A stretch of 64,000 nt of DNA. Origin: Isurus oxyrinchus. Taxonomy: Eukaryota. This document shows positions 1 through 64,000 of the stretch, one piece after another. The stretch is from the NCBI GenBank assembly GCA_026770705.1, contig JANJGN010000150.1:1-64000 (forward strand), written 5' to 3'. Both the position numbers and the translations under genes were made by a program. Each line of letters starts with the position of its first letter. Positions within the stretch are counted from its first letter, which is position 1. The notes beneath the pieces were generated by a model. The model saw only the letters and a program-made list of their open reading frames with translations. It ran no database searches and had not been told where the DNA came from.

Positions 1-1365
1 TAACATGGGGAAAACGCTAGAGCCTATTATATAAGGTGTGCTAACGGAACGCTTGGAAAGCATTAATGGGATTAGACAAAGTCAGCATGGGTTAATGAAA
101 GGAAAATCATGCTTAACTAATCTACTGGAGATTTTGAGGATGTAACTTGTGGAATAGATAAGGGATAACCAGTGGATGTGGTGTTTTTAGATTTCAAGAA
201 GGCTTTTGATAAGGTCCCACATAAGAGGCTAGTGGGCAACATTAAAGCCCATGGGATTGGGGGTAATTTATTGGCATGGATTGAGAATTGGTCGACAGAC
301 AGGAAACAGAGGGTCAGAATAAATTAGTCTTTATCTGAGTGGCAGGCGGTGACTAGTGGTGTACCACAGGGATCCGTGCTTGGGACCTAACTATTCATGA
401 TATATATAAATGACTTGGGTGAGGGAGCCAAGTGCAATATTTCCAGGTTTTCTGATGACACAACGCTGGGTAAGGGTGTGAGCTGTGAGGAGGATGCAAA
501 GAGGCTTCAAGGCGATTTAGACATGTTGTGTGTGTGGGCAAACACATGGCAGATGATGTGGATGAATGTGACATTGTAGGCTTTGGTGTGAAATACAGAA
601 AGGCAGAGTATTATTTAAATGGTGATATAATGGGAAATGTGGATGTACAAAGGGATCTGGGTGTCCTTGTGCACTAGCCAATGAAAGTAAACAGGCAGGT
701 GCAGCAAGTAATTCGGAAGGCAAATGGTATGTTGGCCTTCATTGCAAGAGGATTTGTGTTCAGGAGTAGGGATGTCTCACTGCAGTTATACAAGGTCTTG
801 GTGAGACTGCGCATGGGGTAAAACGTGCCGTTTTGGTCTCCCTCCCTAAAAAAGGATAGACTTGCCGTCGAGAGAGTGCAGAGAAGGTTCTCTAGGCTGA
901 TACCAGGGGCGGCAGGACTGTCGTATGAGGAGAATTGGTACGACTGGGTCTGTATTCACTAGAGTTTAGAAGAATGAGAGGAGACCTGAATAAACGTAAG
1001 AAATTCTAACAGAGATAGACAGACTGGATGGAGGGAGGATGCATCCCCTGGTTGGGGAGACTAAAACCAAGGGCGACAATCTCAGGATACAGGGCAGGCC
1101 ATTTTGGACTGAGATAGGGAAACATTTCTTCACTCAGAGGGTGGTCAATCTGTGGAATTCTCCATCACAGAGGCTGTGGAGGCCGGGTCACTGAGTGTAT
1201 TCAAGAAAGAAACTGATAAATATTTTGATATTAGGGGCATCAAAGGGTACGGAGAGAAAGCGGGAATAAGGCTTTGAGATAGAGGGTCAGCCTTGATCAT
1301 ATTGAATGGCGGAGAAGGCTTGAAGGGCTGAATGTCCTAATCGTGCTCCTAGTTTCTATGTACCT
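1..1365 (+). mobile_element. CR1-clade LINE, decayed RT 3' portion with 3' tail
   Basis: Translates to CR1 RT motifs (LDFKKAFDKVPH, GVPQGSVLG, FSDDT) with stops; ends in a CR1-type tail (gggctgaatg...cctagtttctatg). Confidence 0.9.
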
Positions 1366-1729
1366 AGGTATCTATAGAACTATCTCTCTCCGTGTTCTAT
1401 TCTCATGTGACCTTGAGTAACTAATGATAAATACTTTCTATTTTCATTGCTAATATTAAACTTTTATACTACATCTCCCCCAAAATCTTTGACATCAATG
1501 AAGACAATATTTATATTATCCTATATTGTCTTTTAAGTTCAACCTTGGCCCCCTCTGCCCTATCAGGTAGGCATAAACAATCCCAAGGTTCAATACAGGA
1601 AGAGCTCTCCCTGGTCAATATCACTAATAAAATAGGACCTCTTTTGTCTTCAAGTGATGTTTGTGGGATCTTGCTCTGCACATTGTATCCTATTACAGCT
1701 AATATAGAATCAAGGGTGTCAGTACTTAC

Positions 1730-2026
1730 CTTGTACAGTTAGTACAAGGGTCTGCTCCGATGAAACAGATGGATATCTCACTCTGCAGCTGAGAGTGTGT
1801 CCGTGGTGTTTGAGTGATGGGATCAGGGTCAGAACAGAAGTATAGGTCAGAGTGACACCATGCTGAGTTACAGTGTTTGAGACTGATCCAGGTACGTCAG
1901 TGGGAGTGTCCCAGGTAAAGACAGGTGCTGCTGTTCCATTGCACGTTGTGTTGAAGTTGCAGCTTACATCCACACGCTTTCCTGCAATAATTTCAGCAGG
2001 GAATATCATGGGTTTATCTGTGAAAT
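1730..2026 (-). CDS. Gene A exon: C2-set Ig domain (Siglec domain 2)
   Basis: ttag acceptor and gtaagt donor, 297 nt, phase 1-1; DFTDKP..VSCNFNTTCNG..FTWD..LSCRVRYP. Downstream exons lie outside the window. Confidence 0.9.
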
Positions 2027-2838
2027 CTAACACACAGAGAATGGATCCTTTTAGAGAAATATAACATGAAGCATCAGTTCAAATAGAAAGCACAGTCCCA
2101 CACGAGAAAGCACTTTTACAAGGATGATATCAGATCAGAGAGATTACAACGATCAGGAGAGAATTTCCTATTTTCAGACTTAGTGGAGTTTCTGTCTCTC
2201 AGATGAATTCACTTCCACTTCGAGACAATTGAATTGACAATCCCGGGTGAGGGTGGGGGAGCAGCTCACAGTTCCTGACACACTGGCTTGTTACTTTCTC
2301 CGAAATCTGCCAGATTTAAATTCTATCCTGTTCCCAGCAGGAGAGAATCCATTTGAACCAATCACTGAACCGGCATCTAAAACAGATGATCAGGTTATTG
2401 ATCACATTGCTGTTTGTGGGAGCTTCCTGTGAACAAATTGGCTGCTGTGTTTCCCATATTACAACAAGGGTTACATTTCAAGAATTATTTCAGTGGTTGT
2501 GAATCCATGTGCAACGTACAGAGGTGGTGAAAGGCGCTATAGAAATACAAATCTTTCTTTTGTTCATATGTAAGAATTTTAAACAGGATTAGGGAGATTG
2601 ATGTAAGTGGATAACGTGATAACATTGATGGACACAGTCAATACATTTAATCACTGATATTAAAGTGAGTATTAGAGGTTGTTTTAGGACTGAACTGGAA
2701 GCTATCACCAGGTTATTGAGAATCAGACAGTGTGTTATAATAAACTGTGTTTGTGTTAATATGTAAATGTCACAGTTTGTGTTATTTCCCATTGAGTGTT
2801 GGCTGTGAATTGTTGAGTAATTATAACACAGCACTTAC

Positions 2839-3207
2839 CAGAAACGTGAAGCTGGGTTACAGGGTAATAGTTATGGCTCGGACCATTGTCAAATTCTATT
2901 CTGAAAAAATAAGGTCCTGCATCTTCCCGTCTGATGTTGTTTATAAACAGGGAACAGTCGCCATCTTTCAGGTCTCCAGACAGCCGGGTCCGATGGTGGA
3001 ACCGTGGTAACTCGTGACTGTGATCCTTGGAGTGAAAGACAATGGGAGCCCAGGGAATATGTTTCTCATTATGAAACCAGACTCCACCTCGCGGTTGGTT
3101 TTCCAGACACGATGGATAACTGTAATGACATGGAATCTGTACACAGGAACCTTCCTGCGCTGTCACCTCTCGTGGAGTGTCACCTTTCCACTCTTGTGAG
3201 GGTTCAG
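2839..3207 (-). CDS. Gene A exon: second (proximal) V-set Siglec-like domain
   Basis: cccag acceptor and gtaagt donor, 369 nt, phase 1-1; CVQIPC, DCSL and YFFRIE (essential Arg present); extra Cys in YPSCLE. Confidence 0.92.
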
Positions 3208-3254
3208 CTGGGGAGAGAAATATCAATATTTAACTCTGAATGGTTTGTGGATCC

Positions 3255-4095
3255 AATAGACTTAAAATTTACAGATGAGGCTGAATTGGGGGGATGGTCA
3301 ATACTGAGGAGAATGGCAACAAATTATTTTGGCAAGATGAATAGAAAAACAGGATATTATTTAAATGGAGACAGGCTGCAGAATGCAGTACAGAGGGATC
3401 TGGGTGTCCTGGTACATGAATCACAGAAAGTCAGCATTCAGGAACACCACGGAATGAGGAAGGCACGTGGAATGTTGGCCTTTATTGCAAAGGGATGGAG
3501 TATAAAAGGAGGGAAGTCTTGCAACAGCTGCACAGGGTGAGATTGTATCAGGAGCAGTGTGTACAGTTCTGGTCTCCTTACTTAGGGAGGGATAGACTTG
3601 CATTGAAGGCAGTTCAGAGGAGGTTCACTGGGCTGATTCCCGGGATTAAAGGGTTTGTCCTGTGAGGAAATGTTGAGCAGGTTGGGCCTGTATCCATTGG
3701 AGTTTAGAAGAATGAGGGGTGACCTTATTGAAACATATCCGATTCCGAGGGGGCTTGACAGGGTGAATGCTGGGAGGATGTTTCCCCCTCGTGGGGGAAT
3801 CTAGAACCAGGGAGCACAGTTTCGGAATGAGTGCTCTCCCATTTAAGACTGAGATGAGGAGGAATTTCCTCTCTCAGAGTGGCGCTAGCCTGTGGAATTC
3901 TCTTCCCCAGAGAGCAGTGGAGGCTGGGCCATTGAATAGACTCAAGGCTGAGTGAGGCAGGTTTTTGATCGACAAGGGAGTCAAGGATTTGGGGGACAGG
4001 CAGGAAAATGGAGTTAAGGCCACAACCAGATCAGTGAGAGCAGGCTCGAGGGGCCGAATGGCCTGATCCTGTTCCTATTTCTTATGTTCCTACAT
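3255..4095 (+). mobile_element. 5'-truncated CR1 LINE
   Basis: QRDLGVLVHESQK motif and CR1 3' tail; inverted copy at ~53800-54600. Confidence 0.85.
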
Positions 4096-4167
4096 TCTTA
4101 CCTTCTTAAAATATTAAAGCTGCAGAATAAACATGCAAGTGACTGACCCGCTCGACCCACCTTCCAT

Positions 4168-5115
4168 CAGGGGCTGGAGGAGGTTACACAGATAGGGAGG
4201 TTTGTGGGTGCTGGAGGAGGTAACAGAGATAGGGAGGGCTGTAGATACTGGAGGACATTACGCAGATAGGGAGGGTGGTAGGACCTGGAGGAGGTTGCAG
4301 AGATAGGGAGGGCTGTAGGGATTTGAGGAGTTTATGGCGATGGGGAGCGTGTAGGGACTGGAGGAGGCTGCAAGGGCAGAGAGGGTTTTAGGGGCAGTAG
4401 GAGTTTACAGGAATAGGAAAAGTTGTAGGGGCTGGACGGATTGCAGAGGTAGGGAGGGTTGGAAAGGCTGGTGGAGGTTTCAGAGGTAGGGAAGGTTGCA
4501 GGGACTGGAGGAGTTTACAGAGATGGGGGAGTTTTTGGGGCAGGATGGGGTTACAGAGATAGGGAGGGTTGTAAGGGCAGGACGAGGTTACATAGATATG
4601 GAGTGTGGCTGGGGCTGAGGGAGGCTACAGAGATAGGGAGGGTTATAATGGCTGGAGGAGGTTACAGAGATAAAGGAAACTCTTAGGGACTGGAGGAGGT
4701 TACAGAGATAGGGAGGGTTGTAGTGGGCTGGAGGAGGTTACAGAAATATGAAGGGTTGTAAGAGATGGACCAGCTTACAGAGATAGGGAGAGGTATTCGG
4801 TCTGGAGGAGGTTGCAGAGATAGGGGAGGTTGTTAGGACTGGAGGAGGCTACAAATATCGCGAGGGTTATCGGGGCTTGAGGAGGTTAAAGAGATAGGGA
4901 GGGGTGTTGGGTCCGGAGGAGTTTGCAGTGATAGGAATGGTTTTCGGGATTGGAAGAGAGTACTGAGATAGGAGGGTTGTAGGGACTGGAGGAGTCTCCT
5001 GAGAAAGGGAGGGTTGTAGGGACTGGAGGAGGCTCCTGAGATAGGGAGGGTTGTAGGGACTGGAGGAGGCTCCTGAGATAGAGAGGGTTGTAGGGACTGG
5101 AGGAGGCTCCTGCGA
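4168..5115. repeat. Purine-rich ~37-bp minisatellite (ggactggaggaggttacagagatagggagggttgtag)
   Basis: Directly visible degenerate tandem copies, adjacent to the L2 fragment. Confidence 0.9.
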
Positions 5116-5179
5116 TAGGGAATGTTGCCGTGGATGAAGATAAAGGAGGAGATTACTGTAATAGGGAGGAAAAATATTC

Positions 5180-6140
5180 AATAATTTGGACATTGAGACT
5201 TTGCTTGACCAGGAGCCAGTCTCGGTCATCGAGCAGAGCGGGTGATAAGGGAACGGGACTTGGTGTGAGTAAGGACGTGGTCAGCAGTTTTGGATGGCCT
5301 CAAGTTTATGGAGTGTAGAGCATGTGTTGGAACAGTCGAGTCTGGAGGTAATGAAGGCGTGGATGAGGGTTTCAGCAGCAGATGAGCTGAGACAGGGTGA
5401 AGTCGTACGACGTTATGGAGGTGGAAATAGACGGTGTTAGTGAGGGCGCAGATATGAGGCCGGAAGCTCATCTCAGGATCAAATGGGACAACAAAGCTGT
5501 GAACAGATTGGCTTCAATCTCAGAGAGCTGCCAGGGAGAGGAATGGAGTTGGTAGCGAGGGAACAGAGTTTGGAGCGGGGAATGAAGACAATGGCTTCAG
5601 TCTTTCCAATATTTAATTGGAGGGAATTTCTGCCCATCCAGTACTGGATGTCGGATAAGCAGCCTGATAATTTAGCAGCAGTGGAGGAGTCGAGAGAGGT
5701 GGTGGTGAGGTAGAGCTGGGGATCCTCAGTGGACAGGTGAAAACTAATACTGTTCAGATGATGCTGCAAAGCCATTGCAAGTGATTCTCTGGCTACGATG
5801 AGATGGATAAGAATGGAGCCAGGGGAGAGCAGTTCCACCCAGCTGGACGACAGTGGAGAGGGGTTGGAGGAGGATGGTGTGGTCGAGCGTGTCAAAGGCT
5901 GCAGACAGATCGAGAAGGACGAGGAGGGAAAGTTGACCTTTGTCACAGTCACACAGGATGCCATTTGTGACCTTGATAAGAGCTGTTTCAGCACAGTGGC
6001 TGGGGTGGGAACCTGATTGGAGGGATTCAAACATGGAGTTCCGGGAAAGATGGAACCGGATTCGGGAGATGGAAACACTTTCAAGGACTTTGGAGGGGAA
6101 AGAGAGGCTGGAGATGGGACGGGGGTTTACACGGACAGTG
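5180..6140 (-). mobile_element. L2-clade LINE RT fragment
   Basis: ETALIKVTN..LLVLLDLSAAFDTLDHTILL and LQLNIGKTEAIVF motifs, frameshifted. Confidence 0.85.
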
Positions 6141-6398
6141 TGAGGGGTGGAAGGTGTAGTGGGGAGGAGACACTTCACTCAGGGGGGAGGTGTCATCACC
6201 CCTCAGCTCGGTTTACGTTACAGCTATGATGTGGATTCAATCACACACAATAAGCTCATGGATCTGGGAGCAGAAATAGACAAATCATTAAAAATAGTGA
6301 CGCTGGTTAACACAGCCAAAAAACAAGCAAATCAAACACTATTATTTCCCATTGAGTGTTGGATGTGAATTGGTGAGTAATTATAACACAGCACTTAC

Positions 6399-6776
6399 CA
6401 GAAACCTGAAGCTGGGTTACAGGGTAATAGTTATGGCTCGGACCATTGCCAAATTTTATCGTGAAAAAATAAGGTCCTGCATCTTCCCGTCTGATGTTGT
6501 TTATAATCAGGGAACAGTCGCCATCTTTCAGGTCTCCAGACAGCCGGGTCCGATGGTGGAACTGTGATAACTCGCGACTGTGATCCTTGGAGTGAAAGGC
6601 TATAGACCATTTAGACCATTTGTTCTGTATGTATCTTCTCATTTTCCAGATTCCGACCTGTGGTTTCTTTACCAAATCTGATGGATAACTGTAATGACAT
6701 GGAATCTGTACACACGAACCTTCCTGCGCTGTCACCTCTCGTGGAGTGTCACCTTTCCACTCTTGTGACAATCCAA
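6399..6776 (-). CDS. Gene A exon: first (distal) V-set Siglec-like domain, essential Arg replaced by Thr
   Basis: 378 nt, phase 1-1, canonical splice sites; VGLSQEWK..CVQIPC..DCSL..YFFTIKF. Confidence 0.9.
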
Positions 6777-7401
6777 CTGGGGAGAGAAATATCAATATTT
6801 AACTCTGGATGTTTTGTTGATCCACTAGACTCGATATCCACCCCCTCCATCACTCGGGCACAGTGGCTGCAGTGTGGACCATCTACAGGACACACAATGA
6901 ACTCCACAAGGTATCACACCAGATGGAAGAGAATCCTGGACACAAAAGCGGAAAAGTTCATTCTACATTGGTTCATGGTCCTCAGGACCCTGTTTGTGCA
7001 GAAGTCTGCTCTCCAACAGAACTGAAGTTGGGGACAATGCATTTGGAATTCCACTGTCCGGGGCATTGGGTTAACTTGCTGATTTTGTTTTCAATCTAAC
7101 ATCTATTTTTGGTCTGTTGCCTTAAAGGGACTGTAACTGGGAGTCAGGTTAATTAGGAATTTTAGGAGTTATGATAGCAGTCTTGTAGTTACGTATGTGC
7201 TTGAAATCTTTTACTTTGATGACAAATATGTTAATTTATTGTTTTAAATCTCTGAAGGTATTGGTGGAGTTAGTGCTTCTGAATTAAGTGCACACATCTC
7301 ATAATAAATACAAATTGCAAAATCATTATGATAGTGTGACCAGGTTTCTCTCAGGGACATGGTCTGCCTGGCACACATCACCTGCCAAGTGATAACACTT
7401 T

Positions 7402-8690
7402 TGTAATATGCCTTTCAGGGACAGCAGCATGACATCACTCGAGGGGAAGTTTGTCATGTGATTTTTAGGAACTGGTGTTCGCTTAAGTAATTCTATGTTT
7501 ATTTGTGTGTGTTAGGCATAAGGTCTATCTTTAAGTTCAAGTTTAGTTTGTATTTCTGTATTTGGGTGTTGAGAAAAGGGGGAACTTGAGTTAAAAAGAA
7601 GCCAGCATTCCATTGAGGTTTTATGACTGTTGAAGGGAAGTCAAAACAAACACAAGGTGTAAGAAACTGTGCTGTTGCCTAGCAACAGTGATCCAGAGGG
7701 AGGGACCCACAGAGACCGAGAAAAACAGAAAAGTACTTTCAGTTCTGTTGAAAGGAGTTGCCAGGAGAAGCAGCAAAGGAGCGGGACAGATAGTCAGTCC
7801 CAAAGTAAAGAAGAAGCCAAATCTATCGAGTTTGACAGGAGAAAGGGCCCAAGAAAACCTTCTAGTCAAATCTGGAAAAGGCCCTGTAAAATGAAGTTAA
7901 GAGTGAGGAGCAGAAGAAGGCTTCAAGCATAAAGGGAGAAGCAGCAGGACACAGACCTAAAGCAAAATAGGCTTGTGAGAAGCCAGAAGATCCTAGGAGA
8001 CACCACAGGTTGGTGACTCATTACTACGGCCATGTGAAGCCATGGTGTTCCATTGACACGGCTGAGCATTGGAGAGACAGGGCGTGGAAGGAAGGCTGAA
8101 TGCACGTGGCGATCCAGGGGGCAGGAACATGGGAAGGAGAGTTTGAAATAGTGAAAGTGGACCCGTGTGGAAGGTGTCTGAGTGAAAGTGTCATGTTGGA
8201 GAAGATTCCAAAGTCAGTTATGGAGAGTGGAGATTGGAAACTCTCATATGAAAGAAGCTTTTCAGTGAGACTGGTTGGCTCACAGTGTAACAAGCGTCTG
8301 GGGACAGATGAGACATAGAATTTGTTTCAAGTGGGCTCTGCCACTTGCTTTCAGAATGTTGTGTCCCTGACCACAGGTCGTCTATTGGTTTACACGGACT
8401 GTGTACTTAGTGTGAACATGAGAATATAAGATAGTTATCGTAATTTGTGTTCTACTTATGTATCTGTAAAGGTATAGGTCTGGGTGAAGGAGTAATGTCA
8501 TATAGTTTGTCTTTCCTAGTTTAATAAATATTTTATTCTTTTGTTAGACGTTCATCAGATGACTCCTGTGACACTGTTCAGTAGCCGCACTCCACATTCC
8601 TAAATAAAAAATAAAAGTTAGGACCTATCAAGCTGAGCTCCACCCTGGGATCTGACTTGCCCAGTAGTAACATCAGCTGGGATGGTAACA
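7402..8690 (+). mobile_element. Probable solo LTR (TG...CA)
   Basis: Starts tgtaat and ends taaca, with aataaa signals near the 3' end; no target-site duplication found; inverted copy at ~50330-51640. Confidence 0.5.
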
Positions 8691-8699
8691 CCATCCAGT

Positions 8700-10665
8700 C
8701 CAAGTTTCACTTTGGCCTGTGAGCAGAACACAGCTCACACAGTTTGGCTGCAGGTGTCTCCCAGCTTTCTATCCTTGTATATCTGTTCTCATGTCCCTGT
8801 TCTAAATATCTGAACCCACAATGTATTTACCCAATGCCGTATCAGTGGCTGGTGCCTTTATATCATTATAAAAACATAACATGGTGATCAGTGGTGGCCA
8901 AACATTCTGGCAGCAAGATTCAGTACAGGTATGACGTGGTGAACAGCCTGAGATCGAGCTACATGACATGAGACGACCCTCGACGCTTTGGTCAGACCAC
9001 AACAGAGACACAGCATCAGAGAGGGTTGAAATCGCAGTGTACTGACTGCTCAGGAAACCTTTGAAGACACAGTGACGGGAAAGAGCTCAAGTAAAGAGCT
9101 GGGGAGCAGACGGATCCCTCGTGGTGAGATTACAGCACACGGCCTGTAGGTCAGTGAGTGGGACAGTGTGTATCGCCAGGACCAGCAGCGGGTTAGCTCA
9201 GTCAGGGAAGGCGAGTGACCAGGGTGTGGGCTGGATCGATAGTGAGCGAGGGAGAGTCAAACACACAAAAACCATTGTAAAAATCAGCCCAGAGAAGTTA
9301 GTGATTATAACGGGCGGCTTCGAGATTGCTGAACAGCAAATTGAATAAAAAACATAGACTCCATTACTCCGTGGTGTGTTCCTGCCACAACCCGTCTTCG
9401 TGGGCGGAGCTTCGGAAAAGCACACGAAAGGGGCTAAAGCGACACTCATCCCAGGTCCTGTAGGAGAAGGAAGGTCAAAGGAATATTGTCAGAATGTCCA
9501 CAAAATTCCCCAGTTTGAACTGGGATGTAGCTGACCGACTATCTGAATTCAGAATGTTTAAACAGCGTACAGAGCTCTGGTTTCCTGATTCAGGTGTGAC
9601 TGAACCAGACGAGCCACCCATAAAAATTCACCTCGCGATTGGGAATGAAGGTCTACACAGGCTGAGCACATCAGGATTAACAGCAGAAGAGCGAAAAGAT
9701 CCCCAATAGATACGGACGATATTGGAAGACAGGTTCAGAATCAGGTGAAACTCCATATTCATCAACTAGAGTTTATGTCATTTCATCAGCCTACACAATC
9801 CATAGACCACTTCATCAGCCGATGTAGAGAAAAGGGTACGCACTGTGATTTCAAACACAGAGCCTGCAGACAGAGTTGTTGAGTTGGTGATTACATCCAC
9901 TCCCATGGAAGCCTTCCAGAAAGATCTGCTAGATAAGACCAAAACCTATAGCATTGAAGAGCTACTCAAGGATGGACATAAATACGAAGTGATCCTCGCA
10001 GGTCAACGAAGCTTACAGGTCCTCAGTACAACATCAATTGTTGACACACTCACTAGAACATACAAACCTAGTGAGACGTGTGGAAGGTGTGGCCTTCTGC
10101 AGGCACCAAGGAAATGCCCAGCTTTCCACCAATCCTGCAAGGCTTGTGGCAGAAAGGGCCATTGACAGCGGCAGGGCACGAGAGCAAAGGCTGATGCAGC
10201 TACAAAGAGCCGTGCGCTGATCCAATCAAACCCTGCACAACGGGGAACCTTCAAGCAATAAGAATGACCATCCGCTATCCCATCAGGAACATATACATGT
10301 GGTGACTGACAAACCAGGAAATGGCGATGATGTACACGACGAGACTAGGAGCGGTGATCGATATTCCACCTCTCACACATATCCTGACGTGGCTTGCCAA
10401 TAAATTGTGGATTGTGGTCTTTATTGCTCTCTCTGGGCACATCAAATTAACTGAAAATGTTCCCATAGGGGTGGGATTTTCTGGCCCCACCCACTTCCAT
10501 GATTGTCCGGTCCGGCCGAAAGCCAATGGATTTATGTCTGTCCCAGTCTCAGAAACTATCCCATCAGCTCAGTTCATGACATAACATTGAAATATGCAGA
10601 CAGATTCAACAATATTGGCAGGTTCAAGGGAGCGGCAACATTACACCTGCAGGAGAATGCAAGTC
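8700..10665 (+). mobile_element. Decayed Ty3/Gypsy-like LTR retrotransposon (gag region)
   Basis: gag-like MSTKFPSLNWD..FKQRTELWF and Zn-knuckle region CGRCG..CPAFHQSCKACGRKGH; truncated by a deletion at ~10665. Confidence 0.75.
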
Positions 10666-12057
10666 TGTCAGACTCCTTGCATTAAAATTAATACAATCCA
10701 ACTTTGCCACGCTATCTTGAGCCTTAAATGGCCAATAATTTCTATGCCTTCCAGTTTCATTTGCTCTCTCTTCTAATTTTGGCCGTGCATCTCTCTCTGT
10801 TGAACCTCCTCTCGGGATCCGATCCCCTGCCATATTAGTTTAAAGCCTCCTCAGTTGCATCAAGGGTGTAATGTCAATTGAAACCAGGGACAACATCGAA
10901 GAATGACAATCCCACAGATCAATGTGAGCAATTAAAGAAACCTCCAGACAATTTTGCCACCACAAGATCTCGATATAACAGCAGATTACCTCTACGCTTT
11001 AGAGACTCAAATATTCAACAGATCTATACACTTATATAATTGTCAAGAAATATGAAAATGATACCAGGAACCTCTTGTTCCCTGTCCTTCTCAAAGATCC
11101 ATCCCTGCAGCAGGAGCCTGAAGAGTTACTGATGTGGGGCTTAATTTATCAGATTGTAGAATGATCCGGAAATGAAGGATGCCATTTGGCCCATCGAGCC
11201 TGTGCTGGGCCTTTGAAAGATCTGTCCAATTAGTCCCACTCTAACCTCTGCTCTCTCCTCCACAGCCCTGCAAAATGTCCCCTTCAAGTATTTATCCAGT
11301 TCCCCTTCTGAAAGTTCCTGTTGAATCTGCTTCCACCGCCCTTTCAGGCAGTGAGTCAATGGTTTCTCTCTGAGCTGCAAAGTGCTAATGTTCTGAGAAC
11401 TTTAAACTCTGCAGCAGATCAGAAACAATCATGATAACTCAGAATATTTGACAGTTTTACACACGGACAGCTTTACCTTCCTTCTCTCTTTCAGTTATCT
11501 TGCTCCCTTATTGAAGTATCTAGCAAGGTGAGAATGGACAGGAAGTGTGACACTGAACAGCCTGTCTATTCTAAGAGCTGCTGTGTTGTCTTCATGGGAA
11601 ATTCTGACAAAATCAGCAAAAGACACAAAATTTCAGGGCATTGTTATCCGAGTCCCAGCATCAGGATAGACCTCATCCCCCAGTTGGTATTCCTGATTCT
11701 CTATTCAGCGGATCGCTCCCCTGTCACTGGCTGAACTACACTGACTCCCAGTCCAGCAATGACTCAAATTTCAAATTCTCATCATCGAGTTCTTACCCCA
11801 CCATCCCCCCTCTACACTCTCTATCTGTGTAACCTCCTCGAACCCTAAATCCCTCTGAGATCTCTGCACTCCTCCAATTCTGCTGTCAGACAGGGAGTCA
11901 GTGTATATCAGTGAGCACAGGGGTGATGGGTGAATGGGACTTGGTGTGAGTTTGTACACTGGCTCACTGCTGAATCGGTTCCCAATCACACTCAATAAGA
12001 ATGATCTTTTACAAAGACTATTAGCCATAAACCTGTCCGAGCTGACGACGTTATTAC

Positions 12058-12097
12058 CTTGGAGAAGTGACAGGAGGAAGTAGGATTTCCCGATCAT
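12058..12097 (-). CDS. Gene A leader (signal peptide) exon, coding part MIGKSYFLLSLLQ
   Basis: Exon 12058-12137 with tttcacag acceptor and G|gtaat phase-1 donor; joins the V exon to give MIGKSYFLLSLLQVGLS-QEW. Confidence 0.85.
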
Positions 12098-12547
12098 TGT
12101 CCACTCCCAGGTACTTCATAAGCTTCTGACTCTCAAACTGTGAAAGAGAAAGGAGTTAATGAGACCTCACCTCTTGTCCGACAGCTCTTAAGAGATCAGA
12201 ACTGTTTTTGGACAATGTCTTGACAGACTAATTTGATTCTCTGTGGGATGATAGGTGCTCTGCAGAGAGTTACAAGGCTTTAAGAAAGAAAAACATTAAA
12301 GGATTTGCATTTCTATAGCACCTTTCACCACCTCAAGACGTCCCAAAGCTCATGTCTCTGCAATTCCCTCATCCCTTGAGCTAGAAAGATGTTCTGTACA
12401 ACAGACTTGAGTCTCACACCCAGATCTCAATAATCAGTAGAAATCTTTCAAAGGCATCAATCATTGGAATCTGTCTTTATAAAGTCACAACATCAACAAA
12501 GGACGGTGTTGGTGGTGGAAGTGAATTCCAATCGTTCCGTTACTTAC

Positions 12548-12632
12548 CCAGGACCTGTCCGACTGCTCGCCTGGGGAGGAACTGCCCACACGCTCTGCTT
12601 GGGCTGAATGACCTCTTCCTGTGCTGCTCCCT
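12548..12632 (-). other. Gene A putative non-coding first exon (85-nt module)
   Basis: Strong TGG|gtaagt donor ~410 nt upstream of the leader-exon acceptor; same arrangement in all four genes. Confidence 0.65.
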
Positions 12633-12674
12633 CTGTGTGTTTAATTAGAAAGGGTTGATGTGTCACTGTGAGAC

Positions 12675-12688
12675 AAAATGAGGAAGTG
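12675..12688. promoter_or_regulatory. PU.1/ETS-type site aaaatgaggaagtg upstream of gene A first exon
   Basis: Matches the PU.1/Spi consensus (purine-rich GAGGAAGT) about 45 bp from the exon; equivalents upstream of genes B, C and D. Confidence 0.5.
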
Positions 12689-12914
12689 GGTAATCAGTGA
12701 GAAGATCGAGGATGTTTTGTGCTCTCAGCAAAACGTTTACCATGTGTGATCTGTCAGCTCATATTTGGGCAGCTGTAGTCATGAAGCTTCTCCATTGGCT
12801 CCGTGGGATTAGACTCCTCCCCCTTACCACAGAGGCTGAAACTCAGGCGATAGAGTCCCCAATACAGGTCTCGGGCCGTATGATACATTTCAACGACCCC
12901 TGTTATCATTACGG

Positions 12915-13930
12915 AGGGAGTGCTGCACTGTCAGCGGGACTCTACTGTGGGAGTGCTGCACTGTGGGAGGGTCAGTAATGTGGGAGTGCTGCACTATCAG
13001 AGGGTCAGTAATGGGAGAGTGCTGCACTGTCAGAGGGTCAGTAATGAGGGAGTGCTGCACTGTCAGAGGGTCAGTAATGTGGGAGTGCTGCACTGTCAGA
13101 GGGTCAGTAATGAGGGAGTGCTGCACGGTCAGAGGTTCAGTACTGAGGGAGTGCTGCACTGTCAGAGGGTCAGTAATGTGGGAGTGCTGAACTGTCGGCG
13201 GGTCTGTATTGAGTGAGTTCCGCACAGTCAGAGGGTCAGTATTGAGGGGGTGCCGGACTGTGGGAGGGTTAGTACTGAGGTAGAGCCGAGTGTGAGAAGA
13301 TATCCTTTCATGGCAAAGTTTAACTGGAATTTATTTAAACAGAATTCTTGTACTGTGTGTTATTGCAAAAGAAAGGATTTGAGGAACTAAGTCTTGTTCC
13401 CGTAAGCCTAAAAATAATTTTCACCGATTCAATGATTTAGCATTGAAACCTCCCTCTTTGGGCACCAGTCTTGATTGAATCAACTCGAACAGCACCGTGG
13501 GAGGGTGAGTACTGAGGGAGTGCAGCACTGTGGGAGGGTGAGTACTGAGAGAGGGCTGCGCTGTGGGAGGGTGAGTACTGAGGGAGTGCTGCACTGTCAG
13601 AGAGTCTGTACTGAGGGAGTGCTGCACTGTCAGAAGGTGTGTACCGTGGGAGTGCTGAACTGTCGGAAGGTCAGTAGTGAGGGAGGGATACAGTGTCAGA
13701 GGATCAGTACTGAGGGAGTGCTGCACTGTGGATGGATGAGTACTGAGGGAGTGCTGCACTGTCAGATTGTCAGCCATGAGGGTGTGCTGCACTGTCAGAA
13801 GGTCAGTGCTGACAGGGTGCTGCACTTGAAAAGGGTCAATAATGAGGTAGTGCAGCACTGTCAGAGGGACAGTAATGAGGGAGCGCTGCACTGACCGAGG
13901 GTCAGGATTGAGGAAACGCTGCACTGTCAG
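12915..13930. repeat. 30-bp minisatellite arrays (gagggagtgctgcactgtcagagggtcagtact), two blocks
   Basis: Blocks at ~12915-13285 and ~13495-13930. Confidence 0.9.
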
Positions 13931-14654
13931 TTCTGTGCGTGGTCTGCAATGTCCTAAGTGCATTCTAGGCACAGCCCAAGATTCCGCCTGATGTCTGTGT
14001 AACAACAACATCATGTACATGTCAAGAATAATTCTCACTGTGTTGGTGCAGCAAGACAGTTTTGGAATGGCACCACCACTGGCAGGAGTGTGCAGCTGCA
14101 ATGTGACGTGTTTACATTGAAAATTTCCATTATAAAGATGGCCACAGGAATTCATCTGACTGGAAAAAGTGACAACATGAAATAATGTCTTTGAGCCAAG
14201 AATCTGGCAGCAAAATAAGAATTTTAATCCATAAGTATCTACAGAAAAGGCTGAACATTTTAATCACTTGTGTTAATCAATGTAATTTTATTCATAACCC
14301 AAATGCTTCTTACAATCTATCGCAGCATGAAAAAGGTGCAGCATTCAGAAAGCACATTCCAATCAGAGAACAGAGTTTAGCAACGTCACATTTCTGTTCA
14401 TTCCTATTTGACCATGTTGGCTGCACACAGCCAGACAATGCCGTGGTTATGATGTGTCCACACAGCAGGACTGGGGAGCACCAGGTATAAGGAAAAGTTT
14501 CAGCTTGCTGAGGAGAAGAAGGAGAATCTCTCATTCCAGGTTTCTCTCCGTACATTAAGAAGCAGGCATGCCGATGTTTCATTGCACTCTGTCTGCTGAT
14601 GGGAGTCCGCTTGGAAATTGTTGTTTGTGCTGATGGAAAGAATAAGCTTTTCAT

Positions 14655-15245
14655 AAATGGAGGGATTGAGTACAAACACAGGGAGGTTATGCTGAACATT
14701 TATAAAGCTCTGGTTAGGTCACAGCTAGAGTATTGTGTCCAGTTCTGGTCTCCTCACTTTGGGAAGGAAGTGAGGGTCCTTGAGAGGGTGGGGAGGAGAT
14801 TGAGCAGAATGGGTCCAGGGATGAGGGATTTTAGCTACAAGGTTGGGTTGGAGAAGCTGGGGTTGTTCTCCTTGGAGCAAAGGAGATTGAGGGGGGATCT
14901 GATCGAGGTGTACAAGATGATGATGGGTTTTGATACGGTAGACAAAGAGAAGCTGTTGCCATTAGCTGATGGGACAAGGACTGGGGGACACAGATTGAAG
15001 GTTGTGGGCAGTGGGGGGATGTGAGGAGGAACTTTTTTACACAGCGAGTGGTAATGAGCTGGAACTCGCTGCCTACGAGGATGGTGGAAGTGGAGACGAT
15101 GAACGATTTCAAAAGGAAATTGGATGGACACTTGGAAATAAACTTGCAGGGATACGGGGATAGAGCGGGGGAATGGGACTGAGTGGATTGCTCTACACAG
15201 AGACAGCATAGACTTAATGGGCTGAATGGTCTCCTACTGTGCTGG
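14655..15245 (+). mobile_element. 5'-truncated CR1 LINE
   Basis: YKALVRSQLEYCVQFWSP and RLRGDLIEVYK motifs plus CR1 tail. Confidence 0.9.
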
Positions 15246-15365
15246 AATGCCTCTCTGATACGAAGGTGATTCTAACCAGGACACTGACCAGTTTGATTAC
15301 AACTTAACACAACATCACACGTTATTTGTCCGCACTGACTGACCAGATTGTTGCTTTACAAAGCT

Positions 15366-15505
15366 TCAAACAGTCTGTCGACTTCCTTTCACTGTTTGTC
15401 TCTCCCAGACACAGACTCCAGTGATAGTGATAACCACAGCCACAAGGAATATCACAGCTCGTATTCCCAGGATCAGGATCACATGCAGAATCTCTCCTCC
15501 ACTGT
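15366..15505 (-). CDS. Gene B terminal exon: transmembrane segment with intramembrane Arg and short tail (activating type)
   Basis: ttctctag acceptor, phase 1: SGGEILHVILILGIRAVIFLVAVVITITGVCVWERQTVKGSRQTV*; Arg codon at 15459-15461; no Tyr in the tail. Confidence 0.85.
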
Positions 15506-17174
15506 CTAGAGAACACACAGAAAGAAATCATCACTGACTCTCCGCTTTCAATCTCTCACTCTGGCTGAACAATCAAGCTTCATATCACTGCAACATTTGC
15601 TGTAATATTGACCCATCCACTGGGATTCAATGTGGAATGAATGTTTTCATTGTAAACACTCTAAGAGTGGACAATCGGAACTTTCCCCTCAGCGTGGAAC
15701 ATTGGTGAGAATGGATCATTGTGCTGTTGGACTCCCTGTCCAATGTTACTCTCCATCGCTGTGTACAGGATTGTGCTGTAGAAAATTCTGGAAACGTTTA
15801 GTGCAGGGTGGAAATCCATCTCGGACGCGTGTGCGAATCGAGCAGAATCGAGATGGACTCCCCCACGGACTTACACCCCCCGCTTAATAAACAGTTCCAA
15901 TCTTTACCCAGAGAGAGGGGAGAATGTGGAACTCACTCCCACAGGGATTGGTTGAGGTGAACAGTATCGATGTATTTAAGGGGCAGGAGGGTCGGTAACC
16001 AGAGGGACACAGATTGACCAACTGGAGGGGGAGATGAGGAGAATTTGTTTTGACAGAGCGAGTTGTTGTGATCTGGAAGGTGCTGCCTGAAAGGGCGGTG
16101 GAAGCAGATTCAATAGGAACTTTCAAAAGGGAAATTGGATAAACACTTGAAGGAGGAAGATGGGGTAAAGTGGAGTGGTGGTTAGTGGATCTGATTGGAT
16201 AGAACATTGAAAGACCTGGCACAGGCACAGTGGGCTGAATGGCCTCCTCCTGTGCTGTATCATTCTCCACTTCCATGATCTCTCCCCCAGTCAGTAACCA
16301 CTCCAGATCCCTCTTGAAGGCGACAGAGAAACAGGAACTACCACACCCACTGACAGCACATTCTCAAGGATCCCTACTTTCTGGGAAAAGATGAACTCCC
16401 CAACATCCAGCCTATTCCTGCTTCCCAGAGAGTGTAAACCCTTCAGGGAGGCACTGAGGAAGTTTTCAATAAAATGAATTATCAAATCTATCATTTGAGA
16501 AATAATTTAATTCTGATGAACTCACAGCTTGTGTAGCAAACTGGGAAGTGGAGTTGCTTGAAAAGCTGGGAAACACAAGGATTAAGTGCTACAATGCCAC
16601 CACTGGTGGGAGACTGTAACTACAGCGTGACGTTTACATAGGCAGTCATCATTATAAACAGGGGCATTGGACATACTGGGAAATATGTGCACTGGAAAGG
16701 TGAGTAAATGATGTAAGATTTTCACCAGCAGGAATTCTCTAACTAAACCTCTCCACTTCTCTCTTACTCTCAGATACACAAACAAAATCACACAGAATCA
16801 GATAAGGAGGAGTTGGGGCCGGTGATTGTTCGAAGGGTTAGCTTTCAGGAAGCTTCTTAAAGGGAGAGAGAGAGTTGGAGAGGCAGAGAGTATCTGTGAG
16901 TGTCTCTATGCATCTGAGTGTCTGTAATAGACTTTGTAATTTCCATTTCTTCCATAAACATGATTGGGAACACAAATCCCAGAATCCAGGCCAACTCTCC
17001 AGTGCAGTACTCAGGTAAGCCACAGGGCAGTGTGTGCTAGTGTGTTTGTTCGTGAGTGTGTCTTTGTAATTGCTCATACATGTGTGTCTGCACGTGTCTA
17101 TTTAGTTCTGTATATTTGTGTGTGTTTGTGCAATGTTTGAATCTGCGAGAGATGTTGAAGTCTGTGTAACTCAC

Positions 17175-17327
17175 GTTCCACACTGATGGTTATGAACCCC
17201 TCCACTGCTCCATGTTCATTCTCTGCCACACACTGATAGTCTCCAGTGTCCCGATATGTAATGGGAGGAATCACCAACCACAGCTCATTGTTGGAACTTG
17301 TTCTGTTCATTTGGACATTAAGATGTC
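17175..17327 (-). pseudogene. Gene B remnant of third Ig exon (3' half only)
   Basis: NRTSSNNELWL..DTGDYQCVAENEHG..SVE with intact gtgagt donor; 5' half (first Cys, Trp) replaced by unrelated sequence compared with 26714-26994. Confidence 0.8.
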
Positions 17328-17650
17328 AGGGCAGGAATCAAGAAGCCCGTTCGCAGGATTACCAACAGAAAGTGAACCACAATTTATACTTAATGGGAAG
17401 AGAGTGCTGATTGGTTGGCAAGTGGTCTCTGATAGGTGGAGGTGTTGCCATGGAGAATGGTGTGTGCGAGATGTAAACTTTAGACAGCTTGTCTCTTTAT
17501 TCAGTAATAATCAAATAAAGATCAATTAACTTCAATCGACTGTGAAGCACTTTGAGAGGTCTGAGAATGTGGACACTGAGAACGGGCTGCACTGTCAGAG
17601 GGTCAGCGCTGAGGGAGTGCTGATGTAGAATGAAAGGTGTATGTACTTAC

Positions 17651-17947
17651 CTTGCACAGTTAGTACGAGGGTCCGCTCCGATGAAACAGATGGATATCTC
17701 ACTCTGCAGCTGAGTGTGTGTCCGTGGTGTTTGAGTGATGGGATCAGGGTCAGAACAGAAGTATAGGTCAGAGTGACACCATGCTGAGTTACAGTGTTTG
17801 AGACTGATCCAGGTACGTCAGTGGGAGTGTCCCAGGTTAAGACAGGTGCTGCTGTTCCATTGCACGTTGTGTTGAAGGTGCAGCTTACATCCACAGGCTT
17901 TCCTGCAATAATTTCAGCAGGGAATATCATGGGTTTATCTGTGGAAT
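17651..17947 (-). CDS. Gene B exon: C2-set Ig domain
   Basis: 297 nt, phase 1-1, near-identical to the other C2 exons. Confidence 0.85.
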
Positions 17948-18806
17948 CTAACAGACAGAAAATGGATCCTTTTAGAGAAATATAACGTGAAGCATCAGTT
18001 CAAATAGAAACCACAGTCCCACAAGAGAAAGCACTTTTACAAGGATGATATCAGAACTGAGAGGTTACAATGATCAGGAAAGATTTTCTTGCTCTTTGGC
18101 AGTTGTGTTTCTGTCTCTCAGCTTAATACACGTTCACTCCGAGACATGTGAATTGAGAACACTGGATGAGAGAAGAGGCTCAGACCAGAGATTGGAGTTA
18201 AAAGCAGAATACTGCGGATGCTGGAAATCTGAAACAAAAACAAAAATTGCTGGAAAGACTAAGCAGGTCTGACAGTATCAGTGGGGAGGAAGACAGGGTT
18301 AACGTTTCGAGTCCGTATGACTCTTCATCAGACCAGAGGTTTGAGTTCACTGGCTTCTCATTTCCTCAGTGATCTGGGTGATTTAGCACCTTGTGGTTTG
18401 TTGGATCTTGCTGTGCACAAACTGCCTGCTGTGTTTTACATCTGTGACCACAATTCAGGAATAATTTCATTGGCTGTGAATGGATTTGGATCCTCCTGAG
18501 GTGGTAAATTGCGCTGCAGAAATGCACATCATTCTTTTATCGATACGTCAGACTTTTAAACAGGACAGGAGAGATTGATGGGAGTGGATAACCTGATAAT
18601 ACAGTTAATGCTTTTAATCATTGATATTAAAGTGAGTATTAGAGGTTGCTTTAGGACTGAACTGGAAGCTATCACCAGGTTATTGAGAATCAGACAGTGT
18701 GTTATAATAAGCTGTGTTTTGTGTTAATATGTAAACGTCACAGTTTGTGTTATTTCCCATTGAGTGTTGAATGTGAATTGTTGAGTAATTATAACACAGC
18801 ACTTAC

Positions 18807-19181
18807 CAGAAACATGAAGCTGGGTTACAGGGTAATAGTTATGGCTCGGACCATTGTCAAATTCTATTCTGAAAAAATAAGGTCCTGCATCTTCCCGTCT
18901 GATGTTGTTTATAATCAGGGAACAGTCGCCATCTTTCAGGTCTCCAGACAGCCTGGTCCGATGGTGGAATCTTTGATCCCTGTGACTGTGACCCTCGGAA
19001 TGAAAGGCTATAGACCATTTCGGCTGTGGGTTCCCATCTATTCCTTTCAAGCAGATTCCGACACGTGATCTCCCTACGAAATTTGATAAGTAACTGTAAT
19101 GACATGGAATCTGTACACACGAACCATCCTGCGCTGTCACCTCTCGTGAAGTGTCGCCTTTTCAATCTTGTGACAGTCCAA
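18807..19181 (-). pseudogene. Gene B V-set exon with nonsense codon
   Basis: 375 nt, phase 1-1; TGG>TGA at 19162-19164 (QD* versus QEW in paralogues); C-strand Trp also changed to Cys (VGICLK); YFFRIE retained. Confidence 0.85.
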
Positions 19182-19884
19182 CTATGGAGAGAAATGTCAA
19201 TATTTAACTCTGGAAGGTTTGTAGATCCACTAGACTCGATATCCACCCCCTCCATCACTGGGGCTCAGTGGCTGCAGTGTGGACCATCTACAGGACACAC
19301 AAGGAACTCCCCAAGGTTTCACAACGGATGGAAGAGAATCCTGGACACAGGAGTGGACAAGTTCATTCTACATTGGCTCATGGTGCTCAGGACCCTGTTT
19401 AGTGAAGCCAGTCTTCCACCCAACACAGAGTCTACAAGACACACAGGGAAACTGTGTAAACATCTCATCTCTCTAAACTGACTGGTTTGAGCTTCGGTTT
19501 AACTTTCAGTATTTTTAAATTTCCATATTGTGGTTGCTATGGTGAAACTGTGCAGGAAGTGTGAGGGCTGGACTCTCTGTCTATTCTGACTGCAGCTGTG
19601 ATGTGGTCGTGGTGATTCTCAGTAAAATGAAACCCTCTGATCTCCTCCATCGCTGAGGTTTAGGGAGTGAATTCCAGAGCTCAGGTCCCAGGCAGCTGAA
19701 GGCCCGGCCGCCAGTATTGGAGTGATGGGAATCGGGGGATGGTCAAGAGGCCGGAATTGGAGTAACACAGAGATCTGGGAAGTTGTTTGTGTGAGTTGCA
19801 GGAGGTTACAGAGATAAAGAGATAAGAATGATCTTTTACAAAGACTGTTAAACATAAATCTGTCCGAGCTGATGATGATATTAC

Positions 19885-19924
19885 CTTGGAGAAGTGACAG
19901 GTGGAAGTAAGATTTCCCGACCAT
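19885..19924 (-). CDS. Gene B leader exon coding part MVGKSYFHLSLLQ
   Basis: Exon 19885-19964, paralogous to 12058-12137. Confidence 0.8.
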
Positions 19925-20374
19925 CGTCCACTCCCAGATATTCCATCCACTTCTCACTCTCAAACTGTGAAAGAGAAAGGAGTTAATGAGACCTCACCTC
20001 TTGTCCGACAGCTCTCGAGAGATCAGAACTGCTTTTAGACAATGTCTTCATAGACTAATTTGATTCTCTGTGGGATGATAGGTGCTCTGCAGAGAGTTAC
20101 AAGTCTTTAAGTAAGACAAACAATGATTGATTTGCATTTCTATAGCACCTTTCACTATCTCAGGGCATCCCAAAGCTCATGTCTCTGCAGTTCCCTCATC
20201 CCTTGAGCTAGAAAGATGTTCTGTACAACAGACTTGAGTCTCACACCCAGAATTCAATAATCAGTAAAAATCTTTCAAAGGCATCAATCATTGGAATCTG
20301 TCTTTATAAAGTCACAACATCAACAAAGGACAGTGTTGGTGGTGGAAGTGAATTCCAATCATTCCGTTACTTAC

Positions 20375-20515
20375 CCAGGACCTGTCCGACTGCTCGCCTG
20401 GGGAGGAACTGCCCACACGCTCTGCTTGGGCTGAATGACCTCTTCCTGTGCTGCTCCCTATTTGTGTTTAATTAAAAAGGGTGCCTGTGTCACTGTGAGT
20501 CAAAATGAGGAAGTG
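20375..20515 (-). promoter_or_regulatory. Gene B 85-nt first-exon module with AP-1 (tgagtca) and PU.1/ETS site
   Basis: Exon ends at 20375 followed by a gtaagt donor; tgagtca at 20496-20502 abuts aaaatgaggaagtg at 20502-20515. Confidence 0.55.
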
Positions 20516-20629
20516 CTTGGTACCAAGTGAGAAAGCAACTCTTTGCCTCGCACTGTTAGAAAACTGTTAACCCTTTGCATGCCAATAATGTGGTTGAAGG
20601 GCCATCGACTGTTCATATGCAACAAGCTC

Positions 20630-21845
20630 GAGGGTTTGAATGGGCCTCCTCCTGTTCCTGTGTAACAGGCTCGAGGGGTCTAAATGGGCCTCCTCCTGTT
20701 CCAGTGTGACATGATTGTGTGGCTGATTAAGCCTCCCCCTGTTCCTGTGTAACAGTCTTTGGCAGGGCTGAATGTGCCTCCTCCTGTTCCTGTGTAACAG
20801 GCTCCAGGTGCTGAATGCCCTCCCCCTGTCCTTGTGTAACAGGCTCGAGTGTCCGAATAGGCCTCCTCCTGTTCCTGTGTAACAGGCTCAAGAGGCTGAA
20901 TGGATCTCCTTGTTTTCCTGTGTTACAGGTTAGATGGTCTGAATGGGCCACCTCCTGTTCCTGTGTAACAGGTTCAAGGGGACAGAATGGGCCTCCTCCT
21001 GTTCCTGTGTAACAGCATCATGGGGCTGAATGGGCCTCCACCTGTTCCTATCTAACAGGCTTGAGTGGCTGAATGGGCCTCCTCCTGTTCCTGTGTAACA
21101 GGCTTGATGGGGCTAAATGGAGCCCCTAATGTTCCTGTGTAACAAGCTTGTGGAGGCTGAATGGGTCTCCTGTACCTGTGTAACAGGCTCAAGGGGACAG
21201 AATGGGCCTCCTCCTGTTCCTGTGTAACAGGCTCGAGGGAACAGAATGGGCCTCCTCCTTTTCCTGTGTAACAGGCACGAGGGACTGAATGGGTTTCCTA
21301 TTCCTGTGTAAGTGGGTTGAGAGACTGAATGTCCTCTTCCTGTTCCTGGGTAACAGGCTCGAGGAGCTGAGACTCTCTCCTGTTCCTGTGGAAGGGTGTT
21401 GAGGGACTGAATGTCCTTTTCCTGTTCCTGTATAATAGGCTCAAGAGGCTGATGGGCTTTCTCCTGTCCTCATGTAACAGGCTTGAGTGGCTGAATGGTC
21501 CTCCTCCTGTTCCTGTGTAACAGGCTTGAGGGAATGAATGGGCCTCCTCCTGTTCCTGTGTAACAAGCTCGAGGGGGCTGAATGGGCCTCCTCCTGTTCC
21601 TGTGTAACAGGCTTGAGGGAATGAATGGGCCTCCTCCTGTTCCTGTGTAACAGGTTCGAGGGGGCTGAATGGCCTCCTGCTGTTCCTGTGTAACAGGATC
21701 AAGAGGCTGAATGGGCCTCCTCCTGTTCCTGTGTAACAGGCTCGAGGGGGCTGAATGGGCCTCCTCCTGTTCCTGTGTAACAGGCTCGAGGGGCTGAATG
21801 GCCTCCTGCTGTTCCTGTGTAACAGGATCAAGAGGCTGAATGTCC
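20630..21845. repeat. ~40-bp minisatellite (gggctgaatgggcctcctcctgttcctgtgtaacaggctcga)
   Basis: Tandem copies; unit resembles the CR1 3'-tail motif; paralogous array at 38278-39405. Confidence 0.92.
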
Positions 21846-21854
21846 TCCTGTCAT

Positions 21855-22066
21855 TAAAAATAAATACTGCAGATGCTGTAAATCTGAAATAAAAACAGAA
21901 AATGCTGCATTAACTCAGCAGGTCTGGTAGCAGCTGTGGAGAGAGAAACAGACTTCTTGCTTATAGACTCTGAAGAAGGGTCATACGGACTCGAAATGTT
22001 AATTCCGTTTATCTCTGCACAGATGCTGCCAGACCTACTCAGTTTCTCCAGCATTTTCTGTTTTTG
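21855..22066. mobile_element. Short inverted-repeat element of Penelope-associated type with hammerhead-like core
   Basis: aaaaacagaaaatgctg...agagaaac arm inverted against gtttatctct...cagcattttctgttttt; central ctgaaga-stem-gaaa. Confidence 0.6.
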
Positions 22067-23183
22067 TATCAGGTGCCCTCTTGTTCCTGTGTAGCAGGTT
22101 CGAGGGGGCTGAATGGCCTCCTCCTGTTCCTATTCAATGGGCAGTCAAAGAATGTCTGATTGGACCTCGAACCCAATTCTGTCCTCAGGACATTGACAGA
22201 AGGAGAGACCAGTTACAGGTTAATGCCGGAGGATTATTTATTTTCCCAATCTTTTATCCAAGTATCTCATCAAACACAGAGCAGAACCAGGATCAAGGAT
22301 GTTGGTCTCTGTGATCTGTAACACATCGCACAGTCCACCCATCCACTCAGCCTTCAGGATGGATGCTCATTGTACTCTCCAAGTGTGAAAGACTAAAATG
22401 ATGGTTTATTGCAGCTATATCTCATTCTGTTATCAAAGCTGTCTCATCCATCCATGACATATTGAAGAAGGTAAACCTGCAACCAATTTTTCACATCATA
22501 ATTTCCTATGTTCATTGGCAACATCAATGTAAACATGTCACGCTGAAATGATGTCCTGCCACCAGTGGTGGCACTGTAGCACATCTGTTATCCTCTGAGC
22601 TGCAGAGAATTTCTCAAATCTCCAATCAAATTGTTTCCCTGTTTCCGGGATTGCTGATGGTTTTGCTCTTTAACGATGAAGTGTAAAATCCAAATATATA
22701 TCTGAAAATACATTTGACTACAAAAAGCTGAGTAAATTTTACCAATCTCTTCTGCTCCAATTATCCACCGATCCTGCATTTCCTGAAGTCTACACTGGCT
22801 GATGAATATTCTGTAAACACTGACAGACAGGAAGGTGAATAACAGAATGAAAATTAACTCATAATCAAGGACACGGGATTGAATTTGTCCGTTCTGTACT
22901 GGTACATCATCGAACGATATCTAAAGACATTTACAATCAGATTGGAGAGAAGGATGTTTCCAACAGTGAGGGACAATTCTGAAGGAGGATGTTCGAATTG
23001 AAACCGACAGACAATCATCCTGGATAGATCATTCCAAAGAAATTCCATCACATTGTAACAAGAGGTTTAAATCCATTTCCTGGGAGTGAGTTCCTGTGGA
23101 TATTAGGAAGGTAAATTGGAGTTTTGAATGATTCTCCCGTTCTGTATTCTCCCCACACTGTGTGTGTCTCATTCTTGCTCAGT

Positions 23184-23300
23184 TTATAAATTCCCATAAA
23201 CAGAATCCTTGGCAAATTCACAGTTTGCGTAAAGATCATCATCTGTATCAGGATTGACTCCGCGGTTAGATTTCATTTCCAGATCCTTCTCATCTTTCTT
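23184..23300 (-). CDS. Gene C terminal cytoplasmic exon with ITIM
   Basis: ttacag acceptor, phase 0: KKDEKDLEMKSNRGVNPDTDDDLYANCEFAKDSVYGNL*; SVYGNL fits (S/I/V/L)xYxx(L/V). Confidence 0.88.
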   Translation of the reverse strand, partial: KKDEKDLEMKSNRGVNPDTDDDLYANCEFAKDSVYGNL

Positions 23301-23399
23301 CTGTAATAGAAACAGAAATGATCAGAGTGACAATCAGAGTGATCAGTGTTTAGTATTATTGATCCAAATCGAAAATTCCACCTACAATACATACATTAA

Positions 23400-23705
23400 T
23401 TATTGACACTGAACAGGGTTTGATTATTGATACTGAACGGGGTTTGATTATTGATTCTGAAGAGGGTTTGATTATTGATACTGAACAGGGTTTGATTATT
23501 GATACTGAATGGAGTTTGATTATTGATTCTGAACGGGGTTTGATTATTTATTCTGAACGGGGTTTGATTATTGATACTGAACGGGGTTTGATTATTGATT
23601 CTGAACGGTGTTTGATTATTGATTCTGAACGGGGTTTGATTATTGATACTGAACGGGGTTTGATTATTGATTCTGAACGGGTTTTGATTATTGATTCTGA
23701 ACGGT
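23400..23705. repeat. 24-bp minisatellite (tgattattgatactgaacggggtt)
   Basis: About a dozen tandem copies in the last intron of gene C. Confidence 0.92.
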
Positions 23706-23837
23706 GTTGGGTGTGAGTTTGGTTGGGTTTAAGAGTGACTGTATATAACATTGCAGATACAGGACTGGAGCAGCCATATCAATAACCAGGCTACTGGAGC
23801 AGCTGAGAGGCTGGGGATCCTGTGGTGTGTGACTCAC

Positions 23838-23942
23838 CTGATTCCTCAAAGCCCAACCACGCTCACAGTTTTCATAAACAGGACCTCGATATTCATCAAC
23901 ACGGTGGTTCGATTTGATTCCTGCTTTCCCCTCGCCTCTCTT
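23838..23942 (-). CDS. Gene C cytoplasmic exon with Tyr motif VYENC
   Basis: ttacag acceptor and CAG|gtgagt donor, 105 nt, phase 0-0: KRGEGKAGIKSNHRVDEYRGPVYENCERGWALRNQ. Confidence 0.82.
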
Positions 23943-24453
23943 CTGTAATAGAGATGGAAATGGACAGAGTGACAATCAACATGATGTGTATTCGGTGTTG
24001 GGTTTGATTACTGGGGAGAGAGTTCCAGATTTCCACTCCCCTTTGTGTGAAGAAGTGCTTCCTGACATCACCCCTGAATGGCCTGGCTCCAATCTGAAGT
24101 TCCAGCCCCCTTGTTCTGGACTCCACCCGACCCCCACCACCCACCCCCACCCGAGGGAATAGCTTCTCTCTATCGACCCTATCGAGTGTTTAATCAGTTT
24201 GAACCCCTCAATTAGATCCCTCCTTAATCTTCTAGACCCGAGGGAATATAATCATAGACTGTGTGTAACCTGTCTGCATAATTTAACCAGAAAGATGTTC
24301 TGTACAACAGACTTGAGTCTCACACCCAGATCTCAATAATCAGTAGAAATCTTTCAAAGGCATCAATCATTGGAATCTGTCTTTATAAAGTCACAACATC
24401 AACAAAGGACGGTGTTGGTGGTGGAAATGAATTCCAATCGTTCCATTACTTAC

Positions 24454-24538
24454 CCAGGACCTGTCCGACTGCTTGCCTGGGGAGGAACTGCCCATACGCT
24501 CTGCTTGGGCTGAATGACCTCTTCCTGTGCTGCTCCCT
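24454..24538 (-). CDS. Gene C juxtamembrane cytoplasmic exon (85-nt module)
   Basis: acag acceptor and gtaagt donor; phase 2 to 0 bridges the TM exon to the phase-0 tail exons: (K)GSSTGRGHSAQAERMGSSSPGKQSDRSW. Confidence 0.72.
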
Positions 24539-24829
24539 CTGTGTATTTAATGAGAAAGGGTTGATGTGTCTCTGTGAGTCAAATCAGAAATTGGGGAACA
24601 ATTCTGAAAACCCCTTCATTGAAACGTAGGGCCTTAGTGTTGTGTTGTAAACAAACTGTTAACCCTTTGTGTCCTGACTCTGTGACGTGATTCCTGTGTA
24701 AAGTTGAGCATTTGGTGAGCGACTTTCAATTCACTGCTCACTCCAGGTGTTGAGGTGGATCTTCTGAAGGAGCAGATGTTGCTCAGCGCTCCTTAAAAAT
24801 GTCAGATACTGAACATTGTGTCAGAGGAC

Positions 24830-25040
24830 GAGAGAGAGAATAAGAAGGAGAGCATTAGTGGAGATAGGAGAGAGAGTGAATGAGAGAAAGAATGAGAAGG
24901 AGAGCATTAGTGGAGATAAGAGAGAGAGTGAATGAGAGAGAGAGAATGAGAAGGAGAGCATTAGTGGAGATAAGAGAGAGAGTGAATGAGAGAGAGAGAA
25001 TGAGAAGGCGAGCATTAGTGGAGATAAGAGAGAGTGAATG
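24830..25040. repeat. AG-rich ~52-bp tandem repeat, about four copies
   Basis: gagaaggagagcattagtggagataagagagagagtgaat repeated. Confidence 0.85.
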
Positions 25041-25350
25041 AAACATGGAAAAAGGAAAGAGATTGCATTCACTAACAAAAGAAAGGTTTTCATTTATATA
25101 GCACCTTTCACATCCTCATTAGGTCACAAGGTATCTTATGGTCCAGGTCAACACTGCCAGTTACAGGACTGAGTTGTGAAACATTGAGTGTTGAATGAGA
25201 TGTTAAACAGTAGGTGAACATCAAAACTCTTCAGGGGCTGTGAAGGGTTTTGGATTGTAAAAGGTGCTATAGAAATGAAAGTTCTTTCTATAAGGAGAGA
25301 AGGTTGAAGAAAACATGTTCAAAAACAACCAATTAAAGCTTCACACTTAC

Positions 25351-25447
25351 TTTCTCACACACTTGAAGATGAAGAATCCACTCAGTCCAACACTCAAACA
25401 GATTCCAGCTCCAAGCAATCCTGCTTTCCATTCATTGGAATCTCGCC
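25351..25447 (-). CDS. Gene C transmembrane exon (no mid-membrane charged residue)
   Basis: ttttacag acceptor and gtaagt donor, 97 nt, phase 1 to 2: RDSNEWKAGLLGAGICLSVGLSGFFIFKCVRK. Confidence 0.87.
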
Positions 25448-25654
25448 CTGTAAAATCAGCCAATGAATGACTCCGGTACAGTTTGAGAATGGTTCCCTAT
25501 GTACATGTAGTAATTCTGAACTTGTGAAGTGATATTGTCTATGCATGAAAGGTCTATACAAATAAATTTATCTATGTAATATTTATTGATAATATCCATG
25601 TACATGCAGGTTTCTATAAGGAGGATTCACATATAACAGAGGTGCCAAGCTGCT

Positions 25655-26640
25655 GAGGTGACACACAGGATTACAAAAATTCCAAACAGCGGAAACAACA
25701 TGCTATAGACAGAGCAAAGCGATCCCACAACCAACGATTCAGATCTAAGCTCTGCAGTCCTGCCACATCCAGTCATGAATGGTGATGGACAATTAAAGAT
25801 CTAACAGGAGGAGGATGTTCCACAAATATCCCCATCCTTAATGATGGGGGAGCTCAGCACATCAGTGCAAACGACAAGGCTGAAGCATTGGCAACCATGT
25901 TCAGCCAGAAGTGCTGAGTGGATGATCCATCTCGGCCTCCTCCAGAGGGTCCCAGCATCACAGATGTCAGCTTTCAGACAATTCGATTGACTCCACGTGA
26001 CATCAGCAATCAGCTGATGATACTGGATACAGCAAAGGCTCTTGGTCCTGGCAACATCCCGGCAACAGGAAATAATGTGGCTACAAGAGCGGGTCAGAGG
26101 CTGGGAACTCTGTGGTGAGTAATTCAACTCCTGACCACCCAAAGCCTGTCCACCATCGGACAAGGCACAAGTCAGGAGTGTGATGGAATAATCTCCAATT
26201 GCCTGAATAAGTGCAGCTCCAACAACACTCAAGAAGCTCGACACCGTCCAGGAGCAGCTTGTTTGATCGACAGCCCATCCACCAGCATAAACATTCATAC
26301 CCTCCACCACTGGCACACAATGGCAGCAGTGTGTGCACCATCTACAAGATGCACTGCAGCAACTCACCAAGGCTCCTTCGACAGCACCTTCCAAACTCTT
26401 AACCTCTTCCACTGAGACAGTTCCAAGTCAGTGAGGTGTGTGATTTGGAAGCGAACTTGAGGTGTTGGTGTGCCCTGGGACTTGGAACTATATCGGACGT
26501 TCCTTCACCATCACTGGGACAAAATCCTGGAACTCCCTCCCTAACAGCACTGTGGGTGTGCGTACACCACATGGACTGCAGTGGTTAAAGAAGGCAGCTC
26601 ACCACCACCTTCTCAAGGGGCAGTTACAGATGCGCAATAA
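25655..26640 (+). mobile_element. Internally deleted non-LTR retrotransposon fragment
   Basis: DDPSRPPPE..IRLTPRDI..LDTAKALGPGNIPA, LINE ORF2-like; clade not firmly assigned. Confidence 0.65.
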
Positions 26641-26713
26641 TTTCTGGTCTTATCAACAATGCCCACATCCCATGAGCTAATAACAAGAGAACGTTCAATT
26701 CTGTGTAACTCAC

Positions 26714-26994
26714 GTTCCACAGTGATGTTATAAATCCCTCCACTGCTCCATGTTCATTCTCTGCCACACACTGATAGTCTCCAGTGTCCCTGGATGTAAC
26801 GTGAGGAATCACCAACCACAGCTCATTGTTGGAACTTGTTCTGTTCATTGGGACATTAAGATGTCGCCACGTCAGGTTAGAAGCTGGGAAGCTCTCGACA
26901 GAGCAGATTATCACTGCAGAATTCCCCTCAATTATATTGATCGATGAAGCGTTAATCATACCAAGAGAAGTAATTGAGAGATTCTGTGGTTTGT
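26714..26994 (-). CDS. Gene C third Ig exon (C2/I-set) with a 1-bp deletion near its 3' end
   Basis: 281 nt (not a multiple of 3); DKPQNLSI..IICSVESFPASNLTW..DTGDYQCVAENEHG; ATAACATCACT versus ATAACCATCACT in the paralogue at ~56637. Confidence 0.85.
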
Positions 26995-27124
26995 CTGAAA
27001 ACAAATAAAGATCAGTTACTTACATTGACTGTGAAACACTTTGAGAGACACTGAGAATGTGAAAGGTGTGATATCAATGTAGGTTCCTTCACCACAAAGC
27101 ACTTAATTCAGGCAGACACTTCAG

Positions 27125-27785
27125 TTCAGTACTGAGGGAGTGCTGTACTGTTGGAGGGTCAGTACTGATGGAGTGCTGCACTGTTGGAGGGTCAGTACTG
27201 AGGGAGAGCTGCCCCCTTGGAGCGTGAGTACTGATGACCTGCTGCACCGTTGGAGGGCGGTTACTGTGAAGTCTGGACTGCCGCATAGTCAGTATTGAGC
27301 AAGTACTTCACTGTCAGAGAATAGTACTGAGGGAGTGCTGAACTGTTGGAGGATCAGTACTGAGGGAGTGCTGCACTGTCGGAGGATCAGTACTGATGGA
27401 CTGGTGCACTGTCGGAGGATCAGTACTGAGGGAGTGCTGCACTGTCGGAGGGTAAGTACTGATGGAGTGGTGCACTGTCAGAGGGTCAGTACTGAGGGAG
27501 TGGTGAACTGTCGGAGGGTCAGTACTGAGGGATTGCTGCACTGTTGGAGGGTCAGTACTAGAGGAGTGTTGCACTGTTGGAGGGCCAGTACTGAGGGAGT
27601 GCTGCACTTTCGGAGGGTCAGTAATTAGGGAGCTCTGCACTGTTGGAGGGTCAGTACTGAGGGAGTGCCGCAGTGTCGGAGGGTCAGTACTGAGGGAGTG
27701 CTGCACTGTCGGAGGGTTAGTACTGAGGGAGTGCTGCACTGTCGGAGCGTCAGTAATTAAGGAGCTCTGCACTGTTGGAGGGTGA
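27125..27785. repeat. 30-bp minisatellite array
   Basis: Same unit as 35680-37965; continues at 30835-31525 beyond a CR1 insertion. Confidence 0.9.
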
Positions 27786-27794
27786 TAAGGCCAT

Positions 27795-30700
27795 AAGACC
27801 ACAAGACGTCAGAGCAGAAGGAGGCCATTCGGCCAGTCAACTCTGCTCCGCCATTCAATGATACCATGTCTGATCTGACAATCCTCAACTCCACTTTCCT
27901 GCCTTTTCCCCATAGCCTTTGATTCCCTGACTGATTAAAAAACTGTGTATCTCAGCCTTGAATATAATTAATGACCCAGCCTCTGCAGCTCTCTGTAGTA
28001 AAGAATTCCACACATTCACTACCCTCTGAGAGAAGAAACTCCTCATCTCTGTCTTAAATGGGTGACCCCTTACTCTGAGATTATGCCCTCTGGTCCTAGA
28101 CTCTCCCACAAGGGGAAACAACCTCTCAGCATCTACCCTGTCAAGCACCCTAAGAATCTTATATGTTTCAATAAGGTCAGCTCTCATTCTCCTAAACTCC
28201 AATGAGTACAGGCCCATCCTACTCAACCTCTCCTCATATGAAAATCCCTCCATTACTGGGATCAACCTAGTGAACCTTCTCTGGACTGCCTCCAATACCA
28301 GTACATCTTTCCTTAGATAAGGGAACCAAAACTGCGCACAGTATTCTAGGTGTGGTCTAACTAGTGCCTTGTATAGTTTTAGCAAGACTTCCCTATTTTT
28401 ATACTCCATTCCCTTTGAAATAAAGGCCAACATTCCACCTGCCTTCCCTATTAACTGTTGAACTTGTATGTTATCTTTCTGATGACCCCCAAATTCCTCT
28501 ATGCTTCAGCTTTCCAATGTCTTTCTCCATTGAAATAATATTCAGCTCCTCTATACATCCTGCCACAGTGCAGCAGCTCACATTTTCCCACATTATATTC
28601 CATCTGCCAAGTTGATGTCCACTCACTGAACCTGTCTATGTCTCTCTGTAGACTCTTCGTGTCACCCTCACCACTTGCCTTCCCATCTATTTTTGTGTCA
28701 TCCACAAACTTGGCGAAAGTACATTAATTTCCCTCATCCAAGTCATTAATATATATTGTAAATAATTGTGGCCCCAGCACTGATCCTTGTGGCACTCCAC
28801 AGATTGCCATCCTGAAAATGCCCCCCTTATCCCAACTCTCTGACTTCTATTAGTTAGTCGATCCTCTATCCATGCTAATATACTGCCCCCAACACCATGG
28901 GCTCTTATCTTATTAAGTAGCCTTATATGTGATACTTTACTGAACAACTTTTGGAAATCCAAATATATTACATCTACTGGTTCCCCTTTATCTATCCTGT
29001 TTGTTACCTCCTCAAAGAATTCTAATAAATTTGTCATGCATGATTTCCCCTTCATGAAGCCTGTGTGTGATTAAATTATGCATTTCTAAATAGTCTGCTA
29101 TTACATCCTTTATAATGGACTCTAACATGTTCCCAATGACAGATGTTAAGCTAACTGCCCTATAGTTACCTGTTTGTTGTCTCCCTCCCTTTTTGAATAT
29201 GGGTGTTACATTGGCAGTTTTCCAATCCTCTGGGAGTTTCCCAGAATCTAAGGATTCTTGGAAGATTAAAACCAGTGCATCCACTATCTCTGCATCTACT
29301 TCCTTTAATATCCTAAGATGCAACCTATCAGGTCCAGGGGACTTATCAGCCTTGAGACCCATTAATTTCGCTAGCGTTATTCTCTAGTGATAGTTACTGT
29401 ATTTATTTCCTCTCCCCACCCCCCTTTTGCCCCTTGATTATTTAGTATTTTTGGAATGCTATTAGTGTGTTCTACCGTGAAGACTGATGCAAAGTATTTA
29501 TTCAACTCCTCTGTCATTTTCTGGTTCCTCATTATTATTTCCCCAGCCTAGTTCTCTAAGGGGCCCATGTTCACTTTGGTCTCTCTCTCCTTTCTTATAT
29601 ATTTAAAGAAGCTTTTATTGTCCTTTTTTATATCAATTACTAGTTTACCTAGTTTTCTCCCTCTTTATTTATTTTTTGGTCATCTTCTGTTGGTTTTTAA
29701 ATCTCTCTCAATCCTCTGGCTTACCACTAATCTTTGTCGTGCTGCATGTTTTTTCTTTCAATTTGACACACACCTTAACTTCTTTGGTTAACCCAGGTTG
29801 GTTTATTCTCTTCCTACAATCCTTCTTCCTCACTGGGATATATCTTTGTTGTGAGTCATGAGCTATTTTCTTTAACATCTGCTTTGTTCATCCAGCATCT
29901 TTTCTGCTAAACCCCTTTCCCAGTCCACTCCAGACAACCCTGTCCTTATTCCTTTGTAATTAAACTTATTTAAGTCCAGCACAGTTGTTTCCGACCCAGG
30001 TTTCTCAGTCTCAAACGGAATGCTAAATTGTACCAGGTTATGGTTACTGTTTTCCAGGGGATCATTTATTCTGAGATCATGTATGAAACCTGCCTCATTA
30101 CACATTACCAGATCCAAAATAGCCTGATCCCTGGTTAGATCCACGACATATTATTCCAGGAAACTGTCTTGAATACACTCTATGAATTCTTGCTCATGGC
30201 TACCTCTGCCAATTGGGTTTTCCCAATCTACATGAAGATTAATGTACTGCCTTTTTTACATGCCCTCATTATCTCATGATTTATTGTCTGTCCTACAGCC
30301 GAGCTACAGTCATGGGGCTGATAGACCACTCCCACCAGTTCCTTGTTCCACTTGTTATTCATTACCTCGAGCCATATGGATTCTATACCCTCCGATCCAA
30401 GATCATTTCTTGCTTTCGTACTTATTCCATCTCCTATTAACAAAGCTACCCCACCACCTTTCCTTCCTGCCTGTCTTTTTGAAAAGTCACATACCCCTGA
30501 ATATTTATTTCAAAGCTTTGATCTCCTTGTAACCATGTCTCCATAATGGCTATAAGATCAAACCCATTAACCTCTAATTGTGCCTTTAATTCATTTATGT
30601 TGTTCCAAATACTATGTGCATTTAAGTCAAGAGCCATTAATTTTGTCTTTTTATCATTTTCCTCCCTCTGACACTATTTGCTGATGTATTTTAATGTTTG

Positions 30701-30835
30701 GACACTGTGTACCCACCTGTCACACGCTGGGTATCATCACCAAAACAGCTATCCTGCAATGCTGGCAAATCCTTTTGCTTTGTAAGCCTACATATACCCT
30801 CTCCAGAACACTCTGCCCATCTATTTAGTTTAAAG
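27795..30835 (-). mobile_element. CR1 LINE ORF2 (APE endonuclease + RT), decayed, inserted in the 30-bp satellite
   Basis: LNAHSIWN..IAIMETWL (endonuclease), KSPGPDRLHLRILKE, YLDFQK and LVRPHLEYCAQFW; 3' tail at ~27800. Confidence 0.92.
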
Positions 30836-31525
30836 GCAATACTGAGGGAGAGCAGCACTGTCAAAGGGTCATTACTGAGGGAGTGTTGCACAGTTGGAAG
30901 CTCTGGAACAAGGGACTGCAGCATTATCTGAGGGTCAGTCGGGAGGGAGGTATTCAATGTTGGATTGTAAGTTCTGAGGGAGCGCTGCAGAGTTGGAGGT
31001 TCAGTAGTGAAGGAGTGCTGCACTGTCAGAGGGTCAGTACTGAGGGAGTGCTGCACTGTCAGAGGATCAGTACTGAGGGAGTGCTGCACTGTTGGAGGGT
31101 CAGTACTGTGGGAGTGCTGCACTGACGGAGGATCAGTACGGAGAGATTTCTAAACTGTTGGAGGATCAGTACTGAGGGAGTGCTGCACTGTCAGAGGGTC
31201 AGTACTGAGAGAGAGTTGCACTATCAGTGGGACAGGACTGAGGGAGTGCTGCACTGTCAGAGGGACAGGACTGAGGGAGTGCTACACTGTCAGTGGGTCA
31301 GGACTGAGGGAGTGCTGCACTGTCAGAGGGTCAGTACTGAGGGAGTGCTGCACTGTCGGAGGGTCAGTACTGAGGGAGTGCTGACTGTCAGAGGGTCAGT
31401 ACTGAGGGAGTGTTGCACTGTCATAGGGTCAGTAATGAGGGAGTGCTGCACTGTCATAGGGTCAGTACTGAAGGAGTGCTGCACTGTCAGAGGGTCAGTA
31501 CCGAATGAGTGCTGCACTGTCATGG
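30835..31525. repeat. 30-bp minisatellite array
   Basis: Visible tandem units. Confidence 0.9.
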
Positions 31526-31746
31526 GGTGAGGACATTGCGATTCCTGCTCTGCTCTATCGGTCTCTTGGCTGGAAATAAAAGCCGCTGTGTTACTGTTCA
31601 GAAACTGTTATTAATTGTGTTCTGGTCACTATTTTCCCTAAAAAACAGATTATCTGATTCTCATCAGAATACCTTTCTATGGGATCCTGCTGTGCATTAT
31701 CTACACTGTTCTAGCTAATGTACAATGAAAGGTCGTCCGTACTTAC

Positions 31747-32043
31747 CTTGCACAGTGAGTACGAGGGTCCGCTCCGATGAAACAGATGGATATCTCACTC
31801 TGCAGCTGAGAGTGTGTCCGTGGTGTTTGAGTGATGGGATCAGGGTCAGAACAGAAGTATAGGTCAGAGTGACACCATGCTGAGTTACAGTGTTTGAGAC
31901 TGATCCAGGTACGTCAGTGGGAGTGTCCCAGGTTAAGACAGGTGCTGCTGTTCCATTACACGTTGTGTTGAAGGTGCAGCTTACATCCACACGCTTTCCT
32001 GCAATAATTTCAGCAGGGAATATCGTGGGTTTATCTGTGAAAT
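31747..32043 (-). CDS. Gene C exon: C2-set Ig domain
   Basis: 297 nt, phase 1-1, canonical splice sites. Confidence 0.9.
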
Positions 32044-32902
32044 CTAACAGACAGAGAATGGATCCTTTTAGAGAAATATAACGTGAAGCATCAGTTCAAA
32101 TAGAAACCACAGTCCCACAAGAGAAAGCACTTTTACAAGGATGATATCAGAACTGAGAGGTTACAATGATCAGGAAAGATTTTCTTGCTCTTTGGCAGTA
32201 GTGTTTCTGTCTCTCAGCTTAATACACGTTCACTCCGAGACATGTGAATTGAGAACACTGGATGAGAGAAGAGGCTCAGACCAGAGATTGGAGTTAAAAG
32301 CAGAATACTGTGGATGCTGGAAATCTGAAACCAAAACAAAAATTGCTGGAAAGACTCAGCAGGTCTGACAGTATCAGTGGAGAGGAAGATAGGGTTAACG
32401 TTTCGAGTCCGTATGACTCTTCATCAGACCAGAGGTTTGAGTTCACTGGCTTCTCATTTCCTCAGTGATCTGGGTGATTTATTACATTGTGGTTTGTTGG
32501 ATCTTGCTGTGCACAAACTGACTGCTGTGTTTTACATCTGTGACTACAATTCAGGAATAATTTCATTGGCTGTGAAGGGATTTGGATCCTCCTGAGGTGG
32601 TAAATTGCGCTGCAGAAATGCACATCTTTCTTTTATCGATACGTCAGCCTTTTAAACAGGACAGGAGAGATTGATGGGAGTGGATAACCTGATAATACAG
32701 TTAATGTTTTTAATCATTGATATTAAAGTGAGTATTAGAGGTTGCTTTAGGACTGAACCGGAAGCTATCACCAGGTTATTGAGAATCAGACAGTGTGTTA
32801 TAATAAGCTGTGTTTTGTGTTAATATGTAAATGTCAAAGTTTGTGTTATTTCTCATTGAGTGTTGAATGTGAATTGTTGAGTAATTATAACACAGCACTT
32901 AC

Positions 32903-33271
32903 CAGAAATGTGAAGCTGGGTTACAGGGTAATAGTTATGGCTCGGACCATTGTCAAATTCTATCCTGAAAAAATAAGGTCCTGCATCTTCCCGTCTGATG
33001 CTGTTTATAATCAGGGAACAGTCGCCATCTTTCAGGTCTCCAGACAGCCGGGTCCGATGGTGGAACCGTGGTAACTCGTGACTGTGATCCTTGGAGTGAA
33101 AGGCAATGGGAGCCCAGGGAATCTGTTTCTCATTATTAAACCAGACTCCACCTCGCGGTTTGCTTTCCAAATGTGATGGATAACTGTAATGACATGGAAT
33201 CTGTACACACGAACCTTCCTGCGCTGTCACCTCTCGGGGACTGTCACCTTTCCACTCTTGTGACAGTCCAA
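32903..33271 (-). CDS. Gene C exon: V-set Siglec-like domain
   Basis: 369 nt, phase 1-1; CVQIPC, GVWF, DCSL and YFFRIE intact. Confidence 0.92.
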
Positions 33272-33902
33272 CTGGGGAGAGAAATATCAATATTTAACTC
33301 TGGAAGGTTTGTAGATCCACTAGACTCGATATCCACCCCCTCCATCACTGGGGCACAGTGGCTGCAGTTTGGAACATCTACAGGACACACAAGGAACTCC
33401 CCAAGGTTTCACAATGGATGGAAGAGAATCCTGGACACAGGAGTGGACAAGTTCATTCTACTTTGGCTCATGGTCCTCAGGACCCTGTTTAGTGAAGCCA
33501 GTGAGACAGTGTCACTGTGCCTTGTATTATAATGCTCCTGTGTAGCCCCTTGGATTGTTTTTTTTTACAGTTAAGGCGCTATGTAAATATAATCTATTGC
33601 TCTCTGCTCATCTGGACCATTTGGATTGTTAATTTCAAGCGGCCTGGTGACTGCTTCATGTTCAGTCCAAATGCAGCCTCTAATTATCACTTTAATGTCA
33701 ATGATTAAATGTGACCCAACACACTGTCTACAAGACACACCAACTGAGATCCATTCAGTGCTGATTTACAAGACAGGACAATGGATTAGGAGCCGTCAGA
33801 ACTCCCCCCATTATCACCGTCATGAATCACTAATTAGCCTAACATTCCTGTCTGCTCTTCAACACAGCTGATTGGCTAATCTGATTCAATCTGATTGGTG
33901 CA

Positions 33903-34006
33903 CTTTGGACCTTCATTGTCTGAGGAATCTCTTTGGATCCTCATTGTTTTAGGAATATCTTTGGATCCTCATTGTTTAAGGAATCTCTTTGGATCCTCAT
34001 TGTCTA
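33903..34006. repeat. ~28-bp tandem repeat, about four copies (ctttggatcctcattgtttaaggaatct)
   Basis: Directly visible. Confidence 0.8.
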
Positions 34007-34806
34007 AGGGATTATTTCTGATCCAAACCCCATATTGTTGTATTGTTGATTCCGATGCAGCATTGTAGACTGACTTGTCCCCAAGCTCAGCACTGACCCT
34101 ACTCCAGCAGACACTGTGAAACACACTAACAAAGTGCCTCTAGCCTGAGCTCTGCATGTGTCGAGAGAAAGACAAATATACAAACTGAATATTGACACCT
34201 TTACACACAGACAGCTTTACCTTCCTTCTCTCTTTCAGTTATCTTGCTCCCTTATTGAAGTATCTAGCAAGGTGAGAATGGACAGGAAGTGTGACACTGA
34301 ACAGCCTGTCTATTCTAGGAGCTGCTGTGTTGTCTTCATGGGAAATTCTGAATAAAATCAGCAAAAGACACATTTCAGGATATTGCTATCAGACACCTAA
34401 CATAGGGAGAGACTTCATCCTCCAGTTTTTATCCCTGATTTTCTACTCAACCTTTTACCACCCTTCCCCCCATCCACACTGACTTACATAGGCTCCCAGT
34501 CAAGCAGATCCTCCATTTTAAGATTCTCATGCTCAATTCCCAATCCCGCCAACCCCCTCTCCACTCGCTGGCTCTGTAACCTCAACCAGCCCCTTCAACC
34601 CTCAGAGATCTCTGCTCTCCTCCAATTCTGCTGTCAGACAGGGAGTCAGTGTATATCAGTGAGCACAGTGGTGATGGGTCAATGGGACTTGGTGTGTGTT
34701 TGTACACTGGCTCACTGCTGAATCTGTTCTCAATCACAGCTCAATAAGAATGATCTTTTACAAAGACTATTAGCCATAAATCTGTTTGAGCTGATGATGA
34801 TATTAC

Positions 34807-34846
34807 CTTGGAGAAGTGACAGGAGGAAGTAAGATTTCCCGATCAT
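34807..34846 (-). CDS. Gene C leader exon coding part MIGKSYFLLSLLQ
   Basis: ATG at 34846, phase-1 gtaat donor, acceptor near 34889. Confidence 0.85.
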
Positions 34847-35297
34847 TGTCCACTCCCAGATAATTCCTCAGCTTCTAACTCTGAAGTTCTGAAAGAGAAA
34901 GGAGTTAATGAGACCTCACCTCTTGTCCGACAGCTCTCGAGAGATCAGAACTGCTTTTAGACAATGTCTTCACGGATCTAATTTGATTCTCTGTGGGATG
35001 ATAGGTGCTCTGCAGAGAGTTACAAGGCTTTAAGAAAGAAAAACATTGAAGGACTTGCATTTCTATAGCACCTTTCAACACCTCAGGATATCCCAAAGCT
35101 CATGTCCCTGCACTTCCCTCATCCCTTGAGCTAGAAAGATGTTCTGTACAACAGACTTGAGTCTCACACCCAGATCTCAATAATTAGTAGAAATCTTTCA
35201 AAGGCATCAATCATTGGAATCTGTCTTTATAAAGTCACAACATCAACAAAGGACGGTGTTGGTCGTGGAAGTGAATTCCAATCGTTCCGTTACTTAC

Positions 35298-35438
35298 CCA
35301 GGACCTGTCCGACTTCTCGCCTGGGGAGGTACTGCCCACACGCTCTGCTTGGGCTGAATGACCTCTTCCTGTGCTGCTCCCTCTGTGTATTTAATTAGAA
35401 AGGGTTGATGTGTCACTGTGAGTCAAAATGTGGAAGTG
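35298..35438 (-). promoter_or_regulatory. Gene C 85-nt first-exon module (35298-35382) with AP-1 and ETS-core site
   Basis: tgagtca at 35419-35425 followed by aaaatgtggaagtg. Confidence 0.55.
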
Positions 35439-35679
35439 GTCACTTTGTGAGGATGCAGCTCATGTTTAGAGTTTTTTGAAGCTGTTAACCCTTTGCGTTC
35501 TGGACTTGTGATGATATTTCTGCTCAAAAGTGGAAAGTCATTGACCAGGAATTTCTCCTGTGGGTCATTGGGTTTCAAACCCTCTCTCGCTCTCTGAGTG
35601 AGAAGGTCGTCTGTTCGAGATTCATTTGGCAAAATTCAGACTGCCAAACCAGACCGGCACTCGGTGTCAGGACTGAGAG

Positions 35680-37965
35680 TCCTGCACTGTCAGAGGGTCA
35701 GTACTGAGGGAGTGCTGCACTGTCAGAGGGTCAGTACTGAGGGAGTGCTGCACTGTCAGAGGGTCAGTACTGAGGGACTGCTGCACTGTCAGAGGGTCAG
35801 TACTGAGGGAGTGCTGCACTGTCAGAGGGTCAGTACTGAGGGAGTGCTGCACTGTCAGAGGGTCAGTACTGAGGGAGTGCTGCACTGTCAGAGGGTCAGT
35901 ACTGAAGCAATGCTGCACTGTCAGAGGGTCAGTATTGAGGGAGTGCTGCACTGTCAGAGAGTCAGTACTGAGGGAGTGCTGCACTGTCAGAGGGTCAGTA
36001 CTGAAGAGGTGCTGCACTGTAAGAGGGTCAGTACTGAAGCAATGCTGCACTGTCAGAGGGTCAGTACTGAGGGAGTGCTACACTGTAAGAGGGTCAGTAC
36101 TGAGGGAGTGCTACACTGTAAGAGGGTCAGTACTGAAGAGGTGCTGCACTGTCAGAGGGTCAGTACTGAAGAGGTGCTGCACTGTAAGAGGGTCAGTACT
36201 GAGGGAGTGCTGCACTGTCATAGGGTCAGTACTGAGCGAGTGCTGCACTGTCAGAGGGTCAGTACTGAAGCAATGCTGCATTGTCAGAGGGTCAGTACTG
36301 AAGAGGTGCTGCACTGTAAGAGGGTCAGTACTGAGGGAGTGCTGCACTGTGGGAGGGTCAGTACTGAGGGAGTGCTGCACTGTCAGAGGGTCAGTACTGA
36401 AGCAATGCTGCACTGTCAGAGTGTCAGTACTGAGGGAGTGCTGCACTGTAAGAGGGTCAGTACTGAGGGAGTGCTGCACTGTCAGAGGGTCAGTACTGAG
36501 GGAGTGCTGCACTGTTGGAGGGTCAGTACTGAGGGAGTGCTGCACTGTCATAGGGTCAGTACTGAGCGAGTGCTGCACTGTCATAGGGTCAGTACTGAAG
36601 CAATGCTGCACTGTCAGAGGGTCAGTACTGAGGGAGTGCTGCACTGTCAGAGGGTCAGTACTGAGGGAGTGCTGCACTGTAAGAGGGTCAGTACTGAAGC
36701 AATGCTGCACTGTCAGAGGGTCAGTACTGAGGGAGTGCTGCACTGTCAGAGGGTCAGTACTGAGGGAGTGCTGCACTGTCAGAGGGTCAGTACTGAGGGA
36801 GTGCTGCACTGTCAGAGGGTCAGTACTGAGGGAGTGCTGCACTGTCAGAGGGTCAGTACTGAAGAGGTGCTGCACTGTAAGAGGGTCAGTACTGAGGGAG
36901 TGCTGCACTGTCAGAGGGTCAGTACTGAAGCAATGCTGCACTGTCAGAGTGTCAGTACTGAGGGAGTGCTGCACTGTCAGAGGGTCAGTACTGAGGGAGT
37001 GCTGCACTGTCAGAGGGTCAGTACTGAGGGAGTGCTGCACTGTCATAGGGTCAGTACTGAGCGAGTGCTGCACTGTCAGAGGGTCAGTACTGAGAGAGTG
37101 CTGCACTGTCAGAGGGTCAATGCTGAGGGAGTGCTGCACTGTGGGAGAGTCAGTACTGAGGGAGTGCTGCACTGTCGGAGGGTCAGTACTGAGGCAGAGC
37201 TGCACTGTCAGAGGGTCAGTACTGAGGGTGCTGCACTGTAAGATGGTCAGTACTGAAGCAATGCTGCACTGTCAGAGGGTCAGTACTGAGGGAGTGCTGC
37301 ACTGTCAGCGGGTCAGTACTGAGGGAGTGCTGCACTGTCAGCGGGTCAGTACTGAGGGAGTGCTGCACTGTCAGAGGGTCAGTACTGAGGGAGTGCTGCA
37401 CTGTAAGAGGGTCAGTACTGAAGCAATGCTGCACTGTCAGAGGGTCAGTACTGAGGGAGTGCTGCACTGTCAGAGGGTCAGTACTGAGGGAGTGCTGCAC
37501 TGTCAGAGGGTCAGTACTGAGGCAATGCTGCACTGTCAGAGGGTCAGTATTGAGGGAGTGATGCACTGTCATAGGGTCAGTACTGAGGGAGTGCTGAACT
37601 GTCATAGGGTCAGTACTGAGTGAGTGCTGCACTGTCAGAGGGTCAGTACTGAGAGGGTGCTGCACTGTCAGAGGGTCAATGCTGAGGGAGTGCTGCACTG
37701 TGGGAGAGTCAGTACTGAGGGAGTGCTGCACTGTCGGAGAGTCAGTACTGAGGGAGTGCTGCACTGTCAGAGAGTCAGTACTGAGTGAGTGCTGTACTAA
37801 TGGTGGGTCAGTACTGAGGGAGTGCTGCACTGCCAGAAGTTCAGTACTGAGGGAATGCTGCATTATCGGTGGGTCAGTACTGAGGGAGTGCTGCACTGTC
37901 AGAGGGTCAGTACTGAGGAAGTGTTGCACTGTCAGAGGGTCAGTACTGAGGGAGTGCTGCACTGT
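35680..37965. repeat. Large homogeneous 30-bp minisatellite (~75 units)
   Basis: Unit gagggagtgctgcactgtcagagggtcagtact with recurring variants (gaagcaatg, gaagaggtg, cataggg). Confidence 0.97.
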
Positions 37966-38055
37966 GAATTATTGGAATCTCTCTTTATAAAGTCACAACA
38001 TCAACAAAGGACGGTGTTGGTAGTGGAAGTGAATTCCAATCGTTCCGTTACTTAC

Positions 38056-38140
38056 CCAGGACCTGTCCGACTGCTCGCCTGGGGAGGAACTGCCCACACG
38101 CTCTGCTTGGGCTGAATGACCTCTTCCTGTGCTGCTCCCT
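38056..38140 (-). other. Extra copy of the 85-nt exon module (no adjacent leader exon)
   Basis: Intact AG and gtaagt; upstream ETS core absent; downstream intron truncated by the satellite at ~37965. Confidence 0.7.
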
Positions 38141-38277
38141 CTGTGTATTTAATGAGAAAGGGTGGATGTGTCACTGTGAGACAAAGTGGGAGGTGGTTGC
38201 TGTCAAAGTATGAAAGCAAACTGTTAACCCTTGGAGTGCCAAGGCTGTGTCCGAATGTGACTAACCCTTTTCCCATG

Positions 38278-39405
38278 TAACAGGCTCGAGGGGCTGAATG
38301 GCCTCCTCCTGTTCCTGTGTAATGGGATTGAGGGGGCTGAATGGGCCCCTCATGTTTATGTGTAACAGGCTCAAGGGGTTGAACGGCCTCCTCCTTTTCT
38401 TTTCTTACAAGCTCGAGAGGCTGAATTGGCCTCCTCCTGTTCCTGTGTCATAGGCTCGATGGGCTGAATGGGCCTCCTCCTGTTCCTGTGTCACAGGCTC
38501 GATGGGCTGAATGGGCCTCCTCCTGTTCCTGTGTCACAGGCTCGATGGGCTGAATGGGCCTCCTCCTGTTCCTGTGTCACAGGCTTGAGGGGGCTGAATG
38601 GGCCTCTTCCTGTTCCTGTGTTACAGGCTCACGGGGGCTGAATGGGCCTCCTCCTGTTACTGTGTAACAGGCTCAAGGGGCTGAATGGGCCTCCTCCTGT
38701 TCCTGTGTAACAGGCTCGAAGGGGCTGAGTGGGCCTCCTCCTGTTCCTGTGTAACAGGCTCGAGGGGGCTGAGTGGGCCTCCTCCTGTTGCTGTGTAACA
38801 GGCTCAAGGGGCTGAATGGGCCTCCTCCTGTTCCTGTGTAACAGGCTCAAAGGGCTGAATGGCCTCCTCCTTTCTTCTGTGTAACAGACTCGAGGCGGCT
38901 GAATGGGCCTCCTCCTGTTCCTGTGTAACAGGCTCAAGGGGCTGAATGGGCCTCCTCCTTTCTTCTGTGTAACAGACTCGATCGGCTGAATGGGCCTCCT
39001 CCTGTTCCTGTGTAACAGGCTCCAGGGGGCTGAATGGCCCTCCTCCTGTTACTGTGTAACAGGCTCAAGGGGCTGAATGGGCCTCCTCCTGTTCCTGTGT
39101 AACAGGCTCGAGGGGCTGAATGGGCCTCCTCCTTTCTTCTGTGTAACAGACTCGAGGCGGCTGAATGGGCCTCCTCCTGTTCCTGTGTAACAGGCTCAAG
39201 GGGCTGAATGGGCCTCCTCCTGTTGCTGTGTAACAGGCTCCAGGGGCTGAATGGGCCTCCTCCTGTTCCTGTGTAACAGGCTTGAGGGGCTGAATGGGCC
39301 TCCTCCTGTTCCTGTGTAACAGGCTCGAGGAGCTGAATGGGCCTCCTCCTGTTCCTGTGTAACAGGTTCAAGGGGCTGAATGGGCCTCCTCCTTTCTTCT
39401 GTGTA
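38278..39405. repeat. ~40-bp minisatellite
   Basis: Paralogue of 20630-21845. Confidence 0.92.
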
Positions 39406-40484
39406 AATGGCCAGTCCAAAGGATGTGTTTGATGCTGGGGTTAATGGCCTCCAACACAATCCTGTCCTCACATGATTAACTTAGTTAGTGACTGGTTACT
39501 GGTTAATGCAGGAGGATTATTTATTTTCCCAATCTTTTATCCATGTGTCTGGTTAGGATCTTTTCATCAAACACAGAGCAGAACCAGGATCGAGGATGTT
39601 GGTGTCTGAAATCTGTAACACATCGCACCGTCCACCCATTCACTCAGCCTTCAGGATGGAGGCTAATTGTTCTTTCAAAAACTGAAAGACTGAAATGGTT
39701 GTAAGTTGTAGCTTTAGCTCATTCTGTTGTCAAAGCTGTTTCAGCCATCCAGGATACAGTGAAAAACGTACATTTGCAAGCAACTTTTCACATCATAGCT
39801 CCCTCTGTTCACAATGACATTGGCAACATCAATGTAAACATGTCACGCTGTAATGACATCCTCCCACCAGTGCTGGCACCGTAGCACACCTGTTTTCCTC
39901 TGTGTTGTCGGAAGTCTACCAATTCCCCAATCAAATTGTTTCCCTTTCCCAGGCTGCGATTAGTCTAATATTAAACAATAACTCATAAAATACACATGTT
40001 CTCTGAACATATGTTTGACTGCAAAATGGTGAATAAATTATAGGGATTTGCTCTGGTCCAATTATCCACCGATCCTGCATTTCCTGAAGTCTACACTGGC
40101 TGATGAATATTCTGTAAACACTGGCAGACAGGAAGGTGAATAACAGAATGAAAATTAACTCTTAATCACGGACACGGGATTGAATTTGTCCGTTCTGTCC
40201 TGGTACATCATCGAACGATATCAAAAGACATTTACAATCAGATTGGAGAGAAGGATGTTTCCAACAGGGAGGGACAATTCTGAAGGAGGATGTTCAAATT
40301 GAAACCCACAGACAATCATCCTGGATAGATCATTCCAAAGAAATTCCATCAGATTGTAACAAGAGGTTTAAATCTATTTCCTGGGAGTGAGTTCCTGTGG
40401 ATATTAGGAAGGTAAATTGGAGTTTTGAATGATTCTCCCGTTCTGTATTCTCCCCACACTGTGTGTGTCTCATTCTTGCTCAGT

Positions 40485-40601
40485 TTATAAATTCCCATAA
40501 ACAGAATCCTTGGCAAAAGTACAGTTTGCGTAAAGATCATCATCTGTATCAGGATTGACTCCGCGGTTAGATTTCATTTCCAGAACCTTTTCATCTTTCT
40601 T
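40485..40601 (-). pseudogene. Orphan terminal ITIM exon of a truncated inhibitory gene
   Basis: KKDEKVLEMKSNRGVNPDTDDDLYANCTFAKDSVYGNL* plus a 3' UTR paralogous to gene C; homology stops at ~40710 where an LTR element begins. Confidence 0.82.
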
Positions 40602-40710
40602 CTGTAATAGAAACAGAAATGATCAGAGTGACATTCAGAGTGATCAGTGTTTAGTATTATTGATCCAAATCGAAAATTCCACCCACAATACATACATTAA
40701 TTATTGATAC

Positions 40711-43700
40711 TGTTGGATGCTGGTCACGAGTTTGTTGGGACTTATGGATCCAGGCTTGTTTTGGAGAGGCTGAGTAGGTACAATAGACAGAGTAGATCAG
40801 CAGACAGTTCTTAGATGAAACACATTCTGCTTATTTACAAAGGAACTCAGCAGCTACACTTGTGTGCTTTCAACTCAAACCCTGTCTCCGCATTACAGGC
40901 ACTAACCAAAGGTGACCGACTACTGAGGTACCTGCTCCACTCGGCTGTTGGACACTGATATAAGAGTTAAACAGGGACTTCTATTAGTGAAAACCAAAGG
41001 TCAGCAGAATTCTCCAGGTGAATCTTGTGCACCATGGGGCTGACATCAGCAGAACTCTCCAGAAAGGCCTTGAAGATCACGAGGGATTAACTCGAGAACA
41101 GACATAAAGAGATTCTGAGGGTAAACAGATAAGGTAAAGGCAAACAGCACCAGGCTAGAACGAGATAAACAGTTCTTGCTTGGGTAAGGAGCAGATATGT
41201 ACCTGGGACTGGGAACATCTGCTTATTATGTGATTATGTACTGACAAGATTTGAATTTAAATAACCCAATGTGTACGTGACTAACTCTGTGAACAAAAAA
41301 GATGGTTTCCCTGTAATGGGTAGAGTTCTGTTTTTAGCCAGGCCTGAGGTTGATTCTGAGAACACACCACAACACTGAGCTCATGTTATCTTCCATTGTA
41401 ACCTTCTTCTTAAAGGTACATCACACATCAGATTACCACCACCCTCCCCCTTTACTCAGAAACACATTTTACACTTACTTTTACCATTTTCTCAAAGTAT
41501 CAGATGATTTACACAGATCAGTAATTTACAAATTCAGTCTTTCTGGGGGGTTTCCTTATGCGTCTGGAACGTCTCAGATCCACAGCTTCAGATGCTTTGT
41601 CAGGAGTCTCCTTTTCTGATGTTGTCCCAACACCAGCTTCTTCGGTGGACACCTGCAAACCTGTTTCCTCAACTCTTGCAGGTACAACGGACCCTTCAGA
41701 CACATCTGTTCTCAGCTGAGTTCTTTCAACAGGAGACATAGACGCAGCCGTGAAGACTGGTGGGATTGTTTCTTGGTACTTTGTTTCTCTCCTCCTTATA
41801 TGACCCACATGTCTCCATATGACTCGGTCTTCCACTTTCACATGGTGAGAAAGAGTTCCAATCGCTGCATTTATTTCACCCGGTGACCACTTTGGCCGTT
41901 CTCTAAAATCCTTCACATATACCGTCTCTCCTACGGTCAGCTTCCTGTCATGACTATGCCAGTCATGTCCAGTTTCCTGTCTTCCTGGACTCCTTTCCAC
42001 CTTCCCGCTGACATTTAGCATGACTGATGTTGCAAATGTGACGTGAGAAAAAACTTTATCACACAACTAAGTTTTGGGCCTGGAATGCACGGCCTGGAAG
42101 TGTTGTGGAGGCAGGTTCAATCGAGGCATTCAGGAGGGCATTAGATGGTTATTTGGATAGAGAAAAGGTGCAGGGGCATGGGGAAAGGCAGGGCAATGAC
42201 ACTAGGTCATGATGCTCATTTGGAGAGCTGGGATAGACACGATGGGCTGAATGGCCTCCTGCTGTGCCATTAAGACTCTGTGATCCTGCAGAGGAGACTC
42301 TGAAAGGCAAACCGGTTTATTGATACAACCCTTTGTGTGTATTAATTGTGACAAACTTCTGGGAGGCCTTCTCGAACTCCAATTGTTGATAAGCATGGCT
42401 CATATCAGCTCCGTGTAGGCCGTTCCAGTCAATTCTTGTCATCTCCACAAACACTTTGGCCAGGCTCAGGTCCAGGGACTATTGGTGCTGCCCATTCTGA
42501 GGACAGCACAGATTGTATCACTCCCAGTTTCTAGAACCTGCCCAATTCAGCATCTGCCTTTTCCCACATTGCATAAGGTACTGGCCGTGCCTTCATAAAT
42601 CAGAGGGGTAGAGTCTGGATCCACATGAATTTTTGCTTGCAGCCCCTGGATCTCCCCGAGTTCATCTTGGAAAACTGAGATGTATTTTTGTAGTAGCTCA
42701 GGTAGCCCACTGGCTCTCAGTTGGAAGATCTCAGACCAATCCAGTTTAATATCTTTCAGCCAGTTTCGTCCAAGGATGCTTGGTCCCTCACCAGCTCCCA
42801 TCATCAAGGGTCATTTTACTGATTGACTTCCATACTGTATAATAACCCTGCTTATGTCTTTGGCTTGAATGTCTTCTCCCGTGTGAGTTTTCAATTAGTC
42901 ATCTGTTTCTTCCAAATTTAATTGACTTTCCCCATGATTCCAGTATTTGAAAGTAAGCTCACCAATTAGCGTAGTGTTAGCTCCTGTGTCCACCCCCATT
43001 CTGAGAGCTCTATCATTCACCCTCACTGTTACATAGATTGGCTCTGTTCTTCCTACCTTTAAATTATACAATGAATAACTATCTGAATCTGTTACTTCAG
43101 GCTCTTCTATGTTATGGATCTCACAGGGTTTTCTCTCTTGGTTGAAACTCTGCCTGATTCTATCCTTGCAATCTCTCATGGGCTCTTTGTTTCGATGACA
43201 GTAAAAACAATTGATTTTTTTTAAAGTTCCATTCACTACGAGGTTGTCTGCTTCACCTCTGTTCACATTATTCCATGTTTTCTCTGCAAAGTCATTCCTT
43301 TTTATTTGCTGCTAGTGGTGGAGGTTTCCCGCTTCTCATCAGAGCTGTACATTTTCCCGCACTTCTTGGCTGAGGCTCCTCACCCAACATGAGGACGGTG
43401 ACATTTTGTACTCTCCATATGTTTTTCGAGTCCCTCACTGCTCTTTCCATAGCCAGCACTCTTCCCAGAGCCTTCTGAATATCCAAATCTGTTTCAGACA
43501 GTAATCTCTTCTGAATCGAATCTTCATTTATACTGCACACCAGTTGATCTCTCAGCATATCATTTATAGATTTACCAAACTCACAATGTCCTGTTAACTG
43601 TTTCAGAATTTCCACATAACATGCAGCTGCCTCCCCTGGGACTCTATTTCTTGAGTTAAATTTGGACCGTTGCATCGTTACCGAGGGCTGGGGCTGGGAA

Positions 43701-44070
43701 GGAATCTTCACAAGGTTCACTATATCATCTAAACTTTTTGAATCCATGGCACTGGGTGACATTAAAGTTCGCATCAATCCCTAAATCTTACTCCCACACG
43801 TGGATAAGAGGGTCGCTTGCCTCTTCTCCTCCCCATCAATGTCATTCACTTGGAAAAAGAACGCGAGAAGTTCACCATAATGAGACCAATCGCCCACCAT
43901 TGGGTCGAAAGGATCAACTCGTCCAAACTGCAGCATTCTTCGAGGGGGCTGCCTCGGTTATTAGGATGGAAATTATATTTATAATCACTGCGTGAGGCAC
44001 AGCCCGATTTCGGTTCCCTTGCTCTCATTCCTTGATTTTTCTTCCTTGTTTTTCACCTCATCGCCAGTTT
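40711..44070 (-). mobile_element. Decayed Ty3/Gypsy LTR retrotransposon (gag, protease, integrase C-terminus, 3' LTR)
   Basis: PBS-like tggcgatgag at ~44057-44066; gag HCEFG..MLRDQLV; protease VDTGA; integrase tail LRRSRRIRKPP; polypurine tract at ~41440-41453; RT largely deleted. Confidence 0.8.
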
Positions 44071-44094
44071 ATTCAACCCTTGTCACTACTTTAG

Positions 44095-44395
44095 TTTGCA
44101 CTCCCTCGGTACTGAGCCTGCGACAGTGCAGCATTCCCTGGGTACGGACCCTCCGACTGTGCAGTGGTCCCTTAGTCATGACCGCCTGATAGTGCAGCAG
44201 CCCCTAAGTACTGATGCTTGAAAAGTGTAGCGCTCCCTCAGCATTGACCATCTGACAGTGCAGCACTCCTTCAGCACTGGCACACCCAGAGTGCAACACT
44301 CGCAGTACAGACCTTCCGACAGTGCAGCACTAAGTCAGTGCTGACCGTCCAACAGTGCAACACTCCCTCAGTACTGACTCTCTGACTGTGCAGGA
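44095..44395. repeat. 30-bp minisatellite, inverted and degenerate
   Basis: Reverse-complement units cagtgcagcactccctcagtactgacc. Confidence 0.8.
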
Positions 44396-44637
44396 CTCTC
44401 AGTCCTGACACCGAGTGCCGGTCTGGTTTGCCAGCCTGAATTTTGCCAAATGAATTTCGAACTGACGACCTTCTCACTCAGAGAGAGAGAGAGGGTTCGA
44501 AATCCAGTGACACACAGGAGAAATTCCTGGTCAATGACTTTCCACTTTTGAGCAGAAATATCATCACAAGTCCAGAACGCAAAGGGTTAACAGCTTCAAA
44601 AAACTCAAAACACGACCTGTTCTGTCACTTTGATCCA

Positions 44638-44777
44638 ACTTCCTCATTTTGTCTCACAGTGACACATCAACCCTTTCTCATTAAATACACAGAGGGAGCA
44701 GCACAGGAAGAGGTCATTCAGCCCAAGCAGAGCGTGTGGGCAGTTCCTCCCCAGGCGAGCAGTCGGACAGGTCCTGG
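44638..44777 (+). promoter_or_regulatory. Gene D PU.1/ETS site and 85-nt first exon (44693-44777)
   Basis: acttcctcatttt at 44638-44650; TGG|gtaagt donor at 44778. Confidence 0.55.
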
Positions 44778-45227
44778 GTAAGTAACGGAACGATTGGAAT
44801 TCACTTCCACAACCAACACCGTCCTTTGTTGATGTTGTGACTTTATAAAGACAGATTCCAATGATCGATGCCTTTGAAAGATTTCCACTGATTATTGAGA
44901 TCTGGGTGTGAGGCTCAAGTCTGTTGTACAGAACATCTTTCTAGCTCAAGGGATGAGGGAAGTGCAGGGACATGAGCTTTGGGTCATCCTGAGAAGGTGA
45001 AAGGCGATATAGAAATGCAAGTCCTTCATTGATTTATTTTTTTAAAGCTTTTTAACTCTCTGCAGAGCACCTATCGTCCCACAGAGAACCAAATTAGTCT
45101 GTGTAGACATTGTGTAAAAGCAGTTCTGATCTCTCGAGAGCTGTCGGACAAGAGGTGAGGTCTCATTAACTCCTTTCTCTTTCACAGTTTGAGAGTGAGA
45201 AGCTAAAGGAATATCTGGGAGTGGACA

Positions 45228-45267
45228 ATGATCGGGAAATCTTACTTCCTCCTGTCACTTCTCCAAG
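45228..45267 (+). CDS. Gene D leader exon coding part MIGKSYFLLSLLQ
   Basis: Exon 45188-45267 with ttcacag acceptor and G|gtaat donor. Confidence 0.85.
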
Positions 45268-46469
45268 GTAATATCATCGTCAGCTTGGACAGACTTATGG
45301 CTAATAGTCTTTGTAAAAGATCATTCTTATTGAGCTCTGATCGGGAACCGATTCAGCAGTGAGCCAGTGTACAAACTCACACCAAGTCCCATTCACCCAT
45401 CACCCTTGTGCTCACTGATATACACTGACTCCCTGTCTGACAGCAGAACTGCAGGACAGCAGAGACCTCAAAGGGTTTCAGGGCTGGAGGAGGTGACAGT
45501 GACAGGGAGTAGAGAGGGAGGATGGAGGGATAAGGAATCAATGAAGAGATTTTGAAAATTGAGTTATTGCTGGACTGGGAGCCAGTGTAGGTCAGCGAGT
45601 GACAGGGGAGCGATCGGCTGAATAGAGAAGCAGGGATAAAAACTGGGGGATGAAGTCTATCCTGATGCAAGCACTCCGATATCAATGCCCTGAAATGTTT
45701 CTCTCTTGCTGATTTTCATCAGAATTTCCCATGAAGACAACACAGAAGCTCTTATATTAGACAGGCAGTTCAGCGTCACACTTCCTGTCCCTTCTCACCA
45801 TGCTAGAAAATTCGATAAGATAGCAAGATAACTGATAGAGAGAAGGGAGGCAAAGCTGTCTGTGTGTAAAACTGTCAAATATTCTGAGTTATCATGATTG
45901 TTTCTGATCTGCTGCAGAGTTTATATTTCATTGAAACTTATCACTTTGCAGCTCAGAGAGAGACCATTGACTCACTGCCTGAAAGGCCGGTGGAAGCAGA
46001 TTCAACAGGAACTTTCAGAAGGGGAACTGGATAAATACTTGAAGGGGAAGTTTTGCAGGGTTGTGGAGGAGAGAGCAGAGGTGACAGTGGGACTAACTGG
46101 ACAGATCTTTCAAAGGCCCAGCACAGGCTCGATGGGCCAAATGGCTTCCTTCTGTTCCGGATCATTCTACAATCCGATAAATTAAGTCCCTTTTCAATAA
46201 CTCTTCAGGCTCCTGCTGCAGGAATGGATCTTTGAGAAGGATAGGGAGCAAGCGGTTTCTCATATCATGTTCATATTTATTGATAATTACATAAGTGTAC
46301 GGAACTGTTGAATATTTGAGTCTCTAAAGTGTGGATTTAACCTTCTGGTACACCCAGATCTTGTGCTGGTTACCTTGTCTGGAGGTGTCTTTAACTGCTC
46401 ACAGTGATCTGTGGGATTGTCATCCTTGGATGTTGTTCCTGATTTCATGTGGGATCTTCTCCTCGATGG

Positions 46470-49400
46470 AATAGGAGCGGGAATGGATCTGATTTATCCT
46501 CGGTTCCGCCTCAGCGCTGTGCCCTTGTGTGTTTGACTCCATAGGCCCTTGGTTCTGAACAAATCCTTGTCACCTCGACTGGTGGTCATGAACCTTCTGT
46601 GGGATCCTGGATGTGAACTTGTCCCAACTGTAAACTTGGCAACTCTGCACCTCCATTTTTATCATGAACATTCCTTATCTTCTCTTGTAGTTTTAAAAGT
46701 TGCCCTCTGGTTTCTGAGAGTGTAGAATGGGTAAGAGTAGCGAAATTGGTCACTACTGGCCCACCAAACATGATCTCTGTCAGTGATGGAATAAGGTGAG
46801 GTGATGGTGTAGTGGTATTGTTGCTGGACGAGTAATTCAGAGACCCAGGGTAATGTCCTGAGAATATGGGTTCAAATCTGGCCATAATAGATGATGGAAT
46901 TTGAATTTAATAAAAAGATGAAATTCAAAGTCTAGTGATGACCACAAAACCAATGTTAGAAATCCCACCTGGTTCACCAGTGCCCTTTAGGGAACAAAAT
47001 TATCTGGCAGACATGTGACTCCAGACTCCACGTCAATGTGGTTATCTCTTACATTAGGGACAGGTAATAAATCCTGGCCTGGCCAGTGACTCCCACATCC
47101 CATGAATGAATTTAACAAAGTTGCAGTTGTAGGTGTCGATCTCAGATGTAACATTGCAATGTGTGGATCTTTCTTGGCCTGTCTACATTTGAGAATTAGG
47201 GATTTCACTGTGTGAATCATTCATTCAGCTAGGCTGTTAGATCTGGGGTAATGAGGACAAGAAGTAAGTGTGATTGATATTCCAGATTATCTGTAATCAT
47301 GTCCCTAGGCTCAACAAAGAAACTGAAAATAGTGCTTAGAGTGTGTGCAGAAGTTGTGCTTGGTGTGTTGTGCTTTTTTTGAATAATGGGATATCTGGTA
47401 AAGCTGTCGACGATGACGATGAAGTCAGTGACATGGACATGAAAGGATTCAGATTTTGGACTAAGAATGGGCAGGAATTTCCTGAGGAATCAGTGGTTCT
47501 TTGACAAGTTTCTTGACAAGCCTTGTACCTCCCTACAAACGACTTCAAGCTCATTGTTCATACCCGGCCAGTGACTGTATCTCTTGTGAGTCTCCTTGTC
47601 TGATCTGTGTCCATGTGTGAGGGATGAAGTTGTTGAAGAATATAGGATCACAAAAGTTCCGGTATGATGCCCTGCCTGCCTTTAAAAATGGTTCCCTGGG
47701 AGATGCCTCGCTTATCCCGATCAGGTCAAATTGAATCAGGCCACCCTTCAATGATATTTCCACAGTTCCTGTAGAATTTTTCACTGTTCCCTCTTGTAGC
47801 TGCTGTCATTTCTGTTGTGCTAAATGTACTGGATCAATTGACAGACTTGCATTCTCCTGCAGGTTTAATGTTGCAGCTACCTTGAAACTGCCAATACTGT
47901 TGAAACATTCTGCATATTTCAATGTTATGGCATGAACTGAGGTGATGGGGTAGTTTCTGAGGTTGACCCATGTGAGGTCTGACAGATTCCATGGATTGTC
48001 ACTAGTGTGAGGTCACCGCATGCGGGTAGATTGTAATTGCTCAGCCTTTAGTCTCCACAATGTAGAACATCTGTGACACCCAGGAGGATTGATTGTACTT
48101 GCACCCCAGGACTATGGATTCTGCACATGGAGTTGGTGAAGTGTTGTACACAGCAGTAGGTTTCCCCATGGACTTCCATGTCCTTGGATACATGTCTTTG
48201 AAAATTTGCTGGGGTGGGCTGGGGGAGGGGAATGTTGGCACTTGCCCCTGTGTCAATCTTGGCCAATAAAGGGGAGGTAGCAACTTTCTCAGGGCAGATA
48301 ATTGGAATCTTGGCCAATAGTGCGGGTGATGTGACGGCATCTGTTCTCCATGAGATTGATGGTGTAAAAGGTGTGAAATTGTTCAACAATTGCACAATAC
48401 GTTGAGCACAAGTGCTGCACAAACTCTAGGCCGGGGTTTTCTGGCCCGGTCATGGTGGGACCTGCTGTGGGAGATTGGGACAAATATAAATCCATTGGCA
48501 TTCGGCCGGACCGGACAATCCTGGCAGTGGGTGGGGCCAGAAAATCCCACCCCTATGGGACATTTTCAGTTTATTTGATGTGATGAGAGATATCATTAAG
48601 GACAACAATCCACAATTTATTGGCAAGCCACGTCAGGATATGTGTGAGAGGTGGAATATCGATCACCGCTCCTCGTCTCACCGTGCACATCATTGCCATT
48701 TCCTGGTTTGTCAGTCACCACATGTCTATGTTCCTGATGGGATAGCGGATGGTCATTCTCATTGATTGAAGGTTCCCCGTTGTGTAGGGTTAGTTTGGAT
48801 CAGCACACGGCTCTTTGTAGCTGCATCAGCCTTTGCTCTAGTGCCCTGCCGCTGTCAATGGCCCTTTCTGCCACAAACCTTGCAGGATTGGTGGAAAGCT
48901 GGGCATTTCCTTGGTGCCTGCAGAAGGCCACACCTTCCACACGTCTCACTAGGTTTGGATGTTCTAGTGAGTGTGTCAACAATTGATGTTGTACTGAGGA
49001 CCTGTAAGCTTCGTTGACCTGCGAGGATCACTTCGTATTTATGTCCATCCTTGAGTAGCTCTTCAATGCTATAGGTTTTGGTCTTATCTAGCAGATCTTT
49101 CTGGAAGGCTTCCATGGGAGTGGATGCAATCACCAACTCAACAACTCTGTCTGCAGGCTCTGTGTTTGAAATCACAGTGCGTACCCTTTTCTCTACATCG
49201 GCTGATGAAGTGGTCTATGGATTGTGTAGGCTGATGAAATGACATAAACTCTAGTTGATGAATATGGAGTTTCACCTGATTCTGAACCTGTCTTCCAATG
49301 TCGTCCATATCTATTGGGGATCCTTTCGCTCTTCTGCTGTTAATCCTGACGTGTTCAGCCTGTGTAGACCTTCATTCCCAATCGCGAGGTGAATTTTTAT

Positions 49401-50330
49401 GGCTTGCTCGTCTGGTTCAGTCACACCTGAATCAGGAAACCAGAGCTCTGTTTGCTGTTTAAACATCCTGAATTCAGATAGTTGGACCGCTACATCCCAG
49501 TTCAAACTGGGTAATTTCATGGACATTCTGACAATATTCCTTTGACCTTCCTTCTCCTACAGGACCTGGGATGAGTGTCGCTTTAGCCCCTTTCGTGTGC
49601 TTTTCCGAAGCTCCGCCCACGAAGACGGGTTGTGGCAGGAACACACCACGGAGTAATGGAGTCTTTGTTTTTTATTCAATTTGCTGTTCGGCAATCTCGA
49701 AGCCGCCCGTTATAATCACTAACTTCTCTGGCCTGATTTTTATAATGGTTTTTGTGTGTTTGACTCTCCCTCGCTCACTATCGATCCAGCCCACACCCTG
49801 GTCACTCGCCTTCCCTGACTGAGCTAACCCGCTGCTGGTCCTGGCGATACACACTGTCCCACTCACTGACCTACAGGCCGTGTGCTGTACTCTCACCACG
49901 AGGGATCCGTCTGCTCCCCAGCTCTTTACTTGAGCTGTTTCCCGTCACTGTGTCTTAAAGGATTCCTGAGCAGTCAGTACACTGCGATTTCAACCCTCTC
50001 TGATGCTGTGTCTCTGTTGTGGTCTGACCAAAGCGTCGAGGGTCGTCTCATGTCATGTAGCTCGATCTCAGGCTGTTCACCACGTCATACCTGTACTGAA
50101 TCTTGCTGCCAGAATGTTTGGCCACCGCTGATCACCATGTTGTGTTTTTATAATGATATAAAGGCACCAGCCACTGATATGGAATTAGGTAAATACATTG
50201 TGGGTTCAGTTATTTAGAACAGGGACATGAGAACAGATATACAAGGATAGAAAGCTGGGAGACACCTGCAGCCAAACTGTGTGAGCTGTATTCTGCTCAC
50301 AGGCCAAAGTGAAACTTGGACTGGATGGTG
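46470..50330 (-). mobile_element. Decayed Ty3/Gypsy-like element in gene D intron (most complete of three copies)
   Basis: gag and Zn knuckle (48855-49526), protease KIDTGASANI (~48240-48265), integrase-like IHTVKSLILKC..HIAMLHLRSTP (~47130-47220). Confidence 0.78.
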
Positions 50331-52266
50331 TTATCATCCCAGCTGATGTTACTACTGGGCAAGTCAGATCCCAGGGTGGAACTCAGCTTGATAGGTCTTA
50401 ACTTTTATTTTTTATTTAGGAATGTGGAGTGTGGCTACTGAACAGAGTCACAGGAGTCATCTGATGAACTTCTAACAAAAGAATAAAACATTTATTAAGC
50501 TAGGAAAGACAAACTATATTACATTACTCATTCACCCAGACCTATACATTTACAGATTCATAAATAGAACACAAGTTACAATAGCTATCTTATACTCTCA
50601 TGTTCACACTAAGTGCACAGTCGATGTAAACCAATAGACGACCTGGGGTCAGGGACACCACATTCTGAAAGAAACTGACAGAACCCACTTGAAACAAATG
50701 CTATGTCTCCCTCCTCATCTGTCCCCAGACGCATGTTACACTGTGAGCCAACCAGTCTCACTGAACTGAGATATCCATATGAGGGTTTCCAATCCCCACT
50801 CTCCAAGAACTCGCTTTGGCATCTTCTCCAACATGACACTTTCACTCAGACACCTACCACAAGGCTCCACTTTCACTATTTCAAACTCTCCTTCCCATGT
50901 TCCTGTCCCCTGGATCGCCACGTGCATTCAGCCTTCCTTCCACGCCCTGTCTCTCCAATGCTCAGCCGTGTCAATGGTACACCATGGCTTCACATGGCCG
51001 TAGTAATGAGTCACCAACCTGTGGTGTTTCCTGGGATCTTCTGGCTTCTCACAAGCCTATTTTGCTTTAGGCCTGTGTCCTGCTGCTTTCTCCCTTTATG
51101 TTTGGAGCCTTGTTCTGCTCCTCACTCTTAACTTCACTTTACAGGGCCTTTTTCAGATTTGATAAGAACGTCTTCTTGGGCCCTTTCTCCTGTTCCACTC
51201 GATGGTTTTGGCTTCATCTTTACTTTGGGACTGACTATCTGTCCCGCTCCTTTGCTGCTTCTCCTGGCAACTCCTTTCAACAGAACTGAAAGTACTTTTC
51301 TGTTTTTCTCGGTCTCTGTGGGTCTTTCCGTCTGGACCACTGTTACTAGGCAACAGCACAGTTTATTCTAACTTGTGTTTGTTTTGACTTCCCTTCAAGA
51401 GTCATAAAAACTCATTAGATAGACGGCTTCTTCCAAAGTGAAACCAAAACTCGAGCTCCCCCTTTTCTAAACACCCAAATACAGAAATAAAAACTAAACT
51501 TGAACTGAAAGATATACCTTATGCCTAACGCACACAAATAGACAGAGAGCTTCCTTAAGCCAACCCTAGTTCCAAGAAATAACATGACACACTTCCCCTC
51601 GAGGGATGTCATGCTGCTGTCCCTGAAAGGCATATTACAACAGTGTTATCACTTGGCAGGTGATGTGTGCCAGGCAGACCAAGTCCCTGAGAGAAACCTG
51701 GTCACACTATCATAATGATTTTGCAATTTGTATTTATTATGAGATGTGCGCACTTAATTCAGAAGCAATAAGTCCACAAAGACCTTTAGAGATTTAAAAA
51801 AATAAATTAAATATTTGCCATCAAAATAAAAGATTTCAAGCACATACGTAAGACTACAATGACTGCTATAATGACTCCTAAAATTCCTAATTAACCTGTC
51901 TCCCAGTTACACTCCCTTTAAGGCAACAGACCAAAAATAGATGTTAGATTTAAAACAAACTCAGCAAGTTATCCCACTGCCCTGGACAATGGAATTCCAA
52001 ATGGATTTTCCCCAACTTCAGTTCTGTTGGATAGCAGGCTTGTGCACAAACAGGGTCCTGAGGACCATGAGCCAATGTAGAATGAACTTGTCCATTCCTG
52101 TGTCCAGGATTCTCTTCAATCTGTTGTGAAACCTTGGGGCATTCATTGTGAGACCTGTAGATTGTGCAGACTGCAGCCACTGTGCCCCAGTGACAGAAGC
52201 GGTGGATATTGAGTCTAGGGGATCGACAAAACATTCAGAGTTAAATATTGATATTTCTCGCCCTAG

Positions 52267-52632
52267 TTGGACTAACACAAGTGTGGAAAAGCGACACTCC
52301 ACAAGAGGTGACAGCGCAGGAAGGTTCTTGTGTACAGATTCCATGTCATTACGGTTATCCATCATATTTAGTAGCGAGATCACCTGTCGGAATCTGGTAT
52401 ATGAGAAGGAATTGGGAAACATTGTCTATAGCCTTTCACTCCAAGGATCACAGTCACGAGTTACCACGGTTCCACCATCGGACCCGGCTGTCTGGAGACC
52501 TGAAAGATGGTGACTGTTCCCTGATTATAGACAACATCAGACGGGAAGATGCAGGACCTTATTTTTTCAGAATAGAATTTGACAATGGTCCGAGCCATAA
52601 CTATTACCCTGAAACCCAGCTTCACGTTTCTG
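52267..52632 (+). CDS. Gene D exon: first V-set Siglec-like domain
   Basis: 366 nt, phase 1-1; VGLTQVWK..CVQIPC..GIWY..DCSL..YFFRIE. Confidence 0.9.
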
Positions 52633-53799
52633 GTAAGTGCTGTGTTATAATTACTCAACAATTCACATCCAACACTCAATGGGAAATAATAGTGTTTGAT
52701 TTGCTTGTTTTTTGGTCGTGTTAACCAGCGTCACTATTTTTAATGATTTGTCTATTTCTGCTCCCAGATCCATGAACTTATTGTGTGTGATTGAATCCAC
52801 ATCATAGCTGTAACGTAAACCGAGCTGAGGGGTGATGACACCTCCCCGCTGAGTGAAGTATCTCCTCCCCACTACACCTTCTACCCCTCACACTGTCCGT
52901 GTAAACCCCTGTCCCATCTCCAGCCTCTCTTTCCCCTCCAAAATCCTGCAACCTGTTTCCATCTCCCGAATCCGTTCCAGCATCGGCAGCCGTGCCTTCA
53001 ACTGCCTGGGACCCGAGCTCTGTAATACCCTCCCTCAACCCCTCTCCATACCTCTCTCTCACTCTCTCTATCTCTCTCGCACTCTCGCTCGCTATCCATT
53101 TCATCCCCCTTTTAAGATTCTCCATAACACCGACCTCTTCTGGCCAGCTGTCGCTAATATCTCCACATGTGTCTGGGTGACATATTTTGTTTTATGACGC
53201 TCCTGTGTAGCACCTTGCGGTGATTTGTCATGTTAAAGTTGTTGTGTAAATATAAGTAGTTGCCCTTTGACCCTCGACCCCAGATCGAGTCTTATTTTAG
53301 AGGGAATGTACAACCTCCTCAGATTTCTGACCAAAATGTCATTTGATTATTTTTATTGAGCGAATGCCAAGCCCCGATACCGAGCGAGAGCCTCCTCATT
53401 TGCGGAGTTTAAGGTGATGAGTCAGCCTCTTAGTCCGTAGAGGGGATTCTCCTCGGTAATGTGCAGCCTTGTTTGTGTCTCTCCACAAGCGCATGAGGGG
53501 TTTGTACAGAGGCTGCAGCGCTGGAGGGGGTCTGCACAAGGGTCCTGGCCTGTCCTGAGCCGGTTTTAGCAAGGACCACTCTGGCCTTGGCAGCTGAAAG
53601 CCAGCCATTGGACAGACGGGGCCTGTCACAAGGAGCCTGTTAGTCACTCCCCCCCGTGTCTCCTGTGCTCGGATCCAGACCATGTTGGCTGGTGGATCTG
53701 GCACAGGAAGGGTCCTCCCCATGGGACCCCCAGATGGAAGGTGGGTCGAGCGGGTCAGTCACTTGCATGTTTATTCTGCAGCTTTAATATTTTAAGATG

Positions 53800-54600
53800 G
53801 TAAGAATGTAGGAATATAAGAAATAGGGACAGGAGCAGGCCATTCGGCCCCTCGAGCCTGCTCTCACTGATCTGGTTGTGGCCTTAACTCCATTTTCCTG
53901 CCTGTCCCCCAAACCCTTGACTCCCTTGTCGATCAAAAACCTGCCTCACTCAGCCTTGAGTCTATTCAATGGCCCAGCCTCCACTGCTCTCTGGGGAAGA
54001 GAATTCCACAGGCTAGCGCCCCTCTGAGAGAGGAAATTCCTCCTCATCTCAGTCTTAAATGGGAGAGCCCTCATTCCGAAACTGTGCCCCCTGGTTCTAG
54101 ATTCCCCCACGAGGGGGAAACATCCTCCCAGCATCCACCCTGTCAAGCCCCCTCGGAATCGGATATGTTTCAATAAGGTCACCCCTCATTCTTCTAAACT
54201 CCAATGGATACAGGCCCAACCTGCTCAACATTTCCTCACAGGACAAACCCTTTAATCCCAGGAATCAGCCCAGTGAAGCTTCTCTGAACTGCCTGTACAC
54301 AATGTTCCTGTTACAATCTCACTAACGCCCTGTGCAGCTGTTGCAAGACTTCCCTCCTTTTATACTCCATCCCTTTGCAATAAAGGCCAACATTCCACTT
54401 GCCTTCCTCATTCCGTGGTGTTCCTGAATGCTGACTTTCTGTGATTCATGTACCAGGACACCCAGATCCCTCTGTACTGCATACTGCAGCCTGTCTCCAT
54501 TTAAATAATATCCTGTTTTTCTATTCTTCCTGACAATATAATTTGTTGCCATTCTCCTCAGTATTGACCATCCCCCCAATTCAGCCTCATCTGTAAATAT
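53800..54600 (-). mobile_element. 5'-truncated CR1 LINE (mirror of 3255-4095)
   Basis: Near-identical inverted copy. Confidence 0.85.
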
Positions 54601-54657
54601 CGGGTTCAGTGGATCCACAAACCATTCAGAGTTAAATATTGAGATTTCTCTCCCCAG

Positions 54658-55023
54658 CTGAACCCTCACAAGAGTGGAAAGGTGACACTCCACGAGAGGT
54701 GACAGTGCAGGAAGGTTCGTGTGTACAGATTCCATGTCATTACAGTTATCCATCATGTCTGGAAAACCAACCGCGAGGTGGAGTCTGGTTTAATAATGAG
54801 GAATGGAGAACATCGTCTATAGCCTTTCACTCCAAGGATCACAGTCACGAGTTACCACGGTTCCACCATCGGACCCGGCTGTCTGGAGACCTGAAAGATG
54901 GCGACTGTTCCCTGATTATAAACAACATCAGACGGGAAGATGCAGGACCTTATTTTTTCAGAATAGAATTTGACAATGGTCCGAGCCATAACTATTACCC
55001 TGTAACCCAGCTTCACGTTTCTG
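54658..55023 (+). CDS. Gene D exon: second V-set Siglec-like domain
   Basis: 366 nt, phase 1-1; AEPSQEWK..YPSCLE..GVWF..YFFRIE. Confidence 0.9.
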
Positions 55024-55882
55024 GTAAGTGCTGTGTTATAATTACTCAACAATTCATTTTCAACTCTCAATGGGAAATAACACAAACTGTGACGTTTACA
55101 CATTAACACAAAACACAGCTTGTTTTAACACATTGTCTGATTCTCAATAACCTGGTGATGGCTTCCAGTTTAGTCCTAAAGCAACATCTAATACTCACTT
55201 TAATATCAATGATGAAAAGCATTAACTGTATTATCAGGTTATCCACTCCCATCAATCTCTCCTGTCCTGTTTAAAAGGCTGACGTATCGATAAAAGAAAG
55301 ATGTGCATTTCTGCTGCGCAATTTACCACCTCAGGAGAATCCAAATCCCTTCACAGCCAATGAAATTATTCCTGAATTGTAGTCACAGATGTAAAACACA
55401 GCAGGCAGTTTGTGCACAGCAAGATCCAACAAACCACAAGGTGATAAATCACCCAGATCACTGAGGAAATGAGAAGCCAGTGAACTCAAACCTCTGGTCT
55501 GATGAAGAGTCATACGGACTCGAAACGTTAACCCTGTCTTCCTCTCCACTGATACTGTCAGACCTGCTGAGTCTTTCCAGCAATTTTTGTTTTGGTTTCA
55601 GATTTCCAGCATCCGCAGTATTCTGCTTTTAACTCCAATCTCTGGTCTGAGCCTCTTCTCTCATCCAGTGTTCTCAATTCACATGTCTCGGAGTGAACGT
55701 GTATTAAGCTGAGAGACAGAAACACTACTGCCAAAGAGCAAGAAAATCTTTCCTGATCATTGTAACCTCTCAGTTCTGATATCATCCTTGTAAAAGTGCT
55801 TTCTCTTGTGGGACTGTGATTTCTATTTGAACTGATGCTTCACGTTATATTTCTCTAAAAGGATCCATTCTCTGTCTGTTAG

Positions 55883-56179
55883 ATTTCACAGATAAACCCA
55901 CGATATTCCCTGCTGAAATTATTGCAGGAAAGCCTGTGGATGTAAGCTGCACCTTCAACACAACGTGCAATGGAACAGCAGCACCTGTCTTAACCTGGGA
56001 CACTCCCACTGACGTACCTGGATCAGTCTCAAACACTGTAACTCAGCATGGTGTCACTCTGACCTATACTTCTGTTCTGACCCTGATCCCATCACTCAAA
56101 CACCACGGACACACTCTCAGCTGCAGAGTGAGATATCCATCTGTTTCATCGGAGCGGACCCTCGTACTAACTGTGCAAG
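55883..56179 (+). CDS. Gene D exon: C2-set Ig domain
   Basis: 297 nt, ttag acceptor and gtaatt donor. Confidence 0.88.
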
Positions 56180-56502
56180 GTAATTACATACACCTTTCAT
56201 TCTACATCAGCACTCCCTCAGCGCTGACCCTCTGACAGTGCAGCCCGTTCTCAGTATCCACATTCTAAGGCCTCTCTAAGTGCTTCAAAGTCGATAGAAG
56301 TTAATTGATCTTTATATGATTATTGCTGAATGAAGAGACAAGCTGTCTAAACTTTACATCTCACACACACCATTCTCCATGGCAACACCTCCACCTATCA
56401 GAGACCACTTGCCAACCAATCAGCACTCTCTTCCCATTAAGTATAAATTGTTGTTCACTTTCTGTTGGTAATCCTGTGAACGGGCTTCTTGATTCCTGCC
56501 AT

Positions 56503-56655
56503 GACATCTGAATGTCCAAATGAACAGAACAAGTTCCAACAATGAGCTGTGGTTGGTGATTCCTCACATTACCTCCAGGGACACTGGAGACTATCAGTGT
56601 GTGGCAGAGAATGAACATGGAGCAGTGGATGGGTTCATAACCATCACTGTGGAAC
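56503..56655 (+). pseudogene. Gene D remnant of third Ig exon (3' half only)
   Basis: Same lesion as 17175-17327. Confidence 0.8.
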
Positions 56656-59105
56656 GTGAGTTACACAGACTTCAACATCTCTCTCAGATTTGAACACTAC
56701 ACAAACACCATCGAACATACACACCTAAATAGACACGTGCAGACACACATATATGACCACACACAAAGACACACTGACACACAAACACTAACACTCACTC
56801 CCTCATGGGTTACCTGACCTCCCTCACTACTGCACTGGAGAGTTAGCCTGAATTCTGGGATTTGTGTTCCCATTCATATTTATGGAAGAATATGGAAATT
56901 ACTATTACAGACACTCAGATGCTTAGAGGCTCTCACAGATACTCTCTGCGTCTCCAACTCTCTCTCTCCCTTTAAGAAGCTTCCTGAAACCTAACCCTTT
57001 GACGAATCACCAACCCAACTCCTCCTTATCTGATTCTGTGTGATTTTCTTTGTGTATCTGAGAGTAAGAGAGAGTTGGAGAGGTTTAGGAAGAGAATTCC
57101 TGCTGGTGAAAAGCTTACATAATGTTCTCACTATTTCCGTGCACATAATTCCCAGTATGTCCAAAGCCCCTGTTTATAATGATGACTGCCTATGTAAACG
57201 TCACGCTGTAGTTACAGCCTCTCACCAGTGGTGGCATTGTAGCCCTTAATCCTTGTGTTTCCCAGCTTTCCCAGCAACTCTACTTCCCAGTTTGCTACAC
57301 AAGCTGTGAGTTCATCAGAATTCAATTATTTCTCAAACGGTGGATTTGATGTCATGTTATTGAAAACTTCCTCAGTGCCTCCCTGAAGGGTTTACACTCT
57401 CCGGGAAGCAGGAATAGGCTGGATGTTGGGGAGTTCATCTTTTCCCAGAGAGTAGTGATCCTCGGGAATGTGCTGTCAGTGGGTGTGGTCGTTGCTGTTT
57501 CTCTGTCACCTTCAAGAGGGATCTGGAGTGGTTACTGACTGGGGGAGAGATCATGGAAGCGGAGAATGATACAGCACAGGAGGAGGCCATTCAGCCCATT
57601 GAGCCTGTGCCAGGTCTTTCAATGTTCTATCCCATCAGATCCACTAACCACCACTACACTTTGCCCCCATCTTCCTCCTTCAAGTGTTTATCCAATTTCC
57701 CTTTTGAAAGTTCTTATTGGATCTGCTTCCACCGCCCTTTCAGGCAGCACCTTCCAGATCACAACAACTCGCTCTGTCAAAACAAATTCCCCATCCAGTT
57801 CGTCAATCTGTGTCCCTCTGGTTACCGACCCTCATGCCCCTTAAATACATCGATACTGTTCACCTCAACCATTCCCTGTGGGAGCGAGTTCCACATTCTC
57901 CCCTCTCTCTGGGTAAAGATTGGAACTGTTTAGTAAGCGGGGGGTGTAAGTCCGTGGGGGAGTCCATCTCAATCCTGCCCGATTGAGCCAGTGAGCCAGT
58001 GTACAAACTCACACCAAGTCCCATTCACCCATCACCCCTGTGCTTACTGATACACACTGACCTCCTGTCTGACAGCAGAATTGGAGGAGAGCAGAGATCT
58101 CAGAGGTTTTTAGGGTTGGAGGAGGTTACAGTGATAGAGAGTGTAGAGGGGGGATGGTGGGGTAAGAAATCAATGATGAGAATTTGAAATTTGAGTCATT
58201 GCTGGACTGAGAGTTAGTGTAGGTCAGCCAGTGACAGGGCAGCGATCGGCTGAATAGAAAATCAGGGATAAAAACTGGGGGATGAGGTCTATCCTGATGT
58301 TAGGACTCGGATAACAATGACCTGAAATTTGTGTCCTTTGCTGCCTTTATTCAAAATTGCCCATGAAGACAACACAGCAGCTCCTAGAATAGACAGGCTG
58401 TTCAGTGTCACACTTCCTGTCCATTCTCACCATGCTAGATACTTCAATAAGGGAGCAAGATAACTGAAAGAGAGAGGGAAGGCAAAGCTGTCCGTGTGTA
58501 AAACTGTCAAATATTCTGAGTTATCATGATTGTTTCTGACCTGCTGCAGAGTTTAAATTTCACAGAATCTGAGCACTTTGCAGCTCAGAGAGAGACCATT
58601 GACTCACTGCCTGAAAGGGCGGTGGAAGCAGATTCAACAGGAACTTTCAGAAGGGGAACTGGATAAATACTTGAAGGGGACATTTTGCAGGGCTGTGGAG
58701 GAGAGAGCAGAGGTGAGAGTGGGACTAATTGGACAGATCTTTCAAAAGCCCAGCACAGGCTCGATGGGCCAAATGGCTTCCTTTTGTTCCCGATCATTCT
58801 ACAATCTGACAAATTAAGACCCACATCAATAACTCTTAAGGCTCCAGCTGCAGGGATGGATCTTTGAGAAGGACAGGGAACAAGAGGTTTCTGGTATCTT
58901 TTTCAATTTTATTGACAATTACATAACAGTATAGATTTGTTGAATATTTGAGTGTCTAAAGAGTAGAGGTAATCTGCACTTACGCCCAGATCTTGTGTTG
59001 GTAACCTTGTCTGGAGGTGTCTTTAAATGCTCACAGTGATCTGTGGGATTGTCATTCTTGGATGTTGTCCCTGGTTTCAATTGGCATTTTACCCTTGATG
59101 CAATT

Positions 59106-61905
59106 GGGGAGGCTTTAAACTAACATGGCAGGGGATGGGATCCAGAGAGGAGGTTCAGCAGAGGGAGATGCACAGCCAAAATTAGAAGAGAGAGCAAGTG
59201 AACCTGGAAGGCAGAGAAATTATTGGCCAGTTAAGGCACAAGATAGCGTGGCAAAGTTGGATTATATTTACTTTAATGCAAGGAGTCTGACGAATAAAGC
59301 AGATGAGTTGAGGGCACAAATAACACATGGATGTATGATGTCATTGCTGTCACAGACATGGATTAGAGAGGGGCAGGATTGGCCGCTCAATATTACAGGA
59401 TACAGGGTCTTCTGGCAAGACAGGGAAGGAGGTAAAAGAGGAGGGGGTATTGCAAGATTGATCAAGGAATCAGTTATTGCAGTGAGGAGGGAAGACACCT
59501 TAGGGGGCTCCTCAAATGAAGCCATATGGGTAGAACCTAAAAACAAATAAGGAACAATCAGCTTGCTGGGAGTGTTCTACAGGCCCAATGACACTCAGAG
59601 AAATAGAAGTGCAGATACAAAGGCAAAATTCAGAGAAGTATAAAAATAATCGGGTTGTAATGGTGGGGCTTTTCACCTTCCCCAACAATAACTGGGTTAG
59701 TCATAGTGTGATAGTTTTAGAGGGGGCAGAATTGTTAAAATGCATCCAGGAGAGATTTTTAAGCCAGTACATAGAAAATCCTACAAGAGAGGGGTCGGTC
59801 CTGGAGTAAATTTTAAGGAATGTAACCAGGCAAGTTGTAGACGTATCAGTGGGGGAGCATTGTGCAGATAGTGATCATCATTCCATTAGATTCTAGGTTG
59901 TTATGGAAAAGAACAAGGATGGGCCAGAAATCTGAGTTCTCAATTGGTGGAAGGCTGATTTTAATAAGATCAAATATGATTTGGCCAGAGTGGAACTGGG
60001 AGCAGCTACCTTTAGGGAAATCTGCGTCAGAGCAATGGGACTCATTCAGGAAGGAAGTGGGGAGAGTACAGGGCCAACATATTCCAGTAAAGGCAAAGGG
60101 TGGGACCAACAAATCCAGGGAATCCTGGATGTCGAGAGATTTACAGGATTGGATAAAGAGAAAAAGGGAGGCTTATGGCAGATACCAAGGGCTCAAAACA
60201 GTGGAAGCCTTAGAAGAGTATAGAATGTGTAGGGGGGACCTTAAAAAGAAAATTAGTAGAGCAAAAAGGGGCCATGAAGAAACATTAGCAGGAAAAATGA
60301 AGGAAAATCCAAAGTTATTTTACAAGTACATTAAGAGTAAGAGGATAACTAGGGAAAGAGTAAGGCCCATTAAGGACCATATTGGTAGTTTGTGTGTGGA
60401 ACCGGAAGATGTAGGTAGGGTTCAAAATGAACACTTTGTGTCAGTGTTCACAAGTGAGAGGGGCAATGTGGGTTTGGAAATCAGGCAGAAGGACTGTGAT
60501 ATAGTTAAAGAAATTAGAATAGAAAGGAACGAGGTTCTAAGTTGTCTGGCAGTCTCAAACGTAGATATATCTGCAGGCCCGGATGAAATGTATCTCAGGC
60601 TGTTGAGTGAGGCAAAGGAGGAGATAGCAGGGGTGCTGGCAATAATTTTCAATACATCTCTGGCCAGAGGAGAGGTACCAGAGGACTGGAGGACAGCCAA
60701 TGTGGTAGCGTTATTCAAGAAGGGAGGAAGGGATAAACCAGGGAACAACAGGTCAGTCAGTCTAACCTCAGTGGTGGGGAAACTATTGAAAGCAATTCTG
60801 AGGGACAGAATTAATCTACACTTGGAGAGGCAGGGATTAATCAAGGACAGTCAGCATGGTTTTGTTAAAGGGAGGTCATGTCTGACCAGTTTGATTGAAT
60901 TTTTTGAAGAGGTGACCAATTGTGTAGATGAGGGCAATGAATTTGACATAGTCAACTTGGACATCAGCAAGGCTTTTGATAAGGTCCAGCATGGGAGACT
61001 GTAAACGAAAGTAAGAGCACATGGGATCCAAGGGAATTTGGCAAATTGGATCCAGAATTGGCTGAGTGCCAGGAAGTAGAGGGTGATGGTCGACGGGTGT
61101 TTTTGTGACTGGATGCCTGTGTCCAGTGGGGTTCCACAGGGATCGGTGTTGGGTCCCTTGCTGTTTGTGGTATATATAAACGGTCTAAACTTGAATGTAG
61201 GAAGGTTGATCAGTGACTTCGCGGATGATATGGAAATTGATGGGGTGGTAAATAATGAAGAGGATAGCCTTAGATTACAGGGGGATATAGACGGGCTGGT
61301 CAGATGGGCTGATCAGTGCCAAATGGAATTTAACCTGGATAAGTGTGAGGTGATGCACTTGGGCAGGATAAACAAGGCACAGGAATAGACAATGAATGGT
61401 AGGACCCTGGAAAGTAACAAGGATCAGAGGGACCTTGGTGTGCATGTCCACCGTTCCCTTAAAGTAGTGGGACAGGTGGATAAGGTGGTTAAGAAGGCAT
61501 ATGGAATACTTGCCTTTATTAGCCGAGAGATAGAATATAAGAGCAGGGAGGTTATGCTGGAACTGTATAGAACACTGGTTAGGCCACAGCTAGAATATTG
61601 CGTGCAGTTCTGGAACCCACATTATAGGAAGGATGTGATTGCCCTAGAGAGGGTGCAGAGGAGATTTACCAGGATGTTGCATAGATTGAATCTGGAACTC
61701 ACTGCCTGAAAGGGTGGGAGAGGCAGAAACCCTCATAACATTTAAGAAGTATTTGGATGTGCACTTGTGATGCCATCGCATACAAGGCTTTGGGCCCAGT
61801 GCATTAATGGGATTAGAACAATTAGGTACTTGTTTGACCGACGCAGATTCGATGGGCCAAAGGGCCTTTTACTGTGCTGTGGACCCCTGTGAATCTATGA
61901 CTCTA
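59106..61905 (+). mobile_element. CR1 LINE ORF2 (endonuclease + RT), decayed
   Basis: YFNARSLTNKADEL (endonuclease), SQHGFVKGRSCLT, LDISKAFDKV, GVPQGSVLGP and FADD; CR1 tail ending ctatgactctatg. Confidence 0.93.
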
Positions 61906-62087
61906 TGGGCTGAATTTCCTGCCTGTCGGGCGGGTGGGCCTGAATATTTAAATGAGGCAGGATGATGTCAGGGTTTCCTCCTGATGTCATCCCGCATCAT
62001 CATAGTGTCGCTGAGCAGGCCCTGCCCCCTGCTCGCCAACGGGAAAATTCAGCCCGATGACTCCATGCAACAGGACTGTACAGTGAT

Positions 62088-64000
62088 TGAGGAGCGGGAA
62101 TGGATCTGATTTCTTCTTGGTTAGGCCTCACCGCTGAGCCTTTGTGTGTAATGACTCCATAGGACCCTGGTCCTGAACAGAAACCTTGGAGATGAAGTCC
62201 CGTCCTTTCACTGAGGATACCCTCCATTGTGTTGTGTGGCACTACCACCATGCTGGATGAGCAGGTTATTGTTGAGTCAATGCCTCTTAATGTCGATTAC
62301 ACCTTTGTCACTTTGCTTATGATGAAGAGTAAATTAATAAGGTGGTGATTGGCCAGGTTGGAATTGTCCCGCTGGATTGGACATATCCCTGGGCAGTTTT
62401 TCACATTGCAGGTTCAGCAGGCCCTCCCTTCGATGCGCTGTAAAGGACATTGTCCAAGAGCAGGCACAGTGGAGTGCTGAGAGTCACAGTCAAAATGTTG
62501 TAGGTGATCTCAAATCCTTGTAAGCACTCGGCCAGCCAACAGCCTGAGATGGACACACATGTGGACAGTACTGACACCTGCCAATGGGCCCCTCATTTTC
62601 TTACCTTGACAGGCTGTCCCCACTATTTCCCACTGCCAAGTTGTCGAAGAATATCGGATCACAAAGATTCCAGTATGATGCCCTGCCTGCCTTTAAAAAT
62701 GACTCCCCGGGAGATGCCTTGCTCATCCCAATAAGATCAAGTTGAATCAGGAGATCCTTCAATGATGCTTCCTCAGTTTCCGTAGCGTAGAAGCTTTCAC
62801 CGTTCCCTCTTGCAGCTGCTGGCATTTGTGTTGTGCTAAATGGACTAGATCAATTGACAGACTTGCATTGTCCAGCAGGTGTAATGTTGGAGCTCCTTTG
62901 AAACTGCCAATATTGTTGAAACTTTCTGCATATTTCAATGTTATGTCATGAATTGAGGTGATGGGGTAGTATGTGAAACTGGGACAAACATAAATCCATT
63001 GGCTTTTGGCCAGATTGGATAATCCTGGCAGTGGGTGGGGCCAGAAAATCCCACCCCTATGGGACATTTTCAGTTTATTTGATGTGCTGAGAGAGATCAT
63101 TAAGGACAACAATCCACAATTTATTGGCAAGCCACGTCAGGATATGTGTGAGAGGTGGAATATCGATCACCGCTCCTCGTCTCACCGTGCACATCATCGC
63201 CATTTCCTGGTTTGTCTGTCACCACATGTATATGTTCCTGATGGGATAGTGGATGGTCATTCTTATTGCTTGAAGGTTCCCAGTTGTGTAGGGTCTGTTT
63301 GGATCAGCGCACGGCTCTTTGTAGCTGCATCAGCCTTTGCTCTAGTGCCATGCCGCTGTCAATGGCCCTTTCTGCCACAAGCCTTGCAGGATTGGTGGAA
63401 AGCTGGGCATTTCCTTGGTGCCTGCAGAAGGCCACACCTTCCACACGTCTCACTAGGTTTGGATGTTCTAGTGAGTGTGTCAACAATTGATGTTGTACTG
63501 AGGACCTGTAAGCTTCGTTGACCTGCGAGGATTACTTCGTATTTATGTCCATCCTTGAGTAGCTCTTCAATGCTATAGGTTTTGGACTTATCTAGCAGAT
63601 CTTTCTGGAAGGCTTCCATGGGAGTGGATGCGATCACCAACTCAACAACTCTGTCTGCAGGCTCTGTGTTTGAAATCACAGTGCGTACCCTTTTCTCTAC
63701 ATTGGCTGACAAAGTGGTCTATGGATTGTGTAGGCTGATGAAATGACATAAACTCTAGTTGATGAATATGGAGTTTCACCTGATTCTGAACCTGTCTTCC
63801 AAAGTCGTCCATATCTATTGGGGATCCTTTCACTCTTCTGCTGTTAATCCTGACGTGTTCAGCCTGTGTAGACCTTCATTCCCAATCACGAGGTGAATTT
63901 TTATGGCTTGCTCGTCTGGTTCAGTCACACCTGAATCAGGAAACCAGAGCTCTGTACGCTGTTTAAACATTCTGAATTCAGATAGTCGGTCAGCTCCATC
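62088..64000 (-). mobile_element. Third copy of the intronic Gypsy-like element
   Basis: Near-identical to 9530-10660 (inverted) and homologous to 46470-49490. Confidence 0.8.

Follow-up and report, generated by a model that had tools for sequence, protein, structure and literature searches.

In the human receptor pairs Siglec-5/Siglec-14 and Siglec-11/Siglec-16, a V-set domain carrying an essential Arg precedes a C2 domain. Within each pair, a tyrosine-motif tail is found on one form, while its partner has a basic residue in the transmembrane (TM) segment and almost no tail, and the genes lie in tandem with near-identical exons and introns. Another Siglec, CD22 (Siglec-2), has a YENV site that binds Grb2. 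NITR, LITR and similar fish families have undergone lineage-specific tandem expansion, have hypervariable V loops and come in activating and inhibitory forms, much as proposed for the shark family described here, but their V domains, unlike those of that family, are not known to be Siglec-type. In the window, i.e., the whole 64,000-nucleotide stretch of Isurus oxyrinchus DNA analysed, two genes, B and C, resemble the human pairs in domain order, in the two types of signalling end and in tandem arrangement. B and C lie in tandem on the minus strand and belong to a large elasmobranch Siglec-type receptor family, one that has probably been duplicating recently.

Exons and present state of genes B and C

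The exons of gene B are as follows.

19885-19924, minus strand: leader exon, MVGKSYFHLSLLQ, ending in phase 1, with ATG start and GT donor; resembles the MIGKSYFLLSLLQ leader of RefSeq shark models
18807-19181, minus strand: V-set exon, 375 nt; YFFR Arg codon at 18868-18870
17651-17947, minus strand: C2-set exon, 297 nt, reading frame intact
17173-17325, minus strand: Ig3 remnant, 3' half, placed by alignment and tblastn
15366-15505, minus strand: terminal exon with stalk, Arg-TM, 12-residue tail and stop; Arg codon at 15459-15461

Those of gene C are:

34807-34846, minus strand: leader exon, MIGKSYFLLSLLQ, 13 of 13 residues identical to basking shark P0168
32903-33271, minus strand: V-set exon, 369 nt, intact; YFFR Arg codon at 32964-32966
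31747-32043, minus strand: C2-set exon, 297 nt, intact; its extra Cys has a counterpart in MAG domain 2
26714-26994, minus strand: Ig3 (I-set) exon, 281 nt, placed by alignment
25351-25447, minus strand: TM exon, an uncharged TM then KCVRK, phase 1 to phase 2; 100% identical to P0260 and 97% to P0254
24454-24538, minus strand: cytoplasmic exon 1 (cyt1), 85 nt, one of six copies of its sequence in the window
23838-23942, minus strand: cytoplasmic exon 2 (cyt2), 105 nt, phase 0 to 0, with DEYRGPVYENC; 97% identical to P0254 residues 480-514
23184-23300, minus strand: last exon, with DLYANC, 7 residues, SVYGNL and stop, included in the tail alignment

All splice sites in both genes are AG/GT with consistent phases. 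An earlier sequence-only reading of this DNA had proposed for B a single Arg-TM exon with a short Tyr-free tail; the exon, the Arg and the lack of Tyr stand, but the tail has 12 residues rather than 11. A pyrimidine tract and an AG acceptor are present; the exon begins in phase 1, and its translation is DSGGEILHVILILGIRAVIFLVAVVITITGVCVW ERQTVKGSRQTV, then a stop. The last exon of great white models P0173, P0176 and P0198 (junction TVQ-DSGGEIL) shares 89-93% identity with it, and in these models the C2 domain is joined directly to the Arg-TM exon, as proposed for B. The Ig3 remnant, in which unrelated sequence replaces the 5' half, is probably not used. For C, the uncharged TM lies in the exon where that reading had placed it. 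The three-exon tail it described does end in SVYGNL (23187-23204, before the stop), which fits the ITIM pattern, but the tail comprises four exons, including the TM exon, the 105-nt exon having been missed.

B and C were also claimed to share near-identical leader, V framework and C2 exons. The leaders are 95% identical (nt), the C2 exons 98% (nt) and 97% (aa), and the V-C2 introns 97.7%, but the whole V domains are only 72.8% identical (aa), and some 30 consecutive residues that follow strand B (by Siglec topology, the region of the C-C' loop) are unrelated in the two. We therefore rejected the idea that B and C are a pair in the Siglec-5/14 sense: they differ entirely over the stretch that makes up the C-C' specificity loop of known Siglecs.

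As the sequence-only reading had noted, B is disabled in this haplotype: a TGA (19162-19164) stands in place of a conserved Trp, and B as assembled is a pseudogene. In C, the Ig3 exon has 281 rather than the expected 282 nt, one base having been lost between 26726 and 26727. When Ig3 is included the frame shifts and the TM exon runs into a stop; because of this deletion, C is in frame only as an Ig3-skipped transcript, which has 369 codons. B, with its stop codon, and C, with its frameshifted Ig3, therefore do not make up a functional pair as assembled here.

These defects raise the question of whether the B/C stretch in this haplotype consists of decaying duplicates without present function, the working genes lying elsewhere, and we regard this as a real, if doubtful, possibility. 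Besides the stop in B, its half Ig3 exon and the frameshift in C, the homology between B and a neighbouring double-V gene ends at 15836/57984, some 330 nt short of the Arg-TM exon. The TM exons of B and of C are each single-copy within the window, and because the Arg-TM exon has no second copy there, the double-V gene lacks one here. Further, the last exon has an orphan copy at 40488-40604, and the introns are filled by repeats and an apparent LINE fragment (identified by eye; Pfam gave no confirmation). On the other hand, the C exons other than Ig3 are open with canonical splice sites. Both the B stop and the C deletion could be allelic; an undeleted Ig3 version, with the extra base, occurs in public contigs. 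Ig3 number varies among isoforms of one basking shark gene (two in P0168, one in P0172 and P0167, none in P0171), and C would keep its frame by skipping the frameshifted Ig3 as those annotated isoforms do.

The assembled RNA-type contigs aligned to the 3' half of C also speak against decay. They cover the Ig3, TM, cyt2 and last exons at 0-2 mismatches, a match for which close paralogues are a possible source. Record 20 of X17 matches the TM exon ends, 25351-25447, exactly, and record 17 of X17 has 23942..23838 spliced directly to 23300, joining cyt2 to the last exon; loose ends in X15 agree. X17 and X18 coverage sits on exons, with none in the non-repeat intron bins. One X15 contig joins 25351 to 23942, skipping cyt1, and is out of frame unless unaligned letters intervene. 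In these contigs, whose alignment covered the 3' half of C, no transcript was seen that joins the C2 exon of B to 15505, or the C2 or Ig3 exon of C to 25447.

Signalling ends and a proposed cassette model

The reading that we prefer, and think probable as a whole, is that the family is assembled from interchangeable cassettes. The ectodomain cassettes would be a leader, a V-set domain bearing the sialic-acid arginine of Siglecs, a C2 domain and optional I-set exons, joined to one of three ends. The first, carried by B, would be one terminal exon encoding a highly conserved TM, a buried Arg and the 12-residue tail, signalling through an ITAM adaptor chain like mammalian Siglec-14/-15/-16; by analogy with these, adaptor pairing through a B-type TM Arg may be expected. 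The second, carried by C, would be an uncharged TM plus three small cytoplasmic exons with YxN motifs, the last also ITIM-compatible. The third, a classical CD33-type ITIM plus TEYAQI tail, is absent from the window; other family members carry this tail (LLYANINF...TEYAQIRF), and with all C motifs being YxN we rejected the CD33-type ITIM plus ITIM-like assignment for the tail of C.

The great white RefSeq models have the same exons as the window in the same order with the same junction residues (identities: Arg-TM 89-93%, C TM 97-100%, cyt2 97%, last exon 86%, C2 93-98%):

P0198: CD33-like, V-C2-ArgTM
P0173, P0176: Siglec-12, V-V-C2-ArgTM
P0016 (XP_041037180.1): V-C2-TM-cyt1-last
P0254: MAG-like X4, ...Ig3-TM-cyt1-cyt2-last

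P0254, P0168 and P0016 share with C the exons TM, cyt1, optionally cyt2, and last, arranged as in C, and in P0254 the tail of C stands behind a MAG-like V domain of another kind, one that lacks the Arg. The V domain of C is closest (89%) to Arg-TM model P0198, and tail type switches 7 times on the V tree (16 typed rows). Intact Arg-TM paralogues, which the sequence-only reading suggested seeking in other sharks, are annotated in great white, two catsharks and bamboo shark, and ILGIRA is invariant in 8 of 8 homologous Arg-TM ends found (Carcharodon, two Scyliorhinus species and Chiloscyllium). These comparisons support the view that, within the family, closely similar ectodomains are joined either to a tailless cassette with a charged TM or to a tail with tyrosine motifs. 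The great white models are automatic and without publication, and some Gnomon models are chimeric (P0171 and P0260 run into the next gene), making their architecture imperfect evidence.

The claim that B and C have opposite signalling ends holds for structure, an Arg-TM tailless end versus an uncharged TM with a tyrosine tail, but an inhibitory sign for C is plausible rather than established. The tail might instead be positive or adaptor-coupling, of the YxN, Grb2 SH2 type, with the YxNM of rays being of the DAP10/CD28 type (Grb2 plus PI3K); B and C would then lack opposite ends. We think this unlikely, although C has three YxN motifs (VYENC, LYANC and VYGNL), Asn at Y+2 being the Grb2-type pattern, and homologous last exons in the tail alignment, found by BLAST independently of motif, have Asn at Y+2. 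Position Y-2 of the SVYGNL site varies in relatives (S/A/P/I/Q): among 46 relatives selected by a terminal YxN[ILVM], S occupies it 19 times, A and P 7 times each, I 5 times, Q 3 times, D and N twice each and V once, and therefore about 46% fall outside the ITIM rule. A terminal YxNM occurs in P0026 and P0154 (rays), P0045 and P0289 (Arapaima), and P0056 and P0077. However, S-V-Y-G-N-L of C itself fits the ITIM consensus and its +3 residue is not Met, inhibitory CD22 also has its Grb2 site beside ITIMs, and the family retains a distinct Arg-TM form, such as usually accompanies an inhibitory one. Under the cassette model, the phosphorylated tail of C would recruit Grb2-type adaptors and/or SHP phosphatases, with a favoured net effect that is inhibitory, as in CD22.

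Family identity and descent

The hallmarks read from the sequence were borne out by alignment. CVQIPC, DCSL and YFFR are found in the V exons of both genes, YFFR of C aligns with YFFRVE and YFFRME, its Arg falling at the sialic-acid arginine position, and the extra of the three Cys in the C2 exon falls, in alignment, on the NC Cys in domain 2 of MAG. Against solved structures (PDB), the best 17 matches of the C V exon (E 1e-15 to 5e-12) are Siglecs without exception, including Siglec-5 (1.3e-15), MAG (3e-14), Siglec-7, Siglec-8, CD33, Siglec-10 and sialoadhesin, and Pfam matches both V-set and Ig_CD22 models to C. From these residues, sialic-acid binding by the family's V domain may be predicted.

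Relatives at E<=1e-10 number 253, the closest being RefSeq shark and ray proteins named Siglec, CD33-like or MAG-like, in keeping with the claim of Siglec-type receptors in cartilaginous fish. The family is not hidden: NCBI annotation already names its members in over 20 genomes of sharks and rays, under names that range over Siglec-5 to -16, CD33-like and MAG-like. No paper describing a shark Siglec-type family was found in the literature. No protein is 100% identical to the window, and the great white models therefore come from another individual, paralogue or species.

On a V tree built without curated MAG, Siglec-15 or sialoadhesin references, the B/C family forms a separate, elasmobranch-only lineage, which fits the proposed independent expansion; the CD33-related label is neither established nor rejected. 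True sisterhood or orthology to tetrapod CD33-related Siglecs, by which paired CD33-type Siglecs would date to the jawed-vertebrate ancestor and have been lost in teleosts rather than being a shark invention, is improbable: the top PDB scores are to CD33-related Siglecs -5, -7 and -8, the CD33-type tail occurs in the family and an AU test does not reject union with the tetrapod clade (p = 0.10), but MAG nearly equals Siglec-5 (56 vs 61 bits) and that tree puts another shark group, 626-629-aa "MAG-like" proteins, beside the tetrapod CD33-type clade (support 92/89) with the B/C family apart.

Comparison with known Siglecs

CD22 and C are alike in being Siglecs with a YxN motif in the tail, and the Ig_CD22 match lies in the C V exon; CD22, unlike C, is built of seven Ig domains and bears several true ITIMs, and its V domain scores 26 bits against the C V exon, far below Siglec-5. 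The human paired Siglecs are more than 99% alike in their ligand-binding domains, whereas the V domains of B and C are only 73% alike, the stretch after strand B having been replaced, and both window copies, unlike the human pairs, are damaged. The tail of C, a set of YxN motifs, is unlike the ITIM plus ITIM-like pair of the human receptors. Finally, the shark Arg-TM differs from the human arrangement in being a separate terminal exon found behind single-V, double-V and multi-Ig3 ectodomains.

The locus and the exon map of genes B and C

Six Siglec-type V exons lie in the 64-kb window, and comparison of the window with itself showed segmental duplicates at 88-96% identity, one copy being inverted.

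Siglec-type V exons in the window
2759-3229, minus strand, V exon
6310-6798, minus strand, V exon
18727-19161, minus strand, V exon of gene B
32856-33293, minus strand, V exon of gene C
52245-52721, plus strand, V exon
54636-55103, plus strand, V exon

Models of B and C, the tandem minus-strand single-V genes that the sequence-only reading had proposed as an activating and inhibitory pair, were built one exon at a time, with homology searches using single exons. All junctions in both models are AG/GT with consistent phases, and the B exons total 852 nt, equal to 283 codons plus a stop. Every sequence feature quoted in the sequence-only reading was found in the window. The three-exon tail drawn there for C was not borne out; it had overlooked cyt2, a cytoplasmic exon at 23838-23942.

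Exons of genes B and C and the Arg codons of their YFFR motifs
19885-19924, minus strand, B leader exon, 40 nt
18807-19181, minus strand, B V exon, 375 nt
18868-18870, minus strand, B YFFR Arg codon
17651-17947, minus strand, B C2 exon, 297 nt
15366-15505, minus strand, B Arg-TM exon, 140 nt
34807-34846, minus strand, C leader exon, 40 nt
32903-33271, minus strand, C V exon, 369 nt
32964-32966, minus strand, C YFFR Arg codon
31747-32043, minus strand, C C2 exon, 297 nt
26714-26994, minus strand, C Ig3 exon, 281 nt
25351-25447, minus strand, C TM exon, 97 nt
24454-24538, minus strand, C cyt1 exon, 85 nt
23838-23942, minus strand, C cyt2 exon, 105 nt
23184-23300, minus strand, C last exon, 117 nt

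Several repeated elements accompany the genes. Long minisatellite arrays with 33-nt and ~43-nt units lie beside and within the genes and are common to the duplicated gene units, the largest 33-nt array being 2.3 kb. The 85-nt sequence of cyt1 occurs in six copies: those preceding B and C are each ~450 nt upstream of the respective leader exon, and two further copies, at 12512-12634 and 44685-44777, are by their position upstream of the two double-V genes. The RefSeq models P0171 and P0260 run from cyt1 into the leader region of the next gene, so that transcripts or models are likely to be chimeric or to result from read-through.

Repeated elements
12905-13930, minisatellite array
20585-21850, minisatellite array
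27126-27783, minisatellite array
30837-31522, minisatellite array
35666-37965, minisatellite array
38266-39406, minisatellite array
12512-12634, minus strand, cyt1 copy
20339-20458, minus strand, cyt1 copy
24454-24538, minus strand, cyt1 copy (the C exon)
35253-35390, minus strand, cyt1 copy
38056-38148, minus strand, cyt1 copy
44685-44777, plus strand, cyt1 copy

The intron between the C2 and Ig3 exons of C holds a string of broken minus-strand ORFs (27885-30640) that by eye look like a non-LTR retrotransposon's endonuclease and reverse transcriptase; none of these LINE-like fragment ORFs had a Pfam match at E<=0.01. The last exon of C has a second copy, an orphan on the minus strand at 40488-40604 (…DLYANCTFAKDSVYGNL, then a stop), which matches the end of P0254, a great white MAG-like isoform X4, at 85% identity and sits in a duplicated block (39345-40712 versus 22077-23411, 87% identity). 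Upstream of this orphan on the same strand, within the window, there is no TM, C2 or V exon. The 93% inverted match between B and the plus-strand double-V gene breaks at 15836 / 57984, ~330 nt before the Arg-TM exon; the plus-strand copy runs on into a different repeat and thus is without an Arg-TM exon in the window.

The signalling ends of B and C

The Arg-bearing membrane exon claimed for B is present as described, with a pyrimidine tract and AG before 15366-15505, a phase 1 start, and the Arg codon at 15459-15461. The exon encodes DSGGEILHVILILGIRAVIFLVAVVITITGVCVW, then ERQTVKGSRQTV, then a stop; it and the TM exon of C each occur once within the window. Its identity is 93% to the C-termini of the great white models P0173 and P0176, 89% to that of P0198, and 78-82% to Scyliorhinus and Chiloscyllium models, so the Arg-TM relatives sought in other sharks do exist as annotated models with a homologous end. 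Great white models splice C2 straight to the Arg-TM exon, and the matched shark models have a C2 domain ending ...TVQ followed by DSGGEIL..., the exact junction proposed for B. In all eight homologous ends found, from four species, the ILGIRA core is invariant, Arg included. The idea of a chance ORF was rejected, given the phase 1 acceptor, the invariant ILGIRA and an identity of 89-93% with terminal exons of annotated models. Because the segment is so strongly conserved, it points to a putative intramembrane partner.

Gene B is disabled in this sequence, as had been noted: a TGA at 19162-19164 replaces a Trp that is present at the same position in C and in all relatives. We take the lost residue to correspond to Trp2 of sialoadhesin, a sialic acid contact; query residue 5 pairs with chain residue 2 in the PDB match table, a pairing consistent with this equivalence and not proof of it. 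Of Ig3, the 3' half alone persists in B.

The uncharged TM exon of C (25351-25447, phase 1 to phase 2) was likewise upheld; its identity is 100% with P0260 and 97% with P0254. In P0254 and the basking shark model P0168 the TM exon is followed by cyt1, cyt2 and the last exon in the same order, and for cyt2 the identity is 97% with residues 480-514 of P0254 and 89% with P0168. Since cyt2 is phase 0 at both ends, dropping it leaves the frame unchanged, as in P0016 (XP_041037180.1) and P0162. The Ig3 exon of C is one base short relative to B and to the plus-strand copy (ATAA-CATCAC versus ATAACCATCAC), which makes it 281 nt long instead of the 282 nt of an undeleted exon. If Ig3 is retained, the TM exon loses its frame and meets a stop after 17 codons; if it is omitted, C has an open frame of 1110 nt (369 codons and a stop). 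Skipping of Ig3 in C is plausible because the annotated isoforms of one basking shark gene vary in Ig3 number, with two (P0168), one (P0172/P0167) or none (P0171). A donor 4 nt downstream would restore phase 1 and rescue the frame, and was rejected because A|GTTACA is a poor donor.

Logan contigs from four runs (X1, X15, and the RNA-type X17 and X18) were aligned to 23100-27100, the 3' half of C; such contigs do not reveal RNA level or strand, and paralogues are indistinguishable in them. Record 17 of X17 (1131 nt) runs from 23942..23838 without a gap into 23300..23100, and is spliced RNA joining cyt2 to the last exon; X15 repeats this junction with loose ends at 23303 and 23838. Exact end-to-end matches to 25351-25447 and 23838-23942, with other sequence flanking, were found in X17 record 20 and X18 record 25. 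The coverage of X17 and X18 falls on exon bins and is zero in non-repeat intron bins, and Ig3 contigs from these two runs match with zero mismatches over 209, 144 and 94 nt. Contigs with the extra Ig3 base occur in X1, X15 and X18, and most of the X1 and X15 depth is without it. The X1 and X15 depth fits a deletion that is real in at least some copies. One X15 contig goes from 25351 straight to 23942 without cyt1, a junction that would be out of frame unless unaligned letters intervene. No junction into 25447 was seen among the contigs from the four runs aligned to 23100-27100.

The tail of C has four tyrosines, in DEYRGP, VYENC, LYANC and SVYGNL, of which only the last satisfies the ITIM rule used, (S/I/V/L)xYxx(I/V/L). 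As proposed, SVYGNL followed by a stop lies at 23187-23204 and fits the ITIM consensus, but Y-2 varies: of 46 relatives selected for a YxN[ILVM] ending, 25 have S, I or V there and 21 have A, P, Q, D or N. Last exons that BLAST recovered independently have Asn at Y+2 where they are present in the tail alignment, and the spacing of YANC, seven residues and YGNL is preserved from sharks to rays. The SH2 domain of Grb2 prefers Asn at +2; CD22 has a Grb2-type YENV site beside its ITIMs. The motif of DAP10 and CD28, which in mammals recruits Grb2 plus PI3K, is YxNM. The homologous terminal motif is YxNM in rays (P0026, P0154) and Arapaima (P0045, P0289), and also in P0056 and P0077. An inhibitory role for the C tail is a reasonable prediction; the locus adds the caution that its so-called ITIM is in form a YxN motif. 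The tail does not have the CD33-type arrangement of a proximal LxYAxL ITIM and a distal TEYSEI/V, and no CD33-type ITIM+TEY tail is present in this window. Other family members, e.g. P0002, P0005, P0012, P0017 and P0204, have LLYANINF, ~20 residues and then TEYAQIRF.

Family membership and relation to CD33-related Siglecs

When the C V exon was compared with all PDB sequences, the best 17 matches were all Siglecs (E 1.3e-15 to 4.6e-12), in the order Siglec-5 (1.3e-15), Siglec-7, Siglec-8, MAG (3e-14), CD33, Siglec-10 and sialoadhesin, the next match being pIgR at 1e-8 across just 39 residues. A non-Siglec V-set family for the V domain was rejected on these matches. The claim of a Siglec-type V domain is further borne out by the Cys pattern, SCVQIPC and DCSL matching the Siglec CxxxPC/DCSL pattern, and by the strand F Arg: YFFRIE lines up with YFFRVE in Siglec-5 and with YFFRME in Siglec-7, so that its Arg is the predicted partner of the sialic acid carboxylate. 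The extra Cys reported for C2 is also there; C2 has three Cys and matches domain 2 of both MAG and CD33 with the extra Cys aligned, its TTC falling on DNC of MAG domain 2, a predicted interdomain bond. By Pfam, V is V-set plus Ig_CD22, C2 is C2-set_2, and Ig3 is Ig_3/I-set, a generic I-set domain with MAG domain 4 as its best match among Siglecs.

A full HMMER scan covering 1.8 billion representative proteins found 253 with E<=1e-10. The source is a lamniform-like shark; the public proteins nearest to it belong to Carcharodon carcharias (93-98% over C2 and V) and to Cetorhinus maximus (96%), with no identical match. The nearest HMMER relatives come from the RefSeq annotation of more than 20 sharks, rays and skates, where the models bear the names Siglec-5/7/8/10/11/12/13/14/15/16, CD33-like or MAG-like; automatic annotation thus already calls the family Siglec, and it is plainly annotated in RefSeq.

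A tree of 61 V domains, built in IQ-TREE from 122 columns under the C20 mixture model, placed the V domains of the window inside a clade of 12 shark sequences (99/94) nested in an elasmobranch-only group. The sister of the mammalian and frog CD33-type Siglec clade (100/99) is a different shark group, of 626-629-aa "MAG-like" proteins (92/89), in a tree whose references are other than curated MAG, Siglec-15 or sialoadhesin. With the same references, uniting the window family with the tetrapod clade costs 12.4 lnL and is not rejected (AU p = 0.10). Searches with the shark queries P0016 and P0153 returned elasmobranch proteins only; a search with the shark MAG-like P0126 returned CD22 and frog and turtle Siglecs, and no curated mammalian MAG. 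The data show a Siglec-type expansion specific to elasmobranchs. It seems rather unlikely that elasmobranch Siglecs, with one portable Arg-TM exon and two types of Tyr tail that would be swapped repeatedly among hypervariable, putatively sialic-acid-binding V domains, are the sister of the tetrapod CD33-related Siglecs. Were this so, paired Siglec signalling would go back to the ancestor of the jawed vertebrates, and the textbook view of fish as lacking CD33-related Siglecs would be confined to teleosts.

Fish have been described as having Siglec-1, CD22, MAG and Siglec-15, with CD33-related Siglecs absent, in a study that covers bony fish only and never mentions sharks (Bornhöfft 2020, PMC7226832). 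The whale shark genome paper merely lists Siglecs among gene families arising with jawed vertebrates, and our literature search found no paper on shark Siglecs. The contribution of the locus is a corrected exon map that includes the overlooked exon, a tail that reads as YxN, and damage in both genes.

B and C compared with paired Siglecs

Gene B has the basic membrane residue and short motif-less tail expected of one partner in a pair of the Siglec-5/14 type. The near-identity claimed for the exons of B and C holds for the leader (95%), for C2 (98% nt, 97% aa) and for the V framework, strands A, B and D to G being nearly identical, and the V-C2 intron is 97.7% identical; it fails for the whole V exon, at 83.9% nt and 72.8% aa. 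The difference includes a block of ~30 residues after strand B that is unrelated in the two genes (YLSNFVGRSRVGICLKGIDGNPQPKWS in B versus YPSHLESKPRGGVWFNNEKQIPWAP in C). In known Siglecs the region after strand B is the C-C' loop, which determines glycan specificity. Near-identical ligand-binding domains, as in a Siglec-5/14-type pair, are thus not found in B and C, the V domains being only 72.8% identical in amino acids. Nor are both partners intact: B has the TGA at 19162-19164, and Ig3 of C is frameshifted; RNA-type contigs cover the 3' exons of C.

The pairing idea holds better for the whole family than for B and C. The V domain of C shares 89% identity with its counterpart in P0198, a great white Arg-TM model, and across 16 typed rows of the V tree the tail type (Arg-TM, YxN or ITIM+TEY) switches 7 times, where 2 changes would suffice were tails to follow V domains, a count to be read with the low tree resolution within the clade and with some models being chimeric. 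P0254 has the C-type cassette of Ig3, TM, cyt1, cyt2 and last exon behind a very different V domain, which is MAG-like (CSFDFP…YYFYVD), 31% identical to C V, and without Arg at the YFFR position; distinct ectodomain families thus share signalling cassettes. The large Siglec-type family of cartilaginous fish includes both activating-type and tyrosine-tail forms, a natural collection of swapped signalling cassettes to study, and paired Siglec-like signalling would either be pushed to the base of the jawed vertebrates or else have arisen again independently. The value lies in the whole family; B and C are damaged and their binding loops differ. Siglec-5 and Siglec-14 share a ligand, whereas B and C, given their unrelated blocks after strand B, are not expected to share one.

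Follow-up and report, generated by a model that had tools for sequence, protein, structure and literature searches.

A single 85-nt exon, hereafter called exon X, occupies two positions in the genes of a Siglec-like receptor cluster of the shark Isurus oxyrinchus. In tail-type copies, which lie between the transmembrane (TM) exon and the tyrosine exons, it encodes the first cytoplasmic peptide of the receptor; in leader-type copies, which lie upstream of the leader exon, it is likely a first exon under an ETS/PU.1-type site. The two classes are probably old duplicates whose likeness has been maintained by gene conversion and unequal exchange. It is this age and homogenisation that was overlooked by the preliminary description of the locus, which had proposed that one exon serves both as a cytoplasmic coding exon and as a 5' first exon.

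The Siglec-like cluster and its exon X copies

The window, that is, the whole stretch of DNA analysed here, covers the opening 64 kb of contig C150, part of a genome of 4.98 Gb. It contains Siglec-like gene fragments, including gene C, which runs on the minus strand. The V exon of gene C (32903–33271, minus strand) matches the Pfam families V-set and Ig_CD22, and its best matches among solved structures are Siglec-5, -7, -8 and MAG, with alignment of a YFFR motif whose arginine I take to be the sialic-acid-binding one. Its homologues comprise 110 shark and ray proteins, the closest of which (up to 94%) come from Carcharodon and Cetorhinus. The N-terminal V-set domain carrying this type of arginine is accompanied by C2-set domains, a TM segment and a tail with tyrosine motifs, in gene C only if a frameshifted Ig exon is skipped (see below). 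Judged from sequence, the family is one of Siglec-like (CD33-related/MAG-type) receptors, putatively binding sialylated glycans.

Counts of exact patterns over the whole genome give at least 568 V exons and at least 336 leaders; exact junction patterns give at least 456 leader-type and at least 71 tail-type module ends, and exact 29-mers of exon X number at least 577. The cluster is spread over contigs C52, C71, C121, C150, C189, C323 and others of this assembly (G000), and many of its units look fragmentary. Three Carcharodon proteins (P0111, P0112 and P0124) have the same last Ig exon and, after it, the same TM, X, Y1 and Y2 exons (Y1 being the first tyrosine exon and Y2 the terminal coding exon) behind a different, MAG-like ectodomain, which suggests that tails may have been exchanged between Siglec types.

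Six copies of exon X had been reported, at 12548, 20375, 24454, 35298, 38056 and 44693; all are present, and they are 95–98% identical to the copy at 24454. The latter (24454–24538, minus strand) is the tail-type copy of gene C. Four leader-type copies belong to gene A (12548–12632, minus strand; leader 12058–12137), gene B (20375–20459, minus strand; leader 19885–19964), gene C (35298–35382, minus strand) and a plus-strand gene (44693–44777; leader 45188–45267). Each lies 409–410 nt upstream of a leader exon that has its own acceptor, in agreement with the earlier estimate of about 410 nt. The ETS core ascribed to these four copies is found as ACTTCC (GGAAGT on the other strand) at −55 to −50, that is, at 12682–12687, 20509–20514, 35432–35437 (GGAAGT on the plus strand) and 44638–44643, respectively, and the copies at 24454 and 38056 do not have it. 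The gene B copy has indeed lost its original acceptor: CAG reads AAT there, and a TAG is left two bases on. The copy at 38056 (38056–38140, minus strand) is a truncated leader-type one, the intron of which is cut by a 33-bp minisatellite after about 80 nt. It lies 2.3 kb behind another Y2 exon, and the copy at 20375 lies 2.7 kb behind the Y2 exon of gene C.

Splicing of exon X in the tail and in front of the leader

In gene C, exon X follows the TM exon (25351–25447, minus strand, phase 1 to 2, identified from RNA joints and homologues) and precedes Y1 (23838–23942, minus strand; motif PVYENC) and Y2 (23184–23300, minus strand; DLYANC, then SVYGNL and the stop codon), both identified from RNA joints. 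I take the Y2 motifs to follow the ITIM-like consensus. Since the TM exon ends in phase 2 and Y1 starts in phase 0, the 85 nt of 24454–24538 supply the phase 2-to-0 bridge that had been claimed for them. A scan of the TM-Y1 intron of gene C found the donor of exon X to be the sole one able to bridge the phases; of the three acceptor options, that of exon X has the best pyrimidine tract. In RNA, TM is joined to X (24538–25351) in two of the four runs (X5 and X6), X is joined to Y1 (23942–24454) in run X5, with a 72-nt side, and through a loose end in run X1, and Y1 is joined to Y2 in two of the four runs as well as by loose ends. These joints come from assembled contigs at 85–88% likeness and are therefore family-level: gene C's own allele at 24474 was absent from all four RNA runs checked, and run X12 gave no joint in the stretch examined.

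The exon X peptide stands right after the TM segment in 20 of the 110 homologues. These 20 proteins represent 12 shark species of six orders, among them Heptranchias, Pristiophorus, Heterodontus, Scyliorhinus, Mustelus and four orectolobiform genera. None of the 24 named ray or skate proteins has the peptide, though their terminal tyrosine exon is alike. Weak matches of P0082, P0083, P0084 and P0102 were discarded as noise, as were the four hits of an exon-frame search of 50% representatives, in which several short stretches matched at 34–47% identity. Replacement changes among the array copies show no deficit in either class (2 synonymous to 5 replacement, and 6 to 17), variants being too few for these ratios to be informative.

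A different exon between TM and tail, the outcome against which the preliminary description had set its coding exon, was not seen; what was seen is the direct joining of TM to Y1 (23942–25351) in runs X1, X2 and X3, all from one sample. The form without exon X is predicted to reach a stop codon near the last junction, some 30 residues on, and would have no tyrosine motifs. Skipping of exon X could switch the inhibitory tail on or off; alternatively, the joint may stem from a paralogue without exon X. In P0019 of Mustelus, the part of the tail that precedes Y1 is limited to the first half of the X peptide, which suggests an internal donor in exon X. A second type of TM exon, located behind gene B (15369–15503, minus strand), is of the kind found in P0030, with a short tail and an arginine in the membrane span.

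Gene C, the showcase of the preliminary description, is itself a damaged member of the family, a feature missed there. Its leader exon (34807–34888, minus strand; ATG at 34846; RNA joints 33271–34807 and 34888–35298), V exon and C2-set exon (31747–32043, minus strand, identified by Pfam) are followed by a last Ig exon (26714–26994, minus strand) of 281 nt that is one base short near its 3' end. Because of the missing base, the mRNA containing all exons is out of frame before the TM exon and ends at 346 aa, within that exon in the wrong frame. Skipping of the last Ig exon is predicted to give an intact 369-aa receptor; by this reading of the frames, gene C reaches its exon X tail only when the frameshifted exon is skipped. 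A sequencing error was rejected as the cause, since the 1-nt deletion is common to three other loci (L061, L062 and L063, among 20), one of them 97.5% identical over the last Ig exon. There is thus a subfamily of at least four genes with this deletion, the outcome of which could be a secreted three-domain product, a decayed mRNA or in-frame skipping. The RNA contigs carry the last Ig exon in its in-frame form; a C2-set-to-TM joint is not among the joints listed, which is not counted as evidence. The dual use of exon X stands at the level of the family.

At the other end of the gene, exon X is joined to the leader in RNA (34888–35298) in one of the four runs (X1), with a 21-nt side, and six Carcharodon isoform models, probably of one locus, begin inside exon X and run into the leader. 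A leader exon lies 475–508 nt after the start of exon X in all 30 leader-type loci. The ETS core is present in 26 of these 30, compared with none of the 30 best tail-type matches and none of 22 independently picked tail-type loci (26 further rows minus three duplicates and one hybrid that has the core). Apart from this hybrid, the motif is therefore found, among these loci, at a fixed place in promoter-type copies only. Most tail-type copies read GGAAT at this position, two substitutions separating its context from GAGGAAGT; a passage of PMC11077085 states that GGAAT is not an ETS motif. Farther upstream, the leader-type copies are heterogeneous (35% within the class). From these data I infer that leader-type exon X is likely a non-coding first exon and that the ETS/PU.1-type site is its putative promoter. 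Contigs cannot show transcription starts; a start estimated from contig depth beside exon X was discarded for this reason and because LINE-tail contigs inflate the bin. The dual use proposed earlier is thus borne out for the family by both splices and by the tail peptide, while its second part, a first exon with an ETS promoter, keeps the rank of a likely reading. Firm evidence for the leader role comes only from this genome, Carcharodon and Cetorhinus.

When 33 leaders were compared with the frame of exon X, 22 had a stop codon, 8 were out of frame and 3 were open, so the copy at the 5' end does not code for protein in this genome. The leader of gene C, too, has an upstream stop codon in the frame of exon X. 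This frame is in register with the 82-nt leaders, yet 18 of 19 such leaders carry a stop codon. An RNA joint from the leader to X, found in runs X1 and X2, shows the use of an X acceptor downstream of a leader. Units of the form X-leader-X-leader (L039 and L040), in tandem at a distance of 2.1 kb and with no V exon between, may explain this joint in a linear way, back-splicing being the alternative. In the Cetorhinus models P0001, P0038 and P0039, too, exons farther upstream are spliced to X, in two of the three out of frame. Read-through splicing between neighbouring genes, as suggested previously, thus probably occurs, but a fused protein is mostly impossible, and a polyprotein made by TM-X-leader-V read-through was rejected for this genome, given that only 3 of the 33 leaders are open. 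The dual use of exon X accounts for the false read-through and the N-terminal extensions that automatic annotation gives to shark gene models.

Likeness of the two copy classes

The two classes share a near-identical block that in the tail of gene C covers 24289–24583 (minus strand) and consists of 45 nt upstream of the exon, the exon and 165 nt of intron. Between 22 tail-type and 30 leader-type loci, compared over 252 columns that span the exon and 165 nt of intron, dxy is 3.5%, against 2.8 and 3.5% within the classes; net divergence is 0.36%, with no fixed differences, 12 shared polymorphic columns and two identical cross-class pairs. Slight structure remains, Fst between the classes being about 0.10, a value reached by none of 1000 permutations. 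Inside the block the class distance is 2.4–2.9%. Upstream it rises stepwise to 9.5%, 28% and 40%, although older homology can still be traced as far as about −135, and after +250 it is 63%. A bounded tract of near identity is therefore set between diverged flanks, which is the pattern expected of gene conversion. At +250, where the shared block ends in tail-type copies, a degenerate 3' LINE fragment starts (24013–24288, minus strand, approximate limits from blastn and tblastx against the LINE copies of the window).

Searches of the assembly with gapped patterns recovered four hybrid loci: two of the order TM-X-leader, one of the order promoter-X-Y1 and one tail-type copy that carries the ETS patch. 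In the two TM-X-leader hybrids (L101 at C52:1048200 and L102 at C71:835475 of G000), the back of one gene is joined in DNA to the front of another. The hybrids are known from the assembly alone and could be mis-assemblies. Together, the shared polymorphisms, the lack of fixed differences and these recombinant loci point to gene conversion, likely between coding and non-coding copies. A Heptranchias gene model reads an upstream X copy in another frame. One base change fits this copy to the species' own tail copy, whereas at least five are needed for the copies of other species (15 peptides in all); since its position is known from the gene model only, it may be a neighbour's tail exon. A search for further models that read X in another frame returned the query alone.

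A small, outlying Siglec cluster on contig C34 (15.13–15.19 Mb of G000; L081, L082 and L105–L107) holds unhomogenised copies of both classes. Compared with the copies in the window, its two tail-type ones differ at 10–11 of 85 nt and its two leader-type ones at 5 and 8 of 85. Among themselves the C34 copies differ at 9–14 of 85, and the distance between the two classes within this cluster amounts to 9–16%. Because the C34 classes stand about 10% apart from the arrays, compared with 2.4% between the classes of the arrays, the classes appear to predate the C34 split and the arrays to have been levelled later; the array copies are thus younger than the duplication that made the classes. Far-upstream flanks align too poorly with the C34 copies for use. 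A tree of the copies requires nine label changes, although a single tail-type clade is not rejected (p-AU 0.076). Finally, the 28 residues encoded by the C34 tail copy L107 are identical to those of Cetorhinus P0010 and Carcharodon P0076. Since exon X changes so slowly, low divergence alone is weak evidence.

Origin of exon X and relation to known systems

Nucleotides 7–33 of exon X (24506–24532, plus strand, antisense to the gene) resemble the 3' tail motif of the window's LINEs, 25 of the 27 nt being identical to LINE tail copies at 16231 and 57572. The match scores 41 bits and exceeds all of 500 dinucleotide shuffles of exon X, the best of which reached 35.6; the likeness to an antisense CR1 3' tail that had been pointed out is therefore real. 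LINE copies near 4051, 15218 and 27830 terminate in this motif, and self-BLAST relates them to a copy with Pfam RVT_1 matches (in two of four frames); CR1 is the name by which I take this family to be known. Transposon descent is supported for the 27-nt piece and not for the rest of the 85 nt: an nhmmer search with the block gave no extension of the LINE match (best E 0.016), and an element body or ends around the exon were not found. The idea of exon X as an active mobile element was rejected, all examined copies being in Siglec contexts. Two minisatellites (20609–21849 and 38276–39406), built from a 43-bp unit of the LINE tail motif, adjoin two leader-type copies upstream, behind a Y2 exon.

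Could the likeness of the classes be explained without exchange? A single recent duplication near the base of this shark order, by which a tail exon gave rise once to the leader-type class, would suffice if shark DNA changes slowly, and the identity of the L107 peptide in three species, the narrow range of species with a firm leader role and the unrejected one-clade test are all in line with it. This account is nevertheless distinctly improbable, as C34 holds both classes at about 10% divergence while the array classes differ by only 2.4%, and as it does not accommodate the shared polymorphisms, the identical cross-class pairs, the stepwise divergence of the flanks and the hybrid loci. A different objection concerns the leader role alone. 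Leader-type X might be an internal 5' UTR or read-through exon with a used acceptor, the true promoter being farther upstream or in the neighbouring gene. The acceptor AG is kept in 27 of 30 leader-type copies, the leader-to-X joint (runs X1 and X2) and the three Cetorhinus models enter X from upstream, and tandem X copies precede some leaders. That reading is unlikely, however, in view of the class-specific ETS core, kept at a fixed −55 in 26 of 30 copies despite heterogeneous sequence farther upstream, and of the loss of the acceptor in copies of the gene B type; moreover, retention of the acceptor is expected from conversion.

A third possibility differs from the preferred explanation in direction only. 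An antisense LINE tail would have landed in a 5' region, and later, in the stem lineage of sharks, a copy of the resulting first exon would have become an exon of the tail. The 27-nt LINE-tail match agrees with this order of events, as do the leader-type copies that head genes with other tails (P0047), and the reverse order must be given some weight because rays lack the peptide (none of 24 ray and skate proteins, though the terminal tyrosine exon is alike). It is rather doubtful all the same, since a full acceptor with pyrimidine tract is found in both classes and since the coding role, not the 5' role, is documented across six orders. I lean towards an internal coding exon that was later copied before the leader. 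In this sequence of events, an old internal tail exon would have been copied with its flanking introns to the front of a leader, and two base changes in the old acceptor region would have created the ETS site. Conversion would then keep the core alike, seldom crossing the ETS site or the LINE edge, and the retained acceptor would allow read-through, most of it left unproductive by stop codons. The LINE-tail fragment may have supplied the first third of the exon before the shark radiation.

A wider reading is offered tentatively, as an unlikely but consequential one. Over the some 250 million years of shark evolution, a partly retroposon-derived exon would have served as both promoter exon and coding-tail exon, homogenised separately in each lineage, and the 300-bp block would be a hinge at which the back of one gene recombines with another gene's front. 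If so, variants from hundreds of non-coding copies would feed the coding tails, and the shared block would drive expansion of the cluster and swapping of tails. Whatever the merit of the hinge, homology at both ends of tandem genes favours unequal exchange. The cluster itself, with several hundred Siglec-like units in one shark genome, is unstudied, and short reads are unassignable between the two uses of exon X.

A literature search returned no report on exon X, nor one on a coding exon and a 5' exon converting each other; Siglecs are mentioned once, without detail, in the available text of the whale shark genome paper. Parallels exist nevertheless for parts of the system. The primate paired Siglecs SIGLEC11 and SIGLEC16 are also paralogues subject to repeated gene conversion over a bounded region, but in the account given in excerpts of PMC5701461 a coding ectodomain converts a coding ectodomain in two genes, whereas in the shark the homogenised pair is a coding exon of the tail and a non-coding one at the 5' end, which occupy different positions in hundreds of gene units. 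The BGW element of the mammalian BEX/WEX/GASP genes is a first 5' UTR exon shared by a cluster, with gene conversion and chimaeric genes; as described in parts of PMC1274310 it is non-coding throughout, and the shark exon is also translated. LRRC37 genes gained a 5' exon and promoter by duplication from another gene position, the donors being the promoters of the unrelated genes BPTF and DND1 (from a section of PMC3371713), while in the shark the corresponding sequence is a coding exon from the interior of genes of the same family. Inclusion or exclusion of the short post-TM exon 7 of CEACAM1 decides between a long tail with tyrosine motifs (CEACAM1-L) and a short one (CEACAM1-S), much as the skipping of exon X seen in one sample might; no second, promoter-proximal use is described in the passages concerned (PMC2490704, PMC4113144). 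The HE1 V-SINE and HER1 LINE, retroposons found in sharks and rays, have a LINE-derived 3' tail in common (extract of PMC3747384) and are likened to the present case by description alone. The 27-nt piece of exon X matches the tail motif of LINEs in this window, and no element body follows it. The ingredients are thus singly known, to go by these partial sources: conversion among Siglecs (PMC5701461), conversion of a 5' UTR exon (PMC1274310) and gain of a promoter by duplication (PMC3371713). Coding paralogues are known to convert one another, and so are UTRs; what is unusual is a translated exon tied to a promoter exon of its own family, a tie that would couple the evolution of promoters with that of signalling tails.

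Follow-up and report, generated by a model that had tools for sequence, protein, structure and literature searches.

In the shark Isurus oxyrinchus, a deletion has fused two tandem Siglec-like genes, and the resulting join is a real, single-origin, amplified deletion-fusion that does not belong to the SIGLEC14/5 type, because it is non-homologous, adds domains and is present in multiple copies. The join was followed up in gene D of the window, the whole stretch of 64,000 nucleotides that was analysed, and its existence as it stands in the assembly is confirmed, with the switch from one parental sequence to the other at 57979-57984. The paired-receptor fusions described, as far as the available text of the papers covers them, keep the usual domain order, whereas in the shark the two genes are joined out of register, which would make the receptor longer and add a second sugar-binding-type head in the middle of the chain. 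Because the join has one origin that can be dated and 14 descendants that cover both kinds of signalling end, the system offers a test of selection against mere passage through array turnover.

The genome carries an array of Siglec-like genes with at least 620 leader-exon matches and 229 matches to the exon for an Arg-bearing TM segment (Arg-TM), and the join occurs in about 2% of array units. The array is multi-megabase in extent and spread over many contigs. Neither the array nor the join is described in the openly accessible literature records listed, or in the available text of PMC8455134.

Gene D and the deletion join

Gene D lies on the plus strand, and the exons that follow the join continue past the window on contig C150:

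44693..44777, plus strand: 85-nt non-coding first exon of gene D, with no ATG and a GT donor
45188..45267, plus strand: leader exon of gene D, ATG at 45228, 13 codons, phase-1 donor
52267..52632, plus strand: V-set exon 1 of gene D, 366 nt, open, F-strand Arg present, 3 Cys
54658..55023, plus strand: V-set exon 2 of gene D, 366 nt, Siglec-like, Arg present, 4 Cys
55883..56179, plus strand: C2-set exon of gene D, the last full exon before the join, Pfam C2-set_2, donor AAG/GTAATT (exon/intron)
56503..56655, plus strand: second-C2 remnant, 5'-truncated with its acceptor lost, matching only bases 146-297 of the 297-nt reference
57979..58000, plus strand: junction, CCGATT (57979-57984) followed by GAGCCAGT twice (57985-58000), with a private A at 57971
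57985..64000, continuing past the window, plus strand: captured A-type post-leader intron, interrupted at about 59291-62855 by a 3.6-kb repeat insertion
C150 66772-67149, plus strand: downstream V exon, open, AG/GT ends
C150 67877-68173 and 70603-70884, plus strand: downstream C2 exons, open, AG/GT ends
C150 from 72589, plus strand: downstream Arg-TM exon, open, AG/GT ends

Near the first exon of gene D, at 44638-44648, lies a motif that we take to be ETS/PU.1-like, and a copy of the 85-nt first exon stands about 0.4 kb upstream of most leaders. V-set exon 2 matches Siglec-5 (E=4e-15) and the Pfam V-set and Ig_CD22 families, and the F-strand Arg of the V domain aligns with those of Siglec-5 and Siglec-8. 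Gene models of white shark and basking shark match the C2 exon at 93-99% identity. The repeat insertion in the captured intron is presumably LINE-like, and the first AATAAA past the C2 donor of gene D is found at 59293. No second leader was found in this intron when it was probed with the leader exon of the array itself. The reduction of the second C2 exon to its 3' half is a separate deletion scar (56503-56655 and 17175-17327) that occurs in uncut and fused units alike; a whole exon stands in place of the remnant in two of the 14 fused units.

The uncut genes B and A serve as models of the two parents, 92-93% alike, rather than as the parents themselves:

15835..15840, minus strand: left-parent breakpoint, uncut, in gene B, reading gaatcg
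15366..15505, minus strand: gene B exon for an Arg-bearing TM and a short tail, of a kind lost in the deletion
12548..12632, minus strand: gene A first exon (85 nt), of a kind lost in the deletion
12058..12137, minus strand: leader exon of gene A, the type lost in the deletion
11972..11977, minus strand: right-parent breakpoint, uncut, in the post-leader intron of gene A

The first-pass annotation had read the region at 55-58 kb as a mirror of gene B that jumps into the mirror of the post-leader intron of gene A, and self-BLAST bears this out: positions 54597-57984 are the reverse complement of 15836-19242 at 92.8% identity, and positions 57979-59291 are the reverse complement of 10667-11978 at 92.3%. 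The hexamer gaatcg is indeed present at both model breakpoints (15835-15840 and 11972-11977), and the gap of about 3.86 kb between them contains, as had been proposed, the Arg-TM exon, the 85-nt exon and the leader exon. The statement that all Ig exons are in phase 1-1 likewise stands, with lengths of 366, 366, 297, 378, 297 and 282 nt following a leader of 40 nt. In the DNA examined, the corresponding gap measures 3.8-5.2 kb in 13 of the 16 left parents with a downstream partner within 15 kb, a range that fixes no single deletion size. In the window, the V exon of gene B (18806-19187, minus strand) contains a stop, and the second C2 exon of gene C (26714-27010, minus strand) is 281 nt long and frameshifted.

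The letters at the join also agree with the earlier description of a microhomology-type deletion, since 6-7 nt are common to both parents at the break; microhomology of at least 6 nt would arise at a random join with a probability of about 0.0013. Most of the 16 uncut left parents have CCGATTC or CTGATTC before GCAC, and uncut right parents have the same heptamers before AGCAGT. Of this shared motif the join retains CCGATT alone, followed by the two copies of GAGCCAGT, which form an 8-nt duplication; where the join has the doubled GAGCCAGT, about 41 uncut right parents show CAGCAGT-GAGCCAGT or a sequence close to it. Polymerase-theta end joining leaves a scar that combines short microhomology with a small insertion copied from the flank (PMC12426944, in its accessible text), and in its microhomology the shark join resembles such a scar. 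The duplication may be a flank-copied insertion of this kind or, equally well, the result of two later point changes in a single ancestor.

Fourteen copies and a single origin

A 301-bp query has full-length matches at 14 places in the genome, and a 32-mer over the join matches exactly at the same 14 places, on eight contigs, with no matches to a reversed control pattern. Most of these joins are paralogues, since three lie on C150 and three on C52, and some near-identical ones on small contigs could be alleles; the 14 stand for at least seven loci. The A at 57971 is present in all 14 joins and in none of the 16 uncut left parents, which points to one origin. Across flanks of 1.2 kb, divergence between the copies is 0.3-5%, and its pattern is tree-like, with two main groups. 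On this sequence evidence the join likely arose once, by a single deletion, and its single origin is well supported.

Twelve of the 14 copies are 96-98% alike over a 12.6-kb V-C2-join-V block bounded by the left and the right V, but differ in their outer heads and tails. By unequal crossing-over close to V exons, this block would have been placed onto varied heads and onto two kinds of end, Arg-TM in six units and Tyr-motif tails in eight.

Among the records listed for four runs from other samples, no junction-spanning contig was found in any; two of these runs carry the same organism label and were covered whole, two are from a related one and were about half read, and gaps between contigs prove no absence. 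An uncut left-parent continuation was found in one of the four. The join may be absent from some animals.

Predicted architecture of the fused units

The cut, likely made by microhomology-mediated end joining, takes out the Arg-TM exon of the upstream gene together with the first exon and leader of the downstream gene and has phase-1 Ig exons on either side, so that two tandem genes would become one. Transcription from the upstream promoter would then run through the join, because the upstream poly(A) region appears to have been lost with the deletion, and the C2 donor would splice to the next V acceptor over an intron of 6.6-10.6 kb. The most likely product of the fused genes is accordingly predicted to be an extra-long membrane receptor in which C2 is spliced to V, a prediction to which we give an even chance.

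For gene D, the first-pass annotation had offered either a secreted product or a long chimera made with exons beyond 64 kb. Open V, C2, C2 and Arg-TM exons do follow the join on the same strand beyond the window, in line with the long chimera. Spliced in silico, gene D reads leader-V-V-C2-V-C2-C2-TM(Arg), encodes 721 aa and carries the Arg in all three V domains. The earlier claim that the cut removes the activating Arg-TM exon stands, but gene D suffers no net loss of its activating anchor, as the Arg-TM exon of the next gene ends the unit and differs from the deleted type by one residue. To judge from its predicted exons, the product of gene D would probably remain an activating receptor that couples to an adaptor and bears an Arg in each of three V domains.

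The same layout is seen throughout. In each of the 14 units a leader, V and C2 precede the join, and V exons that lack a leader, on the same strand, come after it together with a TM exon. In-silico splicing yields an open V-C2-V frame to the TM in 12 of the 14, encoding 503-723 aa when counted through the TM exon; a CT donor is used in one of the 12 and a GC donor in another, and the splice sites are exclusively GT/GC-AG in 11 of the 14. The units on C323 and C838 have a broken left half. The last TM is an Arg-TM in six units, gene D included, and uncharged in eight; in all eight it is followed by tail exons with LLYANP and TEYAQI motifs, which resemble those of white-shark models. The first V domain has the Arg in 11 of the 14 units, a Lys in two and a frameshift in one; the Lys replaces the Arg in the first V exons of the two fused units labelled L025/L024 and L026.

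Siglec cysteines typically form an intra-sheet V bond and a V-to-C2 bond. The fused units have three or four Cys per V and three per first C2, and the ectodomain Cys count is even in 11 of the 12 open frames, which would fit one closed bond within every V-C2 or V-V pair, a pairing that we infer. In the fused frame a V follows a C2, contrary to the Siglec order with V at the N-terminus, which the parent genes keep. Among 83 C2 exons in the DNA examined, none is followed by a V without either the join or an intervening leader.

A counterpart is a stingray gene model (P0001, XP_072911064, with three isoforms P0121-P0123), a prediction with tandem V-C2 repeats and direct C2-V joints. Among the 160 database proteins examined, a direct C2-V join is found in these four stingray isoforms only, and in none of the white-shark and basking-shark models. 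The models P0002, P0005 and P0035, in which a C2 or TM precedes a V, and a basking-shark cluster in which a TM stands ahead of V were discounted as merged models or models with long linkers. A basking-shark model of the P0022 cluster has seven V domains in a row.

Signs of use and competing explanations

A possible, if somewhat unlikely, alternative to a long receptor in use is that the single-origin deletion is real and the fused units are weakly expressed or irrelevant, having been carried along by large segmental duplications, with exons that stay open owing to their recent origin and to renewal through conversion by working paralogues. Several observations are in line with this passive spread. 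Dead deletion alleles have been amplified in the same blocks as the join, among them a C2-to-next-promoter deletion at five places, and copy number is for this reason not evidence of selection. One V frameshift is common to four or five copies, and six copies are merely 0.3-2.5% apart. The C2 exons of junction units have pN/pS ratios near 1 (1.08 on the left and 0.86 on the right, from 16-17 changes), with the purifying signal absent. The first V past the join (C150 66772-67149 and 11 counterparts) is far more diverse than its introns, showing 25.7 changes per 100 bases where the introns on either side show 4-11; its indels are all in frame, and either conversion, which would import such diversity, or positive selection may be responsible.

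RNA is a further point in favour of passive spread. On the V-C2 stretch past the join, the C2-to-V splice is seen among the matches listed in none of four presumed-RNA contig sets (three samples), and the V-to-C2 splice is seen in all four. Together with the runs from other samples, these sets make up seven different runs of the 24 listed. V-to-V joints are also missing among the matches listed, contigs drop rare forms, and the 14 junction units among at least 620 leaders are a rare target for such a search, so that the negative is weak.

The distribution of lesions speaks against mere passage. Leaderless right halves have lesions in 2 of 54 exons, left halves in 5 of 45 and non-junction units in 25 of 139, a count in which the intact Arg-TM exons are not scored as lesions. 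The difference between right halves and non-junction units gives a Fisher p of 0.01 raw and 0.03 after hand-merging of shared lesions, for copies that are not independent; the first leaderless V has no lesions where about 2.1 are expected (p=0.12, not significant). In addition, the block has recombined onto several different intact ends. Use of the fused units is also favoured by the state of the uncut left-parent type, of which all seven genes are broken, with lesions that are partly shared.

Extending the long-receptor reading, the V-C2-V cassette may have founded an expressed double-headed subfamily that is kept by selection, exchanges ends of the activating and inhibitory kinds and differs in copy number from shark to shark, perhaps with an independent counterpart in stingray. 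This full scenario is doubtful; if it held, it would represent a route to new receptor architecture caught in the act.

It is also conceivable, though quite improbable, that transcripts run past the C2 donor unspliced and end at an intronic poly(A) site; the product would be a soluble V-(V)-C2 decoy, and the right half would be dead. Read-through would add 18 residues before a stop, with an AATAAA about 3.1 kb downstream, and both are conserved; the donor also has a T at +5 in all 12 remnant-type units. However, the same donor is present in five uncut genes, a working leader donor likewise lacks G at +5, and the right halves show no decay.

A mis-assembly of paralogous reads at a short shared word would suit a 600-gene repeat array on unplaced contigs and the four other runs without a spanning contig among the records listed, but it is extremely improbable, as the join letters are absent from both parents and recur in 14 contexts with tree-like flank divergence.

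Comparison with known receptor fusions

The human SIGLEC14/5 fusion, which the gene D join had been said to recall, arises between highly similar 5' regions, is a single polymorphic allele and places the SIGLEC5 coding sequence under the SIGLEC14 promoter, according to the accessible text of PMC4042635 and PMC6288428. The likeness lies in a deletion between tandem Siglec genes that removes an activating end and gives the downstream gene the upstream promoter, as described in the available part of PMC4042635; eight of the 14 shark units match its outcome, with an activating-type 5' half leading to a Tyr-motif tail. Six of the 14 shark units, gene D among them, again end in Arg-TM. Whereas SIGLEC14/5 results from a crossover in long homology, the shark join connects unrelated introns through 6-7 nt, and two or three extra Ig domains are set in front of the downstream half. 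The reading as a single SIGLEC14/5-like allele is thus not supported, given the 14 paralogous copies, the non-homologous join and the added domains.

KIR fusions form in head-to-tail arrays, shuffle binding and signalling domains, and give hybrids of typical exon structure formed at shared repeats, as the accessible text of PMC7516082 and PMC2816608 describes. The shark array resembles the KIR cluster described there in being a dense head-to-tail array of paired receptors with fusion breakpoints in or near repeats, but its join is out of register, with a V exon after C2, and has itself been amplified as a movable block.

In domain composition the shark genes are like CD33-related Siglecs, MAG and sialoadhesin, with a V-set domain bearing the F-strand Arg, a C2 domain with one additional Cys, and ends of the Arg-TM or Tyr-motif kind. 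Annotated shark "Siglec-like" models share these features. Known Siglecs, to our knowledge, carry their V-set domain or domains at the N-terminus, Siglec-12 having two; the fused units differ in their internal V after C2, an arrangement found elsewhere in one stingray gene model among the proteins examined. Fusion genes as such are well known in paired-receptor arrays.

Other features of the array

A third amplified deletion places a C2 directly before the next first exon and leader, without a TM, at the five loci L041, L046, L060, L078 and L080 (contigs C121, C323, C385, C557 and C724); the upstream gene is broken in all three that were examined. Genes of the gene C type carry a copy of the 85-nt first exon between the TM and Tyr-motif tail exons (24453-24539 on the minus strand, C150 142759 and C838 66497); the upstream ETS-like motif is absent there by eye, and the copy could be an in-frame tail exon. 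The C2 exon at C150 94152-94442 has lost a canonical Cys via a 6-nt deletion. Long minisatellites with 33-bp and 43-bp units lie between genes, at 35677-37965, 38276-39406 and 20621-21842.
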